A stretch of 52,126 nucleotides of DNA, from the IMG/VR virus record IMGVR_UViG_3300019876_000001, positions 1 through 52,126 of that record. One strand, 5' to 3'. Origin of the DNA: a virus. Taxonomy: Duplodnaviria > Caudoviricetes. The notes under the pieces are model-generated. The model ran no database searches and was not told the DNA's origin. It saw only the letters and a list, made by a program, of their open reading frames with translations. This document shows, piece by piece, positions 1 to 52,126 of this stretch (positions are counted from its first letter, which is position 1; each line of letters opens with the position of its first letter). A program made the position numbers and the translations under genes.

Positions 1-103
1 CATAAGTTTGGACTTGGTAAATGGCCAATTGTGTGGTACATTTACACGTGATTGGGAAACGCCTGATCCTAAGCCTCCCAAGGCGCCCGTAGTCAAAAAG
101 TAG
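1..103 (+). CDS. 3' end of the 70-aa hypothetical protein seen complete at 45356-45568
   Basis: Identical sequence ending ...PPKAPVVKK-TAG. Confidence 0.8.
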   Translation, partial: ISLDLVNGQLCGTFTRDWETPDPKPPKAPVVKK

Positions 104-127
104 CTGTGTGAGTCACACGGAGAACGA
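1..127. repeat. Exact 127-bp direct repeat of 45466-45592 (circular overlap / assembly branch k-mer)
   Basis: Base-by-base identity 1-127 = 45466-45592; first mismatch at 128 (T) vs 45593 (A). Confidence 0.95.
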
Positions 128-129
128 TC

Positions 130-1071
130 ATGTCTTGGCTTAGCGAAGCCTTTTCAGGCAATAGAGCTAAACAACAGGCAGCTACTGCCGAACAGCAACG
201 GTTGGCTAAAGAGGAGGCTGATCGTGTAGCTGCGCAGAAGCGTGAAGATGACCTGAAGGCTGAGAACGCTGCTAAGATGTTGGCGCTGCGCACTAACTCG
301 GAAGCAGCAGGACGCAACTCGGCCAATCAGTTCTTCACAAATCAGGGCCTTGATCCTGCACAATTCCAAGGTGATCTAGACTCTAAGATACAAGAAATCT
401 TAGGCACAACGTCGCAGGATGATCCTAATGTCGGACAATACTTCAAGGACATCGGTCAAAGCATCTTCAATTCTAAGCAGGACGCGTTTCGGTCTAATGC
501 GGGGCGTAGCCTCAACTCCGTCTTCACTCCTGATTATGAGCACACGCGCATCGGCGATACAACGGACGACTCCGTACTCTCAGACGTCTTCAACGAGCAG
601 CGTGGAACAGCCGACAGTTACATTAACAACCTTTTCAAGAGAGGCGTGATCAATCAAACTGGAAAGGAAGGTGCTGAGCGCAACCTAGATACGCAAGGTG
701 CACGAGTCCATGCAACGCTTAATGACATTGGCAGTGATGTACTTGCAACCGGGCGACAAGGATTGACCGATATCCAAAATCGTGCACGGTCAACTGCGCA
801 GACATTACCATTTGGTTCTACGTTCGATGTAGGCAACTACGCCAATCAAGCCAACCGCTCGTTTGATGACTTCATGGGTAGTTTGGGCAACTCAATTCGT
901 TCGCGTGTAACAAGTCCGTTGTTTGATACAAGTAGTCTTGCTTCTATTGCTGGCGGTGCTCAAGGAGCCCAGAACTTGAAATTCGATCCGAAAGCCTTGG
1001 CCGGTGCGATAGGCTCCGGTGACGATGACGAACAGAAGCAACAAGATGCTGTGAACCGTATCAGCTTCTAA
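130..1071 (+). CDS. Putative internal virion/ejection protein, allele A
   Basis: GGAG RBS; Ala/Gln/Asn-rich helical 313 aa; follows tail fibre genes as podoviral ejection genes do; homologous to 45595-46539. Confidence 0.6.
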   Translation: MSWLSEAFSGNRAKQQAATAEQQRLAKEEADRVAAQKREDDLKAENAAKMLALRTNSEAAGRNSANQFFTNQGLDPAQFQGDLDSKIQEILGTTSQDDPNVGQYFKDIGQSIFNSKQDAFRSNAGRSLNSVFTPDYEHTRIGDTTDDSVLSDVFNEQRGTADSYINNLFKRGVINQTGKEGAERNLDTQGARVHATLNDIGSDVLATGRQGLTDIQNRARSTAQTLPFGSTFDVGNYANQANRSFDDFMGSLGNSIRSRVTSPLFDTSSLASIAGGAQGAQNLKFDPKALAGAIGSGDDDEQKQQDAVNRISF

Positions 1072-1088
1072 CCGTGTGAGTCACACAG

Positions 1089-2042
1089 ATGCCTATTGAT
1101 CCGATCACTGCTACACTGACCGCTGGCACTGTTGTAGGCAATGTCCTTAATAGTGCTCAGGCTCGTCGTGATGCGCAGGCCAACCTTGAATTCCAGAAGT
1201 GGCTTGCCAACGAAGAACTTAGAATGGGACAGGCATCTCGACAAGATGCCATGGGAAATACGGTTCGCTATGACAAAGCGCTCAACAAGTGGGTTACGGA
1301 CCTTACTCCTTTCCAAAACCAGTTATCAAAAGCTGGAGAGCATGAGCAGTACCTTAGTCTGGTTAACGATGCTGCTCAAAATCGTCAGGTACGAGAACGT
1401 GCTTTTCAACGGGGGTCCGATGCTGGCGAGGACTATAATCGAGAACTCGCAGGCTATCGAAACAATCAAGGCCCTGGGGAAGACGCCATTCGAAGCCAAC
1501 TCACTGATCTTATCCTGCGATCCCGACAAGGACAGAATAACGGTGGAGGCAACCCCAATAACTTTATTCGACAACGAGGCAATCTTCCCGTGGTGTCATC
1601 GAGTCGATCGCCATCCTCGGGAGTATCAGATGTGGCCAGCGCGATGCTAGAGGCTCGTCAGGGTGCGTTAGGTGAACGTGGTCAGCGCGATCAGCAACAT
1701 GCCAGCCGTTACCTACCCGCGATGCAACACTTCGCAGCCACTATGGACGCCGGTGGCGGAGCACCTATCAAATTCCCAGACTTCGGCTACTTGAACCAGA
1801 ACCAAGCCAGTATGTCTGATGATGCCTTGAAGGCAATGGCGGAGGCTCAAAAGGGTGTGCAAGGAGCGTATACAGGTCTTGGTAATGCATCCAAGCTCGG
1901 TCAGATCAACCCTGCGCAGATAGCAGCAGCATTGAGAGGATATACGGGATCAACAGCTAAGGCGGGTAGTGGTGTGTCGCCAATAGCTTCGAGCACCTCA
2001 GTAGACAATCGAAGCATCGATGATATCATGTACGACTTCTAG
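1089..2042 (+). CDS. Putative DNA-pilot/ejection protein, allele A
   Basis: Hydrophobic Gly/Ala N-terminus (MPIDPITATLTAGTVVG) followed by Gln-rich coiled coil; homologous to 46784-47725. Confidence 0.6.
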   Translation: MPIDPITATLTAGTVVGNVLNSAQARRDAQANLEFQKWLANEELRMGQASRQDAMGNTVRYDKALNKWVTDLTPFQNQLSKAGEHEQYLSLVNDAAQNRQVRERAFQRGSDAGEDYNRELAGYRNNQGPGEDAIRSQLTDLILRSRQGQNNGGGNPNNFIRQRGNLPVVSSSRSPSSGVSDVASAMLEARQGALGERGQRDQQHASRYLPAMQHFAATMDAGGGAPIKFPDFGYLNQNQASMSDDALKAMAEAQKGVQGAYTGLGNASKLGQINPAQIAAALRGYTGSTAKAGSGVSPIASSTSVDNRSIDDIMYDF

Positions 2043-2057
2043 CGTGTGAGTCACACA

Positions 2058-2255
2058 ATGGTCGATGAACCAATCGATAATGCATTACTTAGATCCGAGT
2101 ACGAAGTGCTCAAGAAGCGTGGTGTGTCTGATACAGACCCACGCATCGCTGCTATTAAACGCATTTCTAAGAAGCAAAAAGCGCCGCTGCCCAAAGAGGG
2201 CGTAGACTTTCCAATGCAACTCAAATTCAAACCTCCACGGAAACAAAATGGCTGA
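2058..2255 (+). CDS. Small basic hypothetical protein, allele A
   Basis: ATG just after the palindrome; conserved with 47742-47945 (LKKRG..DTDPRI.AI, PKEG.DFP.Q.KFKP). Confidence 0.7.
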   Translation: MVDEPIDNALLRSEYEVLKKRGVSDTDPRIAAIKRISKKQKAPLPKEGVDFPMQLKFKPPRKQNG

Positions 2256-3147
2256 GCGAGTCAACAGTAACGCGCTTGAGTCAGTTCGCCGGGCAATGCT
2301 TGCTGGGCGCCAAAGTGACAGCTTCAGTATGGATCACAATCCAGACTGGAAATATAACAAGATGTATGGGCATTATTTTGATCAAGTTCAACCTGACGAC
2401 GATGGCTTCCTAATGTTGCACGAGCCACAACGTCGATACAATTTTGAGAACACGGATAACTATGCACAGAATGGTCCTTTTACCGGGCAACGTACGGCAC
2501 CTGACCTTCCATCCGCCCGTGACGTGATCATCATGGAACGCAGTCAGGACCCTGGCGTCAAGAAGATGTTCGAGGAGATGTTCGGTACTGAGGCCTTGGA
2601 TCGCGACAATCGTAATCGCTATGGCATTCGCAATCCTGACTACGTTCCAACACCTCGCCCGAGGCCGAACGCGGCGCCATTGGGACCATCAACGGATGAG
2701 TATTCAGGCGATCGATCCGGTATGCTCCCTGAGACTTTCAAGACGGAGGGACAGCCTAATCCAGAGGAAGTGTATAGCTACATGCCAGGATTGCGCGAAC
2801 GCGTTTCTGAGCATTTGCGTGGTCCAGGCGTTTCGCGAGAACTCAAGAATGATCGCGAAGACGGCACTAGATTTGATCGTGCTATGGTTGATGTGGGTGG
2901 TGACGAGCGTACAAATATCCAGGACTATCGTCTCAAAGCTATTGAGAATATGATGCAAAGGGGCGGTGGACAAACGCAGCCGGTGGGGTCGGCGCAACCA
3001 GAAGGAGAACAGATGTTGGGGCAGCCATTGCCTCCACCTATGGATGTACAAAGTCTAGACGATATGATCAATCGACACCTACGAGAACTTCGAGAACAAC
3101 AGCTTCAAGACGACCCCGATCTTGGAGCGTTCTCAAACAAGAGGTAA
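2248..3147 (+). CDS. Pro/Asp/Gln-rich disordered-family protein, allele A
   Basis: 299 aa; motifs HNPDW, APDLPSARD, YVPTPRPR, EEVY.YMPGLR, NIQDYR..AIENM shared with 47932-48729. Confidence 0.75.
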   Translation: MAERVNSNALESVRRAMLAGRQSDSFSMDHNPDWKYNKMYGHYFDQVQPDDDGFLMLHEPQRRYNFENTDNYAQNGPFTGQRTAPDLPSARDVIIMERSQDPGVKKMFEEMFGTEALDRDNRNRYGIRNPDYVPTPRPRPNAAPLGPSTDEYSGDRSGMLPETFKTEGQPNPEEVYSYMPGLRERVSEHLRGPGVSRELKNDREDGTRFDRAMVDVGGDERTNIQDYRLKAIENMMQRGGGQTQPVGSAQPEGEQMLGQPLPPPMDVQSLDDMINRHLRELREQQLQDDPDLGAFSNKR

Positions 3148-3153
3148 CTAAAA

Positions 3154-3366
3154 GTGTTCGACAACGCACACATAGACTTCAATTCTCTCATCTTGCTTCT
3201 GGTCGCGGTCGCTACTGCAATTAACACTTACTACTCGCGTAAGACAGAAAAGAACACTAACTCAATGAAAGACGCTCTAGTGGCTTCAGCAGACGTAGAG
3301 GGTCATGCTAGAGGGCTTAAAGAAGGAAGAGACGAACGTAAAATAGAAGGAGGTAGAGATGCCTAA
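3154..3366 (+). CDS. Small single-TM protein (holin-like)
   Basis: Hydrophobic N-terminal helix then EKNTNS motif shared with 48763-48966. Confidence 0.65.
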   Translation: MFDNAHIDFNSLILLLVAVATAINTYYSRKTEKNTNSMKDALVASADVEGHARGLKEGRDERKIEGGRDA

Positions 3367-3526
3367 AGGTATTCTGTTTTGGGTACTGTGGGTAATCTGG
3401 GTGTTCTTTGGCTTTAGTTGGCACCGTGGATGGGTGGGCAACTATGGTCCATTGGGCTTTAGTCTCATCGTTGCTGCCTTGTTCTTCTTACTCGGATGGC
3501 AGAACTTTGGGTTCGTAGTCCATTAG
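3359..3526 (+). CDS. 55-aa Trp/Phe-rich two-TM membrane protein (absent from ORF track)
   Basis: AGGAGG RBS; MPKGILFWVLWVIWVFFGFSW...LIVAALFFLLGWQNFGFVVH; stop just before the palindrome at 3529. Confidence 0.7.
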   Translation: MPKGILFWVLWVIWVFFGFSWHRGWVGNYGPLGFSLIVAALFFLLGWQNFGFVVH

Positions 3527-3552
3527 CTGTGTGAGTCACACAGGAGGTTGAC

Positions 3553-3789
3553 ATGAGTTGGCTATCGGAATTCATCAATCGCTTGCTGCCTCCAAAAAGG
3601 ACCTCCAATCCCTCTACCGACGAGGATCTGGATACTGACAACAGCGTGGTCGATCTGTTGAAGTCTCGTGGTCGTGACAGTAGCTTCGAGGCACGGCGTA
3701 AGTTGGCCAGTGACTACGGTCGCCCAAACTACAGTGGCTCGGCAGAAGACAATCAATGGCTTCACAGTGAGATCAAGCGTAGGACCTGA
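3553..3789 (+). CDS. DUF3597-like domain protein
   Basis: AGGAGG RBS; SVVDLLKSRGRDSSFEARRKLA...YSGSAEDNQWL matches the DUF3597 pattern as recalled. Confidence 0.7.
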   Translation: MSWLSEFINRLLPPKRTSNPSTDEDLDTDNSVVDLLKSRGRDSSFEARRKLASDYGRPNYSGSAEDNQWLHSEIKRRT

Positions 3790-4832
3790 TGGGCGTCAAA
3801 GAAGACATCGCCAGACTGCTGTTACGGCGCAGGCAAGAGGCTGGCGATGACGATTACGCACGTACAGGGCAACCTGGCCAACGCGGTGCCCCTGACCTAC
3901 CTTCTAAACGCGACTTGGATAGATTAGGCGCTTCGGAAGGTAGAGACTATATGGATTTCGCTGATCAGTTTGGGTACGAGGCACTAAATCCTGACGCAGG
4001 ACAACCTGGATACGTGCCACTGCCAAGGCCCAGACAGCCAGAACTTGACACGTATCATCCAGAAGGTTCCTCCACGAAGGATGTACCTAGTATTATTGAG
4101 CAAGGTGCTGACTTCCGTCCACAGGATATAGAGCGCATGCAGCCATCAGATGAAGATCTACTGGAGTTGGTTCAACGAGGATTGGCCCCTCCAAAGAAGC
4201 GCTCCGATGCTACGGATTACCTTAAGGAGTTACAACAACCAGATATACCACAGCGTTTAGAACCAATGCATGCTGGCGCGATATACGATGTTGAGCCACA
4301 GCCGTATGAGGAAGGTGAAGAGCCTGAGTATCCTGGGGTGACTCCCCAACCTCCACGCCCATCGACTAAGCGTGATCGGGATATTGAAGATGCTGGCCGC
4401 GTTAGCGATAATCGTAAAGCCGATCCTTATGAAGATCGCGGCATCTTCAACATCAAACTTGACGATGTTCGTGATGCGCTACGTTGGGGCAAAGGTGATG
4501 AGGTAGGCGATGATGCGCTCTATTCTCTTAACGAGTCTGACAATCCGTTCAAAGGTCAAGCTGATGCAGTTTATCAACGCATTAAAGGACTCAATCCCGA
4601 TATGGACGACTTTGAACTGATTAGACAGATACGTCGTAGGATTGGCGGGGCACCGGCACAAAAGCTGTATGATATGATCCGTGACGACGATACGTTCCGT
4701 GCGGCCAATCCTGGTCGTGGCGGTCTATTTGGGCTTGATAAGCCAACACGTGATCCACTCAGTGATGCATATCCACAACGAGGCGGTCGTCAACGTAGAT
4801 CTACATTCGACGAACGCTTCTCAGGAGAATGA
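3789..4832 (+). CDS. Pro/Asp-rich disordered-family protein
   Basis: 347 aa; C-terminal half highly similar to 48963-49637; N-terminal half shares motifs with 2248-3147 and 50939-51634. Confidence 0.8.
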   Translation: MGVKEDIARLLLRRRQEAGDDDYARTGQPGQRGAPDLPSKRDLDRLGASEGRDYMDFADQFGYEALNPDAGQPGYVPLPRPRQPELDTYHPEGSSTKDVPSIIEQGADFRPQDIERMQPSDEDLLELVQRGLAPPKKRSDATDYLKELQQPDIPQRLEPMHAGAIYDVEPQPYEEGEEPEYPGVTPQPPRPSTKRDRDIEDAGRVSDNRKADPYEDRGIFNIKLDDVRDALRWGKGDEVGDDALYSLNESDNPFKGQADAVYQRIKGLNPDMDDFELIRQIRRRIGGAPAQKLYDMIRDDDTFRAANPGRGGLFGLDKPTRDPLSDAYPQRGGRQRRSTFDERFSGE

Positions 4833-5329
4833 CGATGGTCTACGTCAAACCTCGTACTCCTCCACCTGAGCCTAATCAAGCCGACGTATGGCAGGACGCT
4901 GAGAATGATCCATATACCGACATCTACCAACGTCGTCAGTATGACAACCACATGCTACGGGAGTTCCCAGGACCATTCAGGACTGATCCTGGTTTCGAGG
5001 GGCCTCCCGATGATCTACCTGGATTAGCAGATGAAGGACCCGAGGCAGATGGTGAAGCAGGTTTGCAAGGTGTGAAGGATGCACTTTTAGCTAGTGCTCG
5101 ATCTAAGGCCCAGTTTCGCTTCCTACAAGGTCAACGTAACAGCGGCAGCCGCATGACCCCTGATCAAGCAGAGGAAATGTTGGCGCCTCCCGAAGACCCG
5201 TTATCTGGTCAACCCTTTCGCAAGTACTACCAATTCCTTCCTGAGCGTGCCGAGGATGGTCCTGACCCGTTCGAGGATTGGAATAGACAAATGCGTGAAA
5301 TCGCTCGCGCAAGACGTGGAGGTGCATGA
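4829..5329 (+). CDS. Pro/Asp-rich disordered-family protein
   Basis: N-half matches the start of 50223-50939; C-half (ASARSKAQFRFLQ...GPDPFE) matches 49640-49984. Confidence 0.8.
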   Translation: MTMVYVKPRTPPPEPNQADVWQDAENDPYTDIYQRRQYDNHMLREFPGPFRTDPGFEGPPDDLPGLADEGPEADGEAGLQGVKDALLASARSKAQFRFLQGQRNSGSRMTPDQAEEMLAPPEDPLSGQPFRKYYQFLPERAEDGPDPFEDWNRQMREIARARRGGA

Positions 5330-5877
5330 TGCCTATGGACCCAAGATACGCAATGATGGACCCTGGATACAACGACGACCCGCGAGCGCAGGCCATTGAT
5401 AAAATGTACAAGCGGCCTAACAGGAACATTCAAACGCAGAATGAATTTCCTCCTGTGGTTCGCGATCCTCAAATGATGTTTCCTGGAATGAAGGGTGAAG
5501 AGGACCTTGATACTTTTGAACGACAGAATAATCTCGACAATACGCGTGATCGGTTAAAGGCCCCTCCACGTCGCACGCTCGGCGACATGATGGGTATGCC
5601 ATATGGAGGACAAGGCACACCAGACGAAGTGGCGGAGGCGGATGCTACATCGAAGATGAGCGATGAAGAGTTGTTGGCACAGGTTCAAAGGCAGATGGCA
5701 CCTCCAGGAGCCAATACAAATATCGACGACGACGCAACAAACCAGGCCAATTGGCCTGACACCGCTGAAGAATTCACAAAGAAATTCGGCCGTGAACCTA
5801 CAACTGATGCTGAGGTAGAGTTCTACTACGGCGATACAGTGGAAGACGATCGCGCAATGGAACCTGAGCGCCGATAA
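5326..5877 (+). CDS. Pro/Asp/Met-rich disordered-family protein
   Basis: DPRAQAIDKM, PGMKGEEDL and MSDEELL motifs shared with 50223-50939 and 50939-51634. Confidence 0.75.
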   Translation: MMPMDPRYAMMDPGYNDDPRAQAIDKMYKRPNRNIQTQNEFPPVVRDPQMMFPGMKGEEDLDTFERQNNLDNTRDRLKAPPRRTLGDMMGMPYGGQGTPDEVAEADATSKMSDEELLAQVQRQMAPPGANTNIDDDATNQANWPDTAEEFTKKFGREPTTDAEVEFYYGDTVEDDRAMEPERR

Positions 5878-5892
5878 CTGTGTGAGTCACAC

Positions 5893-8800
5893 ATGCCGTT
5901 CAAGCTCAAGATCACTGGTCCCGGTGTCAACGACTTCGAGTGGGTCTGGGAGGAAGGACCTACCGAACTTCCTCCTGTTGACCTTCCTGAGTGGCCTGCT
6001 CCTCCTAGAGCAGATCTAGGCCCAGATGAAGTCGTTCCGCCTCCTGACATCACACGGGAAGCGCCTCCTCCTGTTCGCCAACGCATCACAATCACGCCAT
6101 CTCCGCGTGATCCAATCGATGCCGTACTTCCTCCTGCACGACAGTTAGAGCCTCCTGTCGATCCTGTTGAGGCAGCCATACCTACTTCGCCTTTTCCTGT
6201 TCCAGAAGTTCCACAGATGATGGAGCCTCAACAGGACCTTATTGATCAGTTAATGCCAGTGCAGCAGCCACCTCCTCCCGAACCAAGGAACCAACAACCT
6301 GTGCGTCAACTCTACCGTGGTGTGTTGGATGCGCCACAGAACCTATATGATCTAGCTGCGAATGTAATTGAGCCTATGCAGGTTCCTCCTCGTGGTGGTC
6401 AGTCTCTACGTGGTGGGCGTCCTCCATCATCCAAACCATTTCAACCTGCTGCTGACTATCTTCGCAAAGCAGGCTCAAGCGCTCGTCAGCAGATCCTTGA
6501 CCTTACTGGCGCTGAGGAAGTGCCTCCAGATATATTCTCTCGAACAGCTAAGACAGTAGGTGAGAGCATCGTTCCTGGTGGAAAACAAGCTGGTACGATG
6601 AGTGCGATTGTTGGTGGTACTAACGTTGCAGTTAATGAGGCTAGGCGCTTAGCTGCGAACCCTGCTTTTAGTTCAGGTGGCGCCCCTGATTGGATTAGTG
6701 GTGCTCTTGTTTCTCCGGCAGGTGCTGCAGAAGGGCAATTCGATCAACCACAAGGTGAGGTTGTTGTAGAAACTGTGAGTGGTCCTAAAGCCGTGAAGAG
6801 CACAGAGCTTATGGCTGTAGGCACTATTGCGTTGGCAACGATAGGGATGATCTATGGGCCGCGTGTTTATCAGCGTATTGTTGGCTCCGATATTCCTCGT
6901 ATGCGTCCAGTTCGTGAAGCAGCCCCTGGCACAGTGGCTATCAGCAGACCACGTGATCTTGCTCGTACTTATGATGATGCTAATGCCGGCGCGTTTAATA
7001 TTATGCGTCGCGCTGGCGTTGACCCTGTAGCTGCCCGTGAAGTGGAGAACACCTTTCGAATTCAGTCACGCGCAACTGCTAATGCAATGGCTGATAGTGC
7101 AATCAATGCTGGGCGCATGGAGACTCCTGCCTTTACGTTTCAATCAAGGACACCACTGGCTACAATTGCGCCACTAGAGTCGCAGCCTGTACGTGATTAT
7201 TTGCATGTGATGGACACAATCGATGAGATAAAACAACGAAGCTTAATGATGATGAACAGGCGAATTCCTGGAAACGCTGTAGTTCGTGGACTTGACATCG
7301 CTCAGGCAGGTAACGTCAAAAGAGCACTTGAGGCAACTAATCCTGAAGTCGTACAGATCGCTAAGGAATATTGGGACATCACACGCAACCTACGCAATTT
7401 CGAAGTTACGGGTGAATACGCAACTGTGACTCCATCCCTAAACGCTCACTACAAACGTAGTTGGCCGCACGAAGTCCCAATGCATCCTCGTGACCCACAG
7501 CAATCGCATCTCAATGCTCCTGAGCGTGGTAGTGCTACGGAGGCACTTGCAAAGGATATGCGTGAGAGGCTCCGCGCACGTATGGAGAATGAAGCGAAAG
7601 GCAAATACGTTGATGAAGTTCGTAGGGTCATGCCTAATATGTTCGTTCCTGTGACTACAGAACAATTAAAAGACAACAAAAGTTGGGCCAAGAACGTCGT
7701 CGAGTTCAAGCGTCGTGGTGTGACTGAGCGCTACACAACTGATCCGTTGCTCGCTGATATCCTCCGTATGGACCCATACTACATGACCAGTATGGCCGGT
7801 AACTTGTTCTACTCAGCTAAGCGTGCTATCGAAGTTACAACGACAGGTGAATTAGCTCCTTGGTTTGCAGCAACAAGCCTCTATAGAAACTGGGGCATTG
7901 GTAAGATAACGACCGAGCAGGGAATGCAAAGTCCTACCTTTGTAGGATCGCACATGGCAATCCCTCGACAGTTAGGGCCGCAAATGGCCAATTACATCAG
8001 TAAAACACTAGACAATAACAGTGGAGGGTGGCTCACCAATGTCTTTGGCCAAGGTAACATCGATGCTCTCAGCCAGCGACTTGCGCATGCATATCAAAAC
8101 AGCCTATACCACAGATTGGAGACGGTGGGAGGTGGACGTGGATCAATACTTCAACAACAAACAAGTGCTAACAACCGCCTAGCTAATGCAATTCGTGATA
8201 CTACTGGGCCAGCGAAACAGTTCCTTGAAGGGTATAGATCGCTGCTCAATTCCGTGCACAACGCCGCCGCCTTCGACTACGCACGTCGTAACCAAGGACG
8301 TGTCTCGCTCCCAGAATTAGGCAGTCGCGCACGCAATATGACAGGTGATCCTCGCATTGGCGGCGAGTACTTCACAAAGCTTCCTGGAGCTACAAGGCAG
8401 AGCGCTATTCGCTTTGAAGACGATACGAGTCGTGTGAGTCACACACTTGGCCTCGTCAATAAATATCTATATGGTCCTGAAACTGAGTTCGGTCGAACTG
8501 CTATACCTTGGTACAACGCAACCATACAAGGCGTGAAACGTATAGGGTCGGCATATGCAGAGAACCCTGCCAAGTTTACAGCGCGTACATGGCTCTACTA
8601 TGTAGCTCCCACGGCGTCTCTTTACATGGCGTCACAAGCACTTGGAACTGATCCAAACGGTGTGTCGTATACAGATTATGCGATGAACCGGCGGTCGGAA
8701 TACAACAAGATCATGAATTGGTACGTCCCTATTCCTGGTAGACCAGCAGAGGAAGGCATCGAGTTCCCACGCTTCCATGAATTGACTGCTGCTGCTTATA

Positions 8801-9873
8801 TGACACAAGTGGCTATGGATCACTTGACGGGCAATGCCTTCTTCACAGAGAAAGAAGATTTAGCGCGTGGCGCTCTTGGCATCGCAGATGTGTTGTGGTT
8901 CCCAACGTCAGGACTGGGTAGTTTCTACACTGCTACAACTGGGAACGTTTCATCTGGTGGTATCTTCACAGGAGAGACATACAAGAAGACTGCCGATCCG
9001 TTCGATCAGTTAGGTGGCTTGCCCCCTACAGTTGAACTCTACGCACGTGCCATGACACCTGGATTGGCTGACGTTTTGGGCACAGGATACGCTGCTTTCA
9101 CTCAAACACCAGAAGGATATACAGATGCCCTTTGGAATGGAATGCGTGCTACAGGGCGTCGTATAACAGAAAAGACACCTGTCGTCCGTGACATTATCGG
9201 TTTGAAGCCTCCAATGACAGGTAATAACGCAATCACTGAGGAACTGTTCAAGAAGCAAAAGGAACTCAGTCAACTCGATCGCTTCTACAAACAGATGACA
9301 GTTAACGAAGGCTTGTTACGTCCGAAGCCTCCATCTGTAAGTGGTGCTGCGGCAGCAACAGAGAAGTTAGGCCCACGGCCACCGTCAGAACCTGCAGGTA
9401 TCGAACAACGACAACCGACTAACCCTCTGTATACAATGTTTATGGAGGAACTACACAACAAACTGATTAAAGACGCCACCCTGACCAGGAAGGGTGAGCC
9501 AACAGGAGCCATTGGCTTCCAATCCCTATGGGATAGGTACCGTTTGGCAACTGATCACCTTAAAGGCATTCGTAAAGTCAACGAAGGTAACAATGTTACT
9601 TGGAAGGAACAAATGGAAGATAAACCAGACCAACTCGCCTTCCTTAAGAAGAATAACATCGATCCAGATAACATTCGTGCCGTACGCAATTTCTACGAAA
9701 GGACTAGACAGAATGCAGCACGTGTGATCTTGACGCAAATCAGGGCTGTTGAGGCTGAATTCTCTCAGAGACTGGGTAGGCCCATGACGTTGAAGGACCT
9801 TGATCCATATGGGGTGGGTCTGAAGGGCGAAGCTTCAGACCCAACTGTGCCTCAGGTAGACTTACCGCAATAG
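5893..9873 (+). CDS. Large internal virion/ejection protein with LPD38-like C-terminal region
   Basis: 1326 aa; Pro-rich N-terminus; AIPWYNATIQG...ENPAK...NWYVP...IEFPRFHEL resembles the LPD38 pattern; last gene of the ejection cluster. Confidence 0.65.
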   Translation: MPFKLKITGPGVNDFEWVWEEGPTELPPVDLPEWPAPPRADLGPDEVVPPPDITREAPPPVRQRITITPSPRDPIDAVLPPARQLEPPVDPVEAAIPTSPFPVPEVPQMMEPQQDLIDQLMPVQQPPPPEPRNQQPVRQLYRGVLDAPQNLYDLAANVIEPMQVPPRGGQSLRGGRPPSSKPFQPAADYLRKAGSSARQQILDLTGAEEVPPDIFSRTAKTVGESIVPGGKQAGTMSAIVGGTNVAVNEARRLAANPAFSSGGAPDWISGALVSPAGAAEGQFDQPQGEVVVETVSGPKAVKSTELMAVGTIALATIGMIYGPRVYQRIVGSDIPRMRPVREAAPGTVAISRPRDLARTYDDANAGAFNIMRRAGVDPVAAREVENTFRIQSRATANAMADSAINAGRMETPAFTFQSRTPLATIAPLESQPVRDYLHVMDTIDEIKQRSLMMMNRRIPGNAVVRGLDIAQAGNVKRALEATNPEVVQIAKEYWDITRNLRNFEVTGEYATVTPSLNAHYKRSWPHEVPMHPRDPQQSHLNAPERGSATEALAKDMRERLRARMENEAKGKYVDEVRRVMPNMFVPVTTEQLKDNKSWAKNVVEFKRRGVTERYTTDPLLADILRMDPYYMTSMAGNLFYSAKRAIEVTTTGELAPWFAATSLYRNWGIGKITTEQGMQSPTFVGSHMAIPRQLGPQMANYISKTLDNNSGGWLTNVFGQGNIDALSQRLAHAYQNSLYHRLETVGGGRGSILQQQTSANNRLANAIRDTTGPAKQFLEGYRSLLNSVHNAAAFDYARRNQGRVSLPELGSRARNMTGDPRIGGEYFTKLPGATRQSAIRFEDDTSRVSHTLGLVNKYLYGPETEFGRTAIPWYNATIQGVKRIGSAYAENPAKFTARTWLYYVAPTASLYMASQALGTDPNGVSYTDYAMNRRSEYNKIMNWYVPIPGRPAEEGIEFPRFHELTAAAYMTQVAMDHLTGNAFFTEKEDLARGALGIADVLWFPTSGLGSFYTATTGNVSSGGIFTGETYKKTADPFDQLGGLPPTVELYARAMTPGLADVLGTGYAAFTQTPEGYTDALWNGMRATGRRITEKTPVVRDIIGLKPPMTGNNAITEELFKKQKELSQLDRFYKQMTVNEGLLRPKPPSVSGAAAATEKLGPRPPSEPAGIEQRQPTNPLYTMFMEELHNKLIKDATLTRKGEPTGAIGFQSLWDRYRLATDHLKGIRKVNEGNNVTWKEQMEDKPDQLAFLKKNNIDPDNIRAVRNFYERTRQNAARVILTQIRAVEAEFSQRLGRPMTLKDLDPYGVGLKGEASDPTVPQVDLPQ

Positions 9874-9881
9874 TGTGTGAC

Positions 9882-10088
9882 TCACGTACCAGGTTTAGAC
9901 AGTTCTCTAAACCACGTATTGGTTGTGTTTATGTGTCCATCTTTCTTCATGCGCTGAAACCATGCAATAGCTTCTTGCATGGAGTTGAACGGACCGAAAA
10001 ATTCAAACCCGTCGATTGGTCCTCCCATAATAATGATGAAACCAGTAGCTTCGCTGGTAGGCATGAACTTAGTATCGACCTTTGGCAT
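9882..10088 (-). CDS. Hypothetical protein
   Basis: GGAGAGG RBS; 68 aa; palindromes on both sides. Confidence 0.6.
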   Translation of the reverse strand: MPKVDTKFMPTSEATGFIIIMGGPIDGFEFFGPFNSMQEAIAWFQRMKKDGHINTTNTWFRELSKPGT

Positions 10089-10116
10089 GGTGTAACCCTC
10101 TCCAACCCTGTGTGAC

Positions 10117-10500
10117 TCACACGTCTTTCTCTCTAATTTCCATTACAGGTGACGGTACTCCATAGTCCGGTGGATCGTATGGGAACCTAATGAAGACTCG
10201 CTGCCCACTTGCAATGTCCCAAGCATTGCCCGCCCCGTCTTTGAACACAGAACAGCACCTTACATTCTGCCATAGGTCCTGGTTGTCTATTGGCTTGACC
10301 CATTCATTATCTTCACCGGTAAGTGGAGTCAGCGACTTGTATGCAATCAGTCGACTGAATACAGGTAGCGCCACTGATACAGCACCTCCACTATCCCATT
10401 GATCCAAGAACTTCTCGATTAACTCGATCATCACCTTGGAGTCTTCCTCGCCAAAGTTGCAGCGCTTGAGCTCATCTTTTGCGTGTTCTATGATGCTCAT
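10117..10500 (-). CDS. Conserved phage hypothetical protein
   Basis: SGG...LTPLTGEDNEW pattern recalled from phage proteins; stop codon lies in the palindrome. Confidence 0.7.
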   Translation of the reverse strand: MSIIEHAKDELKRCNFGEEDSKVMIELIEKFLDQWDSGGAVSVALPVFSRLIAYKSLTPLTGEDNEWVKPIDNQDLWQNVRCCSVFKDGAGNAWDIASGQRVFIRFPYDPPDYGVPSPVMEIREKDV

Positions 10501-10760
10501 GGCTTCTTCCTTTCATGTTCTGGTGCAGGTACAGGCTTTTTCCACGATGGCCTCGTGCCGATAATTGTTCCCATAGCATCTCCTACACATAGCTCTACCG
10601 TTTTCAAGAAGGCAGTTCTCCGTTCTTCCTTTTCTACTAGTGTCATCCTGATAGACGCAAGCTTAATTGCTCCTTTCATTGTGCCCGGCATTGCATAATA
10701 TGCGTTCCACCACTTGCCCTCTACGCGAAAAGCAACACGTCCTATTTGTTGTTCACTCAT
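10497..10760 (-). CDS. Hypothetical protein
   Basis: ATGA-coupled to both neighbours; 87 aa. Confidence 0.7.
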   Translation of the reverse strand: MSEQQIGRVAFRVEGKWWNAYYAMPGTMKGAIKLASIRMTLVEKEERRTAFLKTVELCVGDAMGTIIGTRPSWKKPVPAPEHERKKP

Positions 10761-11011
10761 GACGCGTGCTCCATTATCTTCGTTGTGGCTCTCCAGACGG
10801 TGTAGCCCCTACCTCCACGTCGTCCCATTGCAGGTACTTTGAACTTCTGTACCTTGTCGTCAGCAGCCAAGAAATTCAACTCGGCTTCTAGCATTGGTGC
10901 CGTTGCGTAGGCATCGAACTTGGCCATGATGTCTGACCATTTGTAGCCCGGTATGCCTCCTTCTACGAGAAAATCTACTAGCCTACTCTGCCAATCTACT
11001 GTCGTTGTCAT
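10757..11011 (-). CDS. Hypothetical protein (possible winged helix)
   Basis: Start MTTTVDW is ATGA-coupled to the polymerase stop. Confidence 0.6.
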   Translation of the reverse strand: MTTTVDWQSRLVDFLVEGGIPGYKWSDIMAKFDAYATAPMLEAELNFLAADDKVQKFKVPAMGRRGGRGYTVWRATTKIMEHAS

Positions 11012-13506
11012 AGTTTCACCACCTTCATTTCTGACCAGCGATGTAGTCCTTTTGGGTCTTCCACGAACGCCTTTTTCTCGCTGTCCCATAGACTGGGATA
11101 GGACATCTTCAACTCCGCAGGTATGCCCAGCGGTTCTGGTTTCCTCCTGTTGTACACGTCCTGTATAAAGATATCGGACTCAGCATATCGCTTCATTATA
11201 CCAAGACAGGTCTTAGCAACTTTTGGCGTAGTGATTGCCACGAGGTTATCGTGTACATCAATGCCAATTCTCGCTTGTTCAGGCATTGGCCATTTATCAT
11301 CTTCTTCACACTGGTACCAAACCTGGACGATCTTGTCGCCAATTGTAGACTGAGGGTAAAACGCAATGATCGAGTCAAGGACAGAGTCATCAAGTCGTTG
11401 AACAACTTTGAGTCGGCGACCGAAGGGGTTGTAGATCGCACGCGTCTTACGGAAACCTTCTTCCTCAGCGGCCCACCAACGACGGAGTTCTGGAGTAATC
11501 GAGTGATATAACGCAAAGGCACGTGCGCTCTCGTGGTAAGGTAGGCCTGTGACTTGCGAGAGCCTGAAGCGCTCCATTCTGTAATTGAGACCGTGTCTGC
11601 ATCGTTTCGCAATATACCGTTTAGTCGGCCTAAGGTCCTTGTCCCAATCTTTGGTTGGTACTTGATCGTAAGGTATCTTGAACATTTGCGAGGCGAGTGC
11701 CCTGTGACAGTCATAGCTTCCATCCTTCTTTGCTCTAGCGAATTGCTCCTTCCACTCTATTATATCTGCTCTGAACGAGACAACTTGTGCCTCAGCCTGG
11801 GCAAGGTCGATATACAACAACACGCACCCTTTGTCAGCAACGTACATTCCTCTTGCCCGCATGGGCTGGTTTTGTATGTTTCCACCCTCTTTTTCGACAA
11901 GGAGCTGAGAACAAGACAAACGGCCAGGAGCCCTGCTAACTCCAAACTGTTTATTCTCGAACCTAAATCTACCATCTGGGGACACGCGAGACTCGGCATA
12001 TGTTCCACGAAATTTATCCTCCTCTTTGAACTTGTCCAGTGACACAAGCATCTCTTTATCGATTGCCCTCGTCTTAACGTTGGCCATAATCAGTTTGCGA
12101 TTATCTTCGTCGGTGGAGACGCCACGACCCTCTAGCTTCAATCGCGTGAAGAACAAGTCACGCATCTGATGATGTGAATTAGGATTGGGAAAATACTCAG
12201 TATCTCCTGTTGCCTCGTGAACCATATCATAGAATTTCTGCTCAGCTGTATTTACGTCGGCTGTTACCTGCTCAGTAATAATCTCCTTCATACTTAGGTC
12301 CGTGTTGATCCCGTGAACAGTTGAACGATACAAATGTGGATGTGCTCGCATTATGTGATTAAAGAATACTTCATCCATTCCTTGCTTCATGATTTCGTTG
12401 TGTAGCTTCTCGTAACATGCGTATGTCAAAGCTGCATCTTTGCAGTTGTACTTCCAATAGGTGTCGATATCTCCACCGTCACGCCATGAGTCAGCATCTC
12501 CCTTGTAGTATGGGTGTGTCGTGTATTGAGACACAAGGAACGCTAGGCTGTGAGGCAGCAGTGGATACAACGCGTGATGTGCCAATAGAGTATCGAACCA
12601 GAAGTCAGTGCGCAGCAATTGATGCATCCATGAAAAATAAGCATCGAATTGTGCATTCTGCGCTACCATTTTGTGTGAGTCACACAGGTCTTGGATTGCA
12701 TACAGGATGTTGACTTCTTCAGAGAGCGTAAAACGATTGCGCTTGTGATCACGAAAATTAATACACATAGCGCGATGAGGGTTATTCGAAAGGCCGATGC
12801 AAGCCATTTCATAGTTGATAGCCTCTACGTCATACGACACAGGACGCTTCTCACCTTTCAGGTCCTTGATAAAACGCATAGTCTCTTTGTATGTCGGGTT
12901 GATCAATTCTTCGATTAGGTGAGGCTTGAATGTTCCATCTAATAGATGTTTGGCTCGTTGCAGGTCTTTTATAAATATAGGCTCGAAGCGTGGTTCGCGA
13001 TCGCCCATTAGAAACGCAGCATTGAACGTGCATACTGCGTGACCCTTCCTCCCATTCGGCAACTCCAGCGGAAGCACTGACCCTCGCCACTTGGTTATTT
13101 TGTCCAATCCCAAAACAGCCTGAATGGCATAGTTCCCCAAACAGACGATAACCTTCGCGTTCGGAAGCTGCGACAGTTCCCATTGGGTCAAGTCGATCCA
13201 TTTGTCCAACTCATCTTTTAAGACGACGTGCTTCTCGTTGCCTTTGGAAGACAAACTGATCTGCCGTTTGACAACATTAGTTGCGTAGACCGTCTCAGGG
13301 CGCAGACCCCATCTGGCTGCACCTTCCCACATAAGCTTCCCAGAGCCTCCAACAAATGGCCTCTTGCGTCGACATTCAGTTTCTCCAGGACCTTCTCCAA
13401 TAAACACAACCTCGGAGTCGACTGGACCATCTGACAACACCTCCGTTAAGAGTCCCATATCATTAGCGTGGGATCTGAACTGCTCATGTAACTTTTCCAG
13501 CTTCAC
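11008..13506 (-). CDS. polA: Family A DNA polymerase with N-terminal family-4 uracil-DNA glycosylase-like domain and 3'-5' exonuclease (SPO1-type architecture)
   Basis: UDG motif IGEGPG..E.....PFVG.SG; exonuclease SYDVE, NAQFD, YNCKD; motif A IDLAQAEAQV; motif B RYIAKRCRHGLNY; motif C VHDN. Confidence 0.92.
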   Translation of the reverse strand: MKLEKLHEQFRSHANDMGLLTEVLSDGPVDSEVVFIGEGPGETECRRKRPFVGGSGKLMWEGAARWGLRPETVYATNVVKRQISLSSKGNEKHVVLKDELDKWIDLTQWELSQLPNAKVIVCLGNYAIQAVLGLDKITKWRGSVLPLELPNGRKGHAVCTFNAAFLMGDREPRFEPIFIKDLQRAKHLLDGTFKPHLIEELINPTYKETMRFIKDLKGEKRPVSYDVEAINYEMACIGLSNNPHRAMCINFRDHKRNRFTLSEEVNILYAIQDLCDSHKMVAQNAQFDAYFSWMHQLLRTDFWFDTLLAHHALYPLLPHSLAFLVSQYTTHPYYKGDADSWRDGGDIDTYWKYNCKDAALTYACYEKLHNEIMKQGMDEVFFNHIMRAHPHLYRSTVHGINTDLSMKEIITEQVTADVNTAEQKFYDMVHEATGDTEYFPNPNSHHQMRDLFFTRLKLEGRGVSTDEDNRKLIMANVKTRAIDKEMLVSLDKFKEEDKFRGTYAESRVSPDGRFRFENKQFGVSRAPGRLSCSQLLVEKEGGNIQNQPMRARGMYVADKGCVLLYIDLAQAEAQVVSFRADIIEWKEQFARAKKDGSYDCHRALASQMFKIPYDQVPTKDWDKDLRPTKRYIAKRCRHGLNYRMERFRLSQVTGLPYHESARAFALYHSITPELRRWWAAEEEGFRKTRAIYNPFGRRLKVVQRLDDSVLDSIIAFYPQSTIGDKIVQVWYQCEEDDKWPMPEQARIGIDVHDNLVAITTPKVAKTCLGIMKRYAESDIFIQDVYNRRKPEPLGIPAELKMSYPSLWDSEKKAFVEDPKGLHRWSEMKVVKL

Positions 13507-14072
13507 GACTTACCTCCCAGCAAATGCTCGGCCAACTTACCGATCTTTACCCACAACAAACTCATGTCCCCATCATTGACCAGGGAGTAATCTGGCTTGT
13601 CGTACCACCCACGAGAGTCACCTTTAAAAGACTTGCCCGGCATATTCGTTTGGATAACAAACCTATTGGGTAGTGCATCTATCTCTTCTGGGAAGCCTCC
13701 ATCATCAATGATGACGTATTCAGGATGGGCCAGTGGCTTCTTCAGCGAGCGATAGACAAGCCATCTACCGAATATATCCTTGCCAAACCGTCCCTTAATG
13801 TAAACCTCAGCCAAGTCAATCACTGACTCTCGTATCGAGTAGCCATTAAGTTCAGGACGTGCCTTCTCTTTATCAGACCAGCCATATGGTTCAGCTAGTG
13901 CCGCAGCATAAAAATGCTTCAATGGTGAACTGAACGAGTCAGTGATTACCTTTGGCGTCATAGCCTTCGATTTCAGTATCCTGTTCATATCGCTGCATAA
14001 CTCTACGGCCATCGTAGACTTGCCTACCTTCGGTGGTCCGTTGAATACAATGTATTGGATCGGCTTGGTCAC
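13503..14072 (-). CDS. Deoxynucleoside monophosphate kinase-like P-loop protein
   Basis: NGPPKVGKST, SFSSPLK, IIDDGGFPEE. Confidence 0.75.
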   Translation of the reverse strand: MTKPIQYIVFNGPPKVGKSTMAVELCSDMNRILKSKAMTPKVITDSFSSPLKHFYAAALAEPYGWSDKEKARPELNGYSIRESVIDLAEVYIKGRFGKDIFGRWLVYRSLKKPLAHPEYVIIDDGGFPEEIDALPNRFVIQTNMPGKSFKGDSRGWYDKPDYSLVNDGDMSLLWVKIGKLAEHLLGGKS

Positions 14073-14093
14073 TTGGGTTCTCCTCTGTGTGAG

Positions 14094-14519
14094 TCACACA
14101 ATCTCTAACAGCTGCTCTACGCTAAGGACGATGTTCTGCGCCAACAGGTACATAAGGTCAGGTTCTTGTTCTTCTGGCATGAATATGATCAATCTTTTAT
14201 TGGCACCAACAAACCATCCCGCTTCCATGTGGGCACTTCGGCCACACGGTAGTACCAATACGCAGGTATCTGCCCATTGCATTCCACGGAAGTCTGATAG
14301 ATAGCCATACGACGATATCTCGCTAGTCGTTAACTTATCTATGTACTCTTCCCGTGTCCACTTCTGCCAATTTGGATCAATCTCTTTCCAGTGAAAACCG
14401 GCGTAGCCTTCACGAGGGTTTCTGAAGTTGAATATCTCATGCCCTCCTGCCTTCAGGCTGTCTACCACTTTATAAAAGTACGAATTGCGCCAACTCGAAG
14501 CTACGTAAATCCTACTCAT
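14094..14519 (-). CDS. Nucleoside 2-deoxyribosyltransferase-like protein
   Basis: IYVASSWRN, D...M.WAD..VLVLPCGRSAHMEAGW; AAGGGAG RBS before MSRIY. Confidence 0.75.
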   Translation of the reverse strand: MSRIYVASSWRNSYFYKVVDSLKAGGHEIFNFRNPREGYAGFHWKEIDPNWQKWTREEYIDKLTTSEISSYGYLSDFRGMQWADTCVLVLPCGRSAHMEAGWFVGANKRLIIFMPEEQEPDLMYLLAQNIVLSVEQLLEIV

Positions 14520-14616
14520 CGTACCATCTCCCTTATCCACATGATTAACGGAACACTTAGTCCGCCAAGAACACCACCAGCAACTGCCTGCACGATTGTT
14601 ATTCTCCAATCACTCT

Positions 14617-15870
14617 CTACCCTTGCCGGGGCTTCCCCATAGACAAACCCATCGCCCTTCTGTCTGAAATCACGATGACCTTGTTCTTGGCGCGCGTTAC
14701 GGCGGTATAGAAGTTCCTCTTGTTCAGTAGCCATGAGTGACCTTTCGTTATGCAGTAGATGACGGTATCGAACTCTGACCCCTGTGCCTTATGCGTAGTG
14801 ATTGCATAGCCCAACTCAATCTGCTTCCTGGGATCATATTGGATCACAGTCTTATGATATGGGCTATACGTGACCATTCGAGCAGGCACCTCAATTTCAT
14901 AGCGCCTGTCCGACGTCTTCAACTTTATCTCTCCATCTTCAGTATCAATACTTGCAACCCTCCCAAGTTCACCATTGAACATATTCAGCTTGTAGTCGTT
15001 TTTGATCCAGAGGAACTTATCTCCTTTTCTAATTGCAAGCTTGGGTTCCTTTGGCTCGTATCTATCCAACAGAAGAAGTGGTCCTTTCCCATTGAACCTA
15101 AGTTGCAGTGATGGATTGATACGCATGGTTCCGTATTTACCACGCCTAGTTGGCATGATGATCTGATGGTTGTCATCTGCAAAGTCCTTTAATCCTCTTG
15201 TCATGTTCAGCATGTAGGCCAGTGGATTGTCATCATAGATGATCTCGAAACGATCATTCCTGAGAGGTATATGGCTCGCCAATATCCTTAACGCATTAGA
15301 CACAATGGCGTCGTCACTGCGAAAGTTATACATCAACTCGACAGATGGAAACCGCAGCAACGTCTCAATGAACGGCGGTGTGCCTTCCTCTACGGGCGGC
15401 AGTTGGTTGTTGTCCCCAAAGAACCTAATGGCTCCCAGTTTCTGCAACGAGTCCATCAACTGTCCATGTAGTGTAGGACCAATCATTGACGACTCGTCTA
15501 CAATCACAACTCTCTCTTCAAGTGGGTTCATGCGATTGTGCCTAGGTTCATTCATCAACTCTTCTGACACGTCATCCATATCGTCTGGCATCGGAAACTT
15601 CAGCAGTCTATGAATGGTCTTAGCCGGAATGCCGGTCAATTCCTGCACACGTTTAGCGGCGCGTCCTGTAGGAGCAGCCAAGGCTACCTTGATGCCCATA
15701 CTAGTCAGTTGGTTATACACATGGCCCAGGACCAACGTCTTCCCAGTACCAGCGCCACCTGTTACACCGGCTATTGCATTTTTCATATCGCAACACACTT
15801 CTACGGCATGCTGCTGTTCGAAGCTTAGTCTTCTCTCTTCTACTACAACTTTAGCCTTGGCTACCATCAC
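14617..15870 (-). CDS. RecD/Dda-like SF1B DNA helicase
   Basis: TGGAGTGKT, AAPTGRAA, TIHRLL, VDESSM, GDNNQLPPV, YAITTHKAQGSEF, YTAVTRAK. Confidence 0.92.
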   Translation of the reverse strand: MMVAKAKVVVEERRLSFEQQHAVEVCCDMKNAIAGVTGGAGTGKTLVLGHVYNQLTSMGIKVALAAPTGRAAKRVQELTGIPAKTIHRLLKFPMPDDMDDVSEELMNEPRHNRMNPLEERVVIVDESSMIGPTLHGQLMDSLQKLGAIRFFGDNNQLPPVEEGTPPFIETLLRFPSVELMYNFRSDDAIVSNALRILASHIPLRNDRFEIIYDDNPLAYMLNMTRGLKDFADDNHQIIMPTRRGKYGTMRINPSLQLRFNGKGPLLLLDRYEPKEPKLAIRKGDKFLWIKNDYKLNMFNGELGRVASIDTEDGEIKLKTSDRRYEIEVPARMVTYSPYHKTVIQYDPRKQIELGYAITTHKAQGSEFDTVIYCITKGHSWLLNKRNFYTAVTRAKNKVIVISDRRAMGLSMGKPRQG

Positions 15871-15871
15871 T

Positions 15872-16156
15872 CTACCTCTTCAAACCTGGGGGCAACACTG
15901 GATCAACCAACAGCTTCGTCACGTGTTCGACTGTAATGCCTTTGGTCCTTTTCGCTGGCTTGTTAATCTCTAACACCTGTTGTGCGGTCTGTATGATCAC
16001 TGCACGCATGAAGCTATTCACTGAAATACCTAATAGCCTCGCTGCTTCCACTACTACCTTCCTATCAGCAGCCTGACAACGCCACACCAGTTGTGCTGTG
16101 CCGTTTTTGGGAGGCTCCCGTAAGTTGACTGTTACTGTATATCTTGACTCGTACAC
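15872..16156 (-). CDS. DUF1778-like ribbon-helix-helix DNA-binding protein
   Basis: DRKVVVEAARLLGISVNSFMRAVIIQTAQQVL pattern; GGAGG RBS. Confidence 0.65.
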   Translation of the reverse strand: MYESRYTVTVNLREPPKNGTAQLVWRCQAADRKVVVEAARLLGISVNSFMRAVIIQTAQQVLEINKPAKRTKGITVEHVTKLLVDPVLPPGLKR

Positions 16157-16171
16157 GAGAGCCTCCTCAGC

Positions 16172-16474
16172 CTAACGCACCTTGAGAACAGTGAACAGAA
16201 CAGAGAACAAGTCGAAGTCGTGAGGCCCTGCCGCACTGACTAGTTCAGCGAGACGTTGAATGCCACGCGACTGCACTTGCATCTCATGTGCGCGTTGATG
16301 AAGCAGCTTAACCAGTAGATGCTTGTCCATTATCTGATTGACAGAACCAGCAGTGTCCTGGGTGCCATGGATCATGCCATGACCAGAGACGTCTTCCTTC
16401 TCCATACTAAGACGCCGCTGCCGCTCGGCACCCTCGGCTTGCTGCTTAAGCTCATAATCCATATCGCGACTCAT
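16172..16474 (-). CDS. Hypothetical protein
   Basis: AAGGGAG RBS upstream of MSRDMDY. Confidence 0.6.
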   Translation of the reverse strand: MSRDMDYELKQQAEGAERQRRLSMEKEDVSGHGMIHGTQDTAGSVNQIMDKHLLVKLLHQRAHEMQVQSRGIQRLAELVSAAGPHDFDLFSVLFTVLKVR

Positions 16475-16533
16475 CTCATATCTCCCTTGTGTTAATGGGC
16501 GCCGTGTGTGACTCACACAGCGCCCGGCTTCAG

Positions 16534-17103
16534 TTAGCGGCCCTTGCCTCTCGGCTTCGGCCCAGGCTTACGACGAGTCGTTGTCTCTTCCTCTTCCTCC
16601 TCGTCGTCCTCTTCCACTACCTTCGGCTTGACTTTGCCACGAGCAGGAGCTTCGGCCGCCTCAAGCGACTGAATTTCGGCCCTCATCTCGCCTTCCCATG
16701 GCTTGTGGCGGACTCGAACACGTACCTGACATCCCATCCACTCACCAGTGTCGATGACAGTTACGTTAGAACTCAGTCCCATTGCTTCGTACAACTTACG
16801 CATGTTGTACAGAGCACGTCGATCTCCCTTCTTCGGAACAATTTGACGGTTCCAATAGAGAATAACACCGTCTGGGAAATCATCTTTCGCATCGGCCGGG
16901 ATCTCATCCGACGCAATGACAATCTTGATGGCATAGTATTGGTTGCCCTTACCTGACGTCAGCTTCTGGACGTCCTGCACCTCACCGAGGTACACACCAG
17001 GACGAAGTTCCTTCGGCTTATCAACGTCAGCAAGACTGTCTTCCAGCTCGATTATGTCGAGTTCTTGATTTTCTTCTTGCTCTTGAACTTGAGCTTTAGC
17101 CAT
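16534..17103 (-). CDS. DUF669-like single-stranded DNA-binding protein
   Basis: LRPGVYLGEVQDV OB-fold-type start, acidic then basic tail; next to Sak4-like ATPase and nuclease. Confidence 0.7.
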   Translation of the reverse strand: MAKAQVQEQEENQELDIIELEDSLADVDKPKELRPGVYLGEVQDVQKLTSGKGNQYYAIKIVIASDEIPADAKDDFPDGVILYWNRQIVPKKGDRRALYNMRKLYEAMGLSSNVTVIDTGEWMGCQVRVRVRHKPWEGEMRAEIQSLEAAEAPARGKVKPKVVEEDDEEEEEETTTRRKPGPKPRGKGR

Positions 17104-17175
17104 TACTACTCTCCTGTACAGGTGTTGATAGGATCGGCCATCAACACTCGACTACTTCCCCTCCGATCAGGAGCC

Positions 17176-17397
17176 TTAATACTTCGAACTCTTCAGTTCG
17201 AGTACCTTACCTTGTTTGGGTGTCGCCTCTGGCTGCTTACAGTCTATGTGACTCACACGATCCCCATCTATACGAAACCCATGCTCAGGCTTTACGTTGT
17301 TGCCACATACTGAACATTTCTCGTATATCACTTCCTCAGCCCTCATTTTGGAACCTCTAACTTTTCGTAGCCATTTTGCTCCCATTGTGAGTACCAC
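17176..17397 (-). CDS. Small Cys/His hypothetical protein (true start probably near 17346)
   Basis: CSVC...H...HIDC; contains a near-copy of the palindrome. Confidence 0.45.
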   Translation of the reverse strand: MVLTMGAKWLRKVRGSKMRAEEVIYEKCSVCGNNVKPEHGFRIDGDRVSHIDCKQPEATPKQGKVLELKSSKY

Positions 17398-18203
17398 TTA
17401 GCTATAGTCATCTGGCCCTTATCGGGCTTGAGTGCATCGTACCTGAGCACGAACTCCTTTTCACCCGCACTCGTGAACATCCTAGTCTTCATAGGCTTCC
17501 GTAGTCGCGTTGGCCTTATCGCCAATCTTCTTTTACCTTCGACGCTGTTGTCCTGAGATAGATACCAAATCTCAGACCAACGATACGTCATGTTGTTAAC
17601 TAATTGGCCCCCCAGCATAACCGTTACGTAATCAATAATATCGTTGCCTCTGTCATCCTTCTTCGTATGTGGATCAGCTTCATGTGCAGTGCCAATGAAA
17701 TGAACGTTATGCTTAGCCGTGACTCTCAGTAGTCCTGTGAGCACCTCAAGCACAACACCATTACGGCCACCATATGCCGAGATACCCGGTAGCATCATCG
17801 ATGGATGAAAGTCCTTGCCCTTCCCAACTCCATCAGCAACGGCCTTTTGTAGCGCACGAAAAGCTAATGCTGTTACTGAGTCGGCTACAACTGTCTGTAT
17901 ATCCTCATTCTCAGATAGCGCCTTATCCAATCCAAACGGATCATCGCTCAGCCCATGTTTGAACAACTCATTCACGGACAGATCGTACAGCTTGACTACA
18001 TGAACGTCTCTTCTACCAGCCACAGACATGTGTTCGTTATCACCGAATGACAACCACAGCTTGTTCCCTGGTGCCGTGGCCGCAAATGTCGTCTTGCCCA
18101 CAGTGGCTGGCCCCCATAGGAATATCGCCATTCTGGCTCCTGCTTCCTCCGCAGGCTCGGCTGTGAATGGTCCCACCTTGAAGCCTCTTCTTGCAACAGC
18201 CAC
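17343..18203 (-). CDS. AAA_24/Sak4-like ATPase (ssDNA annealing)
   Basis: WGPATVGKTTFAATAP, VVADSVT, TAHE; nuclease-Sak4-SSB triad. Confidence 0.8.
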   Translation of the reverse strand: MAVARRGFKVGPFTAEPAEEAGARMAIFLWGPATVGKTTFAATAPGNKLWLSFGDNEHMSVAGRRDVHVVKLYDLSVNELFKHGLSDDPFGLDKALSENEDIQTVVADSVTALAFRALQKAVADGVGKGKDFHPSMMLPGISAYGGRNGVVLEVLTGLLRVTAKHNVHFIGTAHEADPHTKKDDRGNDIIDYVTVMLGGQLVNNMTYRWSEIWYLSQDNSVEGKRRLAIRPTRLRKPMKTRMFTSAGEKEFVLRYDALKPDKGQMTIAKWYSQWEQNGYEKLEVPK

Positions 18204-18260
18204 AGCACTCTCCGTAGTACCAACAACACGTCTTCTCGCAGCGACTAAGCTCTGTGTGAC

Positions 18261-18446
18261 TCACACAAGGCCCTTCTCTTTTGCCCACCACTCCTTCACC
18301 TCTACCTGCTTCCCGTCTATGTCTATCTCTTTGATCACCGATCGTGGTATCCATTTCTCTTCCCCATCCATCGCAAACAACACGGCACCCTCATCTTCGA
18401 AGTCGCGCAGCACTGACTCGAATGCTAACTCAGCATATGACTCCAT
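18261..18446 (-). CDS. Hypothetical protein
   Basis: GAGGGAG RBS; EKWIPRSVI...WWAKEKGLV; stop in palindrome. Confidence 0.65.
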   Translation of the reverse strand: MESYAELAFESVLRDFEDEGAVLFAMDGEEKWIPRSVIKEIDIDGKQVEVKEWWAKEKGLV

Positions 18447-18600
18447 ATCAATTCTCCCTCTTCATATCTTCACGCTTTAGCACCTTCAAGTCTTCAATAG
18501 CCTGTTCGATTATCCCTATAACATTCTTGTTCCCTCCCATCGTTGCAGTGGCCAACTTCTGGATCACTTCGTCGATTAGGTGTTGTGTTCGAATGCTCAC

Positions 18601-19779
18601 TTAACCCTCCATTACTGCACGTTCACTTGGACTCTTGTCTGCTTCTATCATATCCTTGAACTGGATTTGCCTACCCTCCTTACTATCACAACAGAACGGT
18701 ATGAGTGCGCACGGTCGAAAGTATCTGTTACACGAATGTGTGTACCTTGGCGCTCGTTCAAAATCACCAACGTACTGCTCGTACATATCAACCGTGTGCC
18801 GAAACCAAGCGGCCCAAGTCTGGAACGTTTCCTCATCTCGGACCAGTGGCTCCACAACATACACATCTTCACCTCTCCCCGTAGGCTTGATCTTTACTCC
18901 TGTGACCCTAGACCTAACGATAGGGAAACCAAAGATGACAGATGCAGCAAAGCAGTAACCACTTATCTGGTGTGACAACTCCCATTTGGCACGCCATCCT
19001 GCATCAAGCCGCGACGCCGTTTTATTCTCATCCATAACAGGCGCGTTCCTGAATTTAACATGGTGGACAAGACCATCAACAGTTCCAATATATCTGATCT
19101 CTTTCCCGTCTTCAAACGTGACAACCACATCAAAAACCTGCTCAATGCCCACAAAACTGCGTGGGTCTTCATCATCCTCCACGTAGATGGGCCAATTCTC
19201 CATCTTCGGTAGACACTCATCCACATAACATATCGTAGCGAGTTGCATATTTTCCATCGTCCGTATTTGGTCATCTGGGTTATCCACAAAGCCTGACGAT
19301 TGGAGTATGGCGAAGTTCAGTTCCAGTAGATGTTCCCTTGCGTCTTGCATCTTGAACCCGCGAGGACTCATCCCCTTAACTTGATCCAAACAATCATGCC
19401 ATCTCTTGTACTTGAATATCCGCTCTCCTGTGTACATGGCATGCTTCATCTTCTGATCTATGTGATACAGTTGCCATATCCTAGTCGTCGCGAACACCTG
19501 ATGCATTACCTCGCCTGCCTCTAGCGCCATGGATCGGGCGTTGCTGTCGTATCTTCGTTGGCTGGATATGACGCCCCACATCGGGCATTGGTTCACGGAC
19601 TCCAGGCGGGAGTTCGAGTACGCCTTCAGCGTCTTCTTCTGCTGGTCTGTCGTCTTCTTGATCGAGATCACCTCGAACTTCTTCAGTCCTGTTGTCTCGT
19701 TGCCATTCGGAGTCTCCTCCATCTGGTTCTGGATCATCTCGTGTGGCAACCCCGTTCCTGTTGATCGCCGAGTAGGCAT
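18601..19779 (-). CDS. PD-(D/E)xK Cas4/RecB-like exonuclease
   Basis: YSNSRL...CP, YIGTVDGL, DENKT, QISGY, C-terminal C......C.....C. Confidence 0.85.
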   Translation of the reverse strand: MPTRRSTGTGLPHEMIQNQMEETPNGNETTGLKKFEVISIKKTTDQQKKTLKAYSNSRLESVNQCPMWGVISSQRRYDSNARSMALEAGEVMHQVFATTRIWQLYHIDQKMKHAMYTGERIFKYKRWHDCLDQVKGMSPRGFKMQDAREHLLELNFAILQSSGFVDNPDDQIRTMENMQLATICYVDECLPKMENWPIYVEDDEDPRSFVGIEQVFDVVVTFEDGKEIRYIGTVDGLVHHVKFRNAPVMDENKTASRLDAGWRAKWELSHQISGYCFAASVIFGFPIVRSRVTGVKIKPTGRGEDVYVVEPLVRDEETFQTWAAWFRHTVDMYEQYVGDFERAPRYTHSCNRYFRPCALIPFCCDSKEGRQIQFKDMIEADKSPSERAVMEG

Positions 19780-19957
19780 TGTAGTATCTCCTTATCTCTG
19801 TCATAGAACCCAGGATCACTTCCACAAAACGATCTATGTTCTTTAGCGCAGGCGGCAGTGATTTCAACAGTGCCTGTTCGGCTTCAGCGAACTCGGCCTC
19901 TTCCTCTTCCTCGAAGAACCGACCATCATCTGTTAGATATCCTGATGTCTTCTTCAT
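19481..19957 (-). CDS. Hypothetical protein overlapping the nuclease 5' end
   Basis: ATG just after the palindrome; GYLTDDGRFFEEEEEA N-terminus resembles phage proteins. Confidence 0.55.
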   Translation of the reverse strand: MKKTSGYLTDDGRFFEEEEEAEFAEAEQALLKSLPPALKNIDRFVEVILGSMTEIRRYYNAYSAINRNGVATRDDPEPDGGDSEWQRDNRTEEVRGDLDQEDDRPAEEDAEGVLELPPGVREPMPDVGRHIQPTKIRQQRPIHGARGRRGNASGVRDD

Positions 19958-19973
19958 TGTGTGACTCACACGG

Positions 19974-20282
19974 TTAGTGTTTCTCTGGCTTGTTCACAAC
20001 ACTCTCAACGTCAACGCCATCAACGTTCTGGCCACGGGCCAACTGCTGCATTCGCCTATTGTTAGCTTCACTCAACTCGACAAATCCTTGCATCGAGTTG
20101 GCCATAGACAGGACCACCTTCGCCGTCTCCTCGTTGCTCTTGAGTACATCGCCAAGTCGCTCATAGAGCATGGCAAAGAAGTACTTAACTTGAGGGTCCA
20201 TGTCGGTCTTATTGAGTTCACGCATGAATTCGTTGAATGTTGCACTAGCCATCTTTCTGCTCTCCTTGCTTGGCTTCAACAA
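19974..20282 (-). CDS. Hypothetical helical protein
   Basis: 102-aa ORF within the early gene run. Confidence 0.6.
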   Translation of the reverse strand: MLKPSKESRKMASATFNEFMRELNKTDMDPQVKYFFAMLYERLGDVLKSNEETAKVVLSMANSMQGFVELSEANNRRMQQLARGQNVDGVDVESVVNKPEKH

Positions 20283-20430
20283 CGCCCTCGACTAGCTTTC
20301 GCATGTACTGTGACTTTGACATACCGGCCTTCTTACATACTGCTTCAAACGCAGCGAATATGTCCATCGGCAATTCTGTAGTCACGTTTCGCTTTAGGCT
20401 ATTGGTCTTCTCTCGATGTGTCACTGGCAT
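20245..20430 (-). CDS. CopG-like ribbon-helix-helix protein
   Basis: NVTTELP.DIFAAFEAVCKKAGMSKSQYMRKLV; GGAGG RBS. Confidence 0.7.
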   Translation of the reverse strand: MPVTHREKTNSLKRNVTTELPMDIFAAFEAVCKKAGMSKSQYMRKLVEGVVEAKQGEQKDG

Positions 20431-20742
20431 CTATTCCTCCTCTACATCCTCGTACTCTTCACCTGTCGTATCGAATTCATGCTTCAGCTGCTCTATCTTA
20501 GCGAGCCTCTCAGTCACCTTAATCTCAGCGGCCTCTAGCTTGTCTATCTCCTTCTCTAGCATATCCAGTTCACGTTGTATCCTATCACCAAGCTTGGTCT
20601 GCCTAAGCTCTACCTTCCTATTCTTGGTCTGGAAGAACTCAAGTGTGGCAACCATACGCTTGGCTCTAACTGTCTCCAGATATGCTTCAACCTCATCGCG
20701 ACTGAGGTCATCCAGTGTCGGCATGAGTACTAACTTAGGCAT
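20431..20742 (-). CDS. Coiled-coil hypothetical protein
   Basis: ATG immediately after the palindrome; heptad pattern. Confidence 0.65.
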   Translation of the reverse strand: MPKLVLMPTLDDLSRDEVEAYLETVRAKRMVATLEFFQTKNRKVELRQTKLGDRIQRELDMLEKEIDKLEAAEIKVTERLAKIEQLKHEFDTTGEEYEDVEEE

Positions 20743-20750
20743 TGTGTGAC

Positions 20751-20960
20751 TCACACAGGTTTGAAGCCAGTCAACTCTTTATGTGCATTAACATCATATG
20801 TGAGATAGTGCTTATCGTTAGAACAATCCACATACAACGCCCCATCGTTAGGGTCCTGCTTAACCTCCAACACCTCACCTTTGTGTAGACAAACCCCTGC
20901 GTGCATATTGGTCTCCAAGACTTCCAACTTATCGCCCAGCTTTACGTTCTGGTAGTTCAT
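20751..20960 (-). CDS. Hypothetical protein
   Basis: 69 aa; stop in palindrome. Confidence 0.6.
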   Translation of the reverse strand: MNYQNVKLGDKLEVLETNMHAGVCLHKGEVLEVKQDPNDGALYVDCSNDKHYLTYDVNAHKELTGFKPV

Positions 20961-20963
20961 GGC

Positions 20964-21212
20964 TCATTCCTTTCCTGCATATGGGATCAACTTCTTTTTC
21001 TGTTTGTTGTAGCCGTCCCTAAAGTTAGCGACACTGCCCAACTTACCCCTTCTAGCGACACCTGACTTCGCCATCTTACTGTAGATATAGCTTTTGCTTA
21101 TACCCCACTTTACGGCTATGTCCTTTGTCCTCATGCCAGCGATATAGTCCCTCAACGCGCATTCATACGTTTCCTTCGATACCCTATCCTCTCTCCTACG
21201 ATTGCGTGTCAT
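20964..21212 (-). CDS. Helix-turn-helix protein
   Basis: YIAGMRTKDIAVKWGISKSYIY HTH pattern. Confidence 0.7.
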   Translation of the reverse strand: MTRNRRREDRVSKETYECALRDYIAGMRTKDIAVKWGISKSYIYSKMAKSGVARRGKLGSVANFRDGYNKQKKKLIPYAGKE

Positions 21213-21213
21213 C

Positions 21214-21651
21214 TCAACGCTCCAATATCTTCACAGTCCTTCGGGCGCTCTTCGGCACCTTGGCCTTCTCTATAAAATCCATCGCAATAGGGACAGGCAC
21301 CTTGAACTTAGACTGAGCCAAACTACTGGCCAATGTCGGCTCATCAAAGTACCTCACCTTAGCTGATACGTTTACAGTACATACAAACTTAGGGCTCTCA
21401 CCCAGGGTAAAGTCACCAGCCTCCTCCTCATCTTTTGGGTTCTTGACAATGCCCTCTTTGACCATCCTATTGAATGCGGCCTCTTTAGCCTTATCGGCTA
21501 GCTTCTCGACCGTATCCCAAAAGAAGAAACTGCCAAGCTCTAGACCAGTATTCGATCGATCAACTTTCTGGGTCTCCACTAGAAACTTTTGGAACTGCTT
21601 CGCCAACTCGTTCGTTATCGCTACCTTGAAGCTCATCGCTATCTCCATCAA
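21214..21651 (-). CDS. Hypothetical protein
   Basis: 145-aa ORF in the early operon. Confidence 0.65.
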
Positions 21652-21964
21652 TAGGACACCCAGGGACCTTACACACAGGAGGCTTAGTCCTTACATCACA
21701 CATAGGGCATTCTGTGTGACTCACACGGCCTAAGAACATCCCAAGCGCATCATGTAGAGCCTTAGCCTTATCCATTACCTTCGTTACGTTCTTCCTAAAG
21801 TACATATTCTCGTTTTCGTAATCACTAATGGCTAGCTCTATTGTACTAAATCTATTCTTACATCCAAGACACTCCCGCCGACGACGAATGCATCCATTCA
21901 TCGTCGGGCGGGAGTCTGTGACCTTAGTGGCCATATCGCCACAACTGGGACAAGGCAACTTCAT
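21560..21964 (-). CDS. NrdR-type N-terminal zinc-ribbon protein (no ATP cone)
   Basis: CPSCG....KVTDSR.....[18 protein letters not shown]. Confidence 0.75.
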
Positions 21965-22249
21965 TTAGAAGAACGCCTTGATCTTCTTAGGTGCATCCTT
22001 CGATGGCGTGTTGGATACTGCATAGGACAACTTGCCCCACTTATGCCCAACAACAATAGACTGCTCACTTACATCAATCTTCAACTTCTCCCCTGCAACC
22101 TTCTTGAACGCTGCATCGAAAGCATCTCGTGCCTTGTTGGCGGTATCCTGGGCAGTACGATACGCCTTATGCAACTTAGCTAACGGCGCAGACAAGTCAT
22201 CTGTATCTACATCAGTCCAATCGAGGTTCTCTTTTGTCTTAAATGCCAT
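21965..22249 (-). CDS. Hypothetical protein
   Basis: AAGGGA RBS before MAFKTK; downstream of the predicted promoter at 22454-22482. Confidence 0.65.
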   Translation of the reverse strand: MAFKTKENLDWTDVDTDDLSAPLAKLHKAYRTAQDTANKARDAFDAAFKKVAGEKLKIDVSEQSIVVGHKWGKLSYAVSNTPSKDAPKKIKAFF

Positions 22250-22453
22250 GGGATAGTCCCTTCTAAGGTTTGACACAACTCGTTAATTTTTTTTTCGCGT
22301 GTGACTCACACAGTCCAGGTCGGGGGGAGGTGTTGGGGAACCTTATGTGGGATACGAGCCTCCCCCCTTCCATCGACGGACCATTACAGCCCGTTTTGCA
22401 TGATATGTCTCCTCTGTTGTCCTGAGTTCTTTGATCTCACACTCTACATCACG

Positions 22454-22482
22454 ATGCTATCACTTTATGATAGCACTGTCAA
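22454..22482 (-). promoter_or_regulatory. sigma70-type promoter overlapped by an inverted repeat
   Basis: Minus strand TTGACA-17 nt-TAGCAT, overlapped by TGCTATCA-N5-TGATAGCA. Confidence 0.7.
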
Positions 22483-22507
22483 GCCCCTGTCACAATGCCG
22501 TCACAAT

Positions 22508-22720
22508 TCAATTTCCCATCCAAACAAGTTCGTCCCGCCTATCAAACCCTGTCATTTTGGCCAACCTATCAGCATATTGTCTAGCGCCTCCAGGGTCAGT
22601 GCTTGAATTCAACATGAACCTGTCTACCTCCTTTCCTGTATCTAAATCGAATGCTACCAATTCTATGGCCCACACTATCGGCCCGTGCGACAACGCTATC
22701 TTGAACTCCATCTGATCCAC
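22508..22720 (-). CDS. Early hypothetical protein
   Basis: 70-aa ORF in a tightly packed run. Confidence 0.55.
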   Translation of the reverse strand: MDQMEFKIALSHGPIVWAIELVAFDLDTGKEVDRFMLNSSTDPGGARQYADRLAKMTGFDRRDELVWMGN

Positions 22721-22723
22721 CTA

Positions 22724-22918
22724 TCATCCAATCTTCCATCCTTGGGTGGCCTCCCATTCCTTATGATCGCGCGCCTCCTGTGAGATCATGTCATCAATCT
22801 CTGCCTTCTTGGCTATGGCCAGCACCTCCGTAACCTTGTGATAAATGAACCATAGAATGACCACTTGTCCGAGCCCTATGGCTATGATCATGAGGAACAA
22901 CGCATCATGTCTAGTCAT
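22724..22918 (-). CDS. Small membrane protein
   Basis: N-terminal TM helix; GGGAG RBS. Confidence 0.6.
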   Translation of the reverse strand: MTRHDALFLMIIAIGLGQVVILWFIYHKVTEVLAIAKKAEIDDMISQEARDHKEWEATQGWKIG

Positions 22919-23009
22919 CGCTTAACTCCCAGGACAGTGTGAAATCGTCATGGAAAGTACTATCGCCACACCCGTTAGCAGCCCTAGTATCTCCCAGTAG
23001 TATTTCACA

Positions 23010-23252
23010 TCACACCTCCACTAGACGCACAGCAACAGGACAATCATTATCGAAGCATATCTGCATCCACAGACCAGACGCCCTGACAGCATCCTCCATG
23101 CTTTCAAAGCGCTTCTTAGTACGCCTCCATGTAGTCCTACCCCACTTGCCATCACACGACGCATACTCAAACGTATACCTGACTACCTTATTTGTCTTGT
23201 CCCCATCTGGAGTTATCACGCCAAAATGCTTGTTCGTGTTTGGGTTGATCAT
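23010..23252 (-). CDS. Early hypothetical protein
   Basis: AAGGGAG RBS; 80 aa. Confidence 0.55.
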   Translation of the reverse strand: MINPNTNKHFGVITPDGDKTNKVVRYTFEYASCDGKWGRTTWRRTKKRFESMEDAVRASGLWMQICFDNDCPVAVRLVEV

Positions 23253-23427
23253 TTGACACTCCCTTTGTGTGACTCGCTGCTAACGAATGTCTTCGTGACT
23301 CTGTGTGACTCACACGCTGTTTGCACTTCTCTTCTGCTCTACAGTAGTACTTATGATCAGTCGTCGCCTTGAAGTTGCTCCTGACTAATGAGCCATAGCC
23401 GCACTTATAACAATTCATGACGCCCAT
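23188..23427 (-). CDS. Small Cys-rich hypothetical protein
   Basis: GGAGG RBS; CYKC...C....C; contains the palindrome (RVSHT). Confidence 0.45.
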   Translation of the reverse strand: MGVMNCYKCGYGSLVRSNFKATTDHKYYCRAEEKCKQRVSHTESRRHSLAASHTKGVSNDQPKHEQAFWRDNSRWGQDK

Positions 23428-23431
23428 GGCT

Positions 23432-23722
23432 CTAGTCCCTCCACCTGTTGAACTCTTCTAACGCCTCATCCAAATTCTTGAAGCGCTTACCCCAATGATG
23501 CGCCCTGTCATCTGACTCTTCTAGTGGAGGCGCCCACATGTCAACCTCAAACACGCCAATGGCATCACTTTCTGCTATTGTACACTGATAACCATCCTTA
23601 CGAATGAACGATCTATTTACTTCAGGTATATCTCTAAACTGGAGCTTAGGCATAGTCACCTCCACCCATAGAATAGGAACAATATCATACAAGCCACGAT
23701 AAGGCCCATGATGATATCCCAC
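23432..23722 (-). CDS. Early hypothetical protein
   Basis: 96-aa ORF; alternative start MPKLQF has a GGAGG RBS. Confidence 0.55.
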   Translation of the reverse strand: MGYHHGPYRGLYDIVPILWVEVTMPKLQFRDIPEVNRSFIRKDGYQCTIAESDAIGVFEVDMWAPPLEESDDRAHHWGKRFKNLDEALEEFNRWRD

Positions 23723-23737
23723 ACCAACTTACCCTCG

Positions 23738-24061
23738 CTATTGTCCATTGATTATCTCCACACTTTTGCCCCATACACACCTTTCACCCAACTCTTTCAT
23801 TCCAATCCATCCATTCACATACAAGGCGCCACTCCTATCCAGATACACCTCTAAATCCTCATCTGAACACGCCCTGAGTATCTCTACAAACTCCTTCCTC
23901 CTTGCACTACTACCTTCTAACTTTAACAACTTAATCAACACAACGAACGCGTACTCTAGGCTCCTTCTACTGTGTGACTCACACGCTGCCTCTATGTGTG
24001 TCCTGAGACGCATAAACAGATCATTACGTCGCCTCTCCTGCTCTGTCCTGAGAGATACCAT
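23738..24061 (-). CDS. Early hypothetical protein
   Basis: AGGAGG RBS; contains the palindrome at 23972. Confidence 0.6.
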   Translation of the reverse strand: MVSLRTEQERRRNDLFMRLRTHIEAACESHSRRSLEYAFVVLIKLLKLEGSSARRKEFVEILRACSDEDLEVYLDRSGALYVNGWIGMKELGERCVWGKSVEIINGQ

Positions 24062-24095
24062 GGCGGTCAGCCTCCTGCCCCTGATGTGAGTAGGA

Positions 24096-24125
24096 AAGAT
24101 ATCACATAAAGTAGGGTCGTGTCAA
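24096..24125 (-). promoter_or_regulatory. Putative sigma70 promoter
   Basis: Minus strand TTGACA-18 nt-TATCTT upstream of the 24061 gene. Confidence 0.5.
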
Positions 24126-24139
24126 GTGGCACAAAACTA

Positions 24140-24163
24140 CGGGGTGGCCTAATCGCCACCCCG
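24140..24163. terminator. GC-rich hairpin after the 302-aa gene (terminator-like)
   Basis: CGGGGTGGC-ctaatc-GCCACCCCG abutting the palindrome at 24163; GTTTT follows shortly on the minus strand. Confidence 0.5.
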
Positions 24164-24176
24164 TGTGACTCACACT

Positions 24177-25085
24177 CTAAAGCTTAGCGTCGATTGCATC
24201 CCGAACGCTTTGCAGTATCTCGGTCTGCTTTTCGTTAGGCTTGTCGATCTTATTCACAAAGCTAATGAAAGACTTAGCGATGTCAGCCATGGCAGCAGTA
24301 GGATTAGCGAGTGCCCTAGCGTTGCCTCTGGTGTTGCTTCCCCTATGCACTGTCTTGCCGTGCTTTTCGGCAGCCTTGGCCGCAACAGCAGTGAAACTAG
24401 GCTTTTCTGTCAGTTTCACTTGCTTGTCGCCTGTGCCTACCATCTGCTTTTCATTCAACAAAATGCTAGGCTGGCCAAACTGTGCCTTGATGGCAGGACC
24501 AGTAAGCATCAAGGTACCTGCCTTTTCGTCATACTTCCCATTAATCTTATCCTCAATCATGCCGCAAGCCACTTGCGCGCAACGCTTAAGGCTATGCAGG
24601 AAGTTAGTCCGCACTGTACTCTTGCGCTTGCCTTCTGGTGTGTCCTTTTCCTCCTTAGTACTCAACACCATAGGAGCAACATCCTTAGACCACGCAACCC
24701 TTTTCGCTTCCTGTGGTGTGCCTGCATTCAACACTTGCACCTCCTTAAAGCCTAGGCACAAGCCAAGCACATCATTCAAATAAGCCGCTTGCTGGGCGCC
24801 TTCCTTGCCAAGGAATGACACTGACAAGTCAATACTCTTATCTGCCCGTGCAGCCTTGACAATGCCCATAGTCAGCTTAGACATCAGATCGTACCTTTTC
24901 GCATCGACTTGCCGTAGCGCTGAATTGGCCTGTTCCTCAACTTGCTTAGCCTCGGACAAACCCTTGATAACCATAGGGCCAATGTCCTTACTGATTGCCG
25001 TTGCCTTAATCCTAGGAACAAGCGCAACACTTTCAGACACTTCACTGTCGCCTGACTTAACTTTTGCTTTCTTAGCCATAACCAA
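24177..25085 (-). CDS. Lys/Ala-rich early hypothetical protein
   Basis: 302-aa ORF with AAGGGAG RBS; palindromes on both sides. Confidence 0.75.
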   Translation of the reverse strand: MVMAKKAKVKSGDSEVSESVALVPRIKATAISKDIGPMVIKGLSEAKQVEEQANSALRQVDAKRYDLMSKLTMGIVKAARADKSIDLSVSFLGKEGAQQAAYLNDVLGLCLGFKEVQVLNAGTPQEAKRVAWSKDVAPMVLSTKEEKDTPEGKRKSTVRTNFLHSLKRCAQVACGMIEDKINGKYDEKAGTLMLTGPAIKAQFGQPSILLNEKQMVGTGDKQVKLTEKPSFTAVAAKAAEKHGKTVHRGSNTRGNARALANPTAAMADIAKSFISFVNKIDKPNEKQTEILQSVRDAIDAKL

Positions 25086-25157
25086 TGCTCCCTTAGCGGG
25101 CTTGATTGCCCGTCACTGGCGCTGTGTGACTCACACAGCGCCAGAAACTGACAACCC

Positions 25158-25442
25158 TTACACAGACGTCAACTTAGGCCGCTTCTTTCCCCTGAATTCT
25201 GCGGTCTGGTTTCGTGTCTTCTTTCCCTGCCATCCCTTTTCCTTGACGCATTTGGTTCTGAACTCTTGCCAAGCCTTGGCGCCCTCACCCTTGGCAACGG
25301 CTTTTCTCGCCTCACTTGCTCTCCATTCACTGCCGCAGGCCTTGAGCGCTTCGCTGTAGGTTGTGTTAGCCTGACCGTAAGCAGCACCGATAGACGCCAG
25401 CGCAACAATCGAACCGAGAACGATTGAACGAAAGGAACGCAT
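25158..25442 (-). CDS. Secreted small protein with PsiF-like Cys pair
   Basis: Signal peptide MRSFRSIVLGSIVALASIGAAYG; KACGSEW...WQEFRTKC. Confidence 0.6.
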   Translation of the reverse strand: MRSFRSIVLGSIVALASIGAAYGQANTTYSEALKACGSEWRASEARKAVAKGEGAKAWQEFRTKCVKEKGWQGKKTRNQTAEFRGKKRPKLTSV

Positions 25443-25513
25443 ATCACTTCTCCCTTGATTTGGGCACTATCGCCCGCAATATGCCTATCTCTGACATAGG
25501 CACATTATGCGCG

Positions 25514-25837
25514 CTAGGCTCCTAACTCACTTGCCGGATCGAAATCTCTAGGCCACACAATCACATCGTTACGCTCGACTATTCTATAGTTACCTCTTGG
25601 CCTATTCGCTAGACACGTCTCGTATGCCTCTTTCGCATCTTCTAGCGTCAAGTATGGACTGCTATCGTACCATTGCAAGTCCACACTCCTATACTGTAGC
25701 CAGTATCTTGGAACCATCGGAGTCATTTCCTTCTCCCTTCGTTTCCAACAATCATGTTGTCGCATATCCATTTTGCATTTGCAATCTCTTTTCGTGTGAC
25801 TCACACACTTTTCGATCACGTTATTGTGATCAGACAC
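25514..25837 (-). CDS. Early hypothetical protein (start uncertain)
   Basis: C-terminal YWLQYR...EDAKEAY...YRIVER resembles small early phage proteins. Confidence 0.45.
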   Translation of the reverse strand: MSDHNNVIEKCVSHTKRDCKCKMDMRQHDCWKRREKEMTPMVPRYWLQYRSVDLQWYDSSPYLTLEDAKEAYETCLANRPRGNYRIVERNDVIVWPRDFDPASELGA

Positions 25838-25895
25838 CTCTTTACATTCTCTGTCAACTACTATCTTCGCCTCTGGAACTCACATAGCGGCACTT

Positions 25896-26104
25896 CGATC
25901 TCATATGTTGCCTACGCGATCTCACATATCCTCTATTCGATCTCATGAATTTCTCTCAATTTTATCAATCGATCTCACCAATTCGCTACGCGATCTCACG
26001 TAGCGCCTAACCGATCTCACGAGGCATCTACTTTAATCCTATGCGATCTCACTAGATATTTGCATATGCAACAATCGATCTCATGTAGCGCTCTTTCGAT
26101 CTCA
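25896..26104. repeat. Helically phased array of nine CGATCTCA octamers
   Basis: Starts 25896,25917,25938,25970,25991,26012,26044,26076,26097; spacings 21,21,32,21,21,32,32,21. Confidence 0.9.
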
Positions 26105-26567
26105 CCAAAACCGCTAACTTTTTATCTTGGTCAACATCCCGAGCCGCAGGCACGGAATGTTGCCCATTGCTATCACCTCTCTTGACTCCTAGCGATTGTT
26201 GTGTGAGTCACACACTTTCACTTAGGGAATAGTGCTATCACCAGGCGTGAAAGACTTATACTGATAGCAAAGTGATGCGCCTCGCCTATGATAATTATCA
26301 CCAATCAATTAACGCGCAGTGATTATGCTCGGAGTTAATGTGTATCAATTCTCTTTCACTTCTAGTCGCGTGCCTTTGGCGCATAGTGAATTGACTCTAA
26401 GTACAATCAAATACAACCCCCGATATCCCCCCTTATCCACAACTTGGTAGAATGGTAGGGTTGACTTGCCGGGGGGCTCGCGAAGCGAGACGTGCCACGA
26501 TCGGTTTTAATCGTTCACGTTTTCGTGATGGGTTCGTGATCGGTCCAGTGCACTACTATTGTAAGGC

Positions 26568-26596
26568 TTGACTGTGTGACTCACACGCTCTAGACT
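26568..26596 (+). promoter_or_regulatory. sigma70-type promoter whose spacer contains the palindrome
   Basis: TTGACT-gtgtgactcacacgctc (17 nt)-TAGACT. Confidence 0.65.
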
Positions 26597-26602
26597 CGAT
26601 CC

Positions 26603-26700
26603 ATGCCAAGCTGAGTGATGACCTGTACCATTACTTCAGCCCCCCAACGGCATTAGCCCGTCTCCTCTCCATCGCAAGGTCGAGAGGGACGGGCTTTTTC
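26603..26700 (+). ncRNA. Predicted ~100-nt small RNA
   Basis: Between the promoter and terminator; hairpin GCTGAGTGATG...CATTACTTCAGC; no ORF. Confidence 0.45.
26655..26700 (+). terminator. Rho-independent terminator-like hairpin
   Basis: AGCCCGTC...GACGGGCT followed by TTTT. Confidence 0.6.
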
Positions 26701-26851
26701 TGTGTGAGTCACACGCCAGCGGCAATGTGAGAGGGGTATGGTCAGATTGTAGGTGATATGGGCCTATATCCGCGCCTTCGGCGGTACGGATAGAGGCCCA
26801 AGAGGAGAGAGTGCGGCTTTGGAGGTAACGTGGAACGTTATGGGATGTCAA

Positions 26852-27070
26852 TCAGCGCCAGAACGATACTGAGATTAGTGCTGCGGCCTCTATAAGGGCT
26901 ACATACATCCACCAACGATGTACTGATTGCTTTAAAACGCAGGCAGACTCTATCATTAGCTCGTCAAGGTCTCGTGGTTGTCGATTATCTTCCTTCCAGC
27001 GAGGTACTGCCCACTCTAAATGCTCTGCCAGTGTGATGGGATCGCGCTTTTTGATGATTGGGTCGTACAT
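26852..27070 (-). CDS. Small protein with C-terminal TM helix
   Basis: AGGAGGAG RBS. Confidence 0.6.
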   Translation of the reverse strand: MYDPIIKKRDPITLAEHLEWAVPRWKEDNRQPRDLDELMIESACVLKQSVHRWWMYVALIEAAALISVSFWR

Positions 27071-27160
27071 TTTATCTCCTCCTGTCTAGGTATAGGCCGA
27101 CGATCATCACTAAAATAAGAAATGCGCCGAGAAGTAGGAAGATATCCTGTGCGTATTCGA

Positions 27161-27382
27161 TCATCTGCGCACCGCAACCGGAAGTTGTGGCTCGATTGTG
27201 GGCATAACGTAGTCTTCAGGGGGATAGAACCACCATAAATCGAGCCTGACGTCGTGTTCGAAGGTGCCGGGGCGTCTTTGATTGTGGTATTCGAAGAATT
27301 GTAAGAGTTGTGGACATTCTCGGACCTGTTGGTCCGAGATATATAGCTTATTTCGGCGTTGATGGAAGGGTATGAACGTCAT
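27161..27382 (-). CDS. Hypothetical protein
   Basis: AGGAG RBS; first gene after the leftward promoter. Confidence 0.55.
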   Translation of the reverse strand: MTFIPFHQRRNKLYISDQQVRECPQLLQFFEYHNQRRPGTFEHDVRLDLWWFYPPEDYVMPTIEPQLPVAVRR

Positions 27383-27493
27383 TAGGCCGCACTCCTATGT
27401 GACTCACACGATATATGGGTGAATGTTGTGCTTGCGCACACCATCCACAGCCCCCCATCACGCGGTATATGGCCCTCCGGGGAACGAAGATAG

Positions 27494-27522
27494 ATAATAA
27501 CAGGGTTTTTACCACCTGTCAA
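27494..27522 (-). promoter_or_regulatory. Leftward sigma70 promoter
   Basis: Minus strand TTGACA-17 nt-TATTAT with an upstream T-tract. Confidence 0.75.
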
Positions 27523-27570
27523 GTAAAAAATTCGAGCCATATGTGATGGTGTGTGACTCACACAGCGCCA

Positions 27571-27599
27571 TTGACAGGGATTGGGTAAAGTGGTAAGGT
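27571..27599 (+). promoter_or_regulatory. Rightward sigma70 promoter for packaging/structural genes
   Basis: TTGACA-17 nt-TAAGGT, back-to-back with the leftward promoter. Confidence 0.65.
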
Positions 27600-27775
27600 G
27601 GTTGCGTTCGATGGGCGGGCCGCACTCACCCATCGGGAGCAGAGATCGAGATGACACATCGACGGGTCCCCAAAGAAACCGTGGCTGGATTACTGGCCGT
27701 CTCTGTAAGGGGTGTGGCAGAAATGTCACACCCCGACCATTTAGATTTAGTGTGTGACTCACACAGGAGAAGATC

Positions 27776-28162
27776 ATGTCAGTTGCAACAGCTACAGTTA
27801 AGGGTGGGTTCTGGCCCACTAATGGCGTGACTAGTCTACCGTCAATGAGTGGTAAGGGTCAGCGTCGTCGTGTGGCGTTGTCTTTGGATGGCAAGGGTAC
27901 GTTTGCTTTGCGTGAGATCGTGCGTACGTTGGATGGTGCCGCTCCAGGCACGACAGCAACAAAGACATTTGCGAGGGTTGAAGCCAATGTGGAGTTGGGC
28001 GGAAAGAGAGTGGTGGAGACTGAGACGCTTGTCAATCGTGCGACGACGGCGGCAGATGTTACGGAGACGAAAGCAGACCTCTTCTCGCTCAGTGCAAGAA
28101 CGACGAAGGCTGCACAGTTGAACAAGAACCTTAATCCATTGGGTTCTCCAGGAATGTTCTAG
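27776..28162 (+). CDS. Hypothetical protein (first late gene)
   Basis: Palindrome-AGGAG-ATG; 128 aa. Confidence 0.7.
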   Translation: MSVATATVKGGFWPTNGVTSLPSMSGKGQRRRVALSLDGKGTFALREIVRTLDGAAPGTTATKTFARVEANVELGGKRVVETETLVNRATTAADVTETKADLFSLSARTTKAAQLNKNLNPLGSPGMF

Positions 28163-28259
28163 CGTCGACCTCTTCTCGTTCCTCCCTTGGAGGTTGGCGT
28201 GAAGGCGGCCGCAGTATCTTGGTAGCCGGTGCTGTGGCCGCCACTATAGGAGCAGTGAT

Positions 28260-28889
28260 ATGAAGAAGACTGTAAAGAAGAAGGCACAACCAAAGGTTGC
28301 ATCGAAGAGTTTGGCTAGACCAGGTGATCCTTATGTCGCACCAGATCAGTCCGTGGTTCCTCCCGAGCCTATTAATCGTACCAAGGTACCGACGGGCACT
28401 CAGACTATCGATCCGGAAACGTTTAAGCCTGCGGAACGTCGCACGCTCAAAGATTTGCCGGCGTCGGTCCATCAAGTTAATGGAGTTGCATGCATTTTTA
28501 TGTACACGATGTTAGGCATTGGTGATCGTGAGATTGCTGGTGCATTGAAGATTAGTCTAGAAGAAGTGCGAGGCATTAGGAAACATAGTGCATACATTGA
28601 GTGCTTCAATACTGTGGTCGGTACGTTTATTGATGCGAACTCCGATCATATCCATTCACGTATCGCGGCGTACAGTCATGGCGCGTTGTCGCAGATTGCG
28701 AAGACGGCGTTCTTTGGTAGTAAGGAGAATTTGAAGCTACGGGCCAGTCAAGATTTGATGGATCGTGCAGGGCATCAGCGTAAGGATGCGAACGTGCGCG
28801 GCGATGGTATTATGAATGAGTTGCGGATTATTGTTGTTGAGGGTGAAGGTAAGGTGAATATTAGTATGAATGGAGGAGGCGATGCCTAG
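28260..28889 (+). CDS. Putative terminase small subunit
   Basis: HTH (GIGDREIAGALKIS), KLRASQDLMDRAG motif, upstream of TerL. Confidence 0.6.
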   Translation: MKKTVKKKAQPKVASKSLARPGDPYVAPDQSVVPPEPINRTKVPTGTQTIDPETFKPAERRTLKDLPASVHQVNGVACIFMYTMLGIGDREIAGALKISLEEVRGIRKHSAYIECFNTVVGTFIDANSDHIHSRIAAYSHGALSQIAKTAFFGSKENLKLRASQDLMDRAGHQRKDANVRGDGIMNELRIIVVEGEGKVNISMNGGGDA

Positions 28890-29169
28890 GAATGACCCAC
28901 GCGATATCGCCATTGCCAACGCTGTGAACAAGTATAAAGCTGGTGCTTTGCAGCAGTATGCAGGTAAGCGATATAGTAAGACGGGTGAACCTAGGACGCA
29001 GGGCGAGACTGTGAAGAAGCAGGATCAAGCCATTGCCATTGCGTTAAGTCAGTTAGGTGAAGGGCGCAAGGCGAAGCAAGCACGGACACGAAAGAGGGTA
29101 GTACCTGGATCGACTGCGGCTGCGAGGAAGAAGCCACTGTTACCGGGTGGTGGTGTTGGTGGTTGGTAG
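28882..29169 (+). CDS. DUF6496-like basic protein
   Basis: YKAGAL...KKQDQAIAIALSQ pattern. Confidence 0.55.
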   Translation: MPRNDPRDIAIANAVNKYKAGALQQYAGKRYSKTGEPRTQGETVKKQDQAIAIALSQLGEGRKAKQARTRKRVVPGSTAAARKKPLLPGGGVGGW

Positions 29170-29195
29170 TTGTGTGACTCACACAGGAGATTGAT

Positions 29196-29438
29196 ATGCC
29201 TACGAGCGGAACTCCTTGGCAAGATCGAAGCTTGAATGGCCCCACAGCGTGGGGACCTCTTCAGATTTATACGACGTATAATAGGACAACGGCTGCTCCG
29301 CCGAATGCAGCGTTAGTGTCGCAGTATGCTGGCGAGCGTGTGCTGGATACGAGCACTGGCATTTTGTATCAAGCGCTTATAGCGAACGTGAATAATTCGT
29401 GGCAAGTAGCTGCGATTGCTAAGCATTCCGGTGCTTAG
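29196..29438 (+). CDS. Hypothetical (possible virion) protein
   Basis: Palindrome-AGGAG-ATG; YAGERVLDTSTG.LY pattern. Confidence 0.6.
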   Translation: MPTSGTPWQDRSLNGPTAWGPLQIYTTYNRTTAAPPNAALVSQYAGERVLDTSTGILYQALIANVNNSWQVAAIAKHSGA

Positions 29439-30985
29439 TGCCAACTTATAAACTTGAACGTGGATCGTGTCAGTGGAACTTCCAGGAGAGTCGTGCGAAG
29501 ATTGAAATCTTTGCAGGTTCTTATGGCAATGGGAAGTCCACTGGCCTGATTGTTAAGACGTTGAAGGTCGCCCAGTTATATCCGGGTGCCCTTATTCTTA
29601 TGGCACGTTCGAGTTATCCCAAGTTGAATGATACATTACGTCGTGACTTTCTTAGGTGGTGTCCTAGGAAATGGATAAAGAGAAGGCCAACGAAGGATGA
29701 CAATTCTTGTTATCTTACTAATGGCACCGTTATTCATTTTCGCTACGTGGCTCAACGCGGCAAGATGACAGAGGATGGTTCGACTACTAGTAACTTGTTG
29801 AGTGCCTCTTATGATTGCATCGTTGTCGATCAGATAGAAGATCCTGAAATTCAGCACAAAGATTTCCTTGATCTTATTGGCCGTCTACGTGGCAGTACGC
29901 CATTTAGAGAAGTCGATGGGATGACTGACGATGATATACTAAGTTGGCCTGCGAGTGGGCCACGTATTTTCATGATAGGTTGTAATCCAACACGCAATTG
30001 GTTTTATAGAGAGATTGTTGCGCCTTGGCTAATGTGGCGAGATCGAAAGATATTCAGTGATAAGCTTCTTGTGGATGAGGAAACGAAGGCGCCGATTATT
30101 GAATTGTTTGAGAGTGATGTCTACGCCAATAAGGCTAATCTACCTCCTGATTACATTGCCACTATGGAGTCGTCGTACAGAGGACAAATGTACGATCGTT
30201 ATGTGTTGGGTAAGTGGGCTGCGTATGAGGGACTAGTTCATCCAGATTTTGACACTGCGAAACATTGTTTGTCGCGTCAGGATGTAATGGATTATTTGGG
30301 TGAGTGTCGTCAGCGGAATGTTGTGATCAAAGCTTTGGAAGGTTACGACTTTGGCAACACATCTCCTAGTGTGTATCTACTTTCGTTTGTTGATGATGTA
30401 GGGAGGGTAATAATCTGCGATGGTTTCTATGAGCCGAACTTTAACTACGATCTTCAACCGCAAAGGATATTTGAAATTCGAATGCGATACATGGGTTTTA
30501 TGGAATTCGAAGACGATATTATTGCCGATCCCGCTATATTTAGAAAACAGGTGGTGGCTAAACGGCAGACTGGTGTTAGCGTGGCCCAGTTGTTCAGGGA
30601 ACTCAACCTTAATATGCGAGCAGGAATGAGTGATGTTGGTATTGGTATAGCTAAAGTCAACGCATATCTTGCCGACAAGATGGGTGCTCGTCATCTGTTG
30701 ACTGGTGAGGCTGCTGGCCCTATGCTATACGTGGTCGATGATCTATCTTGGTTCGAAAACGAGATCACCAATTACTACTGGAAGAAAAATCCGTTTGGTG
30801 AGCAGATTGACGAACCACAAGAACATAACGATCACGCGATGACTGCTGCGAAATATATGTTCTCGTATCTACCAGAGCCATCGCAGATTGTTGTGCCTGC
30901 CGATAAGTTGCCTCCGGATTGGATGTACTGGCAAGAAATGGATCGCGATGACTATATGGCGGCAATTAACAATCGCTATCAGTAG
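29438..30985 (+). CDS. terL: Terminase large subunit
   Basis: Walker A GSYGNGKST, Walker B region IVVDQIED, GCNP, RYVLGKW, nuclease GYDFG and NDHAM. Confidence 0.9.
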   Translation: MPTYKLERGSCQWNFQESRAKIEIFAGSYGNGKSTGLIVKTLKVAQLYPGALILMARSSYPKLNDTLRRDFLRWCPRKWIKRRPTKDDNSCYLTNGTVIHFRYVAQRGKMTEDGSTTSNLLSASYDCIVVDQIEDPEIQHKDFLDLIGRLRGSTPFREVDGMTDDDILSWPASGPRIFMIGCNPTRNWFYREIVAPWLMWRDRKIFSDKLLVDEETKAPIIELFESDVYANKANLPPDYIATMESSYRGQMYDRYVLGKWAAYEGLVHPDFDTAKHCLSRQDVMDYLGECRQRNVVIKALEGYDFGNTSPSVYLLSFVDDVGRVIICDGFYEPNFNYDLQPQRIFEIRMRYMGFMEFEDDIIADPAIFRKQVVAKRQTGVSVAQLFRELNLNMRAGMSDVGIGIAKVNAYLADKMGARHLLTGEAAGPMLYVVDDLSWFENEITNYYWKKNPFGEQIDEPQEHNDHAMTAAKYMFSYLPEPSQIVVPADKLPPDWMYWQEMDRDDYMAAINNRYQ

Positions 30986-31057
30986 TCGTGATTGGACTTG
31001 TATTCTACCACCCGGCCATGTTGGTCCGTGTGTGAGTCACACAACGAGGAGAGTGAA

Positions 31058-31495
31058 ATGTCCAAAGCCCCACGCAATCAGATTATGGGCGGATCGGTTC
31101 CTGGTCGCGAAAGCGATGACGATGATGTTCCTCCGGGCCACAGCCCTGATACAGTGCCGGATAGTTTTGGAGAGGCACATGAAAAGGAAGAGGCGGATCA
31201 TGCGGCTTTGAAGGAGCCGCTGGACCCTCCGAAGCGATATAAGCTTTTGAGTGCTGATGCTACGATCGATGGCCAGAAGTACTCAACGCACTTTCCAGAC
31301 CATGGTGGTCACTATGGTATCTTTGTCTTTACCGATAAGCAGGCTTCCGCTGTTGAGGCGCAGGGGTGGCAGATCGTTGAGTTAGGTGGTGAAGATGACT
31401 TTTCCGTTCATCCAGAACTTGAACAGGAAGAGAAGAATGAGGAGGCAAGTAGGCATAAGGCGCCCCCGAAGAAGGTAGACAACAAGGGGTTCTAG
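31058..31495 (+). CDS. Acidic hypothetical protein
   Basis: GAGGAG RBS before MSKAPR. Confidence 0.6.
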   Translation: MSKAPRNQIMGGSVPGRESDDDDVPPGHSPDTVPDSFGEAHEKEEADHAALKEPLDPPKRYKLLSADATIDGQKYSTHFPDHGGHYGIFVFTDKQASAVEAQGWQIVELGGEDDFSVHPELEQEEKNEEASRHKAPPKKVDNKGF

Positions 31496-31882
31496 ATGCC
31501 GTGGATCTCCGACACGACGATCCAACTATACCGGGACCTTAACGCGTCGCTGTCCCAGGTGGCGGTAACTGTTATACAGTTGCCGCGAATACTTAGACGC
31601 ATCCAACAGGAGCTACTTGAAATGGCAAAGAGTAATGCACAGGTTCTCGATGAGGTGCGGCAGACTCGTGGTTTCGTGGCGAGTTTGATCGCGTCTCAAG
31701 AGGCACTTCGTCAGGCAGTGAAAGACGCACTCGCCAGTCACGAAGTGGATCAGGAAGTTTCGGACGAAGTTGACAAGTTGTTCGATGAGGCGAAGGCTGG
31801 TGCTACGTCGACTGCTGGAGCCATCGTGGCCAATCCTACGCCGGCTGATCCGGTGCCGCCTCCGACCCCGCCCGGTGGTTAA
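31496..31882 (+). CDS. Coiled-coil hypothetical protein upstream of the endolysin
   Basis: 128 aa; Pro-rich tail. Confidence 0.6.
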   Translation: MPWISDTTIQLYRDLNASLSQVAVTVIQLPRILRRIQQELLEMAKSNAQVLDEVRQTRGFVASLIASQEALRQAVKDALASHEVDQEVSDEVDKLFDEAKAGATSTAGAIVANPTPADPVPPPTPPGG

Positions 31883-31907
31883 TATCGTTTAACAAGGGAG
31901 AATTTCA

Positions 31908-32510
31908 ATGGACGCGCGTTTGCAGGCTGCGAAGGCTATTATCGACATGGAAGCTCGTCGTGATAGTCGTGGACATTTGGCCATTTACGCCCTACCCCCG
32001 AATGATGGAGGTGGAAAATTCGAGGTGGCAGGTATCAACGAAAAATACAATCCAGCCGAATGCGCGCGTCTTATTGAATTGATCCATGCCAAGAAATTTG
32101 ATGAGGCTGAGGCTTATGCGCAAGAAGTAATTGCGCGAGACACAGACGGTGCTGAACTCTGGCATTTGAAAGCCATTAAGTTCGGTGAGGATGGTGAAAC
32201 TTTAGGTGATCCCGGTGTGCAATTCTTTTTGCGCGATAGTATCTTTAATCGTGGCCTACATGGTGCTGCTCGTATTTTGCAGCTTGCTGTGGGAGTTGAC
32301 GATGACGGCATTGTTGGGCCTGTTACTTGTAAGGCTGTTGAGGAGCGTGAGCCGACGGCACTTCTTAAATCGTTGCGTGAGTCTAGAGAATTTTATGAGC
32401 GTCACGTTGTTGGTTATCGCGCGAACTTCTGGAAGGGGTTGGTCAATCGATGGAATAAGGTCTTGAAGATCGCACAAAATATGGATCAAGGCGATACACG
32501 GATCGTGTGA
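31908..32510 (+). CDS. Endolysin, GH108-like with peptidoglycan-binding C-terminus
   Basis: E...DGGG...AGI, D..FN.G, LQLAVGVDDDGIVGPVT, FWKGLVNR. Confidence 0.85.
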   Translation: MDARLQAAKAIIDMEARRDSRGHLAIYALPPNDGGGKFEVAGINEKYNPAECARLIELIHAKKFDEAEAYAQEVIARDTDGAELWHLKAIKFGEDGETLGDPGVQFFLRDSIFNRGLHGAARILQLAVGVDDDGIVGPVTCKAVEEREPTALLKSLRESREFYERHVVGYRANFWKGLVNRWNKVLKIAQNMDQGDTRIV

Positions 32511-32532
32511 GTCACACACTGAGGAGGTTACC

Positions 32533-32904
32533 ATGGCAACAGCAAGTCCAGTGCCTGCGCTCTCTCAACAAAATCAACAGTTGATTGCGCAGATGATTTC
32601 TATCTTTGGAATGGTCGCAGCAACGCTTGGGTGGGCACCTGCTGAGACAATCCAAGGCATTACTACGAACCTGCTTGCAGGGATTGGGCCGATTGCAACA
32701 GCAGTTGGCTTGATTTGGTCTTTGCTTGCGAGTCGCAAAAATTCAATCGTGTCTGAGGTTGCTGCAATGCCTGAAGTGCGTGCGGTTGTAACTGAGCCAA
32801 CGCATGAAGGGCGAGAACTTGCAAATTCAAGTGCTACGCCAAGTAATGTTGTTGTCGCTCGGCCAGAGGGTACGCCGGTTCCACCTCCACCGTTACATCC
32901 ATAG
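32533..32904 (+). CDS. Putative holin
   Basis: Two hydrophobic helices; directly after the endolysin. Confidence 0.65.
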   Translation: MATASPVPALSQQNQQLIAQMISIFGMVAATLGWAPAETIQGITTNLLAGIGPIATAVGLIWSLLASRKNSIVSEVAAMPEVRAVVTEPTHEGRELANSSATPSNVVVARPEGTPVPPPPLHP

Positions 32905-32918
32905 AAAGGGGCAAGGGT

Positions 32919-33323
32919 ATGAAAATCACTCACTCGTTTTTATTGGCAACGGCGTTGACTATGCCGTTGACTAACTGTGCGCAGCTACAAACTGCGTTCG
33001 AAGTCGCCAACTTCTCAACAGCAAGTGTCGCTAATCCTGTGACACCGCAGATGCTCGATAACCTTGAAAATGCAGCGATTGTGGTATTTGCTGGTCTCAA
33101 CGCTTATCGGCAGTCTTGTGTTCAAAAGGTGATCCCACAAGAATGCAGGACCATTATTAAGCAGATGCAAGTGTACACGCGGCAAATTCCTCCGCTGTTG
33201 ACACAATTGCGCGCATTTGTACGCAACAACGATCAAGTGAACGCTGTGATTGTCTACAACTCAGTCGCCAATTTGGTAGCTTCGTTGAAGACGACAGCGA
33301 CGCAGAACAATGTGAGGGTGTGA
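32919..33323 (+). CDS. Lipoprotein (possible spanin component)
   Basis: Signal peptide with lipobox-like LTNC. Confidence 0.55.
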   Translation: MKITHSFLLATALTMPLTNCAQLQTAFEVANFSTASVANPVTPQMLDNLENAAIVVFAGLNAYRQSCVQKVIPQECRTIIKQMQVYTRQIPPLLTQLRAFVRNNDQVNAVIVYNSVANLVASLKTTATQNNVRV

Positions 33324-33538
33324 TGGACGTAATGGCCGTTCTTGCGATTGTGAATAAGGTCATCCTTGTCGCAAACACACTCATTCAGGCCGGTCAGTCT
33401 GCTGAGCCTGCGATTACTGCACTGATCAACTTTGCGAAGGGTGTCAAGAAGGGTCCTATTACGCCTGAGCAGGTTGCGAAGACTGATGCAATCCTGGATG
33501 CGTTGCTTGCTCAATTCAACGAAGAGCTTCCAGAGTAA
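33320..33538 (+). CDS. Small amphipathic protein in the lysis cassette
   Basis: 72 aa, coupled to the lipoprotein gene. Confidence 0.55.
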   Translation: MMDVMAVLAIVNKVILVANTLIQAGQSAEPAITALINFAKGVKKGPITPEQVAKTDAILDALLAQFNEELPE

Positions 33539-33556
33539 CCGTGTGAGTCACACACC

Positions 33557-35824
33557 ATGACCGACACATTGACTGGCTCACGTCAGTATGATGACTTGCT
33601 CGATTACGATGACGAGCTTACAACGAAGGCGCGTCCTCGTGAAAGTAAGGATGTACAGCCTCCGTTCCAGATTTATGAGGGGAGTCGCATTGCTGTCGGT
33701 AAAGCGTTTGGCACGATGTGCAAACGTAAGATTGATGCAGCAAAAGTGGCCTATGATGCCGTAAATGCCGTTACTGAGGAGGTATTTCGCTATTACAATC
33801 ATCACCACGGAAAGATAAATAATACGCCCAGAGGCGTTTTTAAGCGTGGGGACGCTTCTGAGAACGTTATCTTCAGTAACCTCAATGTGATGCTTCCGGC
33901 CGTTTATAGCAAAAACCCCGATATTACGTGTTCTACGACAGATGAGGGTGATGAGGATTTTCTGCAAACTTTGGAGGCACTGATAAATGCCTTGTTTAAG
34001 CGAAAAGATGGTCTTAATGCCAAGCCGCGAATTAAGAAAGGCGCTGGCATGGGACTACTCACAAACCTCGGCATTATTAAGCTTAATTTCACGCAGAAGT
34101 CCGACTCTCGTGAAGTCGCCATGCGTGAAATGGAACGTATTACTACCGAACTCGGTAAAGCCAAAAAGCAACAGGACGTTGATCGATTATACGGTGAATT
34201 GGAAGCTCTCGAACGTAACATGGAAGTCCTTGAGCCCAGTGGCTTTGGGCTGTCGAACGTCCTCCCGCATCGACTCATTGTTGACCCTTATGCTGAGCAG
34301 TCAGATGGCATGGACGCTGGATGGATGGCGGAGGAGGTATATCTCTCTACGGCTTATTTGACTGCGCGTTTTACGTCGCCCGATGAAGAAGACGATCCAG
34401 ACGATACCAATCGAAAGTTGATCTACAAGCCTACGCATAAGGCTCGTTTTGTTGTAGGTGAGGGGGGACAACGTGATGATGGACTCGGTTTGGTTATGGA
34501 CTCAATTGATAAGACTGGAAACGAGCCTACTTCTTTTACTGAGGATGAACGAACAGCTTATATTAATATGTATTATACTAAGTGTTTTTATTATTGGGAT
34601 AAACCAACGCGCCGATTGATGTTGTTTCATTCTGGTGATTGGACGTGGCCGATTTGGGTATGGGACGATCCTTTGGGCCTCACACGGTTCTATCCATACT
34701 TTATCATATCGTTTGTTATGAGTACTGGAGGCACCGTTAGCGTTGGCGAGACAGCTTACATCTTGGATCATCAGGACGAAGTAAACGACATAGCGCGGCA
34801 AAAGAGTCGTATTCGTCGCTCTGTCTTCGATTACTTCTTCTATAACTCCAGTAAGTTCAAGAAGGATGAAGTTGAGAAGTTCATTCGTGTGTTGCGCGGT
34901 GAGACGTCGAGAGGCAAACATGCGATTGGTGTTGACGCAGGTGAAATGAAGATATCTGACGTCTTCGAAGCGCTGAAGCCTCCGTCAGCGGAACATGAGA
35001 AGCTTTTCGATAGTGAACCTACGCTAGCCTCGATTAATCGCATTACGAATACCAGTGATGCTTTGCGTGGCGTTCAGTTCAAGACAAATACGACTGAAGA
35101 TGCTGTTCAGTCCTATATGGAGTCGTTGAAGCTCAGTGTAGGCGCTAAGGTCGATGTGATTGAGGATGTTGTCGCTGATATTGCGTTAGCTGTTGCAGAA
35201 GTAGCTGTTCAGTTTATGGATGAGCAAGACGTGGAGAACGTTGTAGGGCCTTATCTTGCGCAGTTTTGGCAACAAATGACTGTGAGTGAGTTCCATGCGA
35301 ACTATGACGTTGAATTGGTTGCAGGGAGCATGGAGAAGCCTACAAGCATCTTTAAGAAGAAGGAGGCTGTTGACGTTACTACGGCGGTTGGCCAGTTTGC
35401 GTCAGCAGCACCAGGATCGACGCTTACAATTATGCTCAAGGTTCTCTCCAAGGCGTTTACTGAGATCGTTATCAAGCCAGAGGATTGGGCAGCGCTCAAA
35501 CAGGAAATTCAAGCGAACCTTCAGAGGGGTGTGAGTACAGGGGGTGGACAACCGCAGCCTGGAGGACAGCAGCCGCAACCAGCAAATGGTCAGGCTGGTG
35601 GTATTCAAATGGATCAGAATGGAGGTGGCGACATTCGGCAAAAGGCTCTGCAATTGCCTGATGCTGTGAAACAGAAGGTAATGCAATTGAAGCAACAAGG
35701 TGCATCTGACGATCAGATACGCCAGTTTGTCACGCAACAAGTTCAGACAAATCAAAACCCTGCCAATGGTGGTGGGCGACAAGGGACACAGACAAATGGC
35801 TCCGCGCAGCAGCAACTTCAATAG
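33557..35824 (+). CDS. Portal protein
   Basis: 755 aa upstream of scaffold and capsid; N....N.....P.VY..NP pattern; Gln-rich C-terminal tail. Confidence 0.8.
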   Translation: MTDTLTGSRQYDDLLDYDDELTTKARPRESKDVQPPFQIYEGSRIAVGKAFGTMCKRKIDAAKVAYDAVNAVTEEVFRYYNHHHGKINNTPRGVFKRGDASENVIFSNLNVMLPAVYSKNPDITCSTTDEGDEDFLQTLEALINALFKRKDGLNAKPRIKKGAGMGLLTNLGIIKLNFTQKSDSREVAMREMERITTELGKAKKQQDVDRLYGELEALERNMEVLEPSGFGLSNVLPHRLIVDPYAEQSDGMDAGWMAEEVYLSTAYLTARFTSPDEEDDPDDTNRKLIYKPTHKARFVVGEGGQRDDGLGLVMDSIDKTGNEPTSFTEDERTAYINMYYTKCFYYWDKPTRRLMLFHSGDWTWPIWVWDDPLGLTRFYPYFIISFVMSTGGTVSVGETAYILDHQDEVNDIARQKSRIRRSVFDYFFYNSSKFKKDEVEKFIRVLRGETSRGKHAIGVDAGEMKISDVFEALKPPSAEHEKLFDSEPTLASINRITNTSDALRGVQFKTNTTEDAVQSYMESLKLSVGAKVDVIEDVVADIALAVAEVAVQFMDEQDVENVVGPYLAQFWQQMTVSEFHANYDVELVAGSMEKPTSIFKKKEAVDVTTAVGQFASAAPGSTLTIMLKVLSKAFTEIVIKPEDWAALKQEIQANLQRGVSTGGGQPQPGGQQPQPANGQAGGIQMDQNGGGDIRQKALQLPDAVKQKVMQLKQQGASDDQIRQFVTQQVQTNQNPANGGGRQGTQTNGSAQQQLQ

Positions 35825-36938
35825 TGATGCTAATCAAGACCTCGTTTTCGACAACCTTGGACTCTCCCAACAAGATTTGGGAATGGGCGGTAACGAAGGT
35901 GATTTCAATGATCCTGGTGATGATGACGACGCTGGATTAGGAGATCAACAGGATGATTTGCAACTTGATGACGGTGACGATGATGGAGATAGTGATCCAT
36001 TTGCGTTGCGTGATGATGATCTGCCTCAAGATCGCCGTGTGAGTCACACAGAAGGTGATCGCCGACAACAGCAGCAACAGCGGCGCGAGCCTCGGCCACT
36101 TCCAAAGGATGCAAAGGTCCGTCCAGACAAGAACGGCAATTTGCTCAATGAAAAGGGCGAAATCGTTGCTCGGGCGGGTCGTGAGGCTCGATATTACACA
36201 GCTAGGGAAAAGGCTAAAAAGGACTTGGTGTCGCGCGATAGCCAGCTTCGAGATACTGCGGGGCGTTTAGGTCGTGTTACGCAGATTGCGCGAGAGCTTA
36301 AGGCCACTGTTGACGGGTACGCTAATCAGTTTAAGGCCATTAAGGACATGGGATTTACTGCCGATGATCAAGTGGCAGCCATGAACTTGTTCTCTCAGAT
36401 GAGAAAAGACCCGAAAGGGACCTTGACAAAGCTGTTGACTCGTGCAGCGGCAAATGGTATAACTGTAGATGGTCAATCAGGTCAGCCACAACAAGCGCAG
36501 ATCGCAGATGTTGTTAAGGGCCTGTTAGATGAGCAACTGAAGCCGTTTAAAGAAAACCTGACTGCTAATCAAGAGCGTGAACGTGCGGAACAGCAACGAC
36601 GCAATGATGCAGCGGCAGTGGATAATGAAGTTGGCCAGTTCTTTGGTCGTAACCCGGACGCTGTGCCCTACGCTCCGGTGTTTGCAAGGGTGTTACGTGA
36701 CCCAGCTTTCTCTGGCATGTCGCTAGGTGAAATCTACGCACGTATCTTACAAAACCAGTCTAGGGGCGGTCGCCGTCCTTCGCTGCGTGATCCCGGTCGA
36801 AATGGCCGAACTCCCTCTCGTAGGGGAAGTCCACCGAATGGTCGATCTGCTCCGTTTAACGGCGGGACAGAAATCGCTAATGTGAACGAGACTTACGACT
36901 CGATCATCAATAGCGTGCTCGACGAAAACCGTGTGTGA
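35796..36938 (+). CDS. Capsid scaffolding protein
   Basis: Acidic disordered N-terminus plus coiled coils, between portal and MCP. Confidence 0.7.
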   Translation: MAPRSSNFNSDANQDLVFDNLGLSQQDLGMGGNEGDFNDPGDDDDAGLGDQQDDLQLDDGDDDGDSDPFALRDDDLPQDRRVSHTEGDRRQQQQQRREPRPLPKDAKVRPDKNGNLLNEKGEIVARAGREARYYTAREKAKKDLVSRDSQLRDTAGRLGRVTQIARELKATVDGYANQFKAIKDMGFTADDQVAAMNLFSQMRKDPKGTLTKLLTRAAANGITVDGQSGQPQQAQIADVVKGLLDEQLKPFKENLTANQERERAEQQRRNDAAAVDNEVGQFFGRNPDAVPYAPVFARVLRDPAFSGMSLGEIYARILQNQSRGGRRPSLRDPGRNGRTPSRRGSPPNGRSAPFNGGTEIANVNETYDSIINSVLDENRV

Positions 36939-36966
36939 GTCACACAGATAAAGGACGGGATACGCA

Positions 36967-37944
36967 ATGCCAGCACTTGACACCCTAATACACTCCATGC
37001 TTGAGCGCAGCCGTGCGAAGCTCATCATGGCGTCAGCTATTTCCGGTACCGTGAGTGCCTATTTGCACGCCAAAAAGCGTGTGATCATTGAGGATGGTGG
37101 ACCAGACATCACCAATCCTCTCATCGTCGGTCTGAACCCTAACGTCACCTCGATGCAGTACTATGATCAGGTGCCTGTTGACCAGACCAACGAATTCACG
37201 ACCGTTGTATATGCGATGAGTCGTGTCGTGGGCACTATGATCATCTCGGATCAGGAAGAGGACGAAAACCAAGGTAGGTCGGTCATCTTCAAGATCCTCA
37301 AAGGTAAGATGATGGCGCTTAATGAGTCCATCTCTCGCCAGTTTGCTACTTACCATACCTCTGTGGGCACTGGTACTGATCCAAATGGCCTCGGCAACCT
37401 CATTCCTGCCGATCCAACGACAGGGACAATCGGAGGCATCAGCCTTGCAACCGAGTCTCAATGGCGTCCTTCGTCATACGCGTTCGCGACAACGCTTACG
37501 CCGGAGAATATCGAGGAAGCTTTCGATGACGTCCTCGAAATCGATCTCAACCGTGGCCAAACGACGGACAGCGAGGCGAAAGAAAAGCCCACCTGCATAT
37601 TCGCAGGACGAAATATCTACCGCATGCATAAGGCTGCTGCGCGCGACAAGACTACTATTCAGCTCGGCGACACCGGCTTCGGTAAGAAACTTATCAATCT
37701 TGGCATCGTTGGAACGACGCACAATGGCGTCCCTCTTATGTTCGATGAGAAGCTTGCCGCCAACGACTTCTACATGATCAACGACTCGTATATGTCGTTG
37801 CACATCCTTCGCGGCGTCAACATGAAGATCAAGCAATTGGTCGCGCCGTGGAATACCGATGCAGTTGGTCGCCGTGTCGTTTGGGAAGGCCAGTTGTGCT
37901 CTTGGCGCAATTATCGGACCCATGCATATGGCACAAACGCCTAA
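36967..37944 (+). CDS. Major capsid protein
   Basis: 325 aa; GG..I..PL....N......YYD and GTGTDPNGLGNL patterns; position after scaffold. Confidence 0.8.
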   Translation: MPALDTLIHSMLERSRAKLIMASAISGTVSAYLHAKKRVIIEDGGPDITNPLIVGLNPNVTSMQYYDQVPVDQTNEFTTVVYAMSRVVGTMIISDQEEDENQGRSVIFKILKGKMMALNESISRQFATYHTSVGTGTDPNGLGNLIPADPTTGTIGGISLATESQWRPSSYAFATTLTPENIEEAFDDVLEIDLNRGQTTDSEAKEKPTCIFAGRNIYRMHKAAARDKTTIQLGDTGFGKKLINLGIVGTTHNGVPLMFDEKLAANDFYMINDSYMSLHILRGVNMKIKQLVAPWNTDAVGRRVVWEGQLCSWRNYRTHAYGTNA

Positions 37945-37980
37945 CCCTATCCTAAACCCTTAGCCTTATGGAGGGCTGAA

Positions 37981-38421
37981 ATGGCAATCGGACCTATGAT
38001 GCCGGGTACTCGTCTTTCCTTCGTCGTTGTGAAGTTGGACGGTACCCTCACGCGACAAATTACTACCTGGACCAAAAAGGAAGGTCTGGTCAAGAAAGAG
38101 ATGCCAGTTCCTGCGGGAAATCTCGTGTACTTTCCGCGTGGACACGTCCTGCGGCTCTCTGATGAACAATTGGTTCACTACAACCTTAACAAGAAGCCGC
38201 GGATGATCAACTTGCAGGGCCTCCATGATCCGGAGAGTCCTGTTGGCAAGATGATGATGGCGCAAGATGATGCAACTCGTGCCAACGCCTACAACGATCT
38301 TGAACAGGCTGTGATGCACTTGGCCATTGCGAAAAGTGGCCCCGTGATTATGCCCGAGATGGTCAAGAAGATGCGTTTCGTGGAAGCGAAGGACTACACC
38401 ACTAAAAACAAAGTTGCGTAG
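37981..38421 (+). CDS. Hypothetical virion-associated protein
   Basis: GGAGG RBS; follows MCP. Confidence 0.65.
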   Translation: MAIGPMMPGTRLSFVVVKLDGTLTRQITTWTKKEGLVKKEMPVPAGNLVYFPRGHVLRLSDEQLVHYNLNKKPRMINLQGLHDPESPVGKMMMAQDDATRANAYNDLEQAVMHLAIAKSGPVIMPEMVKKMRFVEAKDYTTKNKVA

Positions 38422-38475
38422 CGTGTGAGTCACACAACTCTATATAACTGTCCAACAGAAACAAGGATATAGAAC

Positions 38476-39174
38476 ATGACTTCTCGATTTAGACAGGCTC
38501 TCTTCCGTGGCGTCAATATGTACGTTCCTGGGATGCAGTATGCGTCTGACATGATCCATGGTCAGCCTACTCCATTCTCTCTTGGAACGCCGGCTGTGGA
38601 AGCGGCTGCGTCGCTAAATGCTGCAGCAGGATTGGCCAATGCCCTCGTGACATACGGCCTGAACCACGAAATCGACGCTAGGTATGGGCGTGGCATTCGT
38701 GTAGACTTCAGTGGTGTTCCTGGTACCAACGCGGTCATCAGGTTGCTTGGTGAAGATTATCTCGGTCAGCCAATCGTCAAGGACTTTACTGGTGCCGCTG
38801 CTGCCACAACGACGACTGCGAGTGGTGTCGTTATGTGGAAGCGTATCACTGGTGCGCGTGTGACAGTTGTAGCTTCCAACGCAGTGCAAATCCAAATCGG
38901 CACTTTGAAGCCGTTGGGGTTGCCCTACAAGGGTGTTGTGACGTGGGCACGTGAAAACAACGTAGATATCCTAACCGCTGCGGCACAAGCAGTTTGGACC
39001 CTTCCTGTTCTCACCGATCCTGCAACGCTTGCTACAGCCGAACCCCGTGGCGTTTACACTCCGATCGCTACCTTGAACGGCATTCTGGAAATCATCGTTG
39101 CGCTTGACGGTGACAACTCTGTGAATGCTGCTAACAACGGCGGTCTGCACGGCATTCGTCACTTCGCCGTCTAG
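38476..39174 (+). CDS. Putative capsid decoration/structural protein
   Basis: Ala/Thr/Gly-rich beta-type 232 aa in the head cluster. Confidence 0.55.
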   Translation: MTSRFRQALFRGVNMYVPGMQYASDMIHGQPTPFSLGTPAVEAAASLNAAAGLANALVTYGLNHEIDARYGRGIRVDFSGVPGTNAVIRLLGEDYLGQPIVKDFTGAAAATTTTASGVVMWKRITGARVTVVASNAVQIQIGTLKPLGLPYKGVVTWARENNVDILTAAAQAVWTLPVLTDPATLATAEPRGVYTPIATLNGILEIIVALDGDNSVNAANNGGLHGIRHFAV

Positions 39175-39204
39175 GTCGTGTGAGTCACACAAGGGGCTGC
39201 TCCT

Positions 39205-39885
39205 ATGTCAGCAACACTCCGAGTAATTGTTGATCAAGCTGAACAGTTGATCGGAGAAGTTGCTGGCGTGGGGGTGCAACAATACAGTGAAGATGTATTG
39301 TTTAGGCATGCGATACGTGGCTTCGACATGCTCTTTAAGAAGTATCATTGGCCCAACTATCGAAAATGGCAGACGGTGACGCTTGATGGAACAACAGGCG
39401 TCATTACTACAGATGCCTTTACTAACGTTTTAGACTTTGAAGACTTTATGAGCGTTCATCGTACCGGAGAGGCAACACCACTTCCGGTTCTTCCTAAGGG
39501 GCGCCCTCCAAGTACAGTTACTGGTTCCAGGGCTCTTTATTGGACTAGTATGCATGTTACAGATGCGAATTACGTTAATCGTAAACTGCAATTTTATCCT
39601 GCTACATCAGTTGGAGGCATCGAAGTTCAAGCTCGCATCTATCCCGTATCGTCGCCAGCAATCGACTGGGACTGGGAAGATACAATGTACCTCGATAAGA
39701 GCTTGTTGGTTTACGCAACGAGCTTTATGGCCCTTATCGCTAATGCACTCAATCCAGATGCAGCAAATACGTGTAAAAGCCTTATGGAAACGCAATACAA
39801 CAACATTACGAATGGTCTAGCCGATACACCAATTGCGATTGAGCATAGTAATGCTGTTCCAGATCAATGGTACGTTCAGCCATGA
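39205..39885 (+). CDS. Head-tail adaptor (tail tubular A-like)
   Basis: 226 aa directly before the nozzle gene; helical N- and C-termini. Confidence 0.65.
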   Translation: MSATLRVIVDQAEQLIGEVAGVGVQQYSEDVLFRHAIRGFDMLFKKYHWPNYRKWQTVTLDGTTGVITTDAFTNVLDFEDFMSVHRTGEATPLPVLPKGRPPSTVTGSRALYWTSMHVTDANYVNRKLQFYPATSVGGIEVQARIYPVSSPAIDWDWEDTMYLDKSLLVYATSFMALIANALNPDAANTCKSLMETQYNNITNGLADTPIAIEHSNAVPDQWYVQP

Positions 39886-41708
39886 GTGCAAAGCTCTTTG
39901 AGGTGCGTTTTGGGGCTGGTTCTAAGCTAAACCTAGTTCCTTTGACCATTCGTGGCTTCGGAGGAGGCTTGAATGCAGTCGACAACGACATCGAGATGGA
40001 CCCTCGCTTCCAAAAGGTCCTTAACAATTTTAGGCGCACGCCAAAGGGTTCGCAGGTTATACGGTTCGGTTCCAATTGGTTCACAGACGTCAACAGTGTC
40101 TCCAATAGTCCGATCGTTGATGAGGTGTTCTTTTCAAACGCCATCATCTCCCCTCTTGAAAATGGTAACGTGGTTGCTACAGACGTTAATGGTGTTGATA
40201 GTATTATCTGGAGTGATGCTATCGCTGCTGCTCTGTTGGGTAGTCCTGATGGTTGGACTCCCGGTGTGGATAGTGTGGATTTTGTACCGTTTAAGAACAA
40301 ACTTGTGATCCACAATGGAGTAGATAAGCCCATTTTCTTTACTGCTACACTCGTCGGTAACTATTTGCAAGATGAAGCGACTGGGAGCAATGTTAACGTT
40401 CCAATTGGTAAGTACGGATGCGTTGTTGGAAACTATCACTGCGTTGCCGGAATACCAGCAGCGCCAACTACAGTCTATGTTACAGCGAAAGGAACCATTG
40501 GTACTTTTCCTGGAGACCCTCCCCCGAATGACGCTATTAGCATTGACGTCGGCGCTTATGCCCCAGAGGGAGCGCCAGAAATTAGGGGAATTGCTGGCTT
40601 CCGTACATTCCTCATCGTTTTCTTCGAGAAGCAGTCCCTCCTAATCAAATTAGGCGTATATGACACAGAAGTTCCACCGAACCATACGCCGAGTTTCGAC
40701 GACACGATGCCAGCGTTTGGCCTACTCGGACATCGTTGCATTGTCCCAGTTGGTACAGATTTGTTGTTTGCGGGTCCATCAGGTATCGCGAGTGCTAAGC
40801 GCAACTTGATATCTGGGCTCATTGATAGTACCCCGGTTAGTAGTAATATCGAGCCAGAATTCAGAACGCAGGTAGGCTTATTGACTGATGCAGAGTCGCT
40901 AAAATCGTGTTTCATGCTCTATGACGAGATTGGTCATGAGACAACATTGCATCTACCTAACGGAAATGGGTTCATACGGTGCTATAACGAGCAGTTACGT
41001 TATGACAGTTGGGGAACGTTTTCTGGACCAGCATATAGATCGGGTTGTGTTTCTTCCAAAGGAAGACGCTTCTTTTCCAGCGGTACGCGAATATTCGCTG
41101 GCGGTAATGGAATTTTCACCGGGGAGAATTACTATGCCGATCGCTTGAATGACCGTGATCGGGATTGGGTCTCTGGAACACCATACGTGATCGGCAACAT
41201 CATTCGTGATCCGTTTGATGACTTGAGCTTTATCGCTATAGCTGATCATACGAGTGGTGCAGTGTCATTTGCGCAGGACCGAATAGATCAAGCGCTTACT
41301 CCAAAATGGGAAGCATATCTCGGCGAAGCAATTAACGTTGAGCTTGAAATGCCTTGGCTCGACGGCAAAGACCCAATGCAGTTGAAGGCCAATCGATACG
41401 TTGCCATGGCTACAAAGGGTACAGCAGAATTCACACTTTCAGTTTGGGTCGATAACTTGTATAAGGATGAATTTGGGGTCCTCCTTCATCCTGCTGCACT
41501 CGAGATGTTGTTCATAGGAAATGATGCGCCCGGTTTCGGTTTTGATGCTGGTCCTTACGGTGGCGGTAGGCGGTCTAATGATCCTCGTTTATTTCGCTTT
41601 CCAGTCAATTTTAAGTCAATCAAGCCCAAAATCACAGCGTCTGTTAGAAGCCCCTTAGAAATCGTGCACATCTCGTTCCTGTTCCTTCGCGGTAAGTATG
41701 GTAGATGA
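39882..41708 (+). CDS. Tail nozzle (tail tubular B / P22 gp10-like)
   Basis: GFGGGLN start, beta-propeller-like composition, ~610 aa. Confidence 0.75.
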   Translation: MSAKLFEVRFGAGSKLNLVPLTIRGFGGGLNAVDNDIEMDPRFQKVLNNFRRTPKGSQVIRFGSNWFTDVNSVSNSPIVDEVFFSNAIISPLENGNVVATDVNGVDSIIWSDAIAAALLGSPDGWTPGVDSVDFVPFKNKLVIHNGVDKPIFFTATLVGNYLQDEATGSNVNVPIGKYGCVVGNYHCVAGIPAAPTTVYVTAKGTIGTFPGDPPPNDAISIDVGAYAPEGAPEIRGIAGFRTFLIVFFEKQSLLIKLGVYDTEVPPNHTPSFDDTMPAFGLLGHRCIVPVGTDLLFAGPSGIASAKRNLISGLIDSTPVSSNIEPEFRTQVGLLTDAESLKSCFMLYDEIGHETTLHLPNGNGFIRCYNEQLRYDSWGTFSGPAYRSGCVSSKGRRFFSSGTRIFAGGNGIFTGENYYADRLNDRDRDWVSGTPYVIGNIIRDPFDDLSFIAIADHTSGAVSFAQDRIDQALTPKWEAYLGEAINVELEMPWLDGKDPMQLKANRYVAMATKGTAEFTLSVWVDNLYKDEFGVLLHPAALEMLFIGNDAPGFGFDAGPYGGGRRSNDPRLFRFPVNFKSIKPKITASVRSPLEIVHISFLFLRGKYGR

Positions 41709-41725
41709 GTGTGTGAGTCACACAG

Positions 41726-43369
41726 ATGACTGATTTTACTGCTCACTTTCGCTTTCCGATCCCTGATTTTACTCAGGAGCCTTGGCATGCCGAACTTCAA
41801 ACAGCCCTCCGAGCTATCGATACGGCCCTTTATCAAGCCGTTCTCATTCAAAACGTTGGTAATTGGGCTAATTCTACTGTGTATGCTGTCGGCGCAATTG
41901 TTATCGATAGCGCTACTGGGCTTATGTATACTTGCGCTGTTGCAAACACTTCGTCAGCGGCACCGACGACTTTCGCGCAAGAGAGAGTTGCTCATCCTAC
42001 ATTTTGGAATGCAACCGCGAACATTCCTCAGCAACGTGGAACATGGACGACTGCTACTTCTTACATTCCTGGTGATTTTGTCGTCGATACTAATCGCTAT
42101 GCCGTTTGTCTTGTTGCTCATGTTTCCGGAGTATTCAATACGGACTTGGCAGCTGGTCGATGGGTTGTTCTAGTTGATTTATCTGCTCTTGGCGTTGGCA
42201 TTAATGCCACAGCTGAAGGAACCATTGCATCAGCAGCTACAACTAACATTGGTTCGGTAGCTGCAACACGCATAAACGTTACTGGTGTTACTGGCATCAC
42301 TAGTTTTGGTGTCGTAGCAAACACCTACAAGATTTTGCGCTTCTCGGCAGCACTTACCATTACAGGATCGGCTGCTATTATCTTGATTGGCGGTGGTCCG
42401 CGCACGACTGCTGCTGGCGACATTATGTGGGTGGCGTCGGACGGTGTTGGCAATTGGCGCGAGTTGATGTTTAACGCCGCGTCGGGCATACCGCTTGCTG
42501 TGCCAAATGCTACTACGGCTACTCGTGGCATCATTGAAATAGCAACGCAAGGCGAGGTTGATTTAGGTACCGACCCTGATCGTGCAGTTGCTCCTGATAC
42601 TTTAGCCGTGAGATTAGCGGCGTTATCGGTTACTATTCTTAGCACTATTCGTGATGGTGTTGGTGGTACCCTCGATACGTTGGCTGAAATTGCAACAGCT
42701 ATTGGTTTTTTGGCACCAAAAGCCAATCCGACATTTACAGGTGTCTCTACCTTTGACCAGATCTCAGCTACAGGTTTGGCGAACTTAGCAGGTGGTACAA
42801 CGCTTCCTGCTGGCGATATCAGTATGGCTGATTTGACGGCGGCTGCGAGTCCGTTTGAGCGACAACATTATCACATTCGGGAAGAGCAAACGAATGGTAC
42901 GGATAGTGGTGCGTTGACGTCTGGTGCGTGGAATACGCGAGTGCTGAATACAGAAAAGGTAGACGATCTTGCTATCACGCCTTCTAGTAATCAGTTATCC
43001 TTAGCTGCTGGAACATGGCGAGTCAAGGCTGAAGCAGTAGCAAGTTTTCAAGGGAGCATGACGCGAAACGCTAACCAATTCCTGTCGCATAAATTACGCA
43101 TCAGAAATATCACCGACGGGGCCACGCTGTTTACAGATATAGGACAGAGGTTCTTGCTCGAAGATGACGGTGGCGGCAATAATGAAACAGCCGATCTGAC
43201 GCTTCTAGCTACATTGGACGGTACTTTTACCATTGCGGGTACTAAGACGATAGAGTTGCAAAGTTGGGTAGTCAATAGCATGGCAGGACCTACAACTAAA
43301 GGTGGACGTGCGATCAGTTCTGGTGAGACAGAAGTGTATGTCAACCTGAAGCTTTACAAAGTCGCGTAG
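41726..43369 (+). CDS. Tail fibre 1
   Basis: Two W....Y..G CBM5/12-like modules; ATTATRGIIEIATQ.EV and LDTLAEIATAI fibre motifs. Confidence 0.8.
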   Translation: MTDFTAHFRFPIPDFTQEPWHAELQTALRAIDTALYQAVLIQNVGNWANSTVYAVGAIVIDSATGLMYTCAVANTSSAAPTTFAQERVAHPTFWNATANIPQQRGTWTTATSYIPGDFVVDTNRYAVCLVAHVSGVFNTDLAAGRWVVLVDLSALGVGINATAEGTIASAATTNIGSVAATRINVTGVTGITSFGVVANTYKILRFSAALTITGSAAIILIGGGPRTTAAGDIMWVASDGVGNWRELMFNAASGIPLAVPNATTATRGIIEIATQGEVDLGTDPDRAVAPDTLAVRLAALSVTILSTIRDGVGGTLDTLAEIATAIGFLAPKANPTFTGVSTFDQISATGLANLAGGTTLPAGDISMADLTAAASPFERQHYHIREEQTNGTDSGALTSGAWNTRVLNTEKVDDLAITPSSNQLSLAAGTWRVKAEAVASFQGSMTRNANQFLSHKLRIRNITDGATLFTDIGQRFLLEDDGGGNNETADLTLLATLDGTFTIAGTKTIELQSWVVNSMAGPTTKGGRAISSGETEVYVNLKLYKVA

Positions 43370-43385
43370 CGTGTGAGTCACACAG

Positions 43386-45341
43386 ATGACACTCTCGTAT
43401 ACTTTACATTTTAAGTTTGGTATCCCAGACTTTACGACTGGGCCATGGCACGCTGATTGGGAAGCGCTCGTCCGTAAAATAGATGAAATTTTGTACGAAG
43501 TCGCAGTAGCGAATAACGCAACTGTTTGGACAAATTCAACAGCGTACATCATTGGCAATATCGTAATCAGTCCTCAAGATGGAACGATGTGGATTGCGTC
43601 TGTGGCGCATACTAGTGCTGCATCGCCTACAACGTTCTCTGCCGATCGCCTTGCGCATCCCACGTTTTGGACATCGTTTGGTGTGGGTGGTGACCTTACA
43701 GCAATTGAGGCGTTGACTGGTACTGGTTTTCCTACACGTGTCGCTGATGACGTGTGGGCCTTACGCACTATGAGCATTACCGGTTCTGGCATTCTCATCT
43801 CAAATGGTAATGGTGTTGCGGGCAATCCTGTGCTTTCGCTTGACGGTGATTTACAGGCAATTTCGTTACTTGGAACTACAGGTATACCTGTTCGTACTGC
43901 TGCAGATACTTGGGCATTGCGTTTGACTGTTCAGCCGTTGGCAGGTATTACAATCACGAATGCCGATGGCGTTCTAGGCAACATAACGTTTGCTCTTGCG
44001 AATGACTTGAGTGCGCTCGAAGCATTGGCATCGTCGGGCTTCTCTGCTCGTACAGGCTCAGACACTTGGGCTATTCGGACACTTCAACAACCTGCTGCCG
44101 GTATCACAATTACCAATCCTGCCGGCACCGCTGGCGATCCGACTTTTGTGCTTGCGAATGACCTAGGAGCGATTGAGGCACTTAACAGTAATGCTCTTTT
44201 GGCACGTACTGGAACTGATACTTGGGCAGCACGTACAATCACGGGACCAGCCGCTGGCATTACTGTATCGAATGGCAGTGGTGTCGGGGGCAATCCCACA
44301 CTTGCGCTCGCTAATGATTTATCGGCGCTCGAAGCTCTTGCGTCATCAGGCTTCTCGGCACGTACGGGAACTGACACATGGGCAATTCGGACGCTTGTGG
44401 CGCCTGCTGCTGGACTTACGATATCTAACAACGATGGCGTGGCAGGCAATCCAACGTTCGCGTTCGCCAATGATCTAGCAGCTATTGAAGCGCTTAATAC
44501 TAATGGGATGCTCGCTCGTACCGGGACCGATACATGGGCTGCGCGAACAATTACAGGTACAGGCGCCGAGATTACTGTCACGAACGGTGATGGTGTTGGT
44601 GGCAATCCTACCCTCTCTCTCCCGACAGCATTGACGTTCACAGGAAAGACCGTTACGGACGGTACGTATGTCAACGATCTTCATACAGGCTATTCGCAAT
44701 ATGCTGAGATCGCGTCGCCTGCAAATCCCGCAGCAGACAATATTAGGGTGTTCGCGAAAGACGTTGCTGGTGTAACGCATCTATTTACACGCAATAGTGC
44801 TGGCGGCGAAGTTGATATGTCTGCTGCCGGTGGCGCTTCGTCGAGTGGATCTAGGGTACTACTGAATACATTAACGGCTGCGGGCTCTGCATCGCTGGCC
44901 GACACCACGAGCCTTACTGCTACTTACAAGCGCTATGAGATCGTATTTGAGGGATTAATCCACGCGACTGCGGGCGGCGCTTTCAGGTTTAGGGTCAACC
45001 AAGGTGGCGTCCAGACCACTGGCTATAAGGGTAGGAATATTCGAGGGACTACTAGCTCAGTATCAACGACAGAAATACCTCTTCAAGCAGGTGCTGTCGG
45101 TGAGACGACGGAGCCGGGACTTTCCGCTGTCTTATACATTGATAATCCAAGTGCATCAATCAAACACATGGTCTATGGAAACGGTGGAATAAATTCTAGT
45201 TCCGGCGGAGCCGGTACAGCAGAGACCTTGACATTTGGTGGATGGTTCGATACCGCCGGAGTTGTGACTGGCTTCGAAGTGACCAGTTCGGTAGGTAACA
45301 TCACCAGCGGCGTGATCAAGGTCTTCGGAATTGTGAATTAG
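43386..45341 (+). CDS. Tail fibre 2 with ~6 tandem 52-aa repeats
   Basis: N-terminal anchor paralogous to fibre 1; repeated LANDL.A.EAL...G..ARTG.DTWA.RT. Confidence 0.8.
   Translation: MTLSYTLHFKFGIPDFTTGPWHADWEALVRKIDEILYEVAVANNATVWTNSTAYIIGNIVISPQDGTMWIASVAHTSAASPTTFSADRLAHPTFWTSFGVGGDLTAIEALTGTGFPTRVADDVWALRTMSITGSGILISNGNGVAGNPVLSLDGDLQAISLLGTTGIPVRTAADTWALRLTVQPLAGITITNADGVLGNITFALANDLSALEALASSGFSARTGSDTWAIRTLQQPAAGITITNPAGTAGDPTFVLANDLGAIEALNSNALLARTGTDTWAARTITGPAAGITVSNGSGVGGNPTLALANDLSALEALASSGFSARTGTDTWAIRTLVAPAAGLTISNNDGVAGNPTFAFANDLAAIEALNTNGMLARTGTDTWAARTITGTGAEITVTNGDGVGGNPTLSLPTALTFTGKTVTDGTYVNDLHTGYSQYAEIASPANPAADNIRVFAKDVAGVTHLFTRNSAGGEVDMSAAGGASSSGSRVLLNTLTAAGSASLADTTSLTATYKRYEIVFEGLIHATAGGAFRFRVNQGGVQTTGYKGRNIRGTTSSVSTTEIPLQAGAVGETTEPGLSAVLYIDNPSASIKHMVYGNGGINSSSGGAGTAETLTFGGWFDTAGVVTGFEVTSSVGNITSGVIKVFGIVN
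43690..44625 (+). repeat. 156-nt tandem coding repeats in fibre 2
   Basis: ANDL codons recur every 156 nt (~43998, 44154, 44310, 44466). Confidence 0.85.
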
Positions 45342-45355
45342 ACAGGAGAAGAGAG

Positions 45356-45568
45356 ATGGCAAAACATCACATGGCGACGTACGTAACCGTTCCCGAAGCG
45401 GAAGGTGAGAATGCTTTGCGTCAATTAGTTACCGAGCGTTTGGGGGGCGGTGATGGGATCACGGTCATAAGTTTGGACTTGGTAAATGGCCAATTGTGTG
45501 GTACATTTACACGTGATTGGGAAACGCCTGATCCTAAGCCTCCCAAGGCGCCCGTAGTCAAAAAGTAG
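45356..45568 (+). CDS. Hypothetical protein
   Basis: AGGAG RBS; 70 aa. Confidence 0.65.
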   Translation: MAKHHMATYVTVPEAEGENALRQLVTERLGGGDGITVISLDLVNGQLCGTFTRDWETPDPKPPKAPVVKK

Positions 45569-45594
45569 CTGTGTGAGTCACACGGAGAACGAAC

Positions 45595-46539
45595 ATGTCT
45601 TGGCTTAGCGAATCATTCAGTCACAATGCGGCCGAAAACGCGGCTCGGGCTGAGGAACAAAAGCGCAAAGACGATGAGGCTAAGGCAGCTGCGGATGCCA
45701 AGGCCGCAAAGGAGGCTGCCGATGCCAAAGCGTACGCAGATGCCGAGACGCTTCGAACTGGCGCTTCAGGTGCTGCTCGAACGTCAGCCAATCGATATTT
45801 TCAGGAACGCGGCTTCAATCCAGACGACTATGCTCCTGAAATCGACCAACGCATCAGTGAGATCATGGGGTCCACGGCTCACGATGATCCGAACGTCGGA
45901 TCTTATCTCAAGAATCTGGGCGATACCATCTTTCAGAATCGCCAAGACGCTGACCGTTCGAAAGCAGGTATCTCACTCAACTCGCAATTCGGACCAGATT
46001 ACGAGTTCAGTCATATCACCGATTCCCTCGACGATCCGATTCTGGGTGATATCTACAACGAGCAATACAACACTGCCGACAACTATATCAAAAACCTCTC
46101 GAAGCGTGGCGTCATTAATCAAACTGGTGTCACCAGCGCCGAGAACGACCTGAACAAGCAAGGATCGAAAGTCCGTGCAACACTCAACGATCTTGGCAAT
46201 ACAACTTTGGCAGGTGGCCGACAAAGCCTTACCGATATCATCAATCGTGCTCGTAGCACTGCATCAACGCTGCCATTCGGTTCCGGTTTCGACGCTGGTG
46301 CATTCGCTGGACAGGCAAATACTGCTTTCGACAAGTTCGTGTCTGGTCTCGGTGATACCTTACGTTCCAAGGTCCCGACTGAAGGACTGTTTGACACAAG
46401 CGGTCTTGCCTCTATAGCCGGTGCCGGTCAAGGTGCGCAAAACTTCAAGTTCGATCCGAAGGCGTTGGCTGGTATAACGCAAGGCGATAATCAAGACGAT
46501 GAAGACCAGAACAACGCTGTGAACCGTATCAGCTTCTGA
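45595..46539 (+). CDS. Putative ejection protein, allele B of 130-1071
   Basis: Colinear homology (MSWLSE...DDPNVG...RGVINQTG...FDPKALAG...AVNRISF). Confidence 0.75.
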
Positions 46540-46547
46540 GGTGTCCC

Positions 46548-46766
46548 ATGGGCGTTCTCGATGATCTTATGCAACAGTTCGCGCCGCCGGTCGATCCCCG
46601 CGTGGAGGCAATCGAGAACATGACGCGTTTGCAACAAGACCTACATAAGCGCTTGGGTCGTGGCGAGATGCTGTCAGGACAAGATGCAATGAACTATGCC
46701 AATCGCAGCAATCCTCCTGAATACAAAGGGTTGCCGGAACAAGCTGACGATATCTTTGGCTACTAA
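46548..46766 (+). CDS. Small disordered-family protein found only in allele B
   Basis: GAGG RBS; VDPRVEAIENM motif. Confidence 0.65.
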   Translation: MGVLDDLMQQFAPPVDPRVEAIENMTRLQQDLHKRLGRGEMLSGQDAMNYANRSNPPEYKGLPEQADDIFGY

Positions 46767-46783
46767 CCGTGTGAGTCACACAG

Positions 46784-47725
46784 ATGCCTATTGATCCAGT
46801 CACTGGGATTCTCACTGCCGGGACGATAGTAGGTGGTATCCTACAAGGCAATGAGCAGAGCTATCAGAATCAGCAGAACCTCGCATTCCAGAAATGGCTT
46901 GCGAACGAGCAGCTGAAACTGGGCAAGGCGTCGCGTACAGACGCCATGGGCAACACCGTCCGTTACGATCCAGGTCTGAATGCTTGGGTCACGGACCTTT
47001 CACCAACGCAACGCGCACTCTCGAAGGCTGGTGAACATGAACAGCTTCTCGGTCTTACAGATGATGCTGCGAAGAGCCGCGTCATTAGAGAGCGCGCGTA
47101 CAATCGTGGAATGGGTGCCGCAGACGATTTCACAAAGGCACGTGCTGATTACAACTACGGCTACAATCCTTCTGAGGGAGCCATTACTAACGATATCGCG
47201 AGTTTGATGCTTCGCGCTAGATCAGGCGCTGGTGGCAACGATGCACCCAACAAGTTCCTTCGCCAACGAGGCAATTTGCCTGTTATCAATTCTGGTGCCG
47301 GTAATCCTGGGGGTGTGTCTGGGGTTGCTGATGCTCTATTACAAGCGCGGCAAGGGGCCATAGGCGAACGTGGTCAGCGTCAACAACAACGCCAAGCAAA
47401 GCTTCCAGAGATGCAATCACTTGCTGCTATGAGCGACGCCGGCGGTGGAGGCAATACACCGTTCCCGAACTTCGACAGACTGTTCGCCAGCGAAGGTGAT
47501 CAGTCCAAACAGTTACTAGGTGCCATGGAAGCCGGTGGCAAGGGTGTTGGTAGTGCCTATACCAATATCAGCAAACAGAAACCCATCTTCGACATGGGCG
47601 ATACCGCACGGTTGATAACGGCTCTGCGTGGTGGCACTCCTTCTACGGGCAAGGCAAAAGCAAATGCGATTGCATCGTCGACAACCGATGAACGATCGAT
47701 CGACGATATCATGTACGGCTTCTAA
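46784..47725 (+). CDS. Putative DNA-pilot/ejection protein, allele B of 1089-2042
   Basis: Colinear homology (MPIDP...FQKWLANE...DAMGNTVRYD...RSIDDIMY.F). Confidence 0.75.
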   Translation: MPIDPVTGILTAGTIVGGILQGNEQSYQNQQNLAFQKWLANEQLKLGKASRTDAMGNTVRYDPGLNAWVTDLSPTQRALSKAGEHEQLLGLTDDAAKSRVIRERAYNRGMGAADDFTKARADYNYGYNPSEGAITNDIASLMLRARSGAGGNDAPNKFLRQRGNLPVINSGAGNPGGVSGVADALLQARQGAIGERGQRQQQRQAKLPEMQSLAAMSDAGGGGNTPFPNFDRLFASEGDQSKQLLGAMEAGGKGVGSAYTNISKQKPIFDMGDTARLITALRGGTPSTGKAKANAIASSTTDERSIDDIMYGF

Positions 47726-47741
47726 CCGTGTGAGTCACACA

Positions 47742-47945
47742 GTGGACGAAAAAGAAATCGAAAATCGAATGCTGCGCGAGCAATATGGCATGCTCAAACG
47801 CCGTGGTACGCCCGATACTGATCCACGTATCAAGGCCATTCTGCGCACGATCGAGAAGCAGAAGCTGGGAAAGCCCAAAGAGGGTATAGACTTCCCGCCA
47901 CAGATCAAGTTTAAGCCTCGGAGGAAGCAACATGGGCTCAGTTGA
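47742..47945 (+). CDS. Allele B of 2058-2255
   Basis: GTG start after the palindrome; conserved motifs. Confidence 0.7.
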   Translation: MDEKEIENRMLREQYGMLKRRGTPDTDPRIKAILRTIEKQKLGKPKEGIDFPPQIKFKPRRKQHGLS

Positions 47946-48729
47946 TCCTAGGATTATCGAGTCCATTGTCAACTCGCGTCTCAAGGGGCGTGGGCCTGAC
48001 TCTATGCAGCCACACAACCCAGACTGGTTTGCGTACAAGAACTATCCAGATATTTACGATGGAATGGATACAGGTAGCTATGAGGGCTATTTGTTGTCGC
48101 ATCCTCCAGAGCCAGACCCGGACGAGCGTGTCTTCGGGAAATTTGCGCAATATCAAGGTATGCCGCAGGCTCCAGACGTGCCTAGTGCTCGTGATATCCG
48201 AGGACTCGAGCGCGGCGATCCTGAGATGCGTAGTCGGTTCGAGGATCGTTTCGGCACCGAGTCGCGTAACCGTGCTGATCAAGGCGTTGCGCAGAACGAT
48301 AGAAACTACGTGCCGACGCCGCGGCCACGTCCAGGCGAAGCACCTCAAGCAGGGCCTGACGACTACATAGGCGCTATGCCTGAACCAATGAAACCATTCG
48401 AGACACCTGGGCCTGTACCTGAGGAAGTCTATGGCTATATGCCAGGGTTACGGGACCGTGTGAAGGAGCAGCTGGAGGGCGAAGGGCCATCGCGCGATTT
48501 GAAACGTGACCGTTTAGACGGCAGCATGTGGGATCGTGCGATGGCTCCTTTTGCCGATCAGCCAACAGGCAATATACAAGACTATCGCATGATGGCAATT
48601 GAGAACATGTTGAAACGGGGCGCAGATACCAATCCACCGGAGGACTACAATCCAGAATCGCTACCGCCTATGCCTGAAATGGATGCTGACGAAATGGTAC
48701 GAAAGCAACTCGAGGGGTGGAGACGATGA
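47932..48729 (+). CDS. Allele B of 2248-3147
   Basis: Shared motif series. Confidence 0.75.
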   Translation: MGSVDPRIIESIVNSRLKGRGPDSMQPHNPDWFAYKNYPDIYDGMDTGSYEGYLLSHPPEPDPDERVFGKFAQYQGMPQAPDVPSARDIRGLERGDPEMRSRFEDRFGTESRNRADQGVAQNDRNYVPTPRPRPGEAPQAGPDDYIGAMPEPMKPFETPGPVPEEVYGYMPGLRDRVKEQLEGEGPSRDLKRDRLDGSMWDRAMAPFADQPTGNIQDYRMMAIENMLKRGADTNPPEDYNPESLPPMPEMDADEMVRKQLEGWRR

Positions 48730-48762
48730 CTAAAACGTGTGAATCACACAGGAGAAGGCAGC

Positions 48763-48966
48763 GTGAACACCCCGGATGTCAATGTCATCATGTGGCTGAT
48801 TATCGCCGTGATGAATGGACTTAACTTGTACTATACGCGTACGCTCGAGAAGAACACCAACAGCAAAATGGATAAGGTGATTCAACTAACTGCGGCTCTG
48901 GCGGAAGCTAAAGGCCGGAGCGATATGCAAAAAGAGACACGGGATAGAGCCGGAGACGAGCAATGA
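48763..48966 (+). CDS. Small TM protein, allele B of 3154-3366
   Basis: TM helix + YY.R..EKNTNS. Confidence 0.65.
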   Translation: MNTPDVNVIMWLIIAVMNGLNLYYTRTLEKNTNSKMDKVIQLTAALAEAKGRSDMQKETRDRAGDEQ

Positions 48967-49637
48967 ACGACGAAGAGATGCTTCGGTATATTCAGGGCTC
49001 GATGGGTCGTCGCGCGGATGCAACGGACTATCTGAAAGAGTTACAAGAGCCTGCCATACCGTCTCGTCTCGAACCAATGCATGCAGGGGCTGTGTACGAC
49101 GTGCAGCCGCAAGCATATGAGGAAGGCGAGGAACCGGAGTATCCTGGATCGACTCCGGAGCCGCCGAGGCCAATGACGCCTCGTGATCAACAAGTAAGCG
49201 ATAGGGATCGTGTCAATGATAATCGCAAGGCCGATCCATACGAAGATCGCGGCATCTTTAACTTCAAGCTTGATGACATTCGCGATGCGCTGCGATGGGG
49301 CAAGGGCGACGAGGTAGGCGATGATGCTCTCTACTCTCTTAACGAATCAGAGAATCCATTCAAGGGTATAGCCGATGCTGTCTATCAACGTATCAAAGGG
49401 CTGAACCCCGACGCGGATGACTTCGACCTGATAAGGCAGATGCGGCAGAAACTCAATATGTCGAAGCCGAATAAGCTGTACGATATGATTCGCGACGATG
49501 ATGAGTTCAGGGCTGCGAATCCAGGTAGGGGCGGGATGTTCAGACTCGATGAAACGAAAGGCGATCCGGCCGGCGATAGATATGCCTATCCACAACGAGG
49601 CGGGCGGGCACGTCGCGGTTCAGTGTACGAGGAATAG
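48963..49637 (+). CDS. Disordered-family protein (C-half of 3789-4832 as a separate gene)
   Basis: DATDYLKELQ...DALRWGKGDEVGDDALYSLNES near-identical. Confidence 0.8.
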   Translation: MNDEEMLRYIQGSMGRRADATDYLKELQEPAIPSRLEPMHAGAVYDVQPQAYEEGEEPEYPGSTPEPPRPMTPRDQQVSDRDRVNDNRKADPYEDRGIFNFKLDDIRDALRWGKGDEVGDDALYSLNESENPFKGIADAVYQRIKGLNPDADDFDLIRQMRQKLNMSKPNKLYDMIRDDDEFRAANPGRGGMFRLDETKGDPAGDRYAYPQRGGRARRGSVYEE

Positions 49638-49639
49638 CC

Positions 49640-49984
49640 ATGGAAGACGAGGACCTTCTGGACATGATCCAGCAGAACATGGGCGAAGAACCGCAGCAGG
49701 CCAGCGCGCGTTCCAAGGCCCAGTTTCGCTTCTTGCAGTCGATTGCCAAAGGCGGCGATCCTGCAATGCCTCCTGGAGAGACAGGCCGTCCGACACCGCG
49801 CAGTTCACTGACACCTGACGACGCACAGAATATGGTGGCGCCACCTATCGATCCATGGTCGGGGCAGCCATTCAACAAATACTATCGCATGCTTCCCAAT
49901 ACGGCAAAGGAAGGTCCTGATCCGTTCGAGGAGTACAATCAACAGATCCAGGAAATCATGCGGAATCGTCGCCGTGGATTCTAA
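49640..49984 (+). CDS. Disordered-family protein (C-half of 4829-5329)
   Basis: ASARSKAQFRFLQ, SGQPF.KYY, GPDPFE. Confidence 0.75.
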   Translation: MEDEDLLDMIQQNMGEEPQQASARSKAQFRFLQSIAKGGDPAMPPGETGRPTPRSSLTPDDAQNMVAPPIDPWSGQPFNKYYRMLPNTAKEGPDPFEEYNQQIQEIMRNRRRGF

Positions 49985-50010
49985 CCGTGTGAATCACACA
50001 GGAGGCAACA

Positions 50011-50226
50011 ATGGGACCTAAGAGTTTACTCGTACGCGTGCTGATGATCCTATTGGCAATCGCGTTCGTCGTTCTGTGCTACTACATTACTATATGGGTA
50101 CTGGGCTTGCTCGGTATTCACATTCCACAGAATATCTTGAACGTGATATTCGTGATCATCGGCCTATTGGCTGCAATATGGGCACTAACTGGACAGCTTG
50201 ACGTCTGGTTCGTTAAGGGGCAGTGA
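50011..50226 (+). CDS. Two-TM membrane protein
   Basis: AGGAGG RBS; very hydrophobic 71 aa. Confidence 0.7.
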   Translation: MGPKSLLVRVLMILLAIAFVVLCYYITIWVLGLLGIHIPQNILNVIFVIIGLLAAIWALTGQLDVWFVKGQ

Positions 50227-50939
50227 TGCCAACAAAACGCTTTCCAAGATTACCCGAGCCTCCGAATCAAGCCCCTATGTGGCAGGACGAGGAGAACGAT
50301 CCGTACCAGGGCATAGTCTCGCATCGTGGCTACGATATGCACGCTATGCGAGAATTCCCTGCACCATTCGATACCGATCCTGGTCTATCCGGTGAAGGCG
50401 ATGATCTACCAGGACTACAAGATCCCGGTTTCATGGGTGATGTACCAGTAGTAGAGGATGTCAGAATGCAACAGCGCGATCCACGTATCGATGCAATCGA
50501 GCAAATGGCTCGTCAGGGTCAGGTCCAGCGTCCTGGTATGAAGACTGAGCAGGACTATCGACAACAATTCAAAGGCGAAAATCCTGATTTCACGCCGACT
50601 CGGCCACGTATGCCTGGGCTCCCGGAATACGGAGGAGAGCCAACGCCTAACGATCTTGCAGAACATGAAGCTGCTGCGCAGATGTCAGACGAGGACATAC
50701 TGGCAAAGATGCATGGTGAAATGGCATCTCCCAATGGCGGTTACGACGCCAATGCACTTGCGCCGTTCACTGGTAATTACGACGAAGACGTTCAGATACT
50801 CGAACGTGAATTGAAGACGCCAGGTGCCGATCAAGGCGAGCTAAATCGCATGTTCAACGAGCTTCACGGCGATGATATGGACGACCGTGAAATGGACGAG
50901 CCGACTAACGAGAGCGATATGCGGCGCGGGAGATACTGA
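50223..50939 (+). CDS. Disordered-family protein (N-module of 4829-5329 joined to modules of 5326-5877)
   Basis: NQA..WQD.ENDPY, REFP.PF.TDPG, DPRIDAIEQM, MSDEDIL. Confidence 0.75.
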   Translation: MMPTKRFPRLPEPPNQAPMWQDEENDPYQGIVSHRGYDMHAMREFPAPFDTDPGLSGEGDDLPGLQDPGFMGDVPVVEDVRMQQRDPRIDAIEQMARQGQVQRPGMKTEQDYRQQFKGENPDFTPTRPRMPGLPEYGGEPTPNDLAEHEAAAQMSDEDILAKMHGEMASPNGGYDANALAPFTGNYDEDVQILERELKTPGADQGELNRMFNELHGDDMDDREMDEPTNESDMRRGRY

Positions 50940-51634
50940 TGCAACGCGATCCACGGATCGATGCACTAGAGGAACTCTTCGGCAAGGGTGGTGGGCCTGT
51001 GCGCCCTGGTATGAAAACCGAGGAGGACCTGCGTCAGTTCGAGGAGCAAAACGTACCGCGCGGACAGCGACAGCCCGAGAACTTCGATCCAAACAGCGAA
51101 GACTCGATGAGGGAACGTGCCACTGCCGATGCAGTGAAACGGTACATGGCACAGGAAGGTTACTCGGATCAAGATGTCATGGAGTCTTTTGGTGCCGGCG
51201 GCGAGCAGGCTGAGGCTTTCATAAACAATTTCGGACTAGAACCGCACCTTCGTCTTGAGCGTCAACTCGGTCTTAGTAGAGAAGATGATCCGCACGAAAC
51301 AATTGAGAAACAAAAACAATTCGACATGAGCGGTCTTACTCCATACACGCCTATGCCTCGTCCGCGGTATCCGGATTTGAAATACAGTTCAGAGCACGGA
51401 CAGGAGCAGATGGACCCTCCGGATATGATCGAGCAGGGCGCTACATTTCGAAAACAAGACGCTGAGCGGTTGCGCGATCCAAAGAAATGGCAAGAACGAA
51501 ATCCAGGCACTGAGTTCGGCTATAGCTCTGAGGGCGAGGAAGGCTATATAACTGATGAGGATATTCAAGAAATGATACAGAAGGGTCTCGTTCCAAAAGA
51601 TATGGGGCGTGCAAAGCGTCGTCGCGGTCGATAA
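50939..51634 (+). CDS. Disordered-family protein
   Basis: DPRIDALEE, RPGMKTEEDL, YTPMPRPR, IEQGATFR, TDEDIQEMIQKGL. Confidence 0.75.
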   Translation: MQRDPRIDALEELFGKGGGPVRPGMKTEEDLRQFEEQNVPRGQRQPENFDPNSEDSMRERATADAVKRYMAQEGYSDQDVMESFGAGGEQAEAFINNFGLEPHLRLERQLGLSREDDPHETIEKQKQFDMSGLTPYTPMPRPRYPDLKYSSEHGQEQMDPPDMIEQGATFRKQDAERLRDPKKWQERNPGTEFGYSSEGEEGYITDEDIQEMIQKGLVPKDMGRAKRRRGR

Positions 51635-51681
51635 CTGTGTGAGTCACACGCAAGCCGTTCCCGATCCCTAGCAGGCAACAC

Positions 51682-52126
51682 ATGCCATACAAACTGAAGA
51701 TCACTGGTCCTGGACGTGACGACTTCGAATGGGTCTGGGAGGACGCTCCTACCCCGATCGAGGAGCAGTATCCTCAAGACATCGAGCTGCCGCAGATACC
51801 AGGACTTCCGCATGCGAAGCCTGTCGAGGACCTGCCTGATGTCGTCCCGCAGGATGCACCTCCGGCAGATGCTCCGGCTGCTGATGGCGAGCAGGCTGTT
51901 CCTAATGTTACTAGGCCACGAATCAGGGTAACGCCGAATCGTGTCACGCCTCCACAGCCTATCGCACCGGATGCGATCGATACTATATTTCCAGAAGCAC
52001 CTCGCGTGAGTATGGCTGACGACTTGCCTATTCCCACTATGCAGCAGGTGAACGAGCCTGAACCTGTTCGGTCGATGGACCCATTACGTCAAGCGTATGC
52101 ATCGATAGTATCGCCGCCAGCCCCGG
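51682..52126 (+). CDS. Partial allele B of the 1326-aa internal virion protein
   Basis: MPYKLKITGPGRDDFEWVWE vs MPFKLKITGPGVNDFEWVWE; open to the window end. Confidence 0.85.
   Translation, partial: MPYKLKITGPGRDDFEWVWEDAPTPIEEQYPQDIELPQIPGLPHAKPVEDLPDVVPQDAPPADAPAADGEQAVPNVTRPRIRVTPNRVTPPQPIAPDAIDTIFPEAPRVSMADDLPIPTMQQVNEPEPVRSMDPLRQAYASIVSPPAP

Follow-up and report, generated by a model that had tools for sequence, protein, structure and literature searches.

A 13-base palindrome repeated at intervals of about 1.2 kb along an uncultured soil phage

The palindrome and the genome that carries it

The window analysed here is a 52,126-nt stretch from an uncultured soil phage, in which the 13-base palindrome GTGTGANTCACAC recurs about every 1.2 kb (Table 1). 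The phage looks lytic, encodes a Sak4-like annealing protein and an exonuclease, and carries a helically phased iteron array that is separate from the motif and looks like the origin. Every module of the phage carries copies. Three lie inside long, well-supported open reading frames (ORFs), and the others at junctions between genes or in the early region, where coding is poor; this placement bears out the preliminary description, which had put the motif in all modules and mostly at junctions. We found 41 exact matches in the whole stretch, as against none in 100 dinucleotide-preserving shuffles and none in the reversed-sequence control. The earlier tally of about 41 exact and four near copies thus stood for the former, while the near copies numbered three. 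The symmetry reaches past the 13 bp, with C (19/41) or T (21/41) at position -1 and A (34/41) or G (7/41) at position +1. Isolated half-sites occur at about chance level (GTGTGA 13, TCACAC 12); the unit is the pair.

Examining the assembly revealed that the contig is a join of two strains, its 6.5-kb tail coming from a rarer relative. Bases 1-147 match 45466-45612 at 99.3%, depth is ~17-26 up to 45669 and mostly 2-6 beyond, and a contig of depth 21 departs from the window at 45612, which we take to continue into the first allele. A single genome is therefore ~45,465 bp (45.5 kb) long and holds 35 exact copies, the remaining six falling in the tail. The motif had been described as kept at equivalent junctions of two diverged alleles. 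Four sequence pairs (106/45571, 1074/46769, 2044/47728 and 5880/51637) uphold the equivalence, but by depth and overlap the "alleles" belong to two strains rather than to one genome.

Table 1. Copies of the palindrome in the window, and two candidate DNA-binding proteins
Position	Strand	Feature	Context
106..118	.	exact copy, centre G	after stop, 11 nt before ATG at 130
1074..1086	.	exact copy, centre G	stop 2 nt 5', ATG 2 nt 3'
2044..2056	.	exact copy, centre G	tight junction
3529..3541	.	exact copy, centre G	then AGGAGG and ATG
5880..5892	.	exact copy	abutted by ATG of 1326-aa gene
8432..8444	.	exact copy	within 1326-aa ORF, encodes V-S-H-T
9875..9887	.	near copy, 2 mismatches	
10110..10122	.	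exact copy	leftward gene block, far end
10757..11011	-	candidate binder: conserved winged-helix protein, 84 aa	
12673..12685	.	exact copy	within DNA polymerase ORF (L-C-D-S-H); kept 11/11 genomes
14087..14099	.	exact copy	supplies TGA ending upstream minus-strand gene
15872..16156	-	candidate binder: conserved ribbon-helix-helix-like protein, 94 aa	
16506..16518	.	exact copy	part of longer palindrome
17246..17258	.	near copy, 1 mismatch	
18254..18266	.	exact copy	junction
19959..19971	.	exact copy	minus-strand tight junction
20744..20756	.	exact copy	minus-strand tight junction
21714..21726	.	exact copy	early-middle region
22299..22311	.	exact copy	early region
23303..23315	.	exact copy	early region
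23972..23984	.	exact copy	early region
24163..24175	.	exact copy	302-aa gene stop on one side, terminator-like hairpin on other
25124..25136	.	exact copy	part of longer palindrome
25794..25806	.	exact copy	flanks iteron array
26201..26213	.	exact copy	flanks iteron array
26574..26586	.	exact copy	in spacer of promoter-like TTGACT-17-TAGACT
26702..26714	.	exact copy	directly after hairpin and T-run
27397..27409	.	near copy, 1 mismatch	5' of first early gene
27551..27563	.	exact copy	between leftward promoter-like site 27522-27494 and rightward TTGACA at 27572 (by eye)
27752..27764	.	exact copy, centre C	precedes ribosome-binding site of first late gene
29172..29184	.	exact copy, centre C	own ribosome-binding site downstream
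31030..31042	.	exact copy	junction
32505..32517	.	exact copy	supplies TGA stop of ORF 31908-32510
33541..33553	.	exact copy	precedes portal gene; site kept 9/10 genomes
36037..36049	.	exact copy	within 412-aa ORF (V-S-H-T)
36933..36945	.	exact copy	supplies TGA stop of ORF 35700-36938; precedes capsid gene
38423..38435	.	exact copy	junction
39178..39190	.	exact copy	junction
41711..41723	.	exact copy	tight junction
43371..43383	.	exact copy	tight junction
45571..45583	.	exact copy	duplicates 106 copy, inside 147-bp overlap
46769..46781	.	exact copy	second-strain low-depth segment
47728..47740	.	exact copy	second-strain segment
48737..48749	.	exact copy, centre A	second-strain segment
49987..49999	.	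exact copy, centre A	second-strain segment
51637..51649	.	exact copy	second-strain segment

Conservation, spacing and overlap with translation signals

Relatives identified by MCP numbered 207, and a scan with the generalised motif recovered 870 distinct sites in 192 loci. Five fetched relatives sharing the same motif hold 35, 39, 30, 21 and 23 copies, yet share only 46-74% amino-acid identity with the window in DNA polymerase, terminase and portal; the motif is thus family-wide. The half-site differs by lineage (GTTTGA, GTATGA and hybrids): across 80 capsid-related loci, the commonest palindrome is GTGTGANTCACAC in 41, GTTTGANTCAAAC in 18, GTATGANTCATAC in 3 and ATTTGANTCAAAT in 1, the remaining 17 having hybrid or degenerate forms. 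G-type (GTGTGA) genomes stand as far apart from each other, with DNA polymerases 60% identical, as they do from the T-type (GTTTGA) clade, at 56%. Within one genome, the two half-sites vary independently. At the 153 sites of four T-type genomes, positions 3/11 read T/A 88, G/A 35, T/C 18, G/C 5 and other 7 times (Fisher tests, p = 0.55-1.0), and therefore 57/153 sites (37%) are unable to pair there. The hairpin is weak: the canonical motif folds at -3.2 kcal/mol, T-type sites at -0.7 and hybrids at 0. Given this independence of the halves and the instability of the hairpin in variant lineages, we interpret the motif as a pair of inverted GT[G/T/A]TGA half-sites, always 1 bp apart, rather than as a selected RNA fold.

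A feature new here is that the sites are spread more evenly than random placement would give, and gaps longer than 2.6 kb are few. The gaps have a coefficient of variation of 0.54-0.73, compared with ~0.96 for randomly placed sites; the largest gap in the window is 2563 bp (random mean, 5180) and none of 2000 random placements was equally even. Against random choices of gene junctions, equally even sets numbered 0/3000 for the window and for the relatives G001 and G005. Sites also gather where the first late gene ends, with 4 to 10 in the surrounding 5 kb in 11/11 genomes. In the control region of the window, one site falls in a promoter-like spacer and another between divergent promoter-like sites. 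Promoter-like sites showed no excess over shuffles, and the majority of motif copies are not close to one.

The copy inside the DNA polymerase gene was followed through 22 distinct sequences, in which its Cys is TGT in 20/20, its Ser TCA in 22/22 and the third base of its Leu G in 22/22. Only two positions vary, the last base and the centre (C in 19, T in 3), while neighbouring conserved codons vary freely. In the two T-type sequences, Cys changes to Phe, tracking the DNA motif. The copy is thus conserved as nucleotides across the family, which is likewise a new feature.

A third new feature is that, at tight junctions, the motif doubles as translation signals, its TGA serving as stop codon and its GAG as a weak ribosome-binding site. 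The distance from motif to start codon has two sharp peaks, one at +2 (29 cases) and the other at +11 to +15; such a distribution is also compatible with a translational element. The motif's TGA is the stop codon of a gene in 43 cases, and the sense-strand centre is G at 46/51 sites with an abutting start versus 40/95 other sites (p = 6e-9). Asymmetric variants strongly follow the direction of transcription (43 to 4; 31 to 7), presumably because their left half doubles as stop codon or ribosome-binding site. Oriented variants are not predicted by a purely symmetric DNA reader and count against one.

Candidate binders and the closest known systems

Dispersed 13-17-bp palindromes with dimeric readers are known from matS/MatP, KorB OB and the phiC31 repressor inverted repeats, where they serve chromosome organisation or global repression, and T4-type phages have promoter-stem-loop cassettes as repeated intergenic cassettes. 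These elements differ from our motif in sequence and replicon, and are of much lower density or restricted to certain regions. None of the papers searched contains GTGTGANTCACAC in a phage context. Nevertheless, the earlier suggestion of an undescribed system goes too far as regards its kind, since dispersed sites are known in Cluster O mycobacteriophages (PMC4351075) and L5-like phages (PMC9283540).

The Cluster O phages carry a dispersed 17-bp palindrome, TGTTCGGNNNCCGAACA, whose function is unknown according to its authors, who likewise propose a dimeric binding protein (PMC4351075). Like our motif, it is an invariant inverted repeat around a free spacer, numbers more than 30 copies in a genome and lies both between genes and within ORFs, mostly away from promoters; it is absent from the host (PMC4351075). 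The two differ in sequence, length and spacer (6-1-6 here, 7-3-7 there) and in host and virion type, the Cluster O phages being prolate siphoviruses of Mycobacterium; that paper mentions neither lineage-wide half-site switches nor an even-spacing rule nor use as stop codon or ribosome-binding site, and reports deletions between repeats, which we did not find here (PMC4351075).

L5-like (Cluster A) phages carry more than twenty dispersed 13-bp repressor sites per genome, the stoperators and operators, which lie in short intergenic spaces and promoters across the genome, as in our phage, and at which bound protein halts the elongating polymerase (PMC9283540). By analogy, these would be the best mechanistic model for our motif. 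L5 sites are, however, asymmetric and orientation-dependent, and are read by a monomeric two-domain immunity repressor in temperate phages (PMC9283540), whereas our site is palindromic, and among the phage's genes we found no repressor, integrase or polymerase from which to expect a circuit of the stoperator kind.

No convincing binder emerged among the phage's proteins. Both candidates in Table 1 have weak fold matches (E at least 0.006); the third helix of the winged-helix protein is acidic, and the DNA-facing strand residues of the ribbon-helix-helix candidate vary between genomes with an identical motif, which counts against it. The latter candidate may nonetheless be linked to the near-identity of our half-sites with the hexamer or heptamer half-sites of two ribbon-helix-helix proteins. 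The NikR operator, GTATGA-N16-TCATAC (PMC7055735), contains the half-site variant of one phage lineage, and TCACA falls within the WATCACW heptads of omega/ParB of pSM19035, where each 7-bp unit is occupied by a single dimer and a pair of neighbouring units is required (PMC9499535); the half-site centres here lie 7 bp apart. The NikR and omega sites differ from ours in spacing and arrangement, being few and at promoters or centromeres (PMC7055735, PMC9499535).

A dimeric protein as the likely reader of the motif, and the alternatives

These observations establish the anatomy, conservation, spacing and translational overlap of the site, and support the earlier proposal of a genome-wide selected cis element. 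Among the options then offered, a binding site for a dimeric protein best fits the independent half-sites, the fixed 1-bp spacer and the lineage-wide switches. We thus favour, at a probability of about 0.55, a double-stranded DNA site of a dimeric, phage-encoded protein, acting in a genome-wide operator or roadblock system like that of the L5 stoperators. The reader would bind DNA sequence-specifically as a homodimer or a dimer of dimers, and would most likely be encoded by the phage and co-evolved with its sites, as suggested by the same motif in loci with a G+C of 0.43 to 0.53. The phage retains one site per ~1.2 kb, seldom more than 2.6 kb apart, and its compact genome leaves most sites wedged between one gene's stop codon and the start of the following gene. 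The left half would later have been recruited as TGA stop and the centre G as part of the weak GAG ribosome-binding site, and over-long genes would encode a site within their reading frame. Bound sites would serve as operators or roadblocks against host RNA polymerase and in DNA organisation, with primary control at the dense cluster near the early divergent promoters and distance-limited action elsewhere. Against this reading, even spacing and copies within ORFs are untypical of transcription factor sites.

Alternatively, though improbably, the reader could be a host global regulator or nucleoid protein, with lineage variants reflecting different hosts. Such a reader would account for the want of a convincing phage-encoded binder, and the T-type motif marks a single tight clade, possibly with one common host. 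The half-sites TGTGA/TCACA equal those of CRP, but CRP sites have an N6 spacer as opposed to N1. Moreover, the motif is identical across the above G+C range and at ~50% protein identity, probably in different hosts, single genomes mix half-site types, and in a scan of prokaryotes each locus had a single match among the 80 matches listed.

Slightly less plausible still is a protein-read RNA element, a short hairpin or sense-strand motif between cistrons acting in translational coupling, repression or transcript processing. The tight stop-to-start placement with its distance peaks, the stop codons, the centre G at abutting starts and the maintenance of the 5' half on the sense strand in asymmetric variants all suit it. 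Yet an RNA element does not require a palindrome, copies are conserved within ORFs and also present in poorly coding early DNA, and Rfam gave no family match. The lack of covariation at positions 3/11 and a fold of at most -0.7 kcal/mol in the variant lineages disfavour a hairpin as well as the processing site once suggested.

We hold it less probable again that the sites are replication or repair landmarks, serving to prime or load the lagging strand or as tags that stop a nuclease, and needed on both strands at Okazaki-like intervals. The mean spacing of ~1.0-1.9 kb, the few long gaps, a palindrome that reads identically on both strands and the filling of the longest genes by in-ORF copies would fit, and priming is unexplained since no primase gene was recognised in the phage. 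Known primase recognition sites, however, are trinucleotides, the iteron array is already origin-like, and the lack of enrichment of isolated half-sites argues against a Chi-like single-strand signal.

Finally, a role in recombination, with the sites turning genes into exchangeable cassettes or acting as microhomologies for the annealing protein and exonuclease, is very unlikely despite the deletions between Cluster O repeats (PMC4351075): breakpoints do not coincide with the motif in excess (G001, 11/27 breakpoint versus 10/28 syntenic junctions, p = 0.78; G004, p = 0.30; G010, p = 0.50), the extra gene at 46548-46766 is not bracketed by a pair of copies, no recombinase was found in the phage, and in-ORF conservation and even spacing would go unexplained. 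Some nucleotide-alignment blocks against close relatives do begin or end at the motif (33541, 39178 and 43371), as expected because the motif is an island of identity.

Distribution of the palindrome

A scan of the window recovered 41 exact copies of GTGTGANTCACAC in 52,126 bp, against none in 100 dinucleotide-preserving shuffles, and the reversed-sequence control likewise held no copies. This bore out the excess over background proposed in the preliminary description, which had counted about 45 copies; the three near copies that we list are given in the table below. All 41 copies are perfect palindromes, and the symmetry extends outwards: C or T stands at position -1 in 40 copies and A or G at position +1 in all 41, with a tendency to C at -2 and to G at +2.

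The window is an entire IMG/VR virus record and is podovirus-like in genome type. Its replication genes encode DNA polymerase A, a Dda-like helicase, a Sak4-like annealing protein and an exonuclease. Its virion and packaging genes encode the small and large terminase subunits, the portal and the capsid, and a 1326-aa protein is encoded after the internal-virion-like genes. Among the window proteins, family searches gave no match to an RNA polymerase, integrase or methyltransferase. Integrase, partition and CI-like families were also missing from the Pfam and PHROG results for the ORFs scanned, where the only repressor-type matches were weak ones to small HTH and ribbon-helix-helix proteins. 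The best identity to cultured phages is at most about 25-26% (capsid, polymerase or terminase).

The same or a variant palindrome is present in related phages. Five relatives, 46-74% identical to the window in amino-acid sequence (polymerase, terminase, portal), carry the same motif in 35, 39, 30, 21 and 23 copies, and a 14-mer scan of viral contigs returned at least 114 stretches, many with 0.5-1.3 copies per kb. A capsid-based scan identified 207 relatives. Across the 80 loci kept from these, the commonest 6-N-6 palindrome was GTGTGANTCACAC in 41, GTTTGANTCAAAC in 18, GTATGANTCATAC in 3 and ATTTGANTCAAAT in 1, and the other 17 loci had hybrid or degenerate forms, for example GTGTGAGTCATAC and GTGTGAGACACAC. 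A generalised scan yielded 870 distinct sites in 192 loci, of which 463 had the window's form and 566 were perfect palindromes of three types. Each of the eleven whole genomes (the window and ten relatives) contains 30-71 TGANTCA cores with conserved flanks, against about 11 that we calculate for chance occurrence.

Polymerase identity is 60% among the G-type genomes (half-site GTGTGA) and 56% between these and the tight T-type clade (half-site GTTTGA), in which two genomes, G006 and G007, are near-duplicates and not independent. Since the G-type genomes are as distant from each other as from the T-type clade, the GTGTGA half-site looks ancestral. The same motif occurs in loci with a G+C content of 0.43 to 0.53, which argues that its putative reader travels with the phage. 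Among the 80 prokaryote loci listed, each had a single match, and searches of prokaryote genomes found neither capsid relatives nor a prophage-like relative. The literature searched did not contain the motif in a phage context. The element characterises a large uncultured family of soil podophages, with natural specificity variants, and is a sensitive marker of this family in metagenomes.

Placement between and within genes

The sites are more evenly spaced than expected from random placement. With the generalised pattern, the coefficient of variation of the gaps was 0.54-0.73, versus about 0.96 for random placement, and the largest gap in five genomes was 2.3-2.6 kb, versus about 4.4-5.3 kb. 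None of 2000 random placements was as even as the window. For the window and two relatives, G001 and G005, the spacing was also more even than a random choice of gene junctions (0 of 3000), although the gene calls came from a crude, home-made codon-usage caller and the junction classes are approximate. We know of no such maximum-spacing rule described for any phage repeat. Certain positions are kept: the site before the ejection gene and that before the portal are each found in 9 of 10 genomes, and two tail genes are preceded by a site in 9 of 11. The helicase is never preceded by a site (0 of 11 genomes), certain other junctions likewise lack one, and many sites turn over among genomes.

At gene junctions, the palindrome overlaps translation signals. 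The distance from motif to start codon is bimodal, with one mode at +2 (29 cases) and another at +11 to +15 with an intervening ribosome-binding site. In 43 cases the motif itself supplies the upstream stop codon, TGA; in 22 the stop overlaps the first motif base, and in 72 it lies 1-4 nt before the motif. The centre base on the sense strand is G in 46 of 51 cases in which the start abuts the motif, versus 40 of 95 otherwise (p = 6e-9), and we take GAG, 8 nt ahead of the start codon, to be a weak ribosome-binding site. Such a use would explain why G predominates on the coding strand at the centre of the window copies (G 33, C 6 and A 2, by an automatic and noisy strand assignment). Similarly, asymmetric variants keep the canonical half at the sense 5' side (GTGTGANACACAC 43 to 4; GTGTGANTCATAC 31 to 7), presumably because the left half is used in translation signals. 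One short DNA element in a compact genome would then act at once as stop codon, ribosome-binding site and inferred protein site.

Copies inside genes point to selection on the DNA itself. The DNA polymerase gene carries a copy at the same place in all 11 genomes, encoding L-C-D-S-H. Across 22 distinct sequences, all 20 Cys codons are TGT, all 22 Ser codons are TCA and the preceding Leu codon has G at its third position in 22 of 22; the only variable positions are the free centre (C in 19, T in 3) and the final base (C in 20, T in 2). Every synonym is used in the conserved Ala, Gln and Asn codons beside this copy. In two T-type polymerases (G006 and G007; loci L330 and L334), TTT (Phe) replaces TGT (Cys), turning GTGTGA into GTTTGA. 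The DNA motif thereby changed a family-wide Cys to Phe in an essential enzyme, with the protein following the motif. Such nucleotide-level selection within an essential gene is a notable feature of the element. The idea that the polymerase gene was once split at this copy was discarded, as the copy lies four codons before QNxxFD, which we take to be the polymerase exonuclease motif, and does not coincide with a domain border. In the long ejection-protein gene there are 0-4 in-frame copies, whose places differ and which read V-S-H-T or L-T-Q-T.

A putative dimeric reader and the alternatives

We estimate at roughly 55% the probability that a dimeric protein reads these sites on duplex DNA. Isolated half-sites number 13 and 12, where about 12.7 per strand are expected by our own arithmetic; since they occur at chance frequency, the functional unit is the half-site pair with its invariant 1-bp spacer. 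Uniformity within a genome together with switching between lineages is the pattern that would be expected of a site co-evolving with a dimeric reader. We favor an operator- or roadblock-type role, in which the bound protein would act over a limited distance.

The spacing rule and the copies inside ORFs keep a structural, protective or priming role among the candidates. In a form of this idea that we consider unlikely, at about one chance in five, the sites would be a spacing-constrained self-marking of the genome: a phage-encoded dimer would load at tags no more than about 2.6 kb apart and, from each of them, influence the chromosome as a whole over a limited range, through looping or condensation, nuclease protection or priming, for instance. 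The tags would be kept even by writing into the DNA polymerase and ejection-protein frames, and the half-site changes between lineages would work as specificity switches.

For the dimeric reader, the two candidate binders in the table are not convincing. In the 94-aa protein, the DNA-facing strand residues differ among genomes that share an identical motif, and the third helix of the 84-aa winged helix is acidic. Identifying the binder by covariation failed, as motif type is confounded with phylogeny (G-type ancestral, T-type one clade). The 103-aa and 144-aa proteins had only coiled-coil or unnamed look-alikes in the protein atlas, and a PDB profile search with the 302-aa and 145-aa families gave no match below E = 0.19. 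The specificity variants, the selection inside an essential gene and the spacing rule are handles for finding the binder, and with it the benefit to a lytic phage of tagging its chromosome every kilobase. The conserved small early or late proteins to be considered number eight, encoded at 10757-11011, 15872-16156, 19974-20252, 20431-20742, 21214-21648, 24177-25079, 27776-28162 and 29196-29438. Ribbon-helix-helix proteins of solved structure read half-sites almost the same as the window's: GTATGA-N16-TCATAC in the case of NikR (PMC7055735), and WATCACW heptads in that of omega (PMC9499535).

Dispersed palindromes of this kind have been noted in a few cultured phages, but to our knowledge only stoperators have a known function. 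The L5 stoperators, whose bound protein halts transcription elongation, are the best mechanistic model, and the palindromes of Cluster O mycobacteriophages share the anatomy; these two are the nearest described systems. Like the stoperators, which are many 13-bp sites in short intergenic spaces, the 41 window copies lie a few bases from stop and start codons. However, stoperators are asymmetric sites of a monomeric repressor in temperate phages (PMC9283540), whereas the window motif is a palindrome; L5-like phages also encode an immunity repressor and have genes for integration or partition, and the ORF scans of the window found none of these. The Cluster O elements are 17-bp dispersed palindromes, TGTTCGGNNNCCGAACA, whose function is not known, with at least 30 invariant inverted repeats, a free spacer, and both intergenic and in-ORF copies (PMC4351075). 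The window motif shares the copy number, the free spacer and the placement both between and inside ORFs, but its sequence is not TGTTCGGNNNCCGAACA and the phages are unrelated (best cultured match at most ~26%). The motif described here is unusual in that it extends across a whole family, comes in specificity variants, follows a spacing rule and puts one element to three uses.

Cassette exchange, raised in the preliminary description, would place gene-content breakpoints at the motif; breakpoints were not enriched at the sites, which speaks against recombination sites of the integron attC-like or T4-type promoter-stem-loop kind, and family searches of the window found no recombinase. A hairpin, RNA element or REP-like repeat as the main function was rejected on base-pairing and fold energies. 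At positions 3/11 of the T-type sites (n = 153, including the near-duplicates G006 and G007), we observed T/A 88, G/A 35, T/C 18, G/C 5 and other 7, so that 57 of 153 are unable to pair there; G at 3 was not associated with C at 11 (Fisher p = 0.55-1.0), and the two positions were likewise independent in the hybrid genome G009 (p = 0.35). The computed fold energy was -3.2 kcal/mol for the canonical 13-mer, weakening to -0.7 in the T-type and to 0 in hybrids, and Rfam gave no matches for the motif.

All 41 window copies contain GANTC, as a CcrM/HinfI-type methylation or restriction site would, but one lineage's GTGTGANACACAC (47 sites) lacks it and the window family searches gave no methyltransferase family for it. 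Outside the motif, GANTC was observed 104 times versus about 204 expected, and other palindromes behaved similarly. The TGTGA and TCACA half-sites recall a CRP-type operator, in whose consensus they stand 6 bp apart, but the spacer is 1 bp in 41 of 41 copies. As for promoters or terminators, promoter-like and terminator-like counts were no higher than in shuffles, the terminator-like matches overlapping the motif are the palindrome followed by a few T, and where the start codon follows within 0-3 nt, the motif cannot be a promoter for the adjacent gene. Z-DNA bound by a Z-alpha-like winged helix was dismissed because T-type sites do not alternate purine and pyrimidine and, as we read the protein beside a Z-alpha sequence, the key residues are missing. 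A Chi-like nuclease-stopping signal fails because the half-site oligomer is not enriched by itself.

Control region and assembly of the window

Each of the 11 genomes has 4-10 sites in the 5-kb interval surrounding the end of the first late gene. In the window, motif copies flank a separate array of CGATCTCAY, a sequence that occurs 11 times in the window versus 1.1 expected; the array is probably a replication origin or a regulatory iteron array.

Features of the window and candidate binders
Feature	Position	Description
Near copy	17246	1 mismatch
Near copy	27397	1 mismatch
Near copy	9875	2 mismatches
Motif copies	25794 and 26201	flank the CGATCTCAY array
Iteron array	25896-26105	nine same-strand CGATCTCAY, 21 or 32 bp apart, helically phased
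Motif copy	26574	in the spacer of TTGACT-17-TAGACT
Motif copy	27551	between a strong leftward TTGACA-17-TATTAT and a rightward TTGACA at 27572 (the latter by eye)
Sigma-70-like promoters	27494-27522 (-), 24096-24125, 22454-22482	strong, leftward into early genes; TTGACA-17-TATTAT with TG, and others
Terminator-like hairpin	24139-24164	directly after a motif copy
Gene pair	13503-14609 (-)	deoxynucleoside monophosphate kinase gene adjoining a nucleoside deoxyribosyltransferase-like gene
Tandem duplication	43990-44614	313 bp, 70% identity, internal to a 651-aa tail-fibre-like gene
Candidate binder		conserved 84-aa winged helix, encoded at 10757-11011 (-); model pLDDT 87; resembles MarR, ArsR, YodB (TM 0.6-0.7, E of 0.006 or more)
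Candidate binder		conserved 94-aa ribbon-helix-helix, encoded at 15872-16156 (-); weak Pfam matches TacA1, NikA; fold like antitoxins AtaR, TacA and repressors Arc, CopG

Two strains are joined in the window contig, which wraps around, and its last 6.5 kb comes from a rarer relative. Bases 1-147 and 45466-45612 are 99.3% identical; between the rest of 148-6000 and 45613-52126, identity falls to 67-82%, so that the tail is a diverged version of 148-6000. Contigs from two sequencing runs containing the phage, placed on 40000-52126, had a depth of about 17-26 up to 45669 and mostly 2-6 after it, and contig depth over the last 6.5 kb is 4-10 times lower. A contig of depth 21 spans 44421-45612 and then departs from the window sequence; the joint to 46759 is a motif region common to position 1064. 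Parts of the tail are 81-89% identical to the relative G001. Given the overlap and the drop in depth, the true genome is about 45,465 bp long and has 35 exact copies, the tail carrying the other 6. The preliminary description had noted the motif at equivalent junctions of two "alleles" of the ejection cluster; this holds as sequence but not for a single genome, since depth and the 147-bp overlap make it a comparison between strains.

The placed contigs have 12 loose ends, all at motif copies. By eye, 8 of the 12 rows, which make up four distinct consensus sequences, correspond to flanks of motif copies elsewhere in the same genome, and the remaining four are absent from the window. The simplest reading is that these are contigs of other loci or phages placed through the shared motif, and we therefore did not take them as evidence of recombination. 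In the related genome G008 (L336-L338), the recorded "direct terminal repeat" is an exact 77-bp overlap of the ends; a physical repeat is less likely than an overlap left by the assembly of a circular or permuted genome.

Pfam matches in one of 63 window proteins were to Tad3, a Thoeris inhibitor (E = 2e-23), an NrdR-like zinc ribbon (E = 3e-15) and DUF3597; the Tad3 match suggests an anti-defence gene in the phage. The nucleoside deoxyribosyltransferase-like gene is found in the window only, among the 11 genomes, and its pairing with the kinase gene hints at nucleotide salvage or DNA modification.

Follow-up and report, generated by a model that had tools for sequence, protein, structure and literature searches.

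What a short palindrome is for when it recurs all along a phage chromosome, and whether the distance between its copies is limited, are the questions raised by the window analysed here, a 52,126-nt stretch of viral DNA (IMG/VR record IMGVR_UViG_3300019876_000001). A sequence-only reading had proposed that selection keeps a copy within about 2.56 kb of the next, with copies inside long genes filling the widest intervals.

A palindrome shared by a phage family

The palindrome GTGTGASTCACAC occurs in 39 exact copies in the genome, where none is expected and none appeared in 100 shuffles. Two non-exact copies carry A at the centre (GTGTGAATCACAC; 48737 and 49987), and three further copies are degenerate (9875, 17246 and 27397). 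The consensus spans about 15 bp, Y-GT[G/T/A]TGA-N-TCA[C/A/T]AC-R; palindromy is exact in every copy in the window, and three copies are enclosed in longer GC-rich palindromes. The phage belongs to an uncultured soil family with genomes of ~45 kb and roughly one copy per 1.2 kb. The motif family NTNTGANTCANAN was present in all 14 relatives fetched (16-46 copies per genome), and a degenerate-core scan of ten relatives returned 13-46 copies each, against 0-1 for a reversed control pattern. All copies within one genome share a lineage-specific variant, and homologous junctions are frequently occupied across relatives. An array of about 40 copies is a conserved, family-wide feature.

Defining an in-gene copy as one in a long open frame with at least 80 open codons on each side, 40 of 43 copies in the window are not in-gene (Table 1), six of them in two non-coding stretches, where neighbouring copies can be only 128-400 bp apart. 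Junctions with a spacer of at least 13 nt are occupied in 24 of 38 cases, and overlapping or abutting junctions in 2 of 32. An upstream stop codon falls within -7 to +5 nt in 22 of the 40 copies that are not in-gene. Each of the three best sigma-70-like promoters (24125, 22482 and, best of all, 27522 in the divergent non-coding region) also has copies immediately before it or in the leader that follows.

Table 1. Copies of the palindrome in the window
Feature	Position	Context
Junction copy	106..118	11 nt upstream of ATG at 130
Junction copy	1074..1086	stop 2 nt before, ATG 2 nt after
Junction copy	2044..2056	stop 1 nt before, ATG 1 nt after
Junction copy	3529..3541	stop 2 nt before; AGGAGG and ATG 11 nt downstream
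Junction copy	5880..5892	adjoins ATG of 1326-aa gene
In-gene copy	8432..8444	1326-aa gene, RVSHT, aa 847
Degenerate copy, 2 mismatches	9875..9887	end of 1326-aa gene
Convergent-junction copy	10110..10122	plus and minus gene blocks meet
In-gene copy	12673..12685	DNA polymerase (minus-strand gene), L-C-D-S-H, aa 275-279 (LCDSHK)
Junction copy	14087..14099	own TGA is stop of upstream minus-strand gene
Junction copy	16506..16518	within longer GC-rich palindrome
One-mismatch copy	17246..17258	239-bp spacer
Junction copy	18254..18266	
Junction copy	19959..19971	ATG 1 nt after
Junction copy	20744..20756	ATG 1 nt after
Copy within NrdR-type zinc ribbon ORF (21560-21964)	21714..21726	fails 80-codon in-gene rule
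Spacer copy (258 bp)	22299..22311	downstream of sigma-70-like promoter at 22482
Early-region copy	23303..23315	small ORFs, limits uncertain
Early-region copy	23972..23984	near 5' end of small ORF
Junction copy	24163..24175	then terminator-like hairpin and promoter-like site at 24125
Junction copy	25124..25136	within 29-nt perfect palindrome
Copy	25794..25806	5' end of ORF 25514-25837
Three copies: 26201, 26574, 26702	26201..26714	no ORF of at least 60 aa between 25949 and 26635
Three copies: 27397 (one mismatch), 27551, 27752	27397..27764	393-bp divergent non-coding region
Junction copy	29172..29184	
Junction copy	31030..31042	then ribosome-binding sequence and ATG at 31058
Junction copy	32505..32517	own TGA is stop of upstream gene
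Junction copy	33541..33553	precedes portal gene
In-gene copy	36037..36049	scaffold ORF, RVSHT, ~aa 113 of longest frame
Junction copy	36933..36945	precedes major capsid gene; own TGA is scaffold stop codon
Junction copy	38423..38435	
Junction copy	39178..39190	
Junction copy	41711..41723	stop 2 nt before, ATG 2 nt after
Junction copy	43371..43383	stop 1 nt before, ATG 2 nt after
Six tail-block copies	45571..51649	45571, 46769, 47728, 48737 (centre A), 49987 (centre A), 51637

Spacing in the window and in its relatives

The spacing described in the sequence-only reading was reproduced. The largest start-to-start gaps are 2563 (10110-12673), 2552 (5880-8432), 2533 (39178-41711), 2496 (33541-36037), 2419, 2351 and 2200 bp; no gap between exact copies exceeds 2563 bp within 3529-45583, and the copies at 8432, 12673 and 36037 do lie inside long open frames. 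Its rough estimate that random sites would leave gaps of 4-5 kb was also sound: 39-43 uniformly placed sites give a median largest gap of 5.0-5.4 kb, and for 41-43 sites the probability of a maximum at or below 2563 bp is at most 2e-5. Beyond 3529-45583, exact copies leave a gap of 3909 bp (47728-51637), filled only by the two centre-A copies. This gap lies in a tail block (45466-52126, 6.66 kb) whose history is unlike that of the rest, and with the tail removed (45,465-bp genome) 2563 bp remains the largest gap.

When all sites were placed at random over junctions and coding sequence, none of 20,000 and none of 50,000 trials reached the observed value; re-dealing the junction sites alone gave P = 0.0016-0.0017 and re-dealing the in-gene sites alone P = 0.0001-0.00016. 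Conditioned on gene boundaries, spacing in the window is thus more even than gene lengths lead one to expect (P <= 0.0017). The longest three intervals between junction sites, of 4230, 3977 and 3392 bp, are those that contain the three in-gene copies, and each copy lies within the zone that brings both halves of its interval below 2563 bp.

It does not appear, however, that a maximum distance holds in the family. Even after a sensitive PWM scan, six of the 13 near-complete relatives show gaps far longer than 3 kb (3588, 3609, 3702, 3728, 3890 and 4513 bp), and the maximum gap ranges from 2.1 to 4.5 kb even inside single clades. The 4.5-kb gap of G010 spans six consecutive genes with free junctions, none of them occupied. 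Past 800 bp from the preceding site, the share of junctions occupied stays level (0.28-0.53) and shows no rise toward 2.5 kb (2.0-2.4 kb, 0.35; above 3 kb, 0.28), which argues against such a rule. The all-random permutation gave P values of only 0.02-0.35 in G003, G005, G007-G010 and G013, and evenness exceeds the random-junction null in the window and about half of the relatives.

A true rule would mean that a DNA-tracking process of limited reach (lagging-strand priming, programmed nicks, stepwise entry or the stalling of a translocating nuclease) needs a site every ~2.6 kb and that in-gene copies are recruited to long genes. We consider this distinctly improbable, although the near-equality of the four largest gaps in the window, the placement of its in-gene copies, four relatives whose largest gaps stay at or below 2.6 kb in the PWM scan (G001, G002, G011 and G012), the four in-gene copies in a single 6.5-kb gene of G011 and the fact that no primase was recognised among the scanned proteins would all suit it. 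Against it stand the breaches in motif-bearing relatives and within clades, with largest gaps spread continuously up to 4-5 kb; the unoccupied junctions of G010 and flat occupancy elsewhere; the clusters in non-coding DNA, which would be purposeless under a spacing rule; and the single inherited position of the polymerase copy described below. We conclude that a fixed 2.5-kb limit is absent; the apparent cap at 2.56 kb would reflect soft coverage pressure together with gene lengths.

Copies inside genes

The polymerase copy lies in the middle of the exonuclease domain and, in 12 of 13 genomes, falls on identical codon positions (TGT 8/8, TCA 12/12, CAC 11/12). Codon choice varies freely at the neighbouring Ala, Ile and Gln residues. 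The residue after the copy can be M, V, I or L, and no conserved start codon follows. Because these synonymous positions are frozen across lineages that share only 54-74% protein identity, they point to direct selection. The copy was not re-invented at differing positions, as gap filling in long genes would suggest, and keeps its one inherited position in the same 12 of 13 genomes. The scaffold copy (36037) does not support gap filling either: it is also in-gene in G002, G004, G006 and G007, and corresponds in position to an ordinary junction site between portal and scaffold genes in five other relatives (G001, G003, G008, G011 and G013). In the giant gene, copies are spread over ~10 columns of the alignment, which lie at the edges of conserved blocks or within Pro-rich linkers; in the column of the 8432 copy, G002, G004, G006 and G012 have a copy too, and G005 and G007 a degenerate one.

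Over the family, the idea that in-gene copies sit in long site-free stretches is upheld in pooled form. Intervals of at least 2.5 kb between junctions make up 39% of the sequence and hold 62 of 77 in-gene copies, a pooled count in which homologous sites enter repeatedly. Single in-gene copies also lie nearer the middle than chance would place them (mean minimum fraction 0.363 vs 0.297, a value reached in 0 of 20,000 simulations), an excess that becomes borderline under a rough, uncomputed grouping into ~12 site groups. The in-gene copies are genuine, and selection acting on the DNA itself maintains them.

How the site is read and what it may serve

The site has no required orientation. The sense-strand centre base is G in 60 and C in 65 sites with a start codon 11-20 nt away, and G in 70 of 76 sites with a start codon 0-3 nt away; distances to the next start codon are bimodal (0-3 or 11-15 nt). 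In the window, G dominates at the centre even beside a separate ribosome-binding sequence. Across 452 sites, no flanking position within +-60 nt is informative, and no -10 or -35 partner was found at a fixed distance. The arms do not co-vary. Of nine genomes with polymorphism at arm position 3, eight have matched arms at or below the independence expectation, and the only significant Fisher test (G014, p = 0.008) shows fewer matched arms, not more; mismatched-arm hybrids, such as GTGTGAGTCAAAC and GTATGAGTCAAAC, occur as often as expected under independence in 8 of 9 polymorphic genomes and are preferred in G014. The site would therefore act as duplex DNA with two half-sites rather than as a hairpin. 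In G005 and G014 the favoured site is the asymmetric hybrid GTGTGA-S-TCATAC, mostly sense-reading, which a simple homodimer does not predict.

The centre base is shaped by side constraints, namely GAWTC avoidance and the service of GAG as an improvised ribosome-binding site. GAWTC is avoided (observed/expected) in the window (18/89), G004 (2/71), G006 (17/84) and G009 (0/86), where the centre is almost only S; in G001, G002 and G007, where it is W, GAWTC is not avoided. An orientation-free site that is neither a hairpin nor partnered by a promoter element fits a role in duplex DNA better than a classical promoter or translation signal. The proposed DNA-level role is retained, and extends to the in-gene copies.

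Pfam and PHROGs searches over 80 and 66 proteins returned no ParB-type protein, repressor or RNA polymerase, and neither an integrase nor a virion RNA polymerase was recognised among the scanned proteins. A conserved 302-aa early protein has a confident predicted fold with no match to solved folds, and the model of a 128-aa protein (pLDDT 49) is unusable. The encoded proteins include a Sak4-like one and an exonuclease. Prophage relatives were searched for and none was found.

These observations bear on three other explanations. The array could be pure gene punctuation, stoperator-like operators or roadblocks of a phage transcription regulator, with spacing set by gene and operon sizes and in-gene copies as internal regulatory sites. 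The predominance of copies that are not in-gene, their closeness to stop codons, the bimodal start-codon distances, the copies beside promoters and the recurrent filling of homologous junctions speak for it; still, we think it unlikely, because a downstream promoter would not fit where the start codon is 0-3 nt away, fixed-distance promoter elements are absent, and orientation preference is absent where a separate ribosome-binding sequence exists. The frozen mid-polymerase copy with no start codon after it, the enrichment of in-gene copies near the middle of long stretches, the evenness above the random-junction null and the failure to find a repressor, integrase or prophage relatives also tell against it.

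A hairpin in RNA or single-stranded DNA (5-bp stem, 3-nt loop), with a role in processing or stability or as a hairpin promoter of the phage N4 type, would account for the perfect palindromes, their three GC-rich extensions and the location in transcribed junctions, but is extremely improbable given arms that do not co-vary, no T-run downstream of copies, only 2 of 43 copies passing a lax terminator scan, and no recognised virion RNA polymerase. Very unlikely, too, is a selfish or recombination-linker repeat that spreads or persists through short-homology cassette exchange between co-infecting relatives. Two genes specific to the window (46548-46766 and 49640-49984) are inserted right beside a copy when compared with G002, giant-gene copies lie at homology-block borders, each genome has its own variant and the Sak4-like protein and exonuclease named above are encoded; however, the inserted genes are flanked by a copy on one side only, the block sharing 84-89% identity with G002 ends at 45338 and 50556 rather than at copies, and the frozen polymerase codons indicate direct selection.

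Several known systems are similar in part. Stoperators of Cluster A mycobacteriophages (L5 gp71) are 13-bp sites in dozens of copies, placed genome-wide in short intergenic spaces and bound by one phage protein. The resemblance lies in short, many-copy intergenic sites throughout a phage genome; stoperators, however, are asymmetric, oriented with transcription and bound by the immunity repressor of temperate phages, whereas the site here is symmetric, has no required orientation and comes with no detected repressor or integrase. KorB OB operators of IncP plasmids and ParB parS sites are 13-16-bp palindromes (OB with a 6-S-6 layout) in about a dozen copies, dispersed over a mobile genome or near its control region and sometimes inside genes. 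A dimer reads them as duplex DNA and then slides or spreads over kilobases, so that coverage would matter; in contrast, no ParB-family protein was detected in this phage, and copies per kb are much higher here. The DNA uptake sequences of Haemophilus and Neisseria (USS, DUS) are, like the palindrome, short self-marking tags at ~1 per kb, spaced more evenly than chance and tolerated in some reading frames. They often form intergenic inverted pairs, and unlike the phage site they are chromosomal, asymmetric words read during DNA uptake; we know of no link between them and phages.

A further close parallel is the 17-bp palindrome TGTTCGGNNNCCGAACA of Cluster O mycobacteriophages, present chromosome-wide in >30 copies per genome (Cresawn et al. 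2015, PMC4351075). As far as the part of that paper drawn on here describes it, its inverted-repeat arms are invariant and its centre free, many copies are intergenic and about one third coding, orientation to transcription is not meaningful and function is unknown; Cluster A stoperators are mentioned there as well. The array here shares those arms, centre, distribution and indifference to orientation, and differs in sequence, hosts, arm length (7-N3-7 in Cluster O, 6-N1-6 here) and lineage-specific variation over a diverse uncultured family. The spacing analysis, the frozen in-gene copy and the dual use as stop codon and ribosome-binding sequence go beyond what that part of the paper describes.

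We favour, at about an even chance, the reading that the array provides sites for a dimeric DNA-binding protein and is selected for chromosome coverage. The self-contained site of ~15 bp would be read as duplex by a symmetric protein with sequence specificity, most likely a dimer and presumably encoded by the phage, for which the two half-sites are independent. If function requires this protein all along the chromosome, selection would favour coverage, and sites would settle where coding sequence tolerates 13 fixed bases: in the majority of spacer-bearing junctions, as clusters in the non-coding control region, and at a few points within the longest genes. Sites squeezed between genes would double as punctuation, with TGA as stop codon and the central GAG as a makeshift ribosome-binding sequence. 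Selection for coverage would be soft at best across the family. As to the process served, our guess leans, short of an even chance, to a protein that acts locally or spreads (protection, compaction or KorB/ParB-type clamp control), gives a little less weight to control of transcription across the genome, through roadblocks or bound operators, and leaves the remainder to priming or nicking.

Occurrence of the palindrome in the window and its relatives

The palindrome GTGTGASTCACAC occurs in 39 exact copies in the window (genome G000), compared with none in 100 shuffles, and five degenerate copies were found in addition (see the table). Three of 43 copies are in-gene, with at least 80 open codons on both sides, and 40 are not. 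Among the latter, 22 are positioned at −7 to +5 nt relative to the upstream gene's stop codon, and in six of those 22 the TGA of the motif itself is that stop codon. At same-strand junctions, a copy was found in 24 of 38 cases with a spacer of at least 13 nt versus 2 of 32 cases in which the genes overlap or abut.

The window is a single contig of 52,126 bp that makes up the whole record, and its genes fall into three blocks (plus strand from 1 to 10.1 kb, minus strand from 10.1 to 27.9 kb, and plus strand from 27.9 kb). Recognizable genes (Pfam and PHROGs) encode a family-A DNA polymerase with an N-terminal UDG-like domain, a Dda-like helicase, a Sak4-like ATPase, an exonuclease, the large terminase, the portal, and the major capsid protein. 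The last 6.66 kb (45466–52126) constitute a second, diverged version of the tail-end module, as compared with window positions 1–10200: 45466–45612 repeats positions 1–147 at 99.3% identity, the remaining tail is 67–82% identical to the head region, and parts of the block are 84–89% identical to the relative G002. Because the genome without this block measures 45,465 bp, inside the relatives' range of 43.2–48.3 kb, the block would either have been acquired very recently or result from two co-occurring strains having been joined in the assembly. The sequence GAWTC is absent from the first 45,465 bp, and all 20 GAWTC sites of the window are inside the tail block. It is also avoided in the relatives G009 (0 observed, 86 expected) and G004 (2 observed, 71 expected), and this avoidance suggests hosts with a restriction system cutting GAWTC, presumably of the TfiI type. 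The window or part of it is contained, as assembled contigs, in seven soil DNA sequencing runs; no RNA run containing it is listed.

A megablast search with 20 kb against cultured phages gave no match, and tblastn with the capsid protein against cultured phages gave only matches at ≤24% identity (Mx8, Brucella phages, and a Bradyrhizobium phage). A scan for the capsid protein in 185,579 prokaryote genomes, each representing a different species, yielded no relative, prophages included. In IMG/VR, 207 stretches encode a relative of the capsid protein, and the best 80 of the 207 have 77–99% major capsid identity. We compared 13 near-complete relatives (G001–G013; 95–100% complete by record estimate) and one partial relative (G014). 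All 14 carry NTNTGANTCANAN, with 25–46 copies per near-complete genome and 16 in G014, and a core-pattern scan of ten relatives gave 13–46 copies versus 0–1 for a reversed control. Each relative has three to eight in-gene copies. The arms are lineage-specific (GTGTGA, GTTTGA, or hybrids such as GTGTGA-S-TCATAC), and all four bases occur at the center across the family. Information is limited to positions −2 to +14, with nothing else conserved within ±60 nt of the 452 sites.

Coordinates of motif copies, open reading frames, and other features in the window
Feature	Position (strand)	Observation
In-gene copies	8432, 12673, 36037	giant (largest) gene, polymerase, and scaffold gene, respectively
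Degenerate copies, center A	48737, 49987	
Degenerate copies, one mismatch	17246, 27397	
Degenerate copy, two mismatches	9875	
Non-coding stretches (two)	~26–27.8 kb	six copies; between early and late blocks
Sigma-70-like promoter	27522	top of scanned region, 11/12 consensus positions; in the ~26–27.8 kb non-coding region
Longer GC-rich palindromes	16499–16527, 25116–25144	form GGCGCT-motif-AGCGCC; the one around 25124 is a perfect 29-mer; T-run after neither
Copy with left flank only	27551	only the left flank of the GGCGCT-motif-AGCGCC form
Tad3-like 127-aa protein	10117–10500 (−)	Pfam Tad3 (type I Thoeris defence inhibitor), E = 2e-23; in none of 14 relatives (tblastn)
Polymerase	11008–13506 (−)	N-terminal UDG superfamily domain (PF03167, E = 1e-17) before 3'-5' exonuclease domain
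dNMP kinase-like and nucleoside deoxyribosyltransferase-like genes	13503–14609 (−)	adjacent (PHROGs E = 4e-23, 4e-49); the pair may hint at a modified base; transferase-like gene has a tblastn match in G004 only
Conserved protein	15872–16156	weak ribbon-helix-helix-like match (TacA/NikA), Pfam E ≤ 1
Conserved protein	20431–20754	weak coiled-coil matches, Pfam E ≤ 1
Zinc-ribbon 134-aa protein	21560–21964 (−)	NrdR type (Pfam E = 3e-15), without ATP-cone domain; ORF reads through motif copy 21714
302-aa early protein	24177–25085 (−)	conserved in 13/14 relatives
ORF cut at window end	51682–52125	resembles N-terminus of G002 giant protein (62% identity, 148 aa); also matches first 26 aa of the window's giant protein (5893–5970)

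Evenness of spacing

From the sequence alone, the gaps between copies from position 3529 to 45583 had been read as capped at about 2.56 kb by selection for a maximum distance. The gap list behind this reading was reproduced exactly, and the three copies that it placed in coding sequence are all inside long open frames. Its expectation that some 40 randomly placed sites would leave gaps of 4–5 kb was also borne out, since uniform placement of 39–43 sites gave a median largest gap of 5.0–5.4 kb; the probability of a largest gap of no more than 2,563 bp under uniform placement is at most 2e-5 for 41–43 sites. The sole larger gap between exact copies (3,909 bp, 47728–51637) is outside the range considered, and two center-A copies bridge it. 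On a 45,465-bp circle that lacks the tail block and contains 37 sites, the largest gap is still 2,563 bp.

We then conditioned the maximum gap on gene boundaries by permutation. When junction sites were re-dealt over all gene junctions and in-gene sites over coding sequence (the all-random null), a value of 2,563 bp was reached in 0 of 20,000 and 0 of 50,000 trials, and re-dealing junction sites alone or in-gene sites alone gave P = 0.0016–0.0017 and P = 0.0001–0.00016, respectively. The evenness of G000 thus exceeds the null (P ≤ 0.0017), and its spacing is more even than gene lengths give. All-random P values were ≤0.0006 also in G001, G002, G004, G006, G011, and G012, and ranged from 0.02 to 0.35 in G003, G005, G007–G010, G013, and G014, where evenness is not like that of G000.

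Largest gaps in the relatives were obtained with a genome-specific PWM for each (~0.5 false positives per genome). They were, in bp, 2,589 (G001), 2,594 (G002), 3,588 (G003), 2,791 (G004), 3,728 (G005), 2,911 (G006), 3,702 (G007), 3,609 (G008), 2,996 (G009), 4,513 (G010), 2,142 (G011), 2,382 (G012), and 3,890 (G013), exceeding 3.5 kb in 6 of the 13. The differences are wide between close relatives, namely, G011 versus G013 and G012 versus G010, and the 4.5-kb gap of G010 covers six genes. Junction occupancy is 0.08 where the preceding site is less than 400 bp away, reaches ~0.4 beyond 800 bp, and is then flat (0.35 at 2.0–2.4 kb, 0.53 at 2.4–3.0 kb, and 0.28 beyond 3 kb). The sequence-only reading had named gaps well above 3 kb in relatives as its refutation; with gaps above 3.5 kb in six relatives, a hard cap at ~2.56 kb is refuted.

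In-gene copies and the nature of the site

The in-gene copies are real and informative. In the polymerase, the copy falls on the same codons, L-(C/F)-(D/E)-S-H, in 12 of 13 genomes; the codons used are TGT in 8 of 8, TCA in 12 of 12, and CAC in 11 of 12 cases, and the adjacent Ala, Ile, and Gln codons vary freely. An internal start codon after this copy was considered and rejected, as the next residue is M only in G000 and G002 and is V, I, or L elsewhere. The giant gene (1304–2155 aa) has zero to four copies per genome at ~10 alignment positions, several of them common to groups of genomes, in an alignment that left out the giant gene of G008, which spans the contig end. These copies are found within Pro-rich linkers or at the edges of conserved blocks, and the alignment column of the G000 copy contains decayed copies in G005 and G007. 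A fusion origin of the giant gene was rejected: across the 15 genomes, the only separate genes matching a segment of a giant protein at E < 1e-6 were contig-wrap pieces and a single short N-terminal paralogue. In G000, G002, G004, G006, and G007, the scaffold copy lies inside the gene; its equivalent in G001, G003, G008, G011, and G013 is an ordinary site at the portal/scaffold junction. When 14 genomes are taken together, junction-to-junction intervals of at least 2.5 kb account for 39% of the sequence and contain 62 of the 77 in-gene copies. Single in-gene copies lie closer to the middle than expected by chance (0.363 versus 0.297, with the observed value reached in 0 of 20,000 simulations); both figures count homologous sites repeatedly. 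After rough hand grouping into about a dozen site groups, the central tendency is borderline.

The site is symmetric over 15 bp. Arm position 3 is polymorphic in nine genomes, and there the bases of the two arms vary independently of each other; in eight of the nine, matched arms are no more numerous than expected, and pairing of the arms is therefore not under selection. This independence argues against a hairpin in RNA or single-stranded DNA and for two putative half-sites in duplex DNA, and the best reading of the element, judged from these sequence patterns, is a predicted symmetric protein-binding site. With the sense strand assigned by block segmentation of genes, the center base in G000 is G in 36 copies, C in 5, and A in 2, a bias largely explained by side constraints. 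Where a start codon is 0–3 nt downstream, the center is G in 70 of 76 sites, so that GAG stands 6–9 nt before the start; where it is 11–20 nt away, at sites with a separate ribosome-binding sequence, 60 G stand against 65 C (15 genomes in both cases). A W center is absent exactly in the GAWTC-avoiding genomes (G000, G004, G006, and G009); it occurs commonly in G001, G002, and G007, where GAWTC is not avoided. Orientation bias is confined to sites 0–3 nt from the start codon, and because the center-base bias traces to side constraints, the core function does not require a particular orientation. Distances to the start codon are bimodal (0–3 or 11–15 nt) and extend to 60 nt. Three unrelated pressures appear to act at once on this one short element: the function it serves, avoidance of the GAWTC restriction site, and use of the motif for stop codons or ribosome binding.

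Several other roles were considered. An intrinsic terminator was rejected, as only the copies at 25794 and 26201 passed a lax scan and no T-run signal was seen in 452 sites. A T7-type or N4-type RNA polymerase promoter was likewise rejected: no RNA polymerase family was found among the window proteins (Pfam, PHROGs, and PDB sequence searches), there is no required orientation, and the arms do not co-vary. A GANTC core is invariant in every copy; the search pattern requires GANTC, and every arm found de novo has GA as its last two bases. In CcrM/GcrA-type sites, such a core is methylated by a CcrM-like enzyme and read by GcrA; a protein family search found no methyltransferase or GcrA gene in the phage. 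The localized single-strand nicks of T5, tf, and phiKMV-like phages are strand-specific and occur at a conserved motif in virion DNA.

Candidate binding proteins, known systems, and interpretation

Ten conserved proteins gave only weak Pfam matches at E ≤ 1. Conserved early proteins without an assigned function, all candidates for the binding protein, are encoded at 10757–11011, 15872–16156, 16534–17103, 19974–20252, 20431–20754, 21214–21651, 24177–25085, and 27776–28162. In the ParB-parS and KorB-OB systems, the ParB-family (ParBc) protein is encoded by the element itself; no ParBc match was found in 80 proteins at E ≤ 1e-3 or in the ten conserved proteins at E ≤ 1, and the binding protein may belong to an unrelated family. 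Pfam and PHROGs searches found no integrase or repressor among the window proteins, many of which have no assigned family. The AlphaFold model of the 302-aa early protein is confident (pLDDT 80.5, pTM 0.70), and its comparison with solved structures gave no Foldseek match at E ≤ 0.001 and no VIA-align match at Z ≥ 5; matches to this protein in the ESM Atlas were hypothetical phage proteins only. PDB sequence searches with the giant, 302-aa, and 189-aa proteins returned nothing meaningful, and the model of a 128-aa protein (pLDDT 49) was too poor for a structure search. The NrdR-type zinc-ribbon protein was rejected as the binding protein, being present only in G000 and G002.

To our knowledge, dispersed palindromes have been seen in a few cultured phages, such as Cluster O mycobacteriophages, and have never been explained. 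The Cluster O report describes a 17-bp palindrome in 34 copies with invariant arms and assigns it no function, with about a third of the copies in coding regions and without orientation (PMC4351075). It is the nearest described counterpart: G000 likewise has invariant inverted-repeat arms, a variable center, at least 30 copies, and a mixture of intergenic and in-gene copies that is orientation-free with respect to transcription. Unlike the stoperators of Cluster A mycobacteriophages, which are asymmetric and transcription-oriented, the site here is symmetric; stoperator phages are temperate and have an immunity repressor. The start-associated sequences of Cluster K mycobacteriophages are asymmetric, keep a fixed short distance to the start, and contain a ribosome-binding sequence, whereas the site here is palindromic, has a variable start distance, and also occurs in-gene. 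Full-text literature searches with exact motif strings gave, among the matches listed, only primers or genes of eukaryotes and nothing on phages; a broader search on palindromes conserved between phage genes found nothing specific.

We give roughly even chances to the explanation that the element forms an array of sites for a putative dimeric DNA-binding protein, with selection favoring coverage of the chromosome within the limits that coding sequence allows. Such selection would fill most spacers and produce clusters in non-coding DNA, and it would leave frozen copies in the longest genes and excess evenness, yet allow breaches in relatives. The process served could be (i) a spreading or sliding protein, (ii) roadblock control of transcription, or (iii) priming or nicking. 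Those clusters and breaches are what a strict distance rule leaves unexplained, and we consider it quite improbable that such a rule sets the spacing. A signal that purely punctuates genes is an unlikely explanation as well: it might account for copies beside stop codons, but not for a frozen copy midway through the polymerase gene, nor for the preference of in-gene copies for long stretches.

Drift of the motif by lineage, frozen copies in essential genes, and the soft evenness signal together point to a protein acting along the whole chromosome. A more specific form of this explanation, possible though doubtful, is that the palindromes are loading sites from which a phage protein of a new family spreads or slides only 1–1.5 kb, or primes or nicks, so that the whole chromosome is kept within reach. 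The 207 capsid relatives in IMG/VR, with 13 near-complete genomes among them, provide much more comparative material than earlier cases, and handles are offered by a 15-bp probe, conserved early proteins without assigned function, and synonymous knock-outs of in-gene copies. If the palindromes are indeed loading sites, selection would be strong enough to freeze 13 bases in the phage's own polymerase, copies would have been seeded repeatedly into the linkers of its largest gene, and a genome-wide coverage rule would operate in a lytic phage.
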